Positions 1 to 64,000 of a DNA stretch of 64,000 bases are shown here, in pieces; position 1 is the stretch's first letter; each line of letters opens with the position of its first letter. The DNA lies in NCBI GenBank assembly GCA_009914755.4, contig CP086569.2, forward strand, positions 11,232,001-11,296,000. Reading direction: 5' to 3'. Origin of the DNA: the human T2T-CHM13v2.0 reference genome, Homo sapiens. The notes under the pieces were generated by a model. That model worked only from the letters and a program-made list of their open reading frames with translations, had not been told where the DNA came from and did no database searches. Both the position numbers and the translations under genes were made by a program.

Positions 1-3000
1 TTTCATCCCATTCTATTCCTCTCCATTTCACTCCACTCCACTGCACTCCTGTCCACTGCATTCCATTCCATTTCACTGCTTTCCATTCCATTCCTTTCCC
101 TCGAGATTATCTCACTCTGTCACCCAGCCTGGAGCACAGTGGCACAATCTCAGTCCCATTTCATTTCAACATTCCATTCCATTCCACTCCAATCCACTCC
201 ACTCCAATCCATTCCACTCCACTCCACTCCTCTCCATTCTAGTCCACTCCACTTCTTTCCATTCCATCTAATTCCAATCCACTCCTTTCCACTCCACTCC
301 ACTCCCCTCCATCCCGTTCCATTCCACTCCATTCCATTCCATTTCTTTATTTTGACAGTATCTCACTCTGTCACCCAGGCTTGTGTGCAGTGGCACAATC
401 TTAGCTCACATTTCGTTTCATCATTCCATTCACTCCACTCCAATCAATTTTACTCCACTCCACTTCAAACCATTTCATTCCATTCCATTCAAATCCACTC
501 CACTCCAGTCCGCTCCATTCAACTACACTCCACTCCACTTCACTCCATCCCATTCCACTCCACTCCATTGTACTCCACTCCACTCCAGTCCCCTCTAATC
601 CACTCCATTCCACTCCATTCCATTCCACTCCACTCCACTTCATTGACTCCACACAACAGCACTCCATTCCACTCTACTCCCCTCTACTCCACTCCACTCC
701 ACTCCATTCCATTTCATTCCGTTCCATTCCATTCCTTTCTTTCCACAGGATCTCACTATGTCAAAAAGGATGGAGTTCAGTGGTACAATCTCAGCTCACA
801 TTTTTTTCACCATTCCATTGCTTTCCATTTCATCCCATTCCATTCCACTCTATTTCACTCCACTCCACTCCACTCCTTTCCATTCCACTCCATTGCATTC
901 CATTCTATTGGATTTCACACCATTGCATTCCATTCCTTTCCTTAGACTGGATATCATGGTGTCACCCAGGCTGGAGTGTAGTGGCACAATCTCAGCTCGC
1001 ATTACATGTCAACTTTTCATTGCATTGCATTCTATTCCATTGCATATCATTGCAATCCATTCCAATGCATTCCATTCCATTCCATTCCTTTTCATTCAAT
1101 TCCATTCGTTTCCACTCCATTCCACTCCACTCCACTCCATTCCACTACTTTCCATTACATGTGATTCCATTGCACTCCATTCCACTCCTCTCTACTCCAC
1201 AGCACTCCACTCCACTCCATTCCACTACATCCCATTCCATTCCACTCCATTCCACTGCAATCCACAGCAACGCACTCCACTCCACTTCATTCCATTTCAT
1301 CCCATTCCATTCCATTCCCTTCCATTCAACTCCTTTCTTTCGACAGGATCTCTCTCTGTCACACAGGCTGTAGCGTAGTGGCACAATATCAACACACATT
1401 TCTTTTCAACATTCCATTCCATTCCATTCCATTCCATTCCATTACATTCCATTCCATTGCATTCCATTACATTACATTACATTACACTCAACTCCACTCC
1501 AATCCAGTCCACTCGCCTCCAATCCAATCCATTCCACTCGCCTCCAATCCAATCCATTCCACTCCACTCCATTCCATTTCACTCCACTCAACTCTATTCA
1601 TTCCACTCCACTCCACTCCAATCCAATCCATTCCACTCCACTCCATCCCACTCCACTCCACTCCACTCTGTTCCAATCCATTCCACTCCATTCCACTCTA
1701 TTCCAGTCCACTCCACTGTTTCACTCCACTGCATTCCAATCCACTCCACTCCAGTCCACTTCACTCCATTCCATTCCACTCCACTCCATTCCACTTCGCT
1801 CCACTCCACTCCACTCCTTTCCAATCCATTCCATTGCATTCCATTACACTCAACTGCATTCCATTCCTTTCCATTCCTCTCCACAAACCTCCACTCCACT
1901 CCATTCCATTCCATTCCACTCCATTCCATTCCTTTCTTTCCACAGGATCTCTCTCTGTCACAAAGGCTGGAATGCAGTGACACAATCTCAGCTCACATTT
2001 CTTTACACCATAACATTGCATTCCTTCCCATCCCTTTCCATTCCACTCTATTTCACGCCACTCCACTCCACTCCATTCTATTACATTCCATTTCACTCCA
2101 TTTAATTTCATTCCCTTCTTTTGACAGGATATCACTGTGTCCCCCAGGCTGGAATGCAGTGGCAAAATCTCAGCTGACATTACATGTCAACTTTCGATTG
2201 CATTTCATTGCTTCCGTTGCATTCCATTGCATTCCTTTCCATTCCATTCCCTTCCATTCCATTCCATTGCATTCCATTCCATTCCATTCCATTCCATTCC
2301 ATTCCATTCCTTTGCACTCCATTCCACTTCACTCAACTCCACTCCACTACATTCCATTATATATTATTCCATTACACTCCATTCCACTCCTCTCTACTCC
2401 ACTGCACTTCACTCCACTCCAATCCACTCCATCCCATTTCACTCCTCTCCATTGCCCTACACTCCAGTCCACCCCACTCCTCTCCACTTCATTCCGTTCA
2501 ATTCAATCCCATTCCATTCCACTACATTCCACTCCACTCCCCATCACTCCACTCCACTCCACTCCAATCCACTCCATTACATTCCATTACATTCCATTCA
2601 ACTACATTCCATTCCATTCCTTTCTTTTGAGAGTATCTCACTTTGTCATCCAGGCTGGAACTTAATGGCACAATCACAGCTCACATTTTATTTCACTATT
2701 CCATTCCATTCCATTCCATTCCATTCCATTCCATTCCATTCCATTCCATTCCATTCCATTCCATTCCCTTCCACTAAATTCCCTTCCATTTCTTTCCCTT
2801 TAGAGTACCTCACTCTGTCAACCATCCTGGAGCACAGTAGCAAATCTCAGGTCCCCTTTCATTTCACCATTCTATTGCATTCCATTCCACTCCACTCCTC
2901 CACTCCACTCCAATCCATTCCACTCCACTCCATTCCTCTCCATTCTAGTCCACTCCACTTCTTTCTATTCCAACTCATTCCAATCCACTCCTTTCCACTC

Positions 3001-5292
3001 CACTCCACTCCCCTCCATCCCATTCCATTCCCCTCCATTCCATTACATTCCTTTATTTTGACAGGATCTCACTCTGTCACACAGGCTTGTGTGCAGTGGC
3101 ACAATCTTAGCTCACATTTCATTTCACCATTCCATTCCATTCCATTCAATGGCATTTCGCTTCACTCCAGTCAATTTTATTCCACTCCACTCCACTCCAA
3201 ACAATTCCAGTCCATTCAATTCCAATCCACTCCACTCAACTCCAGTCTGCTCCATTCAACTCCACTCCACTCCACTTCACTCCATCCCATTCCTCTCCAC
3301 TCCATTCTCTCCACTCCACTCCAGTCCCCTCTACTCCACTCCACTCCATTCCGTTCCACTCCACTCCACTCCACTTCATTCAACTCCACTCCACTGCACT
3401 CCATTCCACTCTACTCCCCTCTACTCCACTCCACTCCATTCCATTCCATTCCATTCCATTCCATTCCTTTCTTTCCACAAGATCTCACTCTGTCATAAAG
3501 GATGGATTTCCATGGTACAATCTCAGCTCACATTTCTATTCACTATTCCATTGTGTTCAATTCCATTCTATTCCATTCCATTCCACTCTATTTCCCCTCA
3601 CTCCACTCCACTCCATTCCATTCCACTCCATCCAATTACATTAGACTCCAATCCACTCCACTCCATTCCACTCCGTTACATTACATTCCATTCGACTTCA
3701 CACCATTGCATTTCATTCCTTTCTTTCGACGGGATATCACAGTGTCAACCAGGCTGGAGTGCAGTGGCACAATCTCAGCTCGCATTACATGTCATCTTTC
3801 TATTGCATTCCATTCTGTTCCGTTGCATTCCATTCCATTCCATTCCATTCCATTCCATTCCATTCCACTCCACTCCATTCCACTCCACTCCACTCCACTC
3901 CACTCCACTCCACTCCACTCCACTCCACTCCATTCAATTCCATTCCATTCCATTCCATTCCATTCCATTCCATTCCATTCCATTCCATTCCATTCCACTC
4001 TATTCCATTCCATTCCATTCCACTCTATTCCATTCCATTCCTTTCTTTCGAGAGTATTTCAGTCTGTTACAAAGCCTAGAGTGCAGTGGCACAATCTCAG
4101 CTCACATTTCATTTCACCATTCCATTCCATTCCTTTCCATTCTATTCCATTCAATTCCATTCCATTTTACTCCATTCCCTCCACTCCACTCCACTCCACT
4201 CCACTACATTCCATTCCACTCCATTGCACTCCTCTCCACTCCACTGCACTCCAGTCCTCTCCATTCCACTCCATCCCATTCCACTCGGCTCCATTACACT
4301 GCACTCAAGTCCACCCCAATCCCCTCCACTTCATTCCATTCCATTCCATTCCATCCCATTCAATTTCACTCCATTGCATTCCATTCCTTCCTTTTGACAG
4401 GATATCACTGTGTCTCCCAGGCTGCTGCGCAGTGTCACAATCTCAGCTCACATTACATGTCAACTTTCCATTGTGTTGTGTTCTGTTCCATTGCATTCCA
4501 TTCTATTCCATTCCATTCCATTCCACTCCATTCTGTTCCATTCAATTCCATTCCATTCCACTTCGTTCCACTCCACTCCACTCTACTACATTCGATTACA
4601 TCCGATTCCATTCCACTTCATTCCACTCCTGTCCACTCCACTGCACTCCACTCCACTCCATTCCATTATATCCCATTCCATTCCACTCCATTCCACTCCA
4701 CTCCACTTCACTGCACTCCACTCCATTCCATTTCACTCCATCCCATTCCATTCGACTCCATTCCACTCCACTTCACTCCATTTCAATCCATTCCACTCCC
4801 TTCCATTCCTTTCCATTCCATTTCACTCCTTTGCATTCCATTTCTTTCTTTCGACAGGATAACACTCTTTCCCCCAGGCTGGAATGCAGTGGCACAATCT
4901 CATCTCACATTACATGCCAACTTTCAATTACATGGCATTATATTCCATTGCATTCCATTGCATTCCATTCCATTCCATTCCATAGCATTCCATTCCATTC
5001 CTTTTTTCGAGAGTATCTCACTGTGTCACCCAGCCTGGAGCGCAGTGGCATAATCTCAGCTCACATTTCATTTCACCATTCCATTCTACTCCATTCCTTT
5101 CCATTCCATTGGATTCCACTACACTACACTCCTCTCTTCTCCACTCCAATTGATTCTACTCCAATCCACTCCACTCGATTCCAGTCCACTCCACTCATTT
5201 CCATTCCATCCCATTCCATTCCACTCCTTTCCACTCCACTCCACGCTACTCCAGTCCTCTCCATTCCATTCCACTCCATTCCATCCCATTCC

Positions 5293-5360
5293 TTTCTTTT
5301 GACAGGATCTCCCTCTGTCACCCAAGCTGGTGTGCAGTGGCTCAATCTCAACTCAATTTC
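5293..5360 (-). repeat. Alu-derived fragment (antisense Alu 3' terminus, ~65 bp) embedded in the satellite. Representative of roughly 100 such copies in 1-29836
   Basis: The sequence tttcttttgacaggatctccctctgtcacccaagctggtgtgcagtggctcaatctcaactc is the reverse complement of the Alu right-arm 3' end (…GAGCCGAGATCGCGCCACTGCACTCCAGCCTGGGCGACAGAGCGAGACTCCGTCTCAAAA). Every copy in the array has the same start and end points and the same orientation. Confidence 0.8.
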
Positions 5361-7506
5361 ATTTCACCATTCCATTCCATTCCATTCCATTCCATTCCAT
5401 TCCATTCCATTCCATTCCATTCCATTCCACTGCACTCCACTCCATGCCATTCAATTCCACTCCACTCCACTTCAGTACATTCCATTCCATTACATTCCAA
5501 TCCCTTCTATTCCACTCCTTTCTTTTGACAGGATCTTCTTCTGTCACGTGGGCTGTAGCTTAGTGGCACAATCTCAGCACACATTTTTTTTTTCGCCATT
5601 CGATTGTGTTCTGTTCGTTTCCGTTCCATTCCGTTCCATTATATTCTGCTCCGTTCCACTTCACTCCCTTAAACTTCATTCCAATCAATTCCATTCCACT
5701 CCACTCCACTCCACTCCATTCCAGTCTACTCCATTCCACTCCACTCCAATCCAATCCACTCCTCTCCACTCCATTCAATTCCACACGATTCCACTGCACT
5801 CCTCTCCACACCACTCCACTCCACTGCACTCCATTCCACTGCACTCCATTCCACTCCACTCCAGTCCACTCCACTCCACTGCCTTCCATTCCACTCCACT
5901 CCACTCCATTCCACTGCACTCCATTTCACTCCACTCCCTTCCACTCTACTCCACTCCACTTCATTCCATTCCAAGTCATTCCATTCCATTCCTTTCTTTC
6001 CACCGGATCTCTCTCTGTCACAAAGGCTGTAGTGCAGTTGCACAATCTAACCTCTCCTATCTTTACACCATTCCATTGCATTCCATTCCATCCCTTTCCA
6101 TTCCACTCTATTTCACTCCACTCCACTGCACTCTATCCCATTTCTCTCCATTCCATGCCATTCGACTCCAATCCACTCCACTCCACTCAACTCCATTCCA
6201 TTCCATTCTATTCCATTCCATTTCACTCCATTGCATTCCCTTCCTTTCTTTTGACAAGATATCACTGTGTCACACAGGTTGGAGTGCAGTGGCACAATCT
6301 CAGCTTACATTATGTGTCAACTTACATTTCATTGCATTCTATTCAATTGCATTCCATTGCATTCCATTCCATTCCATTCCATTTTGTTCCATTCCATTTC
6401 ATTCAATTCCATTCCATTCCACTCCGTTCCACTCCACTCCACTAAACTCAACTACATTCCATTACATCTGATTCCATTCCACTCCATTCTAATCCTCTCC
6501 ACTCCACTGCACTCCATTCCACTCCATCCCACTCCATTCGGCTCCATTCCACTGCACTCCTCTCAACTCCAATCCACTCCACTTCATACCACTCCATTCC
6601 ATCCCATTCCATTCCTCTCCATTCCTCTCCAATCCACTTCACTCCTCTCAACTCCACTCCAGTCCACTCCATTTCATTGCATTCCATTCAATTCCATTCC
6701 ACTCCCTTCCATTCCTTTCCTTTCTTTCGACAGTATCTCACTCTGTTACCAAGCCTAGAGCCCAGTGGCACAATCTCAGCTCACATTTAATTTCACCATT
6801 CCATTCCATTCCATTTCATTAAATTCCATTCCATTCCACTCCGTTCCACTCCACTCCACTACATTCCATTCCAATCCATTCCACTCCTCTCCACTCCACT
6901 CCATTACCCTCCATCCCATTCCGTTCAGTTCCATTCCACTGCACTCCACTCCTCCCCAATCCACTCCACTTCTTTCCATTCCATTACATCCCATTCCTTT
7001 CCTCTCCATTCCACTCCAATCCACTTCTCTCCACTCCACTGCACTCCAGTCCACTCCATTTCATTGAATTCCATTCCATTCCCTTCCATTCCATTCCTTT
7101 CTTTCTAGAGTACCTCACTCTGTTACCAAGCCTAGAGCTCAGCGGCACAATCTCAGCTCACATTTCATTTCACCATTCCATTCCATTACGTTCCATTCTA
7201 TTCCATTAAACTCCATTCCATTCCACTCCGTTCCACTCCACTCCACTCCACTCAACTACATTCCATTACATCCGATTCCATTCCACTCCATTTCATTCCT
7301 CTCCACTCCCCTACACTCCATTTCACTCCATCCCATTCCATTCGGTTCCATTCCACTGCACTCCACTCCAGCCCAATCCACTCCATTTCATTCTATTCCA
7401 TTCCATTCCATCCCATTCCATTCCTCTCCATTCCACTCCAATCCACATCACTCCACTCCACTCCACTCCATTCGATTCCATTCCAATCCATTCCATTCCA
7501 TTCCGT
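5293..7506 (+). repeat. One copy of the ~2.2 kb higher-order repeat of the satellite, delimited by successive type-A Alu-fragment landmarks. Internal order is A(5293-5360), D(5519-5592), C(5993-6060), B(6243-6325), E(6721-6800), E'(7098-7175)
   Basis: Successive occurrences of the variant 'ggctggtgtgcagtggctcaatc' (type A) lie at about 5290, 7510, 10030, 12545, 15525, 17635, 20115, 22095, 24755 and 28205. In most copies, type D ('ggctgtagc(a/t)tagtggcacaatctcagcacacatttcttttcacc') follows type A by 180-230 bp. Next comes type C ('tttctttccacaggatctctctctgtcacaaaggctg.agtgcag'), then type B ('gatatcactgtgtcacccaggctggagtgcagtggcacaatctcagctcacattacatgtcaac'), then type E ('gagagtatctcactctgt.acc.agcctggagc.cagtggca'). 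Confidence 0.7.
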
Positions 7507-10500
7507 TCTTTTGACAGGATCTCACTCTGTCATCCAGGCTGGTGTGCAGTGGCTCAATCCCAGCTCACATTTCCTTTCAGCATTCCATTCCATTCCATTG
7601 CACTGCACTCCACTCCATGCCACTCAATTCCACTCCACTCCACTTCAGTCCATTCCATTCCATTACATTCCAATCCCTTCTATTCCCCTCCTTTCTTTTG
7701 ACAGAATCTCCCTCTGTCACATGGGCTGTAGCTTAGTGGTACAATCTCAGCACACATCTCTTTTCACCATTCCATTGTGTTCCATTCCGTTTTGTTCTAT
7801 TCCGTTCCATTCCGTTCTGCTTCGTTCCACTCCACTCCCCTACAGTCCATTCCACTCCATGCCACTCCACTCCACTCCATTCCAATCTACTCTATTCCAC
7901 TCCACTCCACTCCAATCCACTCCTCTCCACTCGATTCCATTCCACGCAATTCCACTGCACTCCACCCCATCCCACTCCACTCCACTCCACTGCACTTCTT
8001 TCCACTCCATTTCTGTCCACTCCACTCCACTCCATTGCATTCTATTCCACCCCACTCGAATCCATTCCACTCCACTCCATTTCACTCCACTCCATTCCAC
8101 TCCACTCCACTCCATTCCACTCCACTCCATTCCATTCAACACCATTCCATTCCATTTCTTTCTTTCCACTGGATCTCTCTCTTTCACAAAGGCTGTAGTA
8201 CAGGGGCAAAATCTAAGCTTACCTATCTTTACACCATTCCGTTGTATTCCATTCCATCCCATTCCATTCCACTCTCTTTCACTCCACCCCACTCCACTCC
8301 ACTCTATCCCATTTCAATCCATTCCATGCCATTCTACTCCAATCCACTCCATTCCACTCAATTCCATTCCATTGCTCTCCATTGCATTCCATTCCTTTCT
8401 TTCAACAAGATATCACTGTGTCACCCCAGTTGGAGTGCAGTGGCACAATCTCAGCTCACATTACCTGTTAACATTCCATTACATTGCCTTCTATTTAATT
8501 GCATTCCTTTGCTTTCCATTCTATTCCATTCCATTCCATTCTAGTCCATTAAATCCCATTCCATTCCACTCCGTTCCACTCCATTCCACTCCACTACATT
8601 CCATTGCAATCCATTCCACTCCTCTCCACTCCACTCCACTCCACTCCATTACCCTCCATCCCATTCCTTTCGGTTCCATTCCTCTGCACTCCACTCCACC
8701 CCAATCCACTCCACTTCATTACATTCCATTACATCCCATTCCATTCCTCTCCATTCCCCTCCAATCCACTTCACTCCACTCCACTGCTGTCCACTCTATT
8801 TCATTGCATTCCATTGCATTCCATTCTAATCCATTCCATTCCATTCCTTTCTTTTGAAAGTATCTCACTCTGTTCCCAAGCCTAGAATGCAGTGGCACAA
8901 TCGCAGCTTACATTTCATTTCACCATTCCATTCCATTCTATTCCATTAAATTCCATTCCATTCTACTCCTTTCCAGTCCACTCCACTCCACTACATTCCA
9001 TTCCAATCCATTCCACTCCTCTCCACTCCACTTCACTCAACTCCACTCCATTACCCTCCATCCCATTCCATTCGGTTCCATTCCACTGCACACCATTCCA
9101 CCCCAATCCACTCCACTTCATTCCATTCCATTACATCCCATTCCATTCCATTCTATTCCATTCATCTCCACTCCATACCAATCCATTCCACTCCATTCCA
9201 GTCCACTCCTCTCCATTCCGTTCCATTCCATCCCATTCCATTCCACTCCGTTCCAGTACACTCCATTCCACTCCACTCCACTCCACTCCATTCCACTCCA
9301 CTCCACTCCACTAAATTCCACTCCACTCCATTCCATTCTATTCCATTTCACTCCATTGCATTCCATTCCTTACTTTAGACAGGATATCATTGTGTCACCC
9401 ATGCTTGAGTGCAGTGGCACAATCTCAGCTCACACTACATGTCAACATTCCATTGCATTGCATTCTATTGCATTGCATTGAATTCCATTCCATTCCATTC
9501 AATTGTATTAAATTCCATTCCGTTCTACTCCACTCCACAATTTTTCATTACTTCTGATTCCATTCCACTCCATTCCACTCCTCTCCACCCCACTGCACAC
9601 CACTCCACTCCATTCCAGTCAATCCCTTTCCATTCCGCTCCATTCCACTTCACTCCACTCCACCCAACTCCACTCCAATTCATTTCATTCCTTTCCATCC
9701 CTTTCCAGTCCTCTCCATTCCACTCTACTCCACTGCACTCCATTCCACTCTACGGCAGTCCACTCCATTAAATTCCATTCCCTTGCATTCCCTTCCTTTC
9801 CTTTCTTTTGAGAGTATCTCATTCTGTCACCCAACCTGGAGCGCAATGGCACAAACTCCATTCACATTTCATTACCATGCCGTTCCACTCCATTCCATTC
9901 CATTCCATTCCATTTCATACCATTTCATTCCATTCCACTCCTTACCTCTCCACTCCAGTCTACTCCACTCCACTCCATTCCATTCCATTCCATTCTACTC
10001 CTTTCCATTCCATTCCTTTCTTTTGACAGGATCTCACTCTGTCATTCATGCTGGTGTGCATTGGCACAATCTCAACTCGTATTTCATTTCACCATTCCAT
10101 TCCATTCCACTGCACTCCACTCCAACCCACTGAATTCCACTCCACTCCCCTCCACTCCACTCCACTCCATTCCACTCCACTACACTCCCCTACACTCCAA
10201 TCCACTCCATTCCACTTTACTCCACCCCACTCCTTTACACTACACTCCACTCTACCCCACTTCACTCCAATCCACTCCTCTCCATTCCATTCCATTACAC
10301 TCCATTCCATTCCATTCTTTCTTTCTACAGGATCTCACTCTGTCACAAATTCTGGAGTGCAATGGCACAATCGCAGCTCACATTTCTTTTCACCATTCCG
10401 TTGCAATAAATTCCATTCCATTCCTTTCTTTCTACAAGATCTCACTCTGTCACAAAGGCTGGAATGCACTCTCACAATCTCAGCTCACATTACTTTTCAC

Positions 10501-13500
10501 CATTCCATTCCATTGCATTCCATTCCATCCATTGCATTCCACTCTATTTCACTCCACTCCACTCTGTTCCACTCCATTCCATTCCATGCCACTCCACTCC
10601 ACTCCAATCTTCTTCTCTCCCTACCTCTGGATTCCTTTCCACTCTATTCCATTCCATTCCACTCCACTCCACTACATTCCACTCCAATAAACTCCATTCC
10701 ATGCCACTCCACTCCATTCCATTCCACTTCACTCCATTCCATTCATTTCCGTTCCATTCCTCTCCATTCCATTCCACTCTACTCCATTCCATTATATTCC
10801 ACTCCACTCCATTCCCGTCCACTCCACTCAACTCCACTCCATTCCATTCCTTTCGATTCCATTCCAATCCACTCCTCCCCACTCCATTCCTTTCCATTCC
10901 ATTCCATTACATTCCATTACATTACATTATATTACATTACATTATATTACATTACATTACACTCTACTCCACTCCACTCTACTCCATTCCACTCCACTCT
11001 ACTCCACTTTACTCCACTCCACTTCATGTCATTCCACTCCATTCTATTCCATTCCTTTCTTTCCACAGGAACTCCCTCTTTAACAAAGGCCGGAGTGCAG
11101 TTGAACAATCTCAGCTCACATTTCTTTCCAACTTTCCACTGTATTCCATTCCATCCCTTTCCATTCCACTCTATTTCACTCCACTCCACTCCACTCCTCT
11201 CTACTGCATTCCATTCCACTCCATCCCATTCCATTCGACTCCTTTCCACTCCACTGCACTCCACTCCACTCCATTCCACCCCACTCAATTCCCCTCCACT
11301 CCACTCTATTCCATTCCACTCTACTCCAGTGCATTCCACTCCACCCCACTCCATTCCATTCCATTCTACTCCACTCCATTCCACTCCACTCCACTCCGTT
11401 CCCTTATACTCCACTCCACTCCATTCCCGTCGACTCCACACAACTCCACTCCATTCAATTCCTTTCAATTCCATTCCACTCCACTCCTCCCTACTCCATT
11501 CCATTCCATTCCATTTCATTCTATTACATTACATTACATTCCACTCTACTCCACTCCACTCTACTCCATTCCACTCCATTCCAGTCCACTCCACTCCACT
11601 CGACTCCACTGCACTCTACTCCACTCCACTCCATTCCATTCCACACCATTCCATTCCATTCCTTTCTTTCCGCAGGAACTCTCTCTTTCACAAAAAGTCA
11701 GGGGTGCAGGGGCGCAATCTCAGCTCACATTTCTTTCCAACATTCCATTGCATTCCATTCCATCCCTTTTCATTCCACTCTATTTCTTTCCACTCTACTC
11801 TTTTGCACTCCATTTTATTCCACTCCACCCCATTCAATTCGACTTCATTCCCGTCTATTCTACTCCACTCCACTCCATTCCACCCCACTCAATTAACCTC
11901 CGCTCCACTCCATTTCATTCCACTCCAATCCAGAGCGTTCCACTCCAATCCAGAGCGTTCCACTCCACCCCACTCCCTTCCATTCCATTCTACTCCATTC
12001 CATTCCACTCCACTCCACTCCATTCCACTCCTCTCCACTCCATTCCACTCTATCTCACTCCTTTCCACTCCACTCCACTCCATTCCATTCCACTTTACTC
12101 CATTCCATTCCATTCCATTCCATTCCATTCCATTCCATTCCAATGCACTCCACTCCTCTTCATTCCCTTCCATGCCATCCCATTCCCTTCCTTTCCGTTC
12201 CACTCCACTCTACTTCACTCCACTCGCCTCAACTCCAGTTCACTCCATTCCATTCCATTCCACTGCATTCCATTCCTTTTCTTTCTTTGGAGAGTATCTC
12301 ACTCTGTAATCCACCCTGGAGTGCAGTGGCACAATCTCAGCTCACATTTCATTTCACCACTCCGTTCCCTTCCATTCAATTCCAATCCACTCCTCTCCAC
12401 TCCACTCCAATCCATTCCACTCCACTCCACACCACTCCATTCCAGTCCACTCTACTTTTTTGCATTCCATCCCTTTCCATTCCAGTCCTTTCCACCCCTC
12501 TCCACTCCATTTCATTTCATTCCATTCCATTCCATTCCATTCCTTTCTTTTGACAAGATCTCACACTGACACCCAGACTGGCGTGCAGCTGCACAATCTC
12601 AGCTCACATTTCCTTTCACCATTCCATTCCATTCCATTCCATTCTCTTCCATTCTATTCCATTCCACGGCACTCCACCCCAGTCCACTCAATTCCACTAC
12701 ACTACACTCCAATCCATGCCGTTCCATTTCATTCCAATCCCTTCAATTACACTCCTTTCTTTTGACAGGATCTCCCTCTGTCCCACAGGCTGTAGCATAG
12801 TGGCACAATTTCAGCACACATTTCTTTTCACCATTCTATTCCATTCCATTCTTTTCCATTCCATTCCATTCCATTCCTCTCCACTCCATTCCACTCCACT
12901 CCACTCCATTCCACTCCACTCCATTCCTCTCCACTCCACTCAATTCCATTCCAATCCACTCCACTCCACTCCAATCCACTACACTCCATTCCACTGCACT
13001 CCTCTCCATTCCACTCAATTCTACTCCACTCCATTCCACTCCACTCAACTCCACTCCATGCCATTTCACTCCACTCCACTCCAGTCCACTCCACTCCATT
13101 CCATTCTACTCCTCTCCACTCCAATCCATTCCACTCCATTCCACTCCTCTCAACTCCACTCCATGCCATTTCACTCCACTCCACTCCAGTCCACTCCACT
13201 CCATTCCATTCTACTCCTCTCCACTCCAATCCATTCCACTCCAGTCCACTCCATTCCATTCCACTCCACTCCACTGCACTCCATCCACTCGATTTCATTC
13301 CATTCCACTCCATTCCATTCCATTATGTTCTTTCCACAGGATCTCACTCTGCCATAAAGGCTGGAGTGCAGTGGCACAATCTCATCTCACATTTCTTTTC
13401 ACCATTCCATTTCATTTCATTCCATTCCATCCCTTTCTATTCTGCTCTATTTCACTCCACTCCACTCCACTCTACTCGACTCCATTCCATTCCACTCCAT

Positions 13501-16500
13501 CCCATTCCATTCGACTCCATTCCACTTCACTCCACTCCACTCCACTCCAGGCCATTGCATACACTCCATTCCATTTCAATCCATTGCCTTCCATTGCTTT
13601 AATTCGACAGGATATCACTGTGTCAGGAAGGAGTGCAGTGGCACAATCACAGCTCACATTACATGTCAACTTTCCATTGCATTGCTTTCTATTCCATTGC
13701 ATTAAATTGCATTCCATTCCACTTCATTCCATTCCTTTCAATTCCATTCCTTTCCACTCCATTCCGCTCCACTCCCCTCCACTCCACTACATTCCATTAC
13801 AACCATTTCCATTACATTCCATTCCACTCCTCTCCACTCCACTGCTCTCCACTCCACTCCATTCCACTCCATCTCATTGCATTCCGCTCCATTCCAGTGC
13901 ACTCCACTCCATCCCACTCCACTCCACCTCATTCCATTCCATCCCATAACATTCCTCTCCATTCCACTCCACTCCACTTCACTCCACTCCACTCCATTCC
14001 ACTCCATTCCATTCCCTTCCTCTGCATTCCCTTCAATTCCTTTCTTTCAAGAGTATCTCACTCTTTCAATCAGGCTGGAGGCCAGTTGCACAATCTCAGC
14101 TTACATTTCATTGCACCATTCCATTTCATTTCATTCCATTCCATTCCATTCCATTCCACTCCACTCCACTCCATTCCACTCCAATCCTCTCCACTCCACT
14201 CCATTCCATTCCTCTCCACTCCAGTCCAGTGCACTACACTCCATTCCCCTCCACTCCACTCAATAGCACTACACTGCATTGCTCTCCACTACACTTCGCC
14301 CCATTCCATTCCACTCCACTCCACTATTGTCCACTCGATTCCATTCCACTCCACTCCATTCCACTCCATTCCACTCTACTCCATTCCACCCTACTCCACT
14401 CCATTCCATTCCATTCCATTCCACTCCATTGCATTGCATTACTTTCTTTCCACGGGATCTCACTCTGTCATAAAGTCTGGATTGCAGTGGCACAATATCA
14501 GCTCACATTTCTTTTCACCATTCCATTCCATTACATTCTATCCCATTCCATTCCACTCTATTTCACTCCACACCACTCGACTCCATTCCATTCCACTCCA
14601 TCCCATTCCTTTCGACTCCATTCTACTTCACTCCACTCCACTCCACTCCACTCCATTCCATTCTATACATTCCATTCCATTTCAGTCCATTGCATTTCAT
14701 TGCTTTCTTTCGACAGGATGTCACTCTGTCACTTAGGAATGAGTGCTGTAGTACAATCGCAGCTCACATTACATGTCAACTTTCCATTGCATTGCCTTCC
14801 ATTCCATTGTTTTCCATTGCATTCCATTCCATTCCTTTCCACTTCATTCCTTTCCATTCCATTCAATTCCATTCTTTCCAATCCGCTGCACTCTACTTCA
14901 CTGCACTCCACTACATTCCATTACACCCTTTTCCGTTACACTCCATTCCAATCCTCTCCACTCCACTTCTCTCCACTCCACTCCATTCCACTCCATTCCA
15001 TTCCATTCCTCTCCATTCCACTGCAGTCCACTCAACCCCACTCCACTCCACCTCATTCCATTCCATCCCATAACATTCCTCTCCATTCCACTCCACTCCA
15101 CTCCAGTCCACCCCACTCCACTCCATCTCATTCCATTCCATCACATAACGTTCCTCTCCATTCCCCTCAACTCCACTCCACTCCACTCCAGTCCACTCCA
15201 TTCCATTCCATTGCATTCCATTCCATTCCACTGCATTCCATTCCATTCCTTTCTTTTGAGAGTGTCTCACTCTTTCAAGCAGCCTGGAGGGCAGTGGCAC
15301 AATCTCAGCTCACATTTCATTGGACAATACCATCCATTTCATTCCATTCCATTCTATTCCACTCCACTCCACTCCAATCAATTCCACTCCACTCTACTCC
15401 ACTCCATTCCAGTCCACTCCACTCCTTTCCATTCCATCCCGTTCCATTCCACTCCTTTCCACTCCACTCCACTGCACTCCATTTCATTTCATTCCATTCC
15501 TCTCCATTCCATTCCATTCCTTTCTTTTGACAGGATCTCTCTTTGTCACCAAGACTGGTGTACAGTTGAACAATCTCAGCTCACATCTCAATTCACCATT
15601 CCCTTCCATTCCATTATACTGCACTCCACGCCACTCCACTCAATTTCACTCCACGGCACTCCAATCCATTCCATTCCATTCCAATCCCTTTCTTTCCACT
15701 TTTTTCTTTTGACAGTATCTCCCTCTGTCACACTGGCTGCAGCATAGTGGCACTATCTCAGCACACATTTCTTTTCACCATTCCATTCCGTCCAATTTCA
15801 TCCCACTCTTTTCCACTCCACTCTACTCCACTACATTCCACTCCACTCCCTTCTACTCCACTCCACTCCATTCCACTCCACTCCATTCCATTCCACTGCA
15901 TTCCCCTCCACTCCCCTCCATTTCACTCCTTTCCAATCCACTCCACTCCACTCCAGGCCATTCCACTCCACTCCACTCCACTCCACTCCATTCCACTCCA
16001 CTCCATTCCACTGCACACCACTCCACTCCACTCCATTCTATTCCACTCCACTCCATTCCATTCCTTTCTTTCCACAGGATCTCACTCTGTCACAAACGCT
16101 GGAGTACAATGGCACAATCTCAGCTCACATTTCTTTTCACCATTCTATTGCATTCCTTTCCATCCCATTCCATTCCACTCTATTTCACTCCATTCCACTC
16201 CATTGCATTCCGCTCCATCCCTTTCCATTCGACTCCCTTCCTCTACCCTCCACTCCACTCCATTGCATTCCATTCGATTCCATTCCATTTCACTTCATTG
16301 CATTCCATTCCTTTCTTTCAACAGGCTATCACTGTGTCACCCAGGCTGGAGTGCACTGGTGCAATCTCAGCTCACATTACATGTCATCTTTCTAATGCAT
16401 TGCATTCTATTCCATTGCATTCCACCGCATTCATTTCCATTCCATTCAAATCCATTCCATTCCAGTCCATTCCACTCAACTCAAATCCACTCCGCTACAT

Positions 16501-19500
16501 TCCATTACATCTGATTCCTTTCCTCTCCATTACACTCCTCTCCACTTCCCTGCACTCCACTCCACACCATTCCATTCCATTCCATTCCACTCTATTCAAT
16601 GGCAATCCACTTCACCCCACTCCACTCTACTTTATTCTATTCCATTCCGTCCCATTCTATTCCTCTCCATTCCACTCCTCTGCACTTCACCCCTCTCCAC
16701 TCTTCTCCAGCACATTCCATTCCATTCCATCCCATGACATTCCATTCTATTCCTTTCTTTCCAGAGTATCTCACTCTGTCAACCAGCCTGGAGCGCTGCC
16801 GCACAATCTCAGCTCACATTTCATTTCAACATTCCATTCTATTCCATTCCACTCCTCTCCAATCCACTCCACTCCACTTCACTCCATTCGATCCCATTCC
16901 ATTCCTCTCCATTCCACTCCAGTCCACTTCACTCCACTCCAATAAAGTCCACTCCATTTCATTCCATACCATTCCATTCCACTGCACTCCATTCCACTCC
17001 ACTCAATTCCTCTCCACTCCACTCCACTCCACTCCAGTCCATTCCAATCCATTCCAATCCCTTCCATTCCACTCCTTTCTTTCGACAGAATCTCCGTCTG
17101 TCACACAGGCTGTAGCATAGTGGCACAATCTCAGCACAAATTTATTTACACCATTCCTTTGCATTCCATTGCACTCCATTCTGTTCTGTTCCATTCCGTT
17201 CAATTTCGTTCCACTCCACGCCACTCCACTCCACTCCATTCCACTCCACTACATTCCACTCCACTCCATTCCACTCCACTCCACTCAACTCCATTCCACT
17301 CAACTCCACTTAACTCCACTCCATTCCATTCCACTTCACTCCATTCCAACCCACTCCACTCCACTTTACTCTACTCCTTTCCTCTCCACTGCATTCCACT
17401 CCACTGCACTCCACTCCACTGCATTCCAATCCACTCCACTCCAATCCATTCCACTACAATCCACTCCACTCCACTCTAATGCACTCCATTCCACTCCACT
17501 TCACTTCACTCCATTCCAGTCCACTCCACTTCTTTCCCTTCCATTGCAATCCATTCCACACCTTTCCACTCCATACCACTCCACTTCACTCCATTCCATT
17601 CCATTACACTCCATTCCATTCCATTCCTTTCTTCTCACAGGACCTCACTCTGTCACCCAAGCGGGTGTGCAGTGACACAATCTCAGCTCACATTTCATTT
17701 CACCATTACATTCAATTCCATTCCACTGCACTCCACTCCATTCCATTCATTTCCACTCCATTCCACTCCCATCCATTCCATTCCTATCCCTTCCATTCCA
17801 CTCCTTTCTTTTGACAGCATCTCCCACTGTCCCACAGGCTGTTGAGTAGTGGTACAATCTCTGCACACATTTCTTTTCACCATTCCATTCCATTCCATTC
17901 CATTCTGTTCCCTTCTGTTCCATTTTGTTCCACTCGGTTCCACTCTACTCCACTCCACTCCACTCCATTCCATTCCACGCCATTCCACTCCACTCTACTT
18001 CACTCCATTTCACTCTACTCTATTTCACTCCACTCCACTCCAGTCCGTTCCACTCCACTCTATTACGCTCCATTCCACTCCACTCCAGTCCACTCCACAC
18101 CATTCCACTCCACTCCACTCCATTCCATGCCATTCCACTCCACTCCATTCCACTCCACTCCACTGAACTCCACTTCACTCCATTCCATTCCATTCCACTC
18201 CATTCCATTCCATTACTTTCTTTCCACAGCATCTCACTCTGTCATAAATGCTGGAGTGCAGTGGTACAATCTCATCTCATTTCTTTTCACCATTCCATTG
18301 CATTCCATTCCATCCAATTCTATTCCACTCTATTTCACTCCACTCCACTCCATTAGACTCCATTCCATTCCACTCCATCCCATTCCATTCAACTCCATTC
18401 CACTCCTCTCCACTCTGCTGCTCTTGACTCCACGCCGTTCCACTCCATCCCATTCCATTCCGTTCCATTCCACTGCACTCCACTCCACCCCACTCCACTC
18501 CACCTCTTTGCATTCCATCCCATAACATTCCTCTCCATTCCACTCCACTCCACTTAACTCCTCTCCACTCCAGTCCACTCCATTCCATTCCATTCCATTC
18601 TATTCCATTCCATTCCATTCCACTCCATTGCATTCCATTCCATTTTTTTCTTCCGAGAGTATCTCACTCTTTCATCCAGACTGGAGGGCAGTGGCACAAT
18701 CTCAGCTCACATTTCATTGCATCATTCCTTTCCATTTCATTCCATTCCATTCTATTCCATTTCATTCCACTCCACTGCACTCCATTTCATTCCACTCCAC
18801 TCCACTCCACTCCACTACACTGCATTCCCCTCCACTCCACTCAACTGCGCTCCATTCCACTCCATTCCACTCCATTCCACTCCACTCCATTCCACTCCAC
18901 TCCATTCCACTCCACTCCATTCCATTCCACTCCATTCCACTCCAGTCCACTCCACTCCATTCCACTCCACTCCAATCCAGTCTATTCCTCTCTATTCCAT
19001 TCCACTCCACTCCACAGCACTCCACTCCACTCCGCTGCACTCCACTCCACTCCATTCCATTCCATTCCACTCCATTCCATTACTTTCTTTCCACAGGATC
19101 TCACTCTGTCATAAAAGCTGTATTGCAGTGGCACAATATCAGCTCACGTTTCTTTTCACCATTCCTTTCCATTCCATTCCATCCCTTTACATTCCACTCT
19201 ATTTCACTCCACTCCACTCGACTCCATTCCATTCCACTTCATCACATTCCATTCGACTGCATTACACTTCACTCCACTGCACTCCACTCCACTCCATTCC
19301 ATTCCATTTCAATCCATTGCATTCCATTGCTTTCTTTCAACAGAATATCACTCTGTCACTCAGGAAGGAGTGCAGTGGCACAATCGTAGCTCACATTACA
19401 TTTCAACTTTCCATTTCATTGCTTTCTATTCCATTGCATTCCATTCCGTTCCATTCCACTCCATTCCATTTCATTCAATTCCATTCCTTTCCCCTCCGTT

Positions 19501-22500
19501 CCACTCCACTCCAATCCACTGGACCACTTCCGATTACATCTTTTTCCATTACACTCAATTCCACTCCTCTCCACTCCACTGCTCTCCACTCCACTCCATT
19601 CCACTCCATTCCATTCCATTCCTCTCCATTCCACTACACTCCACTCTACCCCACTCCACTCCATCTCATTCCATTCCATCCAATAACATTCCTCTCCATT
19701 CCACTCCACTCCACTTCACTTCACTCCACTCCACTCCAGTCCACTCTGTTCCATTCCATTGTATTCCTTTCCATTCCTTTCTACTGCATTCCATTCTATT
19801 ACTTTCTTTCGAGAGTGTCTCACTCTTTCAACCAACCTGGATGGCAGTAACACAATCTCAACTCACATTTCGTTGCACCATTCCATCCAGTCGATTCCAT
19901 TCCATTCCATTTCACTCCACTCCACTCCGCTCCACTCCAAATAATTCCACTCCACTCCACTCCACTCCATTCCAGTCAACTCCACTCCTTTCCATTCCAT
20001 CCCATTACATTCCACTCCTTTCCACTCAACTCCACTCCATCCAATCCATTCCATTCCATTCCACTCCATTCCATTCCATTCCACTCCATTCCATTCCATT
20101 CCTTTCTTTTGACAGGATCTCCCTCTGTCACCCAGGCTGTTGTACAGTGGAACAATCTCAGCTCACATTTCATTTCACCATTCCATTCCATGCTATTACA
20201 CGGCACTCCACTCCACTCAATTCCACTCAACCCCACTACAATCCATTCCATTCCACTCCATTCCAATCCCTTCCATTCCACTCCTTTCTTTCGACAGTAT
20301 CTCCCTCTGTCACACAGGCTGTAGCATAGTGGCACTATCTTAGCACACATTTCTTTTCACCATTCCATTCCATTCAATTCCGTTCTGTTCCATTCCGTCC
20401 CTTTCTGTTCCACTCTTTTCCACTACACTGGACTCCACTCCTTTGCACTCCACTCCATGCCACTGCACTCCACTCCATGCCACTGCACTCCACTGCATTC
20501 ATTTCCACTGCTTTCCACTCCAATCCACTCCATTACACTCCACTCCATTCCACTCCACTACCCTCCATTCCACTCCATTCCATTCCACTCCACTCTGCTC
20601 CACTTCAGTCCACTCCACTCCTCTCCACTGCATTCCATTCCACTCCACTCCACTCCACTCCATTCCACTCAACTCTATTCCACTCAACTCCACTCCACTC
20701 TACTCCATTGCATTCCACTCCATTCCATTCCATTCTTTCCTTTCCACAGGATCTCACTCTGTCACAAATGCTGGAATGTGGTGGCACAATCTCAGCTCAA
20801 ATTTCTTTTCACTCTTCTATTACATTCCTTTCCATCCCATTCCATTCCACTCTATTTCACTCCATTCCACTCCCCTCCACTCCACTCTACTCCTCTCCAT
20901 TCCATTGCACTCCATTCGATTCCATTCCATCTCACTCAGTTGCATTCCATTCCTTTCTTTCAAAAGGCTATCACTGCGTCACCCAGGCTGGAATGCAGTG
21001 GCACAATCTCAGCTCACATTACATGTCAACTTCCCATTGTATTGTATTCTATTCCATTTTATTCCACTGCATTCCATTCCATTCCATTCCACTCCACTCC
21101 ATTCTACTCCACTCCACTCCAGTACATTCCATTACATCCAATTCCGTTCCACTCCTCTACACTCCACTGCACTCCACTCCACTCCATTCCATTCCATCCC
21201 ATTCCATTCTGCTCCATTCAACTACACTCCACTCCACCCCACTCCACTCCTCTTCATTCCATTCCATTCAGTCCCATTCCATTCCTCTCCATTCCACTCC
21301 ACTCCACTTCACCCCACTCCACTCCTCTCCAGTCCATTCCATTCCATTCCATTCCACAGCATTCCATTCCATTCCTTTCTTTTGAGTTTCTAACTCTGTC
21401 AACCATCCTGGAGCACTGTTGCACAATCTCAGCTCACATTTCATTTCACCATTCCATTCCATTCCATTCCATTCCATTCCATTCCATTCCATTCCATTCC
21501 ATTCCGTTCCGTTCCGTTCCACTCTGTTCCAATCCACTCCCCTCCACTCCACTACATTCCATTACACACGATTCCATTCCACTCCATTCCACTCCTTTTC
21601 ACTCCACTGCACTCCACTCCACTCCATTCCCTTCGATCCCATTCAATTCCACTCCATTCCACTGCACTCCCTTCCACCCCACTCCACTCCACTTCAATCC
21701 AATCCATTTCAACCCATTCCATTCCTCTCCATTTCACTCCACTTCACTTCATGAATTCCACTGCACTTATGTACACTCCATTCCATTCCATTCCACTGCA
21801 TTCCATTCTATTCCTTTTCCTCGATTTTATCTCACTCTGTCACCCAGACTGGAGTGCAGTGGCACAATCTCACGTCCCATTTCATTTCACAATTCCATTC
21901 CATTGCATTGCATTCCATTCCATTCCATTTTACTCCAATACACTCCAATCCACTCCACTCCACTCCATTCCACTGCATTCCAGTCCACTCCATTTCTTTC
22001 CATTCCATCTCATTCCAATCCAATCCTTTCCACTCCACTCCACTCCATTCCACTCCATTCCATTCGATTACACTCCATTCCATTCCATTCTTTTGACAGG
22101 ATCTCACTCTGTCACCCAGGCTGGTGTGCAGTGGCAGAATCTCTGCTCACATTTCTTTTCACTATTCCATTCCATTCCACTCCATTCCATTCCACGGCAC
22201 TTCAGTCCACTATAATCAATTTTTCTCCACTCCACTCCAGTCCAAACCATTCCATTCCATTTCAATCCATTCCAATCCATTCCGCTCCACTCCGCCCCAC
22301 TCCACTCCACTCCACTCCATTCAACTAAGCTCCTCTCCACTTCCACAGCACAATCTCCAATCTCAGCTCTCATTTCATTTCACTATTCCATTCCATTCCA
22401 TTCCATGGCATTTCACTCCACTATAATCAGTTTTACTCCACTCCACTCCAAAACATTCCATTCCAATCCATTCCATTCCACTCCACTCCACTCCATTCAA

Positions 22501-25500
22501 CTATGCTCCTCTCCATTCCACGGCACTTCACTCCACTATAATCAATTTTACTCCACTCCACTCCAAACCATTCCACTCCACTCCACTCCACTTCATTCGT
22601 CTCCACTCCACTCCACTCCATTTCACTCTATTCCCCTCCACTCCACTGCTCTCCACTCCATTCCATTCCTTTCTTTCCACAGTATCCCATTCTATCAAAA
22701 AGGCTGGAGTTCAGTGGTACAATCTCAGCTCACATTTATTTTCACCATTCAATTTCTTTCCATTCCATCCCATTCCATTCCACTCTATTTCACTCCACTC
22801 CACTAAACTCCATTCCATTCCTCTCCATCCCTTTCCATTCGACTCCACTCCACTCCATTCCACTCAATTCCATTACCTTCAATTCGAATTCACACCATTG
22901 CATTCCATTGCTTTCTTTCGACGGGATATCACGGTGTCACCCAGGCTTGTGTGCAGTGGTACAATCTCAGCTCACAATACATGTCAGCTTTCCATTGTAT
23001 TGCATTCTATTCCATTGCATTCCATTCCATTCCATTCCATTCCATTCCATTCCATTCCATTCCATTCCATTCCTGTGCATTCCATTCCTGTGCATTCCAT
23101 TCCATTCCTTCTCATTCAGTTCCATTCCTTTCCACTCTGTTCCACTCCACTCCACTCCACTACATTCCATTACATGCAATTTCATTCCACTCCATTCCAC
23201 TCCTCTCCACTCCAAAGCACTCCACTCCACTCTATTCCACTACATCCATTCCATTCCACTCCATTCCACTGCAATCTACTCCACCCCACTCCACTCCACT
23301 TCATTCCATTTCATCCCCTTCCATTGAATTCCCTTTCGTTCCACTGCTTTCTTTCGACAGGATCTCTCTGTCACACAGGCTGTAGCATAGTGCCACGATC
23401 TCAACACACATTTCTTTTCACCATTCCATTCCATTCCATTCCATGCCATTCCATTAAATTCCACTCCACTACACTCAACTCCACTACACTCCACTCCACT
23501 CCTCTCCACTCAATACCTTTCCCCTCCATTCAACTCTACTCATTCCACTCCAATCCACTCCATTCCATTCCACTCCACTCCATGCCACTCCACTCCACTC
23601 AACTACACTCCATTGCATTCCACTCCACTCAACTCCATTCCACTCCACTCAACTCCATTTCACTGCACTCCATTGCTATCCACTCCACTCCACTCCAATC
23701 TACTCCATTCCATTCCACTCTGCTCCATTCCACTCCATTCCAATCCATTCCACTCCACTCCATTCCAATCCATTCCATTCCATTCCACTCCACTCCATTC
23801 CACTCCATTCCATTCTGCTCCACTCACCTCCACTAAACTCCTCTCCATTCCATTCCACTCGATTCCATTCCATTCCTTTCTTTCCAGAGGATCTCTCTCT
23901 GTCACAATGGCTCGAGTGCAGTGGCACAATCTCAGCTCACATTTATTTTCACCATTCCATTGCATTCCATTCCATCCCATTCCATTACACTCCACTCCAC
24001 TCCATTCCATTCCATTCTATTACATTCCATTTCACTACATTGAATTTCTTTTCTTTCTTTCAACGTGATATAACTGTGTCACCCAGGCTGCTGTGCGGTG
24101 GCACAATCTCCACTCACATTACATGTCAACTTTCCATTACATTGCATTCTTTCCATTGCATTCCATTGCATTCCTTTCCATTCCATTCCACTCTGTTCCA
24201 CTCCACTCAACTCCACTCCACTGCTTTCCATTATATATGATTGCATTACACTCTACTCCACTCCTCTCTACTCCACTGCACTTCACTCCAATCCATTAAT
24301 TCCAACCCAATCCCTTCCTCTGCAGTCTCCTCACTCCACTCCACTTAATTCCTTTCCATTCCATCCTATTCCATTCTGCTCAATTCCACTCCACTCCACA
24401 TCACTCCACTCCACTCCATTCCAATCCACTCCATTCCATCCAACTACATTCCAATCCATTCCTTTCTTTCGAGAGTATCTCACTCTGTCACACAGCCTGG
24501 AGCGCAATGGCACAATCTCAGCTCACATTTCATTTCACCATTCCATTCTATTCAAATCGATTTCATTCCATTCCATTCCGCTCCACTCCACTCCACTCCA
24601 TTCCAATCCATTCCATTCAACTCCACTCCATTCCATTCCAGTCCACTCCTCTCCTTTCTATTCCATCCCATTCCATTCCACTCCTTTCCACTCCACTCCA
24701 CTCCAGTCCATTGCATTCCATTCCACTCCATTCCATTCCATGACTTTCTTTTGACAGGATCTCACTCTGTAACCCAGGCTGGTGTGCAGTGGCACAATCT
24801 CAGCTCACATTTCATTTCACCATTCCATTGCACTTCATTCCATACCACTGAAATCCACTGCAATCCGCCAATTTCACTCCACTCCACTCCAATCCATTCC
24901 ATTCCATTATACTCTAATCCCTTCTATTACATTCCCCTCTTTTGACAGGGTCTCCCTCTGTCACACAGGCTGTAGCGTATTCGCCAAATCTCAGTAAATA
25001 TTTCTTTTCAGCATTGCATTCCAGTCTTTTCTTTTGCATTCTGTTCCATTCCATTCCATTCCGTTCCACAACACTTCACTGCACTCCACTCCTTTCCTTT
25101 CCACTCCACGCCATCCCACTGAACTCCACTCCACTCCACTTCACTCCACTCCATTCCATTCCAATCCATTCCAATCCACTCCACACCACTTCATTCCACT
25201 CCACTCAACTCCACTCAATTCCACTCCACTGCATTCTGCTCCATTCCACTCCACTCCATTCCACTCCACTCCAGTCTACTTCATTCCACTCCACTCCACT
25301 CCATTCCACTCCGTTCCACTCCATTCCATTCCATTTCTTTCTTTTTGTAGGATCTCACTCTGTCGCAAAGCCTGCAGTGTAGTTGCACAAATTCAGCTCA
25401 TATTTCTTTTGACCATTCCATTGCATTCCATTCCATCCCATTCCATTACACTCTATTTCACTCTACTCGACTCCACTCCACTCCACTCCATTCCATTCCA

Positions 25501-28500
25501 CTCCATCCCATTCCTTTAGACTCCATTCCACTCCACTCCATTCCACTCTTCTCCAGTACACTCCAATCCCCTCTATTAAATTCCATTTCAGTCCATTTCA
25601 ATCCATTGATTCCATTCCTTTCTTTTGACAAGATATCACTGTGTCACCCAGGCTGGAGTGCAGTGGCACAATCTCAGCTCACATTACATGTCAACTTTCC
25701 ATTGCATTGCATTCTATTCAATTGCATTCCATGGCATTCCATTCGATTCCATTCCATTCTGTTTCATTCCTTTCTGTTCCATTCCATTCTGTTCCATTCC
25801 ATTCCATTAGATTCCACTCCATTCCACTCCATCCCACTCCACTCCACTTCATTCCATTCCATTCCAACCAATTCCATTCTTCTTCATTCCACTCCACTCC
25901 ACTCCATTCCACTATATTCCTTTCCACTCCACTCCATTCCACTCCACTCCTTTCCACTCCACTACACTCCACTCCATTCCACTCCATTCCACTCCACTCT
26001 TCTCCATTCCACTCCACTCCATTCACCTCCACTCCACTCCATTCCACTCCACTCAAATCCACTCCTCTCCACTCCACTCCACTTCACTCCACTCCACTCC
26101 ATTCCACTCCACTTCTCTCCATTCCACTCCAATCCACTCCACTCCACCCCACTCCATTCCATTCCATTCCACTCCATTCCATTCCTTTCTTTCCACAGGA
26201 TCTCACTCTGTGACAAAGGCTGGAGTGCAGTGGCACTATTTCAGCTCACTTTTATTTTTGCCATTGTATTGCATTCCACTGCATCCCATTCCATTCCATT
26301 CTATTTCACTCCACTCCACTCCCCTCCACTCCACTCCACTCCACACCCTTCCATTCCAACGCATAACATTCCATTCGACTCCATTTCACTCTACTCCACT
26401 CCGCTCCTATCATCTCCACTCCATTCCACTCTATTGCTTTCCATTCCATTCCATTTTATTTCACTCCACTGCATTCCATTCGTTTCTTTTGACAGGATAT
26501 CAGTGTGTCACCCAGTCTGGAGAGCAGTGGCACAATCTCAGCTCACATTACATGTCAACTTTCCTTTTTATTGCATTCTATTCAATTACATTCCATTGCG
26601 TTCCATGCCATTCAATTTTTATTCCATTCCATTAAATTCCATTCCATTCCACTCCGTTCCACACTACTCCACTACATTACATTACATCCGATTCCATTCC
26701 ACTCCATTCCACACCTATCCACTCCACTGCACTCCACGCCAATCCATTCGGCTCTATCCCATTCCATTCCGCTACATTCCACTGCACTCCACTCCACCCA
26801 ACTACATTCAACTTCATTCCATTCAATTCCATCCAATTCCAGTCTTCTCCATTACACTCCACCTCATTCCACACCTCTCCATTCCACTCCACTCGTTTCT
26901 ACTACACTCCATTCCAGTCCACACCATTCCACTCCACTCCACTCCACTCCATTCCACTCCACTCCACTACAATCTACTCCATTCCACTCCCCTCCATTCC
27001 ACTCCACTCCACTAAATTCCCCATTCCACTCCACTCCACTAAATTCCACCCTACTCCATGCCACTCCATTCCACTCCACTCCACTCCCTTCCACTCCACT
27101 CCACTCAATTGCACTCCACTACACTCCATTCCACTCTACTCCACTCCACTCCTCTCCATTACACTCCACTCCACTCCAATCCACTCCATTCCATTCCATT
27201 CCTTTCTTTCCACAGGATCTCCCTCTGTCACAAAGTCTGGAGTGCAAAGGCACAATCTGAGATCACATTTCTTTTCACTATTCTATTGCTTTCCATTCCA
27301 TCCCATTCCATTCCAGTCTATTTCACTCCACTCCACTGCACTTCACTCCATTCCATTCCACTCCATCACATTCCATTCTACTCCATTCAACTCCACTCCA
27401 CTCCACTCCATTCCACAACACTCCACTCTACTCCATTGCATTCCATTTCACTCCATTGCATTCCATTCCTTTCTTTCGACAGTATATCTCTGTGTCACCC
27501 AGGCTGCTGTGCAGTGGCACAATTCCAGCTCATATTACATGTCAACTTTCCATTACATTGCATTCTATTCCATTGCATTCGATTGCTTTCCTTTCCATTC
27601 CATTCCATTCCATTCCATTCCATTCCATTCCATTCCACTCCGTTCCACTGCACTCCACTCCACTAGATTTAATTACATCTGTCTCCATTCCACTGCATTC
27701 CACTCCTGTCTACTCCACCGCATTCCACTCCACTCCATTCCACTCCATCCCATTCCATTACGCTCCAATCCACTGCACTCCACCCTACCCCACTCCACTC
27801 CACTTCATTCCATTCCATTCCATCCCATTTCATTCCTCTCCATTCCAATCCACTCCACTCCACTCCACTCCTCTCGAGTCCATGCCATTCCATTCCATTC
27901 CACAGCATTCCCTTCCATTCCACAGCATTCCCTTCCATTCCTTTTTTTAGAGTATCTCACTCTGTCACCCAGCCTGAAGCGCAGTGGCATAATCTCAGCT
28001 CACATTTCATTTCACCATTCCATTCCATTCCATTCCTTTCTATTTCACTCCACTATACTCCACTCTTGTCCTCTCCAATTGATACCACTCCACTCCATTC
28101 CAGTCCACTCCACTCCTTTCCATTCCATCCCATTCCATTCCAATCCACTCCACTCAACTCCACTCCATTCCATTCCATTCCACTTCATTCCATTCCATTC
28201 CTTTCTTTTGACAGGATCTCACTCTTTTACCCAGAATGGTGTGCAGTGACTCAATCTCAGCTCACATTTCTTTTCACCATTCCATTCCACTCCATTGCAT
28301 TCCATTCCATTCCATTCCACTGCACTCCACTCCACACCACTCAATTCCACTCCACTCTACTCCAGTCCATTTCTTTCCATTACATTCCAATCCCTTCTAT
28401 TCCACTCATTTCTTTCGACAGGATCTCCCTCTGTCACACGGGCTGTAGCTTAGTGGTACAAACTCAGCACACATTCCTTTTCAACATTCTATTTCATTCC

Positions 28501-29868
28501 TTTCCATTCCTTTCCATTCCATTCCATTCCATTCCACTCCACTACACTACACGCCATTCCATTCCACTCCATTCCACTGCACTCCACTCAAGTCCGCTCC
28601 ACTCCACTCCAATCCATTTCATTCCAATCTATTCCATTCTACTCCACTCCACTCCACACCAATCCACTCCTCTCCACTCCATTCCATTCCATTCCACACC
28701 ATTCCACTGCCCTCCACTTCACCCCACTCCAGTACATTCCACTGCCTTCCATTCCACTCCACTCCAGTTCACTCCACTCCACTCCACTCCACTGCATTCC
28801 ACTTCACTCCACTCCACTCCATTCCCCTCCACTCCATTCCACTCCACTCCACTGAACTCCATTTCATTCTATTCCAATCCCTTTCATTCCATTTCTTTCT
28901 TTCCACCGAATCTCTCTCTGTCACGAAGTCTGTAGTGCAGTAGCTCAATCTCAGCTCACATTTATTTACACCATTCCATTGCATTCCATTCCATCCCATT
29001 CCATTCCACTCTTTTTCACTCCACTCCACTCCACTCTACTCAATCCCATTTCACTCAATCCCATTCCATTCGACTCCATTCCACTCCACTCAACTCCACT
29101 CCTATCCACTCCTTTCCATTCCATTCTATTCCATTACATTGCATTCCATTGCATTCCATTCCTTTCTTTCAACAGGGTGTCACTGTGTCATCCAGGTTGG
29201 AGTGCAGTGGCACAATCTCAGCTCACATTACATGTCAACTTTCCATTTCATTACATTCTATTCAACTGCGTTCCTTTGCATTCCATTCCATTCCATTCTG
29301 TTCCATTCCGTTTCAGTCGATTCCATTCCATTCCACTCCGTTCCCCTCCACTCCACTAAGCTCAACTACATTCCATTACATCTGATTCCGTTACACTCCA
29401 TTCCACTCCTCTCCACTCCACTCCATTCCACTGCATCCCATTACATTCGGCTCCATTCCACTGCACTCTACTCCACCCCAATCCACTCCACTTAAATCCA
29501 TTCCATTCCATCCCATTCCATTCCTCTCCATTCCACTCCAATCCACTTCACTCCACTCCACTCCACTCCACTCCAGTCCAACTTCATTTCATTGTGTTCC
29601 ATTCCATTCCATTCCACTCCATTCCATTCCATTCTTTCTTTCGAGAGTATCTCACTCTGTTACCAAGCCTAGAGCACAGTGGCACAATCTCAGCTCACAT
29701 TTCGTTTCACCATTCCATTCCATTCCATTCCATTCCCCTCCATTCCACTCCACTCCACTCCACCACATTCAATTACATCCGATTCCATTCCACTCCATTC
29801 CACTGCTGTCCATTCCACTGCATTCCACTCCACTTTCTGTATAGCCTGCAGAACGGTGGGCCAATTAA

Positions 29869-30212
<344 letters not shown>

Positions 30213-31181
30213 GATATTTCTTTATAGCAATGAAAGAACAGACTATTGTGAGGAATACGATGCAATTTAAAAATTTCTTCTTTGTGCCTGACTCCTGGCA
30301 GATTTCCTAAAACTCTTGGAATGTCCTCAGTGATAAGAGTATCTCTGGAACACTAATGAGATTACTCTCAACTCCCAGGTAGCTTCCAGGATGGGGGCTG
30401 GTGGCCAGAAGGATCAGACTATGGCTCGAGGGTCAGGACTCCCAGTCGCCCTGCTGACTGGCAGGATGGAGTCCATTCACCGTGGTCAGTGACTTCATCC
30501 TATGTAATGCCTATGTAATGAAACTTCCATAAAAATCCCTCAACAATGGGGCCTGGGGGCTTCTGAGCCAGCAAACACATCCACGTGCTGGGAGGGTGGT
30601 GCATCCCCAACTCCACAAGGTTGGAAGGTCCTGCACATTGGGCCCTCCTGATGTCGCCTAGTGCACCTCTTCATCAGCTGTGTGTTTGCACACTTTGTAA
30701 TAAGCCAGGGGTAGTAGTTAAAATGCCTTCTTAGGTTCTCTGAGCTGCTCCAGCAAGTGGCGGAACCCGAAAAGTGGGTGTTGGGAACCCCTAATTCACA
30801 GCCAAATTGGACACAAATGTGGGTGGCCTGGGTACTTGACGTTTATGGAGGGCAGTCTTGTGGGACTCAGCCCTTAAACTTGTAGTTAGTGTCAGAATTG
30901 AAATAATTCTTGACATCCAGCTGGTGTCTGAAGAGGTGGAGAAGGAAAATACACCACCCATTAGGCGCTGGGAGGGAAAAATTTAAAACCCCTCAGAGAA
31001 GCTTGGGGAGTCCCGTTCTCCATGCCCAGGGCCCACGGTCCTGGCTATGAAAGCCTGAATCAGACCCATGGTTTATTATTCACAGCAAGATTTCTCTCCA
31101 GGGATTCTTTAATCTGTAGTGAAAAAAATGTATAAATGTTGTAAAACAGTGAGATTCATGGCAAAATCAGAAGCAACATTT

Positions 31182-31565
31182 TATTAGTCTATTTTCACAC
31201 TGCTATAAAGAAATACCTGAGACTGGGTAATTTATAAAGGAAAGAGGTTTAATTGACTCACAGTTCCATATGGCTGCGGAGGCCTCAGGAACATTACAGT
31301 CATGGTGGAAGGCGAAGGGAAAGCAAGCACCTTCTTCATAAGGCAGCAGGAGAGAGAAGAGCAAAGAAGGAACTTCCAGACACTTATAATAAAACCATCG
31401 GATCTCGTTAGAACTCACTTACTATCATGAGAACAGCATGGGAAACCGCTATGGTCTAATCATCTCCCTCCCTCAATACATGGGGATTACAGGTCCCTCC
31501 TTCAACATATGGGGATTACAATTAGAGGTGAGATTTCAGTGGGGACACAGAGCCAAACCATATCA
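31182..31565 (-). mobile_element. THE1-type MaLR solo LTR (antisense)
   Basis: ttattagtctattttcacactgctataaagaaatacctgagactgggtaatttataaaggaaagaggtttaattgactcacagttccatatggctg ... gggattacaattagaggtgagatttcagtggggacacagagccaaaccatatca is the reverse complement of the THE1/MST consensus (TGATATGGTTTGGCTGTGTCCCCACCCAAATCTCATCTTGAATTGTA ... CAGTGTGAGAACGGACTAATA). Confidence 0.85.
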
Positions 31566-31739
31566 AACCTTAAGACCCCAGATTGATTTTTAAATGTGGG
31601 GATAATTTCCCAATGCAAATGGAATTGTTCTCGCCCCACCACCATGTCTCCCCCACCCACCACGGCATCCAGGCTGTGACACAACTACAGTCCATGCACC
31701 GTGGGCAGAAATATACCTCCAGGGAATGAAGGCCCTCAC

Positions 31740-31920
31740 CCACAAGCTGCGTGTACTCATGCAGGAGCCGCTCCTCATCCAGGAACTTGCCATCGCGCCC
31801 GTTGCTGGCTGGCTGGAACAGGCCATAGATCAGGACATCTTTCAAACTCTGGGTTAACGTACACAGGATACGCTGCTTTGCAAGCCACACCATGGCGTCC
31901 AGGTTAAATCGAATGCATTT
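31740..31920 (-). CDS. Candidate internal coding exon of an unidentified gene or pseudogene (K C I R F N L D A M V W L A K Q R I L C T L T Q S L K D V L I Y G L F Q P A S N G R D G K F L D E E R L L H E Y T Q L V)
   Basis: On the minus strand, a 181-nt open frame is preceded by a good polypyrimidine tract plus AG (…cagctgtctttgtccttcctggcag|AAATGC…). It is followed by a consensus donor (…CAGCTTGTGG|gtgagggcc). The translation has ordinary, non-repetitive amino-acid composition. It overlaps ORF 31570..31893(-) in the track. Nothing in the track or the sequence identifies the product. Confidence 0.25.
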
Positions 31921-32188
31921 CTGCCAGGAAGGACAAAGACAGCTGACGAGTGAGAGAGGATGCTACCTGAGTCACCCACATGGGGCACGTGGCCAGAGAG
32001 GCAAAGCTGCTTCCACCCCTTCCTGAAACTTCCTCTGAGCAGTGAACCCACGGCTTTTCACGATGAAAAATAAAGCCTACTGGTTGCTGGGACACAGACA
32101 TTCGGTAAATATAAAAGGGAAAAAGGAAAGACCGAGGGATTGGTCTCTTTGGCCTTGATCTCACCATGGACTCAAATCTCCAGCACTG

Positions 32189-32488
32189 TCTCAGTGCGGC
32201 AGCTCATGCCTGTTATCCCAGCACTTTGGGAGGCCAAGGCAAGCAGATCACGACGTCAGGAGATCGAGACCATCCTAGCCAACATGGCAAAACCCCATCT
32301 CTGCTAAAAATACAAAAATTTGCTGGGCATGGTGGCGCGTGTCTGTAATCCCAGCTACTCTGGATGCTGAGGCAGGAGAATCGCTTGAACCAGGGAATTA
32401 CAGGTTGCATGAGCCGAGATTGCACCACTGCACTCCAGTCTGGTGACAAGGTGAGACTCCGTCTCAAAAAAAAAAAAAAAAAAAACAA
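32189..32488 (+). mobile_element. Alu (sense) with ~20 nt poly-A tail
   Basis: …gcggcagctcatgcctgttatcccagcactttgggaggccaaggcaagcagatcacgacgtcaggagatcgagaccatcctagcc … ccactgcactccagtctggtgacaaggtgagactccgtctcaaaaaaaaaaaaaaaaaaaac. Confidence 0.9.
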
Positions 32489-34350
32489 AACTCAAGCCCT
32501 CACAGTGTCTTTTTGGTCATCAATGACCACCTGTCACCTCAGGGCCCTCTCTCACTTGCATGGCACTTCTCAAACTCCAGCAGTTTGAAAAAAACAGGTC
32601 ACAGACCCCACTTATGTCTCCCTAACAGAATGTCTGATTCAGCAGGTCTGGGTGGGACCTGAGAAACTACATCTCAGACAAATCCCAAGGTGCTACTGCT
32701 GCTGCCGTCCTGGAGAACACACATTCAGAACCACAGCCCACATATATTTCAATGTGACTTAATTTTGACATGGATCGTTCTTTAGCATTTCAGATTCGGT
32801 GGAAACCTTGTCTTATAACCATGCTGACGAGAAAGTTTTCATACTACCCACGCTGACTATGAACACAAATCTTTAAAAACGCAGTCATCACCTCTCCCAA
32901 AGGACACAGGAAAGCAAGTATGGAAAAACGATTTGATGGAAAATCAAATCAGTTGCCACAAGAGTTCATTTTTACAAAGTTAAATAGTGTCAACAGGGCC
33001 TGCAAACCAATCACAACACTTCAAACACAAAATAGCACCTCTGAGGACTGAAATAACAACAACTTGGTCATGTTCCCAGATCCCCTCTGTGAGACTCACC
33101 AGTGAGCCAGGAAAGGCAAAGGCCAGGCAAATCCACTTCTAGCCATGACTTATAATTTTTGTCGAATTAAAATTATATTCTACTGAATAGTTGTCAGCAG
33201 GGGCTCAATAATTCACTTTGTCACTGTCAAAGTGTTCAGAACAAAAGGAGGTTTGAATGAATATAAGACTCAAACCAGTTCTCTATCTGAGGTTTCTGTG
33301 GGTTTGTGCCCAGGAAAGCAAAAGGCCCCATTATCTTCCCAGGACAGCCCAAGGGTAAGTTCTTCATCGCTGGGAAAATGATCCTGAGACTGCCAACAGG
33401 AGGCCAGGTTCAGTGGGTGACCAGAGTCCTCCCTGTCAGGAAACCTGACCCTGTGTACAAAAGCTCCTCTTTCTCCCTTCCAATGTCAAAGCCTGAGCTC
33501 ACGTGTGGCTCTCAAAGCTCCTCACAGGGCTGTGAGGCTGGGTGGAGGCAGTTGTTTATTCCAGAAAGATTTCCAGACCCGCACCCTCCCCGATCCTTGG
33601 CTGAACAAGGACTCTCTGGAAACTCCTGGCACGAGAAACAAGCTGTATCAGGTGTGACCAGATGGGGCCGCTCACTACTCACCCTTCAGCCTCGGGAATC
33701 CTTCTGGGCCCCTCCAATTCAAGCTCCAACACCCACAGAGCCAATGGCTCCCTCCCTGGCACCTGCAGAGAAGCTTCAGCCAAGGGGCAATTCCTTGGAG
33801 GAGCACAGGGCTCCAAATCACCTCTCAGGGGATTCTGTGCCACTGTAGGTCATTGCAAAGATGGGTGTCCACCGTCATTTATGGACAGGGTGGGGATGCT
33901 GTGTCTGTGCAGCACGGGGGCCAACCCCACAAAGCAACAACCATCTGCTCCAGAAAATGCTAAGAGCACCACCTTGAGAATCATCTAGAAGGAGCAAGAG
34001 CCCAAAAGTCGGAAAGCCTGGGTTTGCAACCCAGTGGGGCACACCAGCCTTGATTCCTAGGCAAACTCACCCACCCAGCCGTCTTCTAATTCCCCCCATG
34101 AAAATCAGAGCCACTACTTAATTTCAGGGCTGCTGTCAGGATCAAACGGGATATAAATAAGATTATTTGTTATGGGCTGAACTGTGCCCCTCTAAATAAA
34201 TGTTGAAGTCCTAATGCCCATACCCTATGAATGTGATTTATTTGGGAATAGAATCTTTGTAGAGGTAATCAAGTTAAGATGATGTCATACAGGAGCAGGG
34301 TGGACCCTATTGCAATAACTGTGTCCTTAAAAAGGGAGTAAATCTGGATA

Positions 34351-34657
34351 TTAGCCCTTTGTCAGATGGATAGATTGCAAAAATTTTCTCCCATTCTGTA
34401 GATTGCCTGTTCACTCTGATGGTAGTTTCTTTTGCTGTGCAGAAACTCTTTAGTTTAGTTACATCCTACTTGTCTATTTTAGCTTTTGTTGCCATTGTTT
34501 TGGTGTTTTAGTCATGAAGTCCTTGCCCATGCCTATGTCCTGAATGGTACTGCCTAGGTTTTCTTCTATTGTTTTTATGGTTTTAGGTCTAGCATTTAAG
34601 TCTTTAATCCATCTTGAATTAATTTTTGTATAAGGTGTAAGGAAGGCATCCAGTTTC
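34351..34657 (-). mobile_element. L1 (primate L1P-type) ORF2-3' segment, inverted. This is the 5' inverted arm of a twin-primed L1 insertion
   Basis: ttagccctttgtcagatggatagattgcaaaaattttctcccattctgtagattgcctgttcactctgatggtagtttcttttgctgtgcagaaactctttagtttagttacatcc … ggaaggcatccagtttc is the reverse complement of L1 ORF2 3' sequence. In L1 coordinates it ends only a few bases upstream of where the adjacent direct segment begins. Confidence 0.85.
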
Positions 34658-35544
34658 TTCTACAAAGAACTTAAACAAATTTATAAGAAAAATCAAACAA
34701 TCCCATCAAAAAGTGGGCAAAGGACATGAACAGACACTTTTCAAAAGAAGACAATTATGCAGCCAACAGACACATGAAAAAATGCTCATCATCACTGGTC
34801 ATCAGAGAAATGCAAATCAAAACCACAATGAGATACCATCTCACACCAGTTAGAATGGTGATCATTAAAAAGTCAGGAAACAACAGGTGCTGGAGAGGAT
34901 GTGGAGAAATAGGAACACTCTTATGCTCTTACTAGGAGTGTACACTAGTTCAACTGTTGTGGAATACAGTGTGGCAATTCCTCAAGGATCTAGAACTAGA
35001 AATACCATTTGACCCAGTGATCCCATTACTGGGTATATACCCAAAGGATTATAAATCATACCACTATAAAGACACATGCACATGTATGTTTATTGCGGCA
35101 CTATTCACAATAGCAAAGACTTGGAACCAACCCAAATGTCCATCAATGATAGACTGGATTAAGAAAATGTAGCACATATACACCATGGAATACTAAGTAG
35201 CCATAAAAAAGGATGAGTTCATGTCCTTTCAAGTGACATGGATGAAGCTGGAAACCATCATTCTGAGCAAACTATCACAAGGACAGAAAAACAAACACCG
35301 CATGTTCTCACTCATAGGTGGGAATTGAACAATGAGAACACTTGGACACAGGGCGGGGGAACATCACACATGGGGGCCTGTCTTGGTGAGGTGGGTTGGG
35401 GGAGGGATAGAATTAGGAGAAATACCTAATGTAAATGATGAATTAACGGGTGCAGCAAACCAACAAGGTGCATGTATCCATATGTAACAAACCTGCACAT
35501 GGTGCACATGTACCCTAGAACTTAAAGTATAATTTAAAAAAAAA
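34658..35544 (+). mobile_element. L1 (L1P-type) 3' end, covering the ORF2 C-terminus and 3' UTR with poly-A. This is the direct arm of the twin-primed insertion
   Basis: tctacaaagaacttaaacaaatttataagaaaaatcaaacaatcccatcaaaaagtgggcaaaggacatgaacagacacttttcaaaagaagacaattatgcagccaacagacacatgaaaaaatgctcatcatcactggtcatcagagaaatgcaaatcaaaaccacaatgagataccatctcacaccagttagaatggtgatcattaaaaagtcagg … ctagaacttaaagtataatttaaaaaaaaa. Track ORFs 34726..34935 and 34957..35172 translate to the L1 ORF2 C-terminus. The flanks carry the TSD aaaagggagtaaatctgga / aaaagagtgagaaaatctgga. Confidence 0.9.
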
Positions 35545-36835
35545 GAGTGAGAAAATCTGGACACAGCATCACGCACACAGGGAGATGACCATGTGAATGG
35601 GCAGGGAGAGACTGGTGTGTCCCACCTGCAAACCCAGCAATGCTAAGATTGCTGGTAAGCCCCCAGCAGCTGGGGTAGAGTTAGAGAATCTGGGACAGAT
35701 TCTCCCTCAAGCCTCAGAAGGAACCAACCTTGCCTACCCCTTGACCTTGGACTTCCAGCCTCCAGAATGTGAGACAATACATGTCTGAGATTTAAGTCAC
35801 CAGTCTGTGGTTGGTTACGGCAGGCATGGGAACTCATAAACGTGTGAATCACCTGCCACTAATTGTGACAGCAAAAAAACAGCAGCAGCATCATCTCTGA
35901 GAGCGGAACTCAGCAGGTCGAGCATTCCCAGCTCCTAGGGAGCTCCCCTCCCTCCATATGTGATGGGAGCCGCCCGCATGTTTACACCAGCTCCGGGCAA
36001 GCCCACGACGTCAGAAGACCCTTTGGATGAATCCTACTTCAATTCTTCACTTACCCATCATTGACTCACTGTCTAATCAGGCAAACCCCAGGTCCAAGAG
36101 CAGGCCTGACACAGTACAGGTGACTGACACTAGCTGAATGATGTGGGAGCCACAAGGACAATAAATAAGAAGCAAACCAGCCTGAGGTCACCATTTGTAG
36201 TGGGGAAAGACACGTACTCAACTGTCACACAATATGGAAAAGGTAAAAATCCATGCTAACACGAGCTCCCTTGGGGACCCTGAGGAAGGAGTAAGTGACG
36301 CTGCTTGGTAAGGAGCGCGCATCATAGGCTGCTGCCCAGGAACACAGAGGGATATGTGAGTCTGGGGTAGGATTCCAAGTTGAGGGCCGAGCATAAGGAG
36401 AGGGAGGGAGGCAAAGGTAGAACAGTGATGAGTCTAGTGGTGGATGGCCCAAGACAGTTTCTGCCTTAAGTGACCCTTCCTGGTTCCACTATTACCAGTG
36501 TGAGCCTTGGCCATGTCAAGTTCTCCTTGAGGAGAACAGTATCTGATTCTGGTCTCCCCACAGCCCTGTGAGGTGGCTATTCCTTTACAATTTGTTAGAG
36601 ATATACTGAGTGAGTCAGTGATTTGTTAGATGACTCACAGATAGTACAGAAAGGATGGCAAAGACAACAGTGTGTAGGAAGTCCCAACTCTGGCCAACTC
36701 CTCTAAAGGATTACTGGAGGAAACACCTCTCTTCTCCTTGAGCTTCTATCTTCTGTGCACATGGTCTCACCAGGACAGGAGTGGGTGAGAGGACATGAAG
36801 ATGACCAAGATGTGCTCTTGTCCCTTAAAGAGTTC

Positions 36836-37975
36836 AGTGTCTACAAGGAGGGGATGATGATGATGGTGGTGATGGTGATGATGAAGTTGGTTGTAATGGT
36901 GATGATGGTGGTGGTAGTGGTGGCAGTGATGGTGGTGATAATGGTGATGATGGAGATGTTGGTAATGGTGATGATAGTGATCATGATGGTGATGGTGATG
37001 ATGGTGATGATGGTATTATGATAGTGATGATGGTGTTGGTGATGGTGATGATGATGATGATGGTGGTGATGATGATGGTGATAATGATGGTATGATGACA
37101 GTGATAATGTTGATGATGTTGGTGATGGGGATGGTAGTGGTGATGGTGATGGTGATAATGGTGATGGTGGTGATTATGAGGATGGTGGTGATGATGGTGA
37201 TGGTGACAATAATGGTGATAATGATGGTATTATGATAGTGATGATGGTGGTGATGGTGATGATAATGGTGATAATGACGGTATGATGGTAGTGATAATGG
37301 TGATGGTGATGGTGATGATGATGATGATAATGGTGATAATGATGGTATGATGGTAGTGATAATGGTGATGATGTTGGTGATGGGGATGATAGTAGTGGTG
37401 ATGATGATGGTGATGGTGGTGATGGTGATAACGGTGATGGTGATTATGAGGATGGTGGTGATGAAGGTGATGGTGACAATAACGGTGATAATGATGGAAT
37501 TATGATAGTGATGATGATGGTGATGGTGATGATGATGGTGATGATAATGGTGATAATGATGGCATGATGGTAGTGATAATGGTGATGGTGATGGGGATGG
37601 TATTGGTGATGATAGTGGTGATTATGAGGATGGTGGTGATGATGGTGATGGTGATAATGGTGATAATGATGGTGATTATGAGAATGGTGGTGATGGTGAT
37701 GATGGTATTATGATAGTGATGATGGTGATGGAGGTGATGGTGATGATGGTGGTGATGATGGTGATGATAATGGTGACAGTGATGGTATGATGATAGTGAT
37801 AATGGTGATGATGTTGGTGATGGGGATGGTGGTGGCGATGATGGCGATGATGATGATAATGATGGTGATCATAATGAGGATGATGATGGTGATGATGACA
37901 GTGGTCACTGCAATGATAACAGTAGTGGTGATGATGAAGATGATGATGATGACAGTGATAATGATAACCATGACA
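36836..37975. repeat. Imperfect (GGTGAT)n/(GATGAT)n hexamer-based minisatellite, ~1.1 kb
   Basis: gatgatgatggtggtgatggtgatgatgaagttgg…ggtgatggtgatggtgataatggtgatggtggtgattatgaggatggtggtgatgatggtgatggtgacaataatggtgataatgatgg… continues through about 37975, with sub-blocks that recur at a longer period (for example 'ggtgattatgaggatggtggtgatgatggtgatggtgacaataatggtgataatgatggtattatgatagtgatgatgg'). The track ORFs here (MVMMKLVVMVMM…, MVIIITVIII…) are artefacts. Confidence 0.85.
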
Positions 37976-38593
37976 CAGTGATGATTACTATGTATTGAAT
38001 CCTAATAAGTCAGAAATTATGCTAACCATATCACCTTCACCACAACCCTAAGTGGATATTATGATTACTGTTTGTATAATATTATTACTGTTTAATAATA
38101 ATAATAATATTCTCTTTCTCTAGATAAAGAAGCTGAGCCTCAGAGACTCCAAGTAACTACCCGAAGGTCACATTTCTAGAAAGCAGTAGAAGTTTGATTG
38201 AAACCCAAGTCAAATCTCCCGATCTCCCGAGTCTTTGCTGTTCAAATGATAGATGATGTTCCCCTCTATACACACCCACTGCCAATCTTAGTGCAGGCAA
38301 AACATAAATTAGAGGCATAACCTGTTCTATTTCACTTTGCTTTGTTGAACTTCACAGAGAATTTGTTTTTGCAAATTGGAGGCTTGTGGCAACCCTGCAA
38401 CGAGAAAATCTATCAGTATGATTTCTCCAATAGCACATGCTCACTTCATATCTCTGTTACATTTGGGTAATTATGGCACTATGTCAAATTTTTCATAATT
38501 ATTATATCTGTTAGGATGATCCATGGTCAGTGATCTTTGATGTTACTATTGTTCTGGCGTGGCATGAACCACACCCATATAAGACAGGAAACA

Positions 38594-38914
<321 letters not shown>

Positions 38915-39807
38915 TAGGAAACAATAAAAGTTCTGTGTGTTCTGACTCTTCCACTGACCAGCTGTTCTCCCATCTCTCTCCCTCTCCTTGGGCCTCCCTA
39001 TGCCCTAAAACACAATAATATTGAAATTAGGAGAAGTCATAACCCTACAGTGTCCCCTACATGTCCAAGTGAAAGGAAGAGTCACACATCTCTCATTTGA
39101 AATCAAAATCTAGGAGTGATTAAGCTTAACAAGGAAGCTTAACAAGAAAGTTGAGTCAGGCCAAAAGTGAGGCCTCCTGCACCAAAGAGTAAACCATCAC
39201 GTGAATGCAAACAAAATGTTCCTGAAGGAAATTAGAAGGGCCACTCCAGTTAACATGCAAATGATAAGTGAAACAGGCTTTAGTGCTGATAGGGAGAAAG
39301 TTTTAACCGCCAAACTTTGATGATCGAGATGGTCACAACATTCATTTAATCCAAAGCCTCATCCAGAGCAAGGCCCTGACTCTCTTCAATTCTCTGAAGG
39401 CTGAGAGAGGTGAGGAAGCTGCAGGAGAAAGGCTGGAAACCAGCAGAGGTTTATTCATAAGGTTGAAGGAAAGGAGCCGTCTCCATAGCAGGAAAGTGCG
39501 AGGTGAAGCAGCAAGTGCTGCTGGAGAAGCTGCAGCAAGTTCTCCAGAAGATCTCACTCAGATCATTGATGAAGGTGGCTACACTAAACAACAGATTTTC
39601 AGTGTAGACAAGACAGTCTTCTATTGAAAGAAGATGGCATCTAGGACTTTCGTAGCTAGAGAAAAGAAGTCAACGTCTGATTTAAAAGCTTCAAAGGACA
39701 GGCTGTCTTCTTAGGGGGCTAATGTAGCTGGTGACTTTAAGTTGAAGTCTATCCTAATATATCATTCAAAAAAACTGAGGGCCCTTAAGAATGATGCTAA
39801 ATCAATC

Positions 39808-40110
<303 letters not shown>

Positions 40111-40577
40111 CTAATTTAATCTGTGCTCTATAAATGGAACAACAAAGCCTGGATGACAGCACATCTGTTTACAGCACACGTTACTGAATATTGTAAGCCC
40201 ACTGTTGAGACCTAATGCTCAGATAAAGAGATTCTTTTCCAAATATTACTGCTCCTTGACAATGCACCTGGTCACTCAAGAGCACTGATGGAGATGTATA
40301 AGAAGATAAACGTTTTCATGCTTGCATACACAATATCCATTTTGCAGTCCATGGATTAAGGATTAGTTTTGACTTTCAAGTCTTATTATTTCACCATATA
40401 TCTTGTAAGACTATAGCTGCCATAGATTCCTCAGATGGAGTTGGGCAAAGTCAACTGAAACCTTCTGGAAAGAATTTAGCATTCCAGATGCCATTAAGAA
40501 TATGCATGTTTCATAAGAGGAGGTGGAAATGTCAACATTAACTTTGGAAGAAGTTGATTCCAACCCTCATAAACGAC

Positions 40578-40863
40578 TTTTTTTTTTTTTTTTGAGATGG
40601 AGTCTCATTCTGTCACCCAGGCTGGAGTGCAGTGGAGTGATCTCGGTTCACCACAACCTCCGCCTCCCACCTCAGCCTCCTGAGTGGCTGGGACTACAGG
40701 TGCCCACCACCCCACCCTGCCAATTTTTTGTATTTTTAGTAGCGACAGGTTTTCACCATTAGCCAGGATGATCTCGATCTCCTAACCTCGTGATGTGCCC
40801 ACCTCGGCCTCCTGAAGTGCTGGGACTACAGGCTTGAGCCACCGTGCTCAGCCAAGAATATTC
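40578..40863 (-). mobile_element. Alu (antisense) nested in Tigger1, flanked by an ~85 bp direct duplication of Tigger1 sequence
   Basis: tttttttttttttttgagatggagtctcattctgtcacccaggctggagtgcagtggagtgatctcggttcaccacaacctccgcctccc … gctgggactacaggcttgagccaccgtgctcagcc. Left flank 40493-40577 (aagaatatgcatgtttcataagaggaggtggaaatgtcaacattaactttggaagaagttgattccaaccctcataaacgac) is repeated at 40864-40945 (aagaatattcacgactcataagaggaggtgaaaatatcaacattaagtttggaagaagttgattccaactctcatggatgac). Confidence 0.88.
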
Positions 40864-42476
40864 ACGACTCATAAGAGGAGGTGAAAATATCAACATTAAG
40901 TTTGGAAGAAGTTGATTCCAACTCTCATGGATGACTTTGAGTTATTCAAGTCTTTGGTGGAGGAAGGAACTGCAGATGTGGAAATAGCAAGAGAACTGGA
41001 ATTAGAAGTGGGACTGAATTGCTGCAATCTCATGATATAACTTGAATGGATGAGGAGTTGCCTCTTTGGGAGGAGCAGAGGAAGTGGTTTCCCAAGACGG
41101 AATCTACTCCTGGTGAAGATGCTATGAACACTGTTGAAATGTCCACACAGGATCTAGAATATTCCATAAACTCAGTGGATAAAGCAGTGCAGGGTTTGAG
41201 AAGATTTCATCCAATTTTGAAATAAGTTTTACTGTGGGTAAAATGCTATCAGACAGCAGTGCATGCTACAGAGAAATCGTTCGTGAGTCAATTAATGCAG
41301 AAAACTTCTTTGCTGTTTTATTTTACGGAATTGCCACAGCCACCCCAACCTTCAGCAACCACCACTCTGCTCAGTCGGCAGCCATCAACATGAGGCAACA
41401 CACTCCACCAGGAAAAAGATTACAGGCCACTGAAGATGCAGGTGATTCTTAAGTATTTTTAACAAGGTATTTTTTAATTAAGGTATATACACTGCTTTTT
41501 TAGACATTATGCTATTACATACTTAATAGACTACATAGAGTATAAATATAACTTTAATGTGCATTGAGAAATCAAAAAATGTGTGTGCCTCATTTTATTG
41601 CAAGATTCATTTTATTGCAGTGGTCTGGAACCAGACTCACTATCTCTAAGGTATGCCTGTTATGTAAGTCATTGAGAATGCTGAAGAAGATGTTGATGGT
41701 CAGGTCATTTCTGGATCAGAAGAAATATTCCCTTTGTTCAGACCTTCCAGGCTGCATACAACCCAGCACCCCAGCCTCCGGTGGACCAGCCATCCTCTCC
41801 GCGTCTGCCGGCTCGAGCCCCACTCATCCTTCCACTGGGGCCGAGGTCTCACGATGTCATCTCCCTGGCCTCCTGCAGGCTGAGCTGACCACTGGGCACC
41901 TTGGGTGGGAACACAGGGAGCTGCTCTGACTGCCCACAGCACTCAGGCCAGCTGACTGGCCCTGCTCCCTTTCCTGTCTGGCCTGTGAGTCTTGGCCTCT
42001 TCACCTTGCATTTCCTGTCTCCCAGGAAGGTGAGAGCAGTGCTGAGTTTCATATTTTGCCTTAGGATGGTTCTCCTCACTCTCTCCTAACTGGCAGGCAG
42101 GAGTTGGTCCCTCTGTCACTCAATCTCCTGAAGGCTGTGATGTCCAGATCGTTCCGAAACCTGCTGTGGGCCTGGCCCAAGGGGCTCAGGACACATAAAA
42201 CCTGCAAATGGATGTAACGAGATCTCTGAGACCCAAACCAGGCTGTCTTCTCCCTTATCTCCAGAAAGGCAGTACACACAGCATGAGACGTGGGTGGTGA
42301 CGCAGTGGGACAGGGGCTGACATGGTCAGGAGCTGTGGAGATGGCATTTGTGGCTGACACCAGCCCTGTGATGATGTTCTCAGGACTTCTTTAGGCCAGC
42401 TTCAGTTCTCTCTAAGTTCCCTTCATACCACAAAGGCCCTCAGCCACAAAAGGGAGCTGAGTCCTAGCACAAATGA

Positions 42477-42899
<423 letters not shown>

Positions 42900-43254
42900 A
42901 TTTCTGTTTTTAATTTGCATAACCAAACCGAAGCTATTAAACTTGGATGGCATTGAACAGCATTGGATCAACATTCCAGACAAGGAACACTCCTGGGTAG
43001 TATTATCCAACAGTCAAGAAAAGTCTGGACTTCACAGCGGGGCTGATGGGTGTTTCTGCCTACTGAGCCTTGCTTGTACTCAGTGGACTGTGCAGATCAT
43101 AAACTATAGCAATGATCCTGGTGAAGGGAGGCTACATCACTGAGGTCTGCAGAGCTGTAAGTTACAGAGCTAGGGTTGGCCATGCTGTTGAACAGAGTGA
43201 TACATCTACACCCCTCTTAGTACAGTTCATGTTCAAGCTCAAATCAAAACCAAA

Positions 43255-43485
43255 GAGCAGGCAAGGCAACATAGGGAAAAGGTCTCTATGAAAAATAAAA
43301 TTTTTAAAAAACTAGCCAGGCATAGTGGTATGTGTCTGCAGTCCCAGCTACTCTGGAGACAGAGACAGAAGTGTCCCCTGAGCTGGGAGGTTGAGGCTGC
43401 AGTGAACTACGATTGCACCACTGCATTCCAGCCTGGGTGACAGAGCAAGACCCCAACTCAAAACAAAACAAAAGAAAAAATGGAG
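43255..43485 (+). mobile_element. Alu, 5'-truncated (end of left arm, A-rich linker and right arm), sense
   Basis: …gagcaggcaaggcaacatagggaaaaggtctctatgaaaaataaaatttttaaaaaactagccaggcatagtggtatgtgtctgcagtcccagctactctggag … ccactgcattccagcctgggtgacagagcaagaccccaactcaaaacaaaacaaaagaaaaaa. Confidence 0.8.
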
Positions 43486-46400
43486 AGAGTGAGGGAAAGT
43501 CACTCACACTTGGTTCACAAGAGTTACAAGTATTCTGCAAGGTGAGAGGCTAAGAACTGAGACTACTGGACTGTGGGCAGAATGCAGGCACTGGAGACAG
43601 GTAAAGGCAGCTGTGTTTGGCCTGAGTCTGCCACTTATGCTGAGTTATGAGTCACTCAGGCTGCTGTGGCAAAGCACCACAGAACAGGCTGCTTAAACCA
43701 CAGACATTTATTGTCTCCCATTCTGGAAGACATATCTGAGATCAAGATGTCTGCAGCGCTGGTTCCTCCGCAGGCCTCTCTTCCTGGCTTGCAGATGGAC
43801 GCCTTCTCTCTGTGTCCTCAGGTGGTTGTCCCTCTTTGTGTGTCTGCATCCTCACCTCTTCTTCTCATAAGGACTCCAGTCCGATGGGATCAGGGCCCAC
43901 TCTAACAACTTCATTTAACTTGATTGCCTCTGTAAAGACCCAATCGCCAAATAAAGTCTCATTCTGAGGTCCTGGGTTACAACTTCAATCGATATAGAAA
44001 TTTTGGTGGGGGAGAGACTTAGCCCACAACACTGAATGACCATGGGGTGAGTCTCTGCAACCTACCGAGGGCCACCACCTCCATGTGGTGGGACACGTCC
44101 GCACTGATGAGTAAGATACATAAACAATGGTGGATCAGCAAACCAGTGCCAAAAAGTATCTGGCCTGCCAGGGTCACAGCAGCTTCTTGGGCAATGCTGT
44201 TTTGATTTACAGCAATGTAGCAAGAAGAGTTTCCTGTGAGAGACTAAATTGCCTTCCAAATCTGCTTTGGGCCCTGTAAAATGGCGATGATGATGGGTGA
44301 TTTTGGAAGATTGTAGTGAGGACAAGGGAGTGTCTAAACAAAGCTTGAGAAAATGGTAAATATTATACCATATAAAATAGGTCTTATTGCCATGGGTTAT
44401 CTGAAGGCTGTGGAAAGGGCCATCCACAACATGAGGCTTGGATTATACTGATGGATTCAGGGACTTCCACCTCTATGGCTTCTGCTAATTCACCTTCCTC
44501 AGGTGAGACTTACATCCACCTTCCTCTTGACTTCTACCCAAGGAGCCCAGGAAAAGCCAAGAGAACAAGGGGGAAGAAATGCCAGAGCATCTCAGGTCAT
44601 GGCCCCATGGGGACATTCCCTATTCAGGATCTGGAGCCAGAAACACAGACCTCAGGGACGATCAAGATGCCAGCTCTGCAAACGAATGTAAGCAGTGTTC
44701 AGCACGAACTTAGGAAAGCCAGAAAAACTCCAAGTTTCTGAGCACATCATTCATTACAAAGAAGCGCATTTCACATTCAGAATTTCCTCTGCAGTTATGG
44801 TTTCTGTCATCATCAATTTCTGCATGATGCATTTTTAAGGGCCCATCATAAACACAAGCTTAGCAGGGGCCACAGAAAGGTACATGCAGACATCTTCGGG
44901 CCTTTGATAGCTGTTCACATGCAATCCATGTACTTGCACGCCTCTGACAGATAACCAACATCAAGGTCATCCCAAACTACAATTGGTTTATTCCCAAATG
45001 CAATTATCCAAATGAAATAATACTTCTTACTGTGGACAGAGGCCCATTGGACTGGTGCTCATGGTGGCAAACACTAAAACCCTGGCATGCACGGGTAACA
45101 CACGAAGCTGAAATCAGACACATCAATGGAACAGGGAAATACGGGGTGACCTTGACTCAGAAGGACAGCCTAGTCGGGGGGTGCTGAGGTCCAAGAGTCA
45201 GGCTTAGTGCTTCTGCATGTTTAAATGCCAATAAAGCATAACGGAGCTGTGGATTTGGTTTTCCAGTCAGAACATTTTTCGCACAGTGAAAGCTTCATGG
45301 CAGCCGCTGGATGCTGTGGTGAAGTGGTGGGCAGACTGTATCTCTGGGAGATTAGTAAGAGGCTGCCTGTCTGTCTCTGCTATTGTCAAGGTGATGCTAA
45401 ACTGGGAGACAATGCTAGGTTCTGCCAGCGGTCCATGGACTCCTTGGGGGTGACTTAATCTTCCTCTTTTCATAGCCATGATTTCAGGCAGAGCCATTGT
45501 AAAGCAGAGATCAGATGCTGGCCAGAGAAGTCCCTTTAGGAGCAATAAATTGAAGTGAAGTAACAGGCAGCCATGGAGGGGGAGTTATAATTTAAAATCC
45601 TGACTGCAGACACAAAACACTTACTATGCACCCACAGCCTGGCTCGTAAGCGTGTTAAACACATCATCTCTTCCTTATGTTCTCCGGAAGGCAGCATTAG
45701 TACCCCCAGGACCAAAGAGGAATACTCCAAAAATGCCAGATCATTCCCAGAGCCACACAGCTGCAAGAGGAGGAATGGTGATTAAGGGAGACCCCAAGGC
45801 TGAGCTAATGAGTCCAACTCGATCCTGGCAGCACACAGATGGAGCCATGAGTCAGGAAGATTAAGCCAGCAGGAGGCCAGAAAGTGGATTACAGAGGAGG
45901 CCACAGAAGCGGGTGAGGCTGCTGCCGGGACGCAGATGCTGCTCAGAAGCTCTGGTGCAGGAGGACTTGTCCGCCCAGAAGGGAGGGCAGCAAGTGAAGG
46001 GTGGAGGCTGGTGGGGAGGCAGAGTCAGAGCCAGGCTGGAGGAATTGTCCAGGTCCAAACTCAGAGCAAAGATGTTGGAAAAATTCCTCACCCTTGGATT
46101 TAACACAGAAAAGTAAAAACTGATGATCTGTGGCCCTGGTATTGCCACCCTCTGGATAAGCCTTACCAACTTGGGATGCCAGCAAAGAAGGGATGGCTGC
46201 TCCTCACCAGCATGGCCCCAAACCACAATACTCCTCCCACAGTGTGGGATTTACAGAGCTTTGCTACAGAACTTGTAGTAATTCCAGACCAAAGTCAATT
46301 TTCCTATACATTGTTTTCTCCATGAGATTTAAATAGGTATTAACTCCAAGCTAATGAGGAAGAGCACCTCAAGTCAGACGTTTTATGTGCAGGCTATGGA

Positions 46401-46934
46401 GACCCCGCAAACTGGGCCAATCTCTCCCATATACAAAGCACGAACCGAATAAGTAACAGAGGAAGGGTCCACATATAATCCTTACAATATTTGCTTTAAA
46501 TGATGTGTAAGAAAATAAAGTCCTTCTCTGCCTTTATCGAGGATGCCCTGTGACATGAATAATAACCAATATGATCAAGGTTTGACTTTCCATGGCAACT
46601 TTCATTGGAGGGCCCCAGGGCCTTCCCTTTTGTTCTAAACAATTTGTAACTCACCAGTTTCTTGACTAAAATGGTCAAGTGTAAACCACTCCTCTTAAGG
46701 ACATGGAGGCTAGTTTTCACTGCTGTATTACAGAGACAATAGAGGCAGAAGGCTGAGGGGCTGGGGAGCAGCACTCTCTTTGGCCTTAGCAACCAGTTAA
46801 TGAAACCATAAAGGAAATCAGATTCCATGCCTTCTACCTCCCCAAGAGGTAATCCAAATGCATAATACAAAGGACATGGTGGGGCTACTCAAAGTGGAGA
46901 CCAAAGATCCTAATCATGTATTTCTATAATCAAG

Positions 46935-47285
46935 AGAATGGATAGATGGGTGAATGAGTGGATGGAGGGAGGGAGGGAGAGAAGGGTGAGGTGTGTAGGA
47001 AGATGAGTGGATACATGGATGGGTGGCTGGGTAGGTGGGTGGCTGGGTGGATGCATGGATGGATGGATGGATGGATGGATGGATGGATGGATAGATGGCT
47101 TCCTGGCTGGGTAGATGGGTGGCGGATGGATGGATGGATGGATGGATGGATGGATGGATGGCAGACAGGCAGGTAGGCTGGATGGATGGATAGATGGACA
47201 GATGAGTGAGTGGAGGGGGGATGTGGATGGGGAGATGTGGATGGGTTGGCGGGTCAGGGGATGGGTGGGTAGGTGGGTGGAAGCA
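46935..47285. repeat. (GGAT)n / (GGGTGGATG)n tetranucleotide-based simple repeat block
   Basis: …gggtggctgggtggatgcatggatggatggatggatggatggatggatggatggatagatggcttcctggctgggtagatgggtggcggatggatggatggatggatggatggatggatggcagacagg… . Track ORF 46958..47176 (…[12 protein letters not shown]…) is an artefact of the repeat. Confidence 0.9.
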
Positions 47286-47582
47286 TAGAGTGGAGGGGTG
47301 GTCTATGGGACCCCCCTGGTTATGCTGGAGTCAGTGTAGGGCCACACTTCATGGACTCAAAGTTTTTGAATAAAGACCATTATCACGTTACATCTTCTGC
47401 CCAAGTTCTTTTTGATAACTTTTCTTTTAGGGCAGAAAATGTGCTCATGTCAAGGCCACATATACCTAAACTTCTACTTAAGTCTATAATCCCAGAAGAA
47501 TTTCCTTTCATTTAGCGAACAAGCAGCTGGGAGAGAACATTCTGGAACAAAACATCTGAAACTGAAAGGGCAGCCCAAAGGA

Positions 47583-47700
47583 AAACTATTTTTTTTTTTT
47601 TTTTTTTAGAGAAGGGGTCTCATTACGTTGCCCAGGTGATCCTCCTGCCTGAGCCTTCTCAGTAGCTGGGATTACAGTTGTGCACCACTGCACCAGGCTA
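47583..47700 (-). mobile_element. Alu-derived fragment (left-monomer-like, antisense, ~110 bp)
   Basis: tttttttttttttttttagagaaggggtctcattacgttgcccaggtgatcctcctgcctgagccttctcagtagctgggattacagttgtgcaccactgcaccaggcta. Confidence 0.6.
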
Positions 47701-48044
47701 CATTCGTGGATAAAAGAGCTTTTACCTTTCTCAGTGGACTGGGTGACTTGACAGTGCAGAAAGCTCCTCCATGGCAGGAGGCCTGGAGTGGGCACTGGAC
47801 ACAGCACAGGTGGGAGGGGAGGAGCTCATCTCCAGCAGGAGAGGCAAAGAACTGAGAAAGAGCTTCCCTCTCAGTCCACGTGTGGTGCCACTCCATCACT
47901 GGCAATGGCCAGAGCAGGCATCTGGGGAGGGGAGCGGGGGAAAGGGGAAGTGACTGCCAGCAGGGGTGGGGTTTCCTCTTGGGGGGATGGAAGCTTCCTG
48001 AGATTCACAGTGGTGATGGGCTCACTCATCTGTGAATTTCCTAA

Positions 48045-48385
<341 letters not shown>

Positions 48386-49096
48386 TGAGAAACTGCAAAG
48401 ACGCAGGCCTCACATCTTAAACCCTCTCTCCAGGACTGCCGCACTAGCTTTGTCATAGGGAAGTGTCTGTGGGTCTCCAGCTTTCCCTGCACTTCCCAGG
48501 GTCCCAGCCTCCAGCACCATTTACCTGGAGCCCCCATTTCTTCTTATCCTTCTCCTCTCACCAGAGAGGCCAAGATTACCCTTTTCAAATATAAACGATG
48601 TCATATGCTCTGTACCAAACTCTGCCCATCAAATACAACCATGGCCTCCTTGTCATGACCCTACACCTGGATGCTCACCGCCCACCTCTGCTGCCTCACA
48701 CACACTGGTCTCGCAGCCCTCAGCCTTCTCTGCTGAGTCAATGCACCAAGTTTGTGCATACCTCAGGCTGGCTGTCCCTGAAGACCCTCACCCTAGAAGA
48801 TCCCAAGCAAAGACCCTCTCCCATCCTCTGAGGCTCAGTACAGCCATTGGTCCCTCACCCCACAGAGGCAATGGTTTAAATGAATTCACTCACTCCATGG
48901 CCAGATACCCAGCATTCACTCTGTTGTACCGGCTGATGGGGTACAAGGATGAGCAGAGCCTGCACTAGGTGTCCTCTTGGAGTGGAACTGCTGCCCAGAC
49001 ACACCCCAGGTGATTAGCCATGAAATCCCCCTGCAAAGAAAGAGCCAGAGGAGAAGCCATGGAGCCACGGAATCCTCAGGAAAAAAAATCCAGTGA

Positions 49097-49516
<420 letters not shown>

Positions 49517-49889
49517 TAGAGAACTTCTGACAGTCTGGTCTGAAGCTGTTCTGGTTGCCCAAGAGGAATAAGACAGGAAGGCTGGGGTGGTGATGAAGTC
49601 TGAGGGAACAACACAGGCTTGCAGGGGTCTAGAAGGTACAGTGACCAGACTTAGGGAGGGACTGCCTGTAGGAGCTGTAGAGAGGAAAGCTCAGGAGGAC
49701 GCCTACATTCTGGTTGTGACAGCTGAATCAAAGATGGTCCCCACAGCCAAAAAGTGGAAAGAATCCAGCTGACCATCAAATGGGAACGGACTCACAAGAT
49801 GTGGTCCCTCAATGCAAGATGGTGGCAATCAGAACAAGGCTCAACAGGGCTCTGCTAAATGCCACCCTGGGGATGGACCTCAAAGCTGT

Positions 49890-50296
49890 CATGCTTCAGC
49901 CTCAGTGTCCACCAAGACTGGATCAAGGAAACGTGGTGCATATGTGCAATGGAATACTACTCAGCCATAAAAAAGGAGATCATGTCTTTTGCGGCAACAG
50001 GGATGGAACTGGAGACCATTATCTTACATGAAAGGACTCGGAAACCAAAACTCAAATCTTGAATGTTCTCACTTATAAGTGGAAGCTAAATAATGTGTGT
50101 GCAGGAACGCAGAGTTTGGAATGATGGACACAGGAGACTCAGAAGTGTGATGGGGGGTGAGAAATTACTCAATAGGTACAAAATACATCATTCAGGTGAT
50201 GGTCACATGAAAAGCCCACACTTTACTTCTATGCAACATTCTCATGTAATAAAACTGCACTTGTACCCATTAAATTTATACCCAAAAAAGCCAATT
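49890..50296 (+). mobile_element. Older L1 (L1PB/L1MA-like) 3' end fragment, sense
   Basis: …gtgtccaccaagactggatcaaggaaacgtggtgcatatgtgcaatggaatactactcagccataaaaaaggagatcatgtcttttgcggcaacagggatggaactggagaccattatcttacatgaaaggactcggaaaccaaaactcaaatcttgaatgttctcacttataagtggaagctaaataatgtgtgtgcagg … ctatgcaacattctcatgtaataaaactgcacttgtacccattaaatttatacccaaaaaa is characteristic of L1 3'-end sequence (…tctcacttataagtgggagctaaa…aaactgcacttgtacccc). Confidence 0.75.
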
Positions 50297-50514
50297 ATGC
50301 TGAGTCAAAGAAACCAGGCACAGAAGGCCACATGTTGTTTGACTCCGTGTCTATGAAGTGTCTGGAATAAGAAAATCCACACAGACAGAAAGTGGCTTCC
50401 TGGTCGTCAGGGGCTGGAAGTGGGGGTGGGGATCCACTGCAACCCAGCACAAGGGATGGAAACCTCCCACACCAGGATGGTGGTGACAGGTGCACAACTC
50501 AGCAAATCCATTAG

Positions 50515-50839
<325 letters not shown>

Positions 50840-51555
50840 CTGAATTGTATTCTTAAAGTAAATAAATCTTATAATTTATAAATTATAACTCAATAAAACT
50901 TTTTGAAAAAAAAGAAAGCCTTTTTTTAGTCTTTTTAAAAAGAATCTTTTCTTAAAAAATAAGTATTAAAATACGTACTTTAAAAAAGTAACTGCTATCT
51001 AAGAGAGCAAATAACTGTGGGACCAGATCTGGAGGATGTGAGAGAAGGTTAGGTCATAGCATTGGTTTTGCACAACTTGAGGTGAGGGGCATCTGGGCTT
51101 TCAACAGAGAAGTTATCAAGGGGGAAATAAGACTAGGCCCCCCAAGGGAGGCTGCAGCAGGAGAGGTGACCGTGGATGCTGTGTGAATGGAAATTCTATC
51201 ACCGCCAGGGTGCTGGGTGCAGGGAGCCGCTAACAGAAGTTCTATCAGTGCCAGGGTGCTGGCTGCAGGGAGCTGGACCTGGCCGAGGAGCCCTCCTGCC
51301 ACCCACTCCCCAGCAGGCCCAGGTGTTGAAGAGAATGCACCAGAAGGTAAATCTGACCAGAACCGGCTTTCTACCTGGAAAAATCCACCTGAGGGAGTCA
51401 AGGACAAACCTTCTTGAAGTGGAATTAAGAGGCTGCCACTCAGGATCATGACCACCCAAGCTGTCAATCTCTCAGGCACATGGACTCCATCAACTCCTAG
51501 AAGAAGACACCCAGCTCTCACCTCGCAGGGTCCAGGAGCAAGCAGTGAGACACAC

Positions 51556-51735
51556 ACACAGCAAAACATCAAAACGCAGCTTCTAACAGTAATGAACCAC
51601 TCCTGCACCAGCCATCCAGAGCCCTCTCTCACAATGGGCGGGTGCACACACACAGCAAAGCACCTGAACACAGCTTCTAACGGTAACTAACCACCCCTGC
51701 ACCAGCCGTCCAGAGCCCCTCTCACAATGGCCGGG
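51556..51735. repeat. Local tandem duplication (~85-90 bp x2)
   Basis: cacacacagcaaaacatcaaaacgcagcttctaacagtaatgaaccactcctgcaccagccatccagagccctctctcacaatgggcgggtgcac is followed by cacacagcaaagcacctgaacacagcttctaacggtaactaaccacccctgcaccagccgtccagagcccctctcacaatggccgggtgcc. A second small ~38 bp x2 duplication lies at 51186-51270 (ttctatcaccgccagggtgctgggtgcagggagccg / ttctatcagtgccagggtgctggctgcagggagctg). Confidence 0.8.
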
Positions 51736-52008
51736 TGCCTCATGGTCTCTGAGGATGAGGAGTCAGCCCCAGGTACAGGAGGGGAAGATAGGCTCAGATG
51801 TTGCCAGGACAGGTAGAGTCCTCCCAATATTCAAAAGTAGAGGAATCCTCAAATACAAAATGCAAATGCGGTAATTATGTGCCTGTGACCAAAAAGAGGG
51901 GATTAAATCTTGAAGGCGGAGGAGATGAAACCTCCTTACTTTTGGGGTTCTATTTTAATCCACAATAATAAGCAGACGGGCCAAGACCACTTTGGAATCA
52001 AGCATATC

Positions 52009-52290
52009 TGGCCAGGCGCGGTGGTTCACACCTGTAATCCCAGCACTTTGAGAGCCTGAGGTGGGAGGATCACTTGAGTCCAGGAGCTCAAAACCTCTCT
52101 GGACAATATAGTGAGACTCTGTCTCTACTAAAAAGAAAAAAAAATCCCAGTGTGGTGGCGTGCACTTGGGAAGCTGAGGCAGGAAGATCCCTTGAGCCAA
52201 GGGTCCAGTGAGTCGTGATGGCACCACTGAACTCCAGCATGAGTGACAGAGCAAGACCCTATCTCAAAAAAAAAAAAAAAAAAAAAAAGA
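52009..52290 (+). mobile_element. Alu (older, AluJ/S-like, sense) with long A-rich tail
   Basis: ggccaggcgcggtggttcacacctgtaatcccagcactttgagagcctgaggtgggaggatcacttgagtccaggagctcaaaacctctctggacaatatagtgagactctgtctctactaaaaagaaaaaaaaatcccagtgtggtggcgtgcac … ccactgaactccagcatgagtgacagagcaagaccctatctcaaaaaaaaaaaaaaaaaaaaaaag. Confidence 0.88.
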
Positions 52291-52821
52291 GAAGAAAAAG
52301 AAAAATCTGGGAGTCCATTTGGAAGCAGCAGACAGACGAGAGGACATCCCCTTCAGCAGGTGCATGCCACAGGGTGAGGCAGCACAGCAGGAATGAGAGG
52401 GCAGGGACCTCCCAGCATGGCAAATGTAGCAGGGATTTTGAGTGACTGTATGGGAGGAGAGAGAGGGAGGACAGGTGAGTGACGATGCATGGTCTTTGAG
52501 GGGGGCCAGGATGGCAGTGCAAATGCTTTTTCCTGAATGAAGTACCCCACTGGAAGATGCTTGTGCTTTATAAATGAAAGCGCTGACTCAAGCACAGAAT
52601 GGGATGCTCATTTTCCCTAAGCATCTGCTGGGAGGTGGGCCAGGTCACAAGGATCAGCCCTCAGAGTGGCAGCTTCAGCTGAGCTACTTGGTGCCAGGCC
52701 TCAGGGAGAGGCAGACGCGGGGCTGACGTACACGCCCCAGGAGGGCCCGAGAAAGGCCGCCACAGTCCCGTTCTGTTTTCTTCTCTGCTCTCCTTGCAAT
52801 ATGGCATTCACTGTGGATTAA

Positions 52822-53016
52822 AGGGTGGGGGGAGGGGGAAGGGATAGCATTGGGAGATATACCTAAAAGTAAATGAGGTAATGGGTACAGCACACCAACA
52901 TGGGACATGTATACATATGTAACAAACCTGCACATTGTGCACATATACCTTAAAACTTAAAGTATAATAATAATAAAATTTAAAAAAGAAAAAAAGGAAA
53001 AAAAGAAAAAGAAAAA
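52822..53016 (+). mobile_element. L1 3'-UTR terminal fragment (sense) with A-rich tail
   Basis: aagggtggggggagggggaagggatagcattgggagatatacctaaaagtaaatgaggtaatgggtacagcacaccaacatgggacatgtatacatatgtaacaaacctgcacattgtgcacatataccttaaaacttaaagtataataataataaaatttaaaaaagaaaaaaagg is the canonical end of primate L1. Confidence 0.85.
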
Positions 53017-55054
53017 CCACTTTGGGCCATGGGGCCAGTTTTCTTCCCTCTTCCTCATTCACACTCCCCCAGAAATAACAGAGCTCACTATAGTTTGTAT
53101 TGATTTTGGCACATACCACTTGTTTTAAAGGCCACACTGAATGCCCAGCGCCAGCACTCCACCACTGTGCATTTGAGAGGTTGGAGAGATGTTGCCCCCC
53201 TGTGCCAAGAGCCCACCCCACCACTCCCTGCGTGGCCCAGGAAGCCCACACACACAAGACTATTCAAGTGAGGGCTCTGGTTGTGCCTGAAGGGTTGTGA
53301 GCACTGCTAGAGGCTCTCACTCAATGATTTAAAGCTTCAGTCCCACTGGAGGGTGAGGCTCAGAAACAGCATTCACTCAGCCAGCAGCAGTGGGCCCAGA
53401 CAGCAGGGGAGGAGGGGTGGCATTGGGGGAGAAGAGGGGCTGCCCATGTTCTTCTCCAGCACCAACTCCCAATTGACAGGCACTGGGCCTCAGTGCAGAC
53501 TCACTCAGCAGCTTCTGGCTGGCTCCTCCAGGCAGGGTTCCAGGAACTGTCTCTTGTCCCTGGCTACACAGAGGACTCAGCCCCACAAAGGATTTCTCAC
53601 ATGGGAACAATGTCTGCTTTGTTGCTGAGAGCTCACACCCAGGGAATTTCTGGTTTCAGCTTCCAGGGGCTTTGTTTGTCTTGAACAGAGTGAAGCAAAG
53701 TGGTCTTCAGAAGGTTTCAGAAACAATCAGGGTCCCACGAGTAGAGACTAAACCCTGAAGAGGCCCTGGGCTTCATGAGGAGGTGCTGTAGGTTAAATCT
53801 GGGCTGGAGCAGAGCTGTGGCTCCATCCATCACTCCAACAGGTCTCCAGTGCCTCTAGCAAAGTGGGCAGAACATCTGCTGGGGAAACAGTCCCTGCCCT
53901 GCAAGGGGAAGATTTCCCTGCCATGGAAAGCATCAAACAGGCAGGGAGGCAGGGTCCAGCCAGGTGTAGGAGGCCCCTGATCTCCCGACACCCTTGCCCC
54001 AGTGCTGATGGAGCACCTCACTGGCTGAGATGACCGGGGCCTCACTTCTACGTGGCTGATGAGAGCCACATGATGTGGAGTCCCATGGACTCCACAGCAG
54101 TGACAATGAATGAACCCAAGCTACATGCGGATCATCCCCAAAACAACACTGTACAAAAGGAAGGCAATTCGTGGAAGGATTCAAACCACATACTATCATT
54201 TCCAGATAAAGGCTGGAAAGATGCCACACAGTCCTACAGATGGTACATGGGCATTTTCACCATGCGTAATGGCACAGAAGCAGTCAACTGGAAAGGCACA
54301 TGCCCAACGCAGGAGAGCAGTTCCCTCTCGGAGGAAGACAGGGTGGACCACACTGGCCACGTTGCTTGGAGCCATAAACTTCCTGAAAGCAGTTCCAGCA
54401 ACTATGGGACACGGTCAAACTTGATACAGTTGAGGACACAGATGTTTGCCATATTATTCTCTTTGTTAGAAATCATTCACAAGGAGCAAGGAAGGAGGGC
54501 AGGAGTGCAGGGGGCAGAAGAGGCCACCCCAAAATAGGCCACCTGGGCATAAAGACAGTCCTGAGCTGAAGGCGATGGAGGAAAAGCAGGTGTGAGAACA
54601 GCTCACTGCCTTCCCCCACCGCCAGTGTGCCTCAAAGCAAGACGTAAATTCAGAAGGAGTACCCACCCCCACCACACCAGGAAGGACAGAAGTTCATCAC
54701 TGGAGACAGCTTTAGACTGTTGTCAGCCCCACCCTGGAGGAACCTACAGAGCTGACTTCACCAACAGACTAGCCTTCAGCTGCTGTTACTTTCCTAAAGA
54801 TTGGCCACCCCACAATTTGCCCTCCAGGAACTCACAGGCCTTTCCCTTTGTCTTGTCACTTCTCTGCAAATGTACTGTTCCTGCACTGAGGCGCCATCCC
54901 AGCACAAGCTGTAGCCACTTTTTCAGACACTCTTTACTGACCAGTGCTCTATGTGTTCACAAACTGTTTTTCTCTTGCGACTGTGTCTTATGTCAGCTCA
55001 ATTTCAGGGCCCCAGGTAGAGAGGAGGGTAGTAGAAAAAGAAATTTCTCCTCTG

Positions 55055-57580
55055 CAGGGGGAGGTATTAGAAGAAAGAAAGGAGGGGAGGGAGGTGAATA
55101 GATGAATGGATGGATGGATAGATGGCTGACTGTGTGGGTAGGTGAGAGGGAGGAAGGAAGGGAGGAGGGGAGGGAAGGAGGTAGATGGATGGATGGATGA
55201 ATGGATGGATGGCTAACTGTGTGGGTAGGTGAGAGGGAGGAAGAAGGGAGGGAAGGCGAAAAGTAGGGAGGCAGGGAAGGAGAAAGGGAGGGAGGGAAGG
55301 AGCAAGGGGGGGAGGGAAAGAAGGAAAGAAGGAAGGAAAAAAGGGAGGGAGGTAAGAAGGGAGGGAAGGAGGGAGAGGAGGGGAGAGAGGGAAAGGGAGA
55401 GGGAGAGGAAGGGAGAGGATGGGAGGGAGGGAGAGGAAGGGAGAGGAAGGGAGGGAGAGGAAGGGAGAGAGAGGAAAGGAGGGAAGGAGAGGAAAGGAGG
55501 GAGGGAAAGGAAGGAAGGGAGGGAGAGGAAGTGAGGGAGAGGGAGGGGGAGTGAGAGAGGGAGAGGGAGGGAGGGGAAGGGAGGGAGGGAGAGGAAGGGA
55601 GGGAGTGGGAGAAGGGAAGAAGGGAGAGGAAGGGAGGGAGGGAGAGGAAGGAAGGGAGGGAGAGGAAGAGAGGGAGAGGGAGAGAAAGGGAGGGAGGGAG
55701 AGGGAGAGGAAGGGAGGGAGGGAGAGGGAGAGGAAGGGAAGGAGGGAGAGGGAGAGGGAGAGGAAGGCAGGGAGGGAGAGGGAGAGGAAGGGAAGGAGGG
55801 GGAGGCAGAGGGAGAGGAAGGGAGGGAGAGGGAGAGGAAGGGAAGGAGGGTGAGGGAGGGAGAGGAAGGGAGGGAGAGGGAGAGGAAGGGAAGGAGGGTG
55901 AGGGAGGGAGAGGAAGGGAGGGAGAGGGAGAGGAAGGGAAGGAGGGTAAGGGAGGGAGAGGAAGGAAGGGAGGGAGAGGGAGGGAGAGGAAGGAAGGGAG
56001 GGAGAGGGAGGCAGAGGGAGAGGGAGGAACAGAGGGAGAGGGAGGAAGGGAGGGAAGGAGAGGGAAGGAGGGAGGAGGGAGAGGAAGGGAGGGAGAGGGA
56101 GGGAGAGAAAGAGAGGAAAGGAGAGAGAGGAAGGGAGGGGCAGAGAGGAAGGGAGGGGAGAGAGAAGAGGGAGAGAGAAGGTGGGGAGAGAGAAGCGGGG
56201 AAGAGAGGAAGGGAGGGGGAGAGAGGAAGGTGGGAGAGAGGAAGGGAGGGAGGGAGAGGGAGAGGAAGGGAGGGAGAGAGAGAGGGAGATGAAGAGAGAG
56301 AGGGAGGGAGGGAGGGAGAGAGAGGGAGAGGAAGGGAGGGAGGGAGGGAGAAAGGGAGGGAGATGAAGGGAGGGATAGGAAGAAAGGGACGGAGGTAGAG
56401 GAAGAAAGGGAGGGAGGGAGAGGGCGAGGAACGGAGGGAGTGAGAGGGTGAGGAACAGAGGGAAGGAGAGGGTGAGGAAGGGAGGGACGGAGAGGGTGAG
56501 GGAGGGAGAGAGAGGGTGAGGAAGGGAGGGATAGGGTGAGAAAGGGAGGGAGAGGGCAAGGAAGGGAGGGAGGGAGAAGGGGGATTGCAGGGAGAGGAAG
56601 GGAGGGAGGGAGAAGGAGGAAGAGAGGGAGAGAGAGGAAGGGAGGGAAGGAGAGGGAGAGAAAGAGAGTGGGAGGAAGGGAGGGAGAAGGAGAGGAAGGG
56701 AGAGGGAGGAAGGGAGGGAAGGAGAGGAAGGGAGGGAGATGGAGGGAAGGAGAGGAAGGGAGGGAGATGGAGGGAGAGGGAGGGAGAAGAAGGGAGAAGA
56801 AGGGAGAGGAAGGGAGGGAGGGAAGGAGGGAGAAAGAGGGAGGGACAGGGAGGGAGAGGGAGGGAGGAAGAGAGGGAGAGGGTGAGGAAGGGAGGGAGAG
56901 GGCAAGGAAGGGAGCGAGGGAGAGGGTGAGGAAGGAAGGGAGGGAAGGAGGGAGAGAAAGTAAGGGAGGGAGGGAGGGAGAGGAAGGAGGAGAGGGAGAG
57001 AAAGGAGGAGAGGGAGAGGACAGGAGGGAGCGGAAGGGAGGGAGCGAGAGGAAGGATGAGAGGAAGAGGACAGGAGGGAGCAAGAGGAAGGGAGGGAGAG
57101 GAAAGGAGGGAGAGGAAGGGAGAGAGAGGAAGGGAGAGGAAGGAAGGGAAGGAGAGGAGGGGAGGGAGGGAGAGGGAGAGGAAGGGAGGGAGGGAGAGGG
57201 AGAGAAGGGGAGGGAGAGGAAGGGAAGGAGGGAGAGGAATGGAAGGAGGGAGAGGAAGGGAGGGAGGGAGAGGAAGGAAGGGAGGGAGAGGGAGGAAAGG
57301 AGGGAGAGGGAGGAACAGAGGGAGAGGGAGGAAGGGAGGGAAGGAGAGGGAGGGAGGGAGAGGAAGGGAGGGAGGGAGAAAGATGGAGGGAGGGAGAGGG
57401 AGAGGAAGGGAGAGGGAGAGGAAGGGAGGGAGGGAGAAGAAGGAAGAGGGAGGGAGGGAGGAGGAAGAAGGAGGGAGAGAGGGAGAAGAAGGAAGAGGGA
57501 GGGACAGGGAGGGAGAGGGAGTTAGAGGAAGGGAGGGAGAGGGAGAGACAGAGGGGGAGGGAGGGAGAGGAAGAAAATGA
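55055..57580 (+). repeat. ~2.5 kb near-pure polypurine tract, (GGGAGGGAGAGGAAG)n-like on the + strand with polypyrimidine on the - strand. It is preceded by (GGAT)n and a ~70 bp local duplication
   Basis: From ggaggtattagaagaaagaaaggaggggagggagg… through …gggagggagggagaggaagaaaatgataagaaggaaagctgagaag, the + strand is almost exclusively G/A with rare T/C. The leading (GGAT)n-containing segment is duplicated: gaatagatgaatggatggatggatagatggctgactgtgtgggtaggtgagagggaggaaggaagggagg at 55097-55165 and ggtagatggatggatggatgaatggatggatggctaactgtgtgggtaggtgagagggaggaagaagggagg at 55180-55250. All long track ORFs here (SPSLPPSLS… on - and GREGEEGRER… on +) are low-complexity artefacts. Confidence 0.92.
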
Positions 57581-59256
57581 TAAGAAGGAAAGCTGAGAAG
57601 ACTTCCTAATGCAGGACCTAAGTCTGCTCCCAATTATTCACATTAGAGGAATGTCAGGGTAGCAATGACATTGATAATCCCAAATCAATAGTATAGTCTT
57701 CTATTAAGTCTCTGGCTATAAACCAAAATATATTTACTGTGTACCAATTATACATGAGGGATCCCCCTAGGGTGCATGTGGCTTCATGTCCAGCGCACGT
57801 TCTTTCTTTGTAAGGAAGGCGCCATGCCATTGTCCACAGTTTTTGGAGCACCCTGTGTCCAACCACCTAACACAATCCCTGCCTAGGTCTCCTGGGGACT
57901 TTCGGCTACATGGAGTGGGTAAGGGCAGGAACTTCTCACCCTGTGTTTAGACACTTCACAAGGCAAAGACGACGGCACGAGCCAAGAAAAGGGGGCACCT
58001 GTTTCTTACTCTTGAGTCCCTAAAATGAGAGTGGGCTTTATAAGAATCCTGAAATTAGGAGTTTTCACAGAACATCTGGGTTTCAGTCATCTCTAGAAAA
58101 ATCACAGGCTACTGCCTCCTGAGCCCACTCTACCCACCTTGCAGCCATGTGGGTACCGAGCCGTGTGGCCCTCTGGACGGGGCAAGGGCAACATGATTCA
58201 CCCAGCCCCACCTCACTATGCCCTCTGCATGCTGGGAGCCACTGCCCCTCACCATCCAGGTACACTGAGGCTCACCCTGCACTCAACGCACCCACCCCAT
58301 CAGCCCTGGGCCCGGGCAGCAGAATAGTGGACCCTGTGCTAGTGTTTTATAACTGGGGGGCCCTGTGAGTGTTCAGGAACCTCCCAGGGAGGCCACGGGC
58401 AGTTCACCAGGAACCAACACTCTATGTCCAATTAGGAGAAAGCTGATACCCGCTGTTGAGTCCCAGCACTCTTCCAGCATGGGAAGAGCCTGCCGGGTAG
58501 CAGGGTGCACTGGAACCACATCCTCAGCAGGCACTCAGGCCTCGCCCCTCAGCTTTGCTGCCCAGAAACCTGACAGCAGCCACTCCTCATCAGATATCAA
58601 CCTCCACCTGTGGCTGTGATGCCACCCTATTCCACCCGTTTTTGTTCTTCATCCTCATTCTCCTGGGCCCTGCTGGGTTGGAAAGCAGCACAGGCATGAG
58701 GTTGAAGGGAAGGAGCCCTTCTTAAGTGGAGCAAAATCTACTCAGAGCTCACATCACTCATTGATGCAGAAAGAAGCCTAGTGTTGTAGCGAGGCCAGCC
58801 TCAGCGTCAACATCTGAAATACGGGAGGTGGGAGGAGCCTGCAGCTCAGAGCCCTGGCACAGAGCAGAAAAGGCCCACACTGATTCTGCCCCTGCTCAGG
58901 TCAGATAATGTCTGACTGGCAAGAGCAGGCGAGAGACCATCCAGGCTCCAAGCTGTTTCCAGGGGTGTGTGTGTAGGAAGCCCCCGTCAGTGGACAGTGG
59001 ACACCCAGTGAACACATGCTGGGTGGCCGGCCAGGGCTCCTGATCACAGACACCCACAAGAGCAGTCAGGGGGACATGAAGGGGTTGAGGCTGGCAGAAT
59101 GTGGTCCCTCAATCAGCCAGGCAGCAGCATTCCCACTCTGGCCACAGCTGGTAGGTAGGAACACAGGTCTGGTGTTGCCAGGCCTGCAGATATCTTTTAG
59201 ATATGTCAGATTTGACCAAAAAAAACATGAAATTTAGAAACATTGGAAATTCACTT

Positions 59257-59550
59257 TGTTTTTTATTGAGACAGAGTCTCACTCTGTCACCCAGGCCAGA
59301 GTGCAGGTTTTCAATCTCGGCTCACTGAAACCTCAGCCTCCCATGTTCAAGTCATTCTCCTGCCTCAGCCTCCCAATTAGCTGGGATTACAGGTCCCTGC
59401 CACCATGCCTGGAGAATTTTTTGTACTTTTAGTAGAGACGGGTTTTCACCATGTTGGCCAGGCTGGTCTCAAACTCGTGACCTCAAGTGATCCACCTGCC
59501 TCCACCTCCCAAAGTGCTAGAATTACAGGCATGAGCCACCACGCCTGGCC
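59257..59550 (-). mobile_element. Alu (antisense)
   Basis: ttgttttttattgagacagagtctcactctgtcacccaggccagagtgcaggttttcaatctcggctcactgaaacctcagcctcccatgttcaagtcattctcctgcctcagcctcccaattagctgggattacaggtccc … caaagtgctagaattacaggcatgagccaccacgcctggcc. Confidence 0.9.
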
Positions 59551-60823
59551 AGAAATTCACTGTTTTTAACGGATTACTTTGCAGGCCACATAGTACACAT
59601 CTACAGCTGGCCCTGAGTCCAGGAACAAAACCAACAGCCCACAGCAGGAAGGACGGCAAGGAGGGGCTCCTGAGGCCACAGCCCCTGCTTCTGCCAGTGG
59701 ACATCTTCACCCCCTAGGACTCCTGTGTCCCCTTAGTACCGGCTCTGGGGGTGACGGTGAAAACAGGCGCATCTGCCCCCAAGCCATGGTGCAGAAGGGC
59801 CCCGGTGCTTGGTCTGAAGAGGAACTGGGATTTTGTGCAGAAGCAGGTGAGCAGACAGGAGGAGAAGGCTGGGTCACACTTCCTGGGCTCTTTCCAGAAC
59901 CATCCTGGGAGCTCATGGCCAGAGATCTGACTGGGAGGGTCTTGACCTTGGTAAGGGGCTTGAGTAACATGATTAGCAGCTTCCTGGGAACAGCAGACAC
60001 CTGATCACTGCCTGGGAAAACATTTAATTATTAACTCCCGGGTGGAGAGCCACCGGGCATGGCAGACGGCACAAGTCCCATCTGCGTTTCAGACAAACAA
60101 CAAAGACACTTTACTGCATGTCCCAAATAATTGCAGGGGACATCCTTACATTAAAAAACTCTCTGCTGTTCATCTGAAATTCAGGCAGAACTGGGTGTGC
60201 TGCATTTTATCTGGCAACACCATGGGAGAGCCAGGGGGGCTGGGCTGAGTTCTCTTACCCCGTGAGGCCCAGCACGCCGGGAGGCTCCGCAGAGAGAATG
60301 AAAGCAAAGCCGAAGACGCAATCTGAAATCCTGGCTTCCCCAGGAAAAGCCAGTGCCAGGTCAGAGGAGAGGAAGGTTGCTCACCTACCCGGGCAACCGT
60401 TTTCTATGTAACTGATCTCTTGGGTGGGTGGGGGGTGGGGGGAGAGGCTATAAAATCCCAGGTCCATGAACTTCAATGACTCTTAGTGTGTGTATCTTTC
60501 CTTGGCCCTCCTAGGGTAGCTACTAATGAGGAGAAAAGAAAATCATCACAGTCAAAGCAAGTTCAACAAAAACTTAGCATTTTGCTGCTAACTTACTCCA
60601 AGAAAACCTAAAATCCTCAACTGGCTCATTCGTCCTCCAATACCTCTGATGAAAAGGTAGAGAGACTTTTCCACTAATTATTTCAGCCACTGTGAAAATA
60701 TGAAAGCTGACCTGGGAGAGAAGATACATAATAAAAACAAACAAAAAACCTCACAGCCAGGGCTGACTTTGTCAAGGTTAGAGTTGCAAAACCTTTGTAA
60801 ACACCTTTAAAAGTGCAAGAGTT

Positions 60824-61172
<349 letters not shown>

Positions 61173-61814
61173 TTAAGATACTTTTTCACCATAAGAAGGT
61201 TTTTATTGATATGGAATCTCTGAGAGACACCCTGTGTGTGAAACACATGGAAACCGAGATTTTGTGACTAAACATTTCATTTATTTTGCGCATTCCTGTG
61301 TAAAATGCGCCCGTCCTCAAGGCAGTGAGGACCCCGAGGCTACCCTGGTGCCATTTACAGACATTTAAACTCGGGGTCAAATGGTTGCAGGACTGACAGC
61401 ACTCCATGGGAACCCGTGGAACTGGAACAGAATATTCAAGGAATCCAGGTTCCATCGGATGTTAGAAAATTGCCGTTCTAGGAGCTGACATAAACATAGG
61501 GCTGAGGGCAATTGCGAGGGGGTGGGCTTCAGGGAAGGGTGGGCCGCCAGCCAGTCCAGAGTTGGCAGGTGTGAGGGAAGAGGAGGCCAGCCAGGTGTGA
61601 GGGAAGGGGAGGCCAGCCAGGCAGAGGAGAGAAAGGCATGCCGGCTTCCTTCTGTTCATTTAATCCACTGTTCTCCTCCCCGCACCTGCAAAACACATCA
61701 GCTGAGAAGGAGCTAGAACACAACATATGGGGGCCCTGGCCAAGGGAGTGGACTGCTCTGGAAGTTGCTGCAAAAGCAGACCTTCTGACACACTGCCACA
61801 AATACTGGAGGGCT

Positions 61815-62590
61815 GAACTTACCCCTGCCCACACTACCGGAGGGGAGGACCTACCCCTGGCCCACACTCCCAGAGGAGGGATGGACCTACCCTGCCCACA
61901 CTCCCAGAGGAATGGACCTACCCCCGCCCACGCTCCCAGAGGGATGGACCTACCCCAGCCCAGTCTCCTGGAGAGATGGACCTGTTCCGCCCACACTCCC
62001 AGAGGGGTGGACCTACCCCAGCCCACGCTCCCACAGGGGTGGACCTATCCTGCCCACGCTCCCAGAGGGGTGGACTTGCCACAGCCCATGCTCCCACAGG
62101 GGTGGACCTATCCTGCCCATGCTCCCAGAGGGGTGGGCCTACGCCCATCCAGGCTCCCAGAGGGATGGACATGCCACACCCATGCTCCCAGAGGGGCGGA
62201 TCTACTCCACCTAGGCTCCCAGAGGGGTGGATCTACCCCAGCCCACGCTCGTGGAGGAGTGGACCTATCCCCACCCATGCTCCCGGAGGAGGGGTGGACC
62301 TACACCAGCCCACACTCCCAGGGGAGGGGTGGACCTACCCCAGCCCACACTCCTGGAAGTATGAACCTACCCCAGCCCACACTCCCGGAGGAAGGGTGGA
62401 GCTACCCCAGCCCACACTCCCAGAGGGATGAACCTACTCCAGCCCATGCTCCCAGAGGAGGGGTGGACCTACCCCAGCCCATGCTCCCGGAGGAGGGGTG
62501 GACCTACCCCAGCCCACGCTCCCAGAGGGATGAACCTACCCTGTCCATGCTCCCAGAGTAGGGATGGACCTGCCCCTCCCATGCCCCCCG
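61815..62590. repeat. Minisatellite/VNTR-like tandem array, about 23 copies of a ~33 bp unit (consensus approximately cccagcccacgctcccagaggggtggacctac)
   Basis: …cccacactaccggaggggaggacctacccctggcccacactcccagaggagggatggacctaccctgcccacactcccagaggaatggacctacccccgcccacgctcccagagggatggacctaccccagcccagtctcctggagagatggacctgttccgcccacactcccagaggggtggacctaccccagcccacgctcccacaggggtggacctatcctgcccacgctcccagaggggtggac… continues to about 62590. Unit length varies from 30 to 37 bp. Just upstream at about 61555-61625 lies a small 3x ~25 bp repeat (gccagccaggtgtgagggaaggggag). Confidence 0.85.
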
Positions 62591-64000
62591 CCACGCCCTC
62601 AACATGGAGAAGCCACCAGCCCCCAGTAACTGAAGCAGAACCTGGCGGGGAGGTCTGGGGATCCGACCACATCAGTGCTGGGATTCAGTCTAGCACCACC
62701 TCTTCCTGCAGTCTTGCCTAGAAGCTGTCCCCCAAACCCGCCCTGCCCCACTACTCCTCAAAGCCCCCCAGAGAGGTGGCCCATCCCATCCACCCCAAAT
62801 AGAGTGACTATGGCTGTGTCCACATGAAACCACGTGGCAACCCCACGTCAGGGCTGTGCCTTCTGCCACGTAGGCCCCAGGAATCAGCATGGCATTAGAC
62901 TCACTGTGAGCTGAACTGGGTCCCCAGCTCAAATCCGTATGTGGAAGTCTGAATCTCTGGGGCCTGGGAAATTGACAGTATTGGAGACAAGGCCTTTAAA
63001 AAGTAGTTAAGTTTCCACAAGGTCTTACAGGTGGGCCCTAATGCAAGGCTGGTGTCCTTACCAGAAGAGGAACTCTGGACACACAAGAGTCACCCAGGGG
63101 TGCAAGTGCACAGAGGGATGATCATGGGAAGACACAGCAAGAAGGCAGCCACGTGCACACCAGGGAGTGAGACCTCAGGAGGACCCAGCCCTGCCACACC
63201 TTGATCTCAGACAAACAGCCTCCAGAACTGTGAGACCATCAATGTCTGTCATCTAGGCTGCCAGTTCTGTGGTGCTTTGTGATGGCAGCCCGAGCTGACT
63301 CCTCCAGTCCCCAGGACCCTCCTGATAGGTTTGTGAAACAGATGCATGGAACAAACAGATTTCTGAAAAGAACCTCCATCTATCCAGGTTTCCTGGGATT
63401 TCCCTAATCACCATCAGACAAACACTCTGTTGCCAGCCCCGCTGGCATCTCGGGATGAACTCAGGAAACGGGATCCTGCCTCTGAGTTTCTGCCCTCCAC
63501 TGGTGTCACCATCTCCTGCCCTGAGTTTCTCTCCCTGTTCAGCCAAATCCTTCCCTTTCAGACTCGTTCTACCCCAGGTCAGTACCAACTGCCTATGGTA
63601 CACAAGCTCCCCTTCCTCTCACCTCAGAGGGCCTGGAGTCAACGCCTAATTCCACATCTAATTCCTTCCTAAACTGTGCCTCCTGACTCCAGCTCTGACA
63701 ACTAATTCCATTACACATACACCCTCAAACCCTCCTCTGGACATATACATTTGTGAAATGTAACTGGATAGAACAAAAACACACAGGTCATTTTGCTGCT
63801 GAATTTTTAAGAGGGCTTTATATAGCAGTGTCTCAGAGAGAGGGGTAAATGCAGCATTTCCCAAGTGCCCCTGCCCCAGACATTCTTTTCCCCTGGGGCT
63901 CATAAACAATCTCCCACAACAGGAAGAGAAGCTATGGTCTGAGTTGCCCATGGGCCTTTCCTTGCTAGACTCAAGATCTTAGAAGCAAAAGCCAATCACA

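What the first reader, a model, noticed from the sequence alone, without database searches (positions are those of the whole stretch)
1..29836. HSat3 array organised as a ~2-2.7 kb higher-order repeat whose sub-blocks are punctuated by five diverged variants of a co-amplified antisense Alu 3'-end fragment
The array is not a homogeneous pentamer tract. A ~60-75 bp piece of the Alu right-arm terminus (antisense, with its T-rich rc-tail) recurs about 100 times. Every copy has the same truncation points and orientation. This implies a single ancestral Alu insertion that was truncated and then amplified as part of the satellite unit, rather than many independent insertions. The copies fall into five or more sequence types: A 'ggctggtgtgcagtggctcaatc', D 'ggctgtagcatagtggcacaatctcagcacacatttcttttcacc', C 'ccacaggatctctctctgtcacaaaggctg', B '…gatatcactgtgtcaccc…cacattacatgtcaac', and E 'gagagtatctcactctgt.acc.agcctggagc'. 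They occur in a conserved order A-(~200 bp)-D-(~450)-C-(~250)-B-(~450)-E, with occasional extra B/E/C blocks. Type-A landmarks lie at about 353, 3055, 5290, 7510, 10030, 12545, 15525, 17635, 20115, 22095, 24755 and 28205. This is a three-tier hierarchy of pentamer, then Alu-tagged sub-block, then higher-order repeat. It gives built-in landmarks for mapping, sizing and copy-typing an otherwise intractable satellite. I cannot tell from memory whether this matches a catalogued HSat3 subfamily or higher-order repeat.
Basis: seen in the sequence. Interest (0 to 1): 0.6.

Follow-up and report, generated by a model that had tools for sequence, protein, structure and literature searches.

The report
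Alu-tagged human satellite 3 repeat array
This is a 30-kb stretch of human pentamer satellite DNA (HSat3 type) in which one ancient Alu tail fragment was copied along with the satellite, producing five ordered block types; the structure is real, but it is an ordinary and already recognised kind of satellite architecture.

Summary
Window 1-29,836 is a one-orientation (CATTC/CACTC)n array carrying 83 full copies and 1 partial copy (not ~100) of a ~66-nt antisense Alu 3'-end fragment. Every copy leaves Alu at the same base. The copies form five clades (A12, D11, C21, B19, E20) that follow the cycle A>D>C>B>E>A in 59 of 82 transitions (shuffles: 16.7 +/- 3.6, max 34). The pentamer spacers are position-specific as well. 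Single origin is strongly supported: same breakpoint, same orientation, and CA at all six ex-CpG sites in all five types.

Three corrections. The basic cycle is ~1.6 kb. The window's A-to-A units run 2.0-3.5 kb with variable block content. They are only 84.5% identical, against 81.9% out of register. This is therefore an old, unhomogenised nested tandem repeat, not an alpha-satellite-style HOR.

The same blocks, order and spacings recur on unrelated public contigs, so the design belongs to the whole family.

T2T papers already report HSat3 arrays whose repeating units include TE/Alu fragments. No function is indicated. Chromosome and subfamily could not be assigned with these tools. Interest is low.

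The parts
1..29836 (+). HSat3-type pentamer array, with the C-rich CATTC/CACTC strand on +. It runs off the left edge of the window and ends at ~29,836.
   Evidence: GC skew about -0.75 in every 2-kb bin up to 30 kb. TRF period 5 up to 29,832. ATTCC 22.9% and ACTCC 21.2% of 5-mers, CpG observed/expected 0.34. Boundary sequence read.
24730..28186 (+). Unit 11 (ADCBCBCBE, 3,457 bp), the longest A-to-A unit. It is listed here because this entry also carries the coordinates of all 83 fragment copies. Coordinates are the start of a 99-nt profile window; the Alu-derived core is start+15 to about start+81. A: 331, 3037, 5278, 7490, 10002, 12529, 15506, 17613, 20088, 22072, 24730, 28187. D: 1319, 5504, 7677, 12741, 15688, 17061, 17790, 20270, 23333, 24921, 28394. 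C: 721, 1918, 3453, 5978, 8144, 10304, 10410, 11041, 11648, 13312, 14428, 16050, 18202, 19069, 20722, 22655, 23862, 25323, 26171, 27188, 28881. B: 922, 2100, 3705, 4373, 4830, 6230, 8381, 9355, 13583, 14689, 16297, 19316, 20939, 22897, 24039, 25604, 26468, 27455, 29148. E: 80, 2606, 2778, 4027, 4987, 6706, 7083, 8833, 9787, 12267, 14026, 15235, 16739, 18632, 19788, 21361, 21800, 24448, 27927, 29621.
   Evidence: nhmmer census, typing, unit table.
1..330 (+). Tail of a unit cut by the window edge; contains one E block (profile start 80).
331..3036 (+). Unit 1, blocks ACBDCBEE (2,706 bp).
   Evidence: Positional orthologue of unit 10.
3037..5277 (+). Unit 2, blocks ACBEBBE (2,241 bp).
5278..7489 (+). 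Unit 3, blocks ADCBEE (2,212 bp). Its two E copies are a younger local duplicate (p-distance 0.071, against 0.151 to other E copies).
7490..10001 (+). Unit 4, blocks ADCBEBE (2,512 bp).
10002..12528 (+). Unit 5, blocks ACCCCE (2,527 bp), the most aberrant unit.
12529..15505 (+). Unit 6, blocks ADCBECBE (2,977 bp). Its two CB segments are 90% identical to each other.
15506..17612 (+). Unit 7, blocks ADCBED (2,107 bp).
17613..20087 (+). Unit 8, blocks ADCECBE (2,475 bp).
20088..22071 (+). Unit 9, blocks ADCBEE (1,984 bp).
22072..24729 (+). Unit 10, blocks ACBDCBE (2,658 bp). It has the same unusual arrangement as unit 1.
22358..22390 (+). Partial fragment copy (profile positions 66-98 only), lying where a D block would be expected after A. 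Probably the remnant of a deleted block.
   Evidence: E 3.6e-4. Sequence read.
28187..29836 (+). Unit 12, the canonical ADCBE cycle (1,650 bp), ending at the array boundary.
24745..24808 (-). Best-preserved Alu-derived core (type A), matching Alu positions 224-289 with the Alu sense strand on the minus strand. 83.3% identity to the AluY consensus.
   Evidence: E 2.5e-12; 102 bits

Best explanation
This is neutral satellite DNA: an old, unhomogenised member of a family of HSat3-type arrays whose repeating unit carries a co-amplified Alu fragment.

Proposed history:
(i) One Alu inserted into a (CATTC)n array, with its sense strand on the GGAAT strand. It was 5'-truncated at insertion or shortened later, leaving ~66 nt of right-arm 3' end plus a remnant of the tail. 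(Inferred.)
(ii) That copy had already lost all six CpGs when a segment containing it plus a few hundred bp of pentamers was tandemly duplicated. (The shared state is shown; the mechanism, unequal exchange or slippage, is inferred.)
(iii) Five adjacent copies diverged into blocks A, D, C, B and E, each with its own spacer length. Together they form a ~1.6-kb cycle. (Shown.)
(iv) The five-block cycle was itself amplified and spread to several arrays. (Shown, because the same blocks, order and spacings occur on unrelated contigs.)
(v) In this array, whole blocks were later gained or lost by out-of-register exchange between paralogous blocks, giving units of 2.0-3.5 kb. At least one multi-unit segment was duplicated ~22 kb away. 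The copies then decayed without homogenisation. (The pattern is shown; the mechanism is inferred.)

No sequence-specific function is indicated. The Alu piece is a passenger that happens to serve as a barcode.
For: Alu homology with a single breakpoint and a single orientation in 83 of 83 copies.

All five type consensuses share CA at all six ex-CpG sites and the GGATCTC variant, while 13 independent flank Alus vary at those sites.

There are five clades in cyclic order: 59 of 82 transitions, 0 of 100,000 shuffles as high.

Spacers alone are class-specific: 40 of 59 nearest neighbours, against a shuffle mean of 8.4.

Divergence is tiered. Copies differ from their type consensus by 7-10%, and type consensuses differ from the overall consensus by 3-12%. 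Pairwise distance is 0.12-0.16 within types and 0.18-0.29 between types.

Variant units differ from ADCBE by whole blocks.

Some extra blocks are younger local duplicates: unit 3 EE at 0.071, and unit 6 CB segments at 90% identity. Units 1 and 10 share the ACBDCBE arrangement, and 5 of 7 positional pairs rank 1-3 among same-type copies.

The design is family-wide. 120 public contigs carry the same junction, always antisense to the CATTC strand. Among confidently typed external copies 150 of 184 transitions are canonical, with spacings 187/392/252/457/277 bp. None of these contigs is more than 86% identical to the window.

Window copies are not monophyletic relative to external copies. For type B the nearest neighbour is external in 17 of 19 cases, and for types B, C and E mean window-to-external distance is smaller than window-to-window distance.

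There is no sign of constraint on the fragment: its within-type distance of 0.12-0.16 is about the same as same-class spacer divergence of 0.14-0.165.

Against: The higher-order signal is weak in absolute terms: 84.5% in register against 81.9% out of register, with no sharp period.

Most extra blocks (units 2, 5, 11) are no closer to their neighbours than to distant copies. Local unequal exchange is therefore directly supported for only a few events.

The types were defined from the same distances that were later used for the NJ tree, so that agreement is partly circular. Order and spacers are the independent evidence.

Uniform CpG-to-CA decay could partly reflect strand-biased mutation in a strongly strand-asymmetric array rather than shared ancestry.

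The external contigs are short-read metagenome assemblies. They were selected with a pattern taken from this window, are presumed but not shown to be human, and may be collapsed towards consensus.

The Alu consensus and the subfamily diagnostics come from memory. The subfamily is unresolved: one site looks J/Sz-like, another S/Y-like.

Chromosome and HSat3 subfamily are not assigned.
Confidence: 0.85

Rival explanations
1. Many independent Alu insertions into the satellite, for example at a preferred L1-endonuclease target in the pentamer, each truncated similarly.
For: Alus are abundant locally: there are 13 full-length copies in the 34-kb flank. The T2T-Y paper describes HSat3 as 'intermingled with Alu fragments', without stating a single origin.
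Against: 83 of 83 copies have the same orientation and the same breakpoint. All types share identical CpG-decay outcomes at six sites and a shared non-CpG variant, whereas independent flank Alus vary at those sites. No copy retains any Alu body. The types are position-specific.
Confidence: 0.01
2. The array amplified in situ from a single local founder ADCBE unit, so the five-type design is specific to this locus.
For: Type A window copies mostly have window nearest neighbours (8 of 12, against 1.3 expected). Types D and E show a mild excess. Some local duplications are visible.
Against: The same blocks, order and spacings occur on contigs that are at most 86% identical to the window. Window B copies have external nearest neighbours in 17 of 19 cases, and for types B, C and E window-to-external distances are smaller than window-to-window distances. 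This fits block types that predate the array.
Confidence: 0.1
3. The Alu fragment is retained because it is functional in the array. Candidates are the antisense-Alu polypyrimidine tract plus AG acting as a splice acceptor, a protein-binding site, or a phasing or boundary element.
For: The fragment is present in every block here and in 744 copies on external contigs. The T-rich tract followed by ACAG/G is preserved in the consensus.
Against: The fragment diverges as fast as the surrounding spacers. Type-specific substitutions fall throughout it, including in the tract. There is no Rfam match. Per the abstract of PMC2241877 as listed, most stress-induced satellite III transcripts contain one strand; from my own knowledge that is the G-rich strand, on which this fragment would read as sense Alu rather than as an acceptor.
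Confidence: 0.04
4. Assembly artefact: a collapsed or shuffled satellite assembly that creates an apparent irregular order.
For: Satellite arrays are error-prone to assemble, and the unit composition here is irregular.
Against: Units differ by 11-19%, so reads would place uniquely. Orientation is uniform and the junction with unique flank is clean. The same block grammar appears on independently assembled contigs.
Confidence: 0.03

Closest known systems
HSat3 arrays 'intermingled with Alu fragments' on chrY and the acrocentric short arms (Rhie et al., T2T-Y, 10.1101/2022.12.01.518724), and HSat3 repeating units that include ancient TE fragments (Altemose et al., 10.1101/2021.07.12.452052, citing Bandyopadhyay et al. 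2001)
   Same: A pentamer satellite carrying short Alu pieces as part of the repeated unit. There is no recent homogenisation of the fragments. The organisation is a multi-kb nested tandem repeat.
   Different: In the text I could read, those papers report no phylogenetic clustering of the fragments by subgroup or chromosome, and they do not describe clustering by position within the unit. Here the fragments form five position-specific clades in a fixed cycle. Whether this window is one of the arrays they analysed could not be tested.
Cloned acrocentric satellite III units assigned to HSat3A4 and HSat3A1: pTRS-47 (1,366 bp), pR-1 (1,529), pR-2 (1,556), pW-1 (1,524). Source: Altemose 2014 Table S1
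   Same: Unit lengths measured on the external contigs that carry the A-E blocks cluster at 1,361-1,366 bp and 1,520-1,557 bp. The pentamer mix is GGAAT/GGAGT, as described for satellite III (PMC7767330).
   Different: This is only a coincidence of sizes. The clone sequences and the primary papers were not available. The window's own units are longer (2.0-3.5 kb) and irregular.
HSat1B / DYZ2 (a 2.47-kb unit containing one Alu-derived subunit)
   Same: An Alu piece was captured once and amplified as part of a satellite unit.
   Different: HSat1B is an AT-rich composite with one long Alu subunit per unit and more than 98% identity between units. Here the matrix is pentameric, there are five diverged 66-nt fragments per cycle, and unit identity is ~85%.
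DYZ1 / HSat3A6 (a ~3.6-kb nested tandem repeat)
   Same: A multi-kb repeat built from CATTC-derived sequence.
   Different: DYZ1 is highly homogeneous and Y-specific, and the text I read does not describe it as Alu-tagged.
Alpha-satellite higher-order repeats
   Same: Ordered, diverged sub-units are repeated as a larger unit, and whole-sub-unit indel variants occur.
   Different: Blocks here are unequal in length (177-720 bp). Identity between units is barely above background. The T2T authors reserve the term 'HOR' for discrete monomers of similar length and use 'NTR' for cases like this one.

Membership tests
Human satellite 3 (HSat3 / satellite III, broad sense) | Long arrays derived from the (CATTC)n = (GGAAT)n pentamer, with GGAGT variants | tested here: met
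   The ATTCC and ACTCC rotation classes make up 22.9% and 21.2% of 5-mers. TRF finds period 5. Strand asymmetry is uniform.
Human satellite 3 (classical definition, Prosser 1986, as quoted in Altemose 2021 Table S2) | Occasional interspersed 10-bp motif containing GGGTTG | tested here: not met
   0 matches to A[CT]TCGGGTTG or its reverse complement, and 0 matches to GGGTTG, in 29.8 kb. The table describes the motif as 'occasional'. From my own knowledge it is not required in the k-mer-based subfamily scheme. I therefore file the array as HSat3-type in the broad sense only, with no subfamily assigned.
Human satellite 3 versus HSat2 | Absence of the HSat2-type enrichment of CATTCGATT-like units | tested here: met
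   ATTCGATTCC occurs 4 times in 29.8 kb.
HSat3 subfamily (A1-A6, B1-B5; Altemose 2014) | [quoted passage not shown] | not testable with these tools
   The held copy of Dataset S2 is truncated within HSat2A1. No human reference or cenSat track is available.
HSat3 (genomic context) | Pericentromeric or acrocentric short-arm location | not testable with these tools
   No human genome collection is available. The flank contains no diagnostic gene or RNA.
Alu SINE (as a fragment) | Sequence homology to the Alu right-arm 3' end plus A-tail | tested here: met
   blastn to AluY positions 224-289, E down to 2.5e-12. The copy profile cross-hits the 3' ends of the flank Alus at E 1e-6 to 1e-12. Alignment.
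Alu SINE (complete element) | Dimeric ~300-nt structure with left arm and A/B boxes | tested here: not met
No copy extends 5' of Alu position ~223.
Alu SINE (independent retrotransposition events) | Target-site duplications flanking each copy | not testable with these tools
   Flanks are pentamer repeats, so duplications would be undetectable. The other evidence argues for one event.
Higher-order repeat in the alpha-satellite sense | A fixed number of similar-length monomers, with identity between units far above identity between monomers | tested here: not met
   Blocks are 177-720 bp. 10 different block compositions occur among 12 units. Unit identity is 0.845 against 0.819 out of register.
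Nested tandem repeat (NTR; Altemose et al.) | A multi-kb repeat unit built from a short ancestral repeat, without equal-length monomers | tested here: met
   Cyclic block order, class-specific spacers and A-to-A units of 2.0-3.5 kb. Definition.

The most novel reading that the evidence does not exclude
The five-block, Alu-barcoded ~1.6-kb cycle (A-D-C-B-E) may be the ancestral architecture of a whole multi-chromosome group of HSat3 arrays and may not have been described explicitly. If so, the T2T-Y finding of 'no phylogenetic clustering' of HSat3-Alu fragments would be explained by paralogous block position, not chromosome, being the main axis of variation. Block typing could then be used to reconstruct exchange and decay histories among acrocentric, Y and pericentromeric HSat3 arrays.
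Probability: 0.25. Interest if true: 0.4.

Novelty: already known. Interest (0 to 1): 0.2.

Why it matters
The practical value is modest. The 83 typed fragments give an unambiguous coordinate system for a 30-kb satellite block that would otherwise look featureless. That helps with read placement, with sizing structural variants in whole-block steps, and with comparing haplotypes or ape orthologues. Conceptually the array is a clean textbook example of how a transposon fragment, captured once, records the stepwise growth of a satellite: pentamer, then block, then five-block cycle, then block-level rearrangements. It also shows that some HSat3 arrays are old relics that escaped homogenisation. 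It does not reveal a new kind of element or a function.

Tried and rejected
(1) Fuzzy-regex motif typing and an all-against-all self-BLAST of the array both timed out. I replaced them with alignment-based clustering and block- and unit-wise alignments.

(2) Subfamily assignment with the Altemose 2014 subfamily-specific 24-mers failed. The held file stops within HSat2A1, and none of the Alu-junction strings occur in any held supplement.

(3) The primary papers on the acrocentric satellite III clones (Bandyopadhyay 2001, Jarmuz 2007, Choo 1990 and 1992) and the Science version of Altemose 2022 are not held. The suggested link to pR-1, pR-2 and pTRS-47 therefore rests on unit sizes only.

(4) The T2T repeat-annotation preprint has no relevant HSat3/Alu text.

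(5) Rfam at gathering thresholds gives 0 hits in the window. ORFs in the flank are low-complexity or Alu-derived artefacts. The locus could not be identified.

(6) A scan of prokaryote genome contigs for the junction returned 0 hits.

(7) I considered the full-length Alu next to the array (29,924-30,201, same orientation) as the source of the fragment and rejected it. Its CpG-decay pattern differs (for example TG rather than CA at the TCTCGG site), and the fragment family is multi-locus.

(8) I attempted to assign an Alu subfamily. The terminal motif GACAGGATCTC is closest to the J/Sz-type CCCTGTC, but ATCTCAGCTCAC is S/Y-type. Because the consensuses are from memory, I left this unresolved.

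(9) I considered absolute dating from divergence and did not pursue it. Mutation rates in satellites, CpG effects and possible gene conversion make it unreliable.

Full report
**What is in the sequence**

Window 1-29,836 is a single-orientation pentamer satellite. GC skew is about -0.75 in every 2-kb bin and drops to about 0 at 30 kb. TRF reports period 5 up to 29,832. The ATTCC and ACTCC rotation classes account for 22.9% and 21.2% of all 5-mers. This is the GGAAT/GGAGT mixture that reviews give for satellite III (PMC7767330). The array runs off the left edge of the window, so its full size is unknown. It ends at ~29,836 against ordinary Alu-rich sequence.

**The Alu fragment**

Within the array it finds only antisense matches, which run from Alu position ~224 to ~289 with E-values down to 2.5e-12. 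None reaches further into the Alu body.

A profile built from the copies finds 83 full copies and one partial copy (22,358-22,390), all on the same strand. It also hits the 3' ends of the independent full-length Alus in the flank at E 1e-6 to 1e-12. That internal control does not depend on my memory of the consensus.

In a joint alignment the array copies are co-linear with those Alus from the T-rich tail to GCTCAC. They then all switch to satellite sequence. The 12 nt after the breakpoint differ from the Alu continuation at a mean of 9.2 positions (minimum 7), and from the satellite consensus at 1.9. The size, orientation and common truncation are as stated.

**Types and order**

In an NJ tree each type is a clean clade (F1 0.98-1.0, against 0.33-0.44 for shuffled labels). 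Bootstrap support is strong for D and B and moderate for A, C and E. This agreement is partly circular, because the labels come from the same distances.

The independent evidence is positional. The order string is:

E | ACBDCBEE | ACBEBBE | ADCBEE | ADCBEBE | ACCCCE | ADCBECBE | ADCBED | ADCECBE | ADCBEE | ACBDCBE | ADCBCBCBE | ADCBE

- 59 of 82 transitions follow A>D>C>B>E>A, against 16.7 +/- 3.6 (maximum 34) in 100,000 shuffles.
- Start-to-start spacings are about 190, 470, 250, 450 and 270 bp.
- With the fragment removed, the pentamer spacers alone are still class-specific. The nearest neighbour is of the same class for 40 of 59, against a shuffle mean of 8.4 and maximum of 23.

**How regular is the 'higher-order repeat'?**

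It is not very regular.

- A-to-A units are 1,984-3,457 bp, with 10 different block compositions among 12 units. The only unit that is exactly ADCBE is the last one (1,650 bp).
- In-register identity between units averages 0.845 (0.80-0.89). A half-unit shift gives 0.819 +/- 0.016.
- A k-mer interval spectrum shows only broad peaks near 2.1, 2.7 and 4.6 kb.

This is an old, diverged structure. It fits what the T2T authors call a nested tandem repeat better than an alpha-satellite-type HOR. Divergence is tiered. Copies differ from their type consensus by 7-10%, and type consensuses differ from the overall consensus by 3-12%.

**Single origin**

- All five type consensuses share the breakpoint and the orientation.
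- All five read CA at each of the six former CpG sites, and all carry the GGATCTC variant.
- The 13 independent flank Alus show mixtures of CG, TG and CA at the same sites.

Independent insertions are effectively excluded. One caveat is that strand-biased mutation in such an asymmetric array could contribute to the uniform CA outcome. The breakpoint evidence does not depend on that.

The neighbouring full-length Alu (29,924-30,201) has the same orientation but a different decay pattern. It is not the source.

**Related sequences elsewhere**

The prokaryote genome collection returned none. These contigs are pentamer satellite and carry 744 fragment copies. In 119 of the 120 loci all copies lie in one orientation, and it is always the same one relative to the CATTC strand. 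They are presumably host (human) DNA, which is an inference.

None is more than 86% identical to the window, and the median is 77%. They therefore represent other arrays or unsampled parts of the family.

Many external copies type poorly, which suggests other variants exist. Among confidently typed copies, however, 150 of 184 transitions are canonical. Spacings are 187, 392, 252, 457 and 277 bp, which sum to about 1.57 kb.

External unit lengths cluster at 1,361-1,366 bp and 1,520-1,557 bp. These figures coincide with the published sizes of pTRS-47 (1,366), pR-1 (1,529), pR-2 (1,556) and pW-1 (1,524), which belong to HSat3A4 and HSat3A1 on acrocentric chromosomes (Altemose 2014 Table S1).

Window copies are not monophyletic relative to external ones. 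For type B the nearest neighbour is external in 17 of 19 cases. For types B, C and E, window-to-external distances are smaller than window-to-window distances. This fits block types that predate the array, with the window being a decayed, unhomogenised member. Short-read contigs may be collapsed towards consensus, which would exaggerate this effect.

**Mechanism**

The best-supported account is neutral satellite evolution in five steps:

1. One Alu was captured in a pentamer array.
2. A fragment-bearing segment was duplicated in tandem.
3. Five neighbouring copies diverged into a ~1.6-kb cycle.
4. That cycle was amplified and dispersed.
5. In this array, whole blocks were then gained and lost.

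Direct support for local unequal exchange exists for only a few events. The two E copies in unit 3 differ by 0.071, against 0.151 to other E copies. The two CB segments of unit 6 are 90% identical. Most extra blocks are as old as the array.

Units 1 and 10 share the odd ACBDCBE arrangement, and 5 of 7 positional pairs rank 1-3 among same-type copies. Units 10-12 find their best spacer matches in units 0-3 in 14 of 20 cases, but the reverse holds in only 7 of 22. This points to an old multi-unit duplication about 22 kb apart, although the evidence is asymmetric.

Nothing suggests that the fragment is functional. It diverges as fast as the spacers, and there is no Rfam match.

**Comparison with what is known**

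[quoted passage not shown] It also introduces nested tandem repeats for multi-kb HSat2,3 units (10.1101/2021.07.12.452052).

[quoted passage not shown] It found no local homogenisation and no clustering by subgroup or chromosome (10.1101/2022.12.01.518724).

This array is an instance of that known kind. I did not find the explicit five-clade, position-specific grammar in the accessible text. That is a descriptive refinement rather than a new kind of element.

On membership, the pentamer criterion for HSat3 is met. The classical GGGTTG-containing 10-mer quoted in Altemose's Table S2 is absent. I therefore file the array as HSat3-type in the broad sense, with subfamily and chromosome unassigned. 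The tools for that assignment (24-mers, a human reference) were unavailable.

**Verdict**

The kind is already known. Interest is low (0.2).

The most novel reading still open is that block position, not chromosome, is the main axis of variation of HSat3-Alu fragments genome-wide, and that this has not been described. I give this a probability of about 0.25, and it would be of moderate interest if true.

Noticed in passing
window 55233-57574: A 2.3-kb purine-rich tract of degenerate GGGAGG/GGAGAG units (TRF periods 4, 6, 14 and 18), with extreme strand asymmetry (GC skew +0.79, AT skew +0.68 at 56-58 kb). It generates long spurious low-complexity ORFs on both strands. It is a candidate for H-DNA or G-quadruplex formation.
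   Followed up: no
window 36853-37898: About 1 kb of a degenerate (GATGGT/GATGAT)n repeat (TRF periods 6, 9 and 12, 66-68% matches). It accounts for the GC-skew bump at 36-38 kb.
   Followed up: no
window 61808-62581: A GC-rich minisatellite with a 32-bp unit (63-bp dimer), ~24 copies, 77-78% matches. The 307-aa ORF at 61638-62561 is simply this repeat read through.
   Followed up: no
window 29924-61119: 13 full-length or near-full-length Alus in both orientations, 71-92% identical to the AluY consensus, in the 34 kb next to the array. The nearest one (29924-30201) has the same orientation as the array fragments but a different CpG-decay pattern, so it is not their source.
   Followed up: partly
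window 331-7489 versus 22072-29836: Units 1-3 resemble units 10-12 (identity 0.87-0.89, against a mean of 0.845). Units 1 and 10 share the unusual ACBDCBE block order. k-mer interval peaks occur at 20.7 and 22.9 kb. This suggests an old multi-unit duplication, but the nearest-neighbour evidence is asymmetric (14 of 20 one way, 7 of 22 the other).
   Followed up: partly
L077 and L034 (metagenome contigs): Two independent contigs share a three-unit super-cycle [ADCBE][ADCEE][ADBE] (~4.9-5.1 kb). Another array of the family therefore has a further, more regular tier of repetition.
   Followed up: partly
L004, L025, L112, L042; L094, L083 (metagenome contigs): Other arrays of the family are built differently. 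Some have runs of D-type blocks only, with irregular spacings of 259-882 bp. Others have single-type arrays with a ~360-400-bp period. Many external copies fit none of A-E well (median classification margin ~5 nats).
   Followed up: no
window 22358-22390: A stump of a fragment copy (3' third only) sits where a D block would be expected in unit 10. It looks like the scar of a block deletion.
   Followed up: partly
L058 (metagenome contig, 6.2 kb): This is the only retrieved contig with little pentamer content (5%) and with hits on both strands. It appears to be ordinary Alu-bearing sequence that matched the junction pattern by chance.
   Followed up: no
window 51551-51738 and 47015-47161: A 94-bp unit repeated twice (87% matches), and an (ATGG)n microsatellite of ~37 copies.
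   Followed up: no
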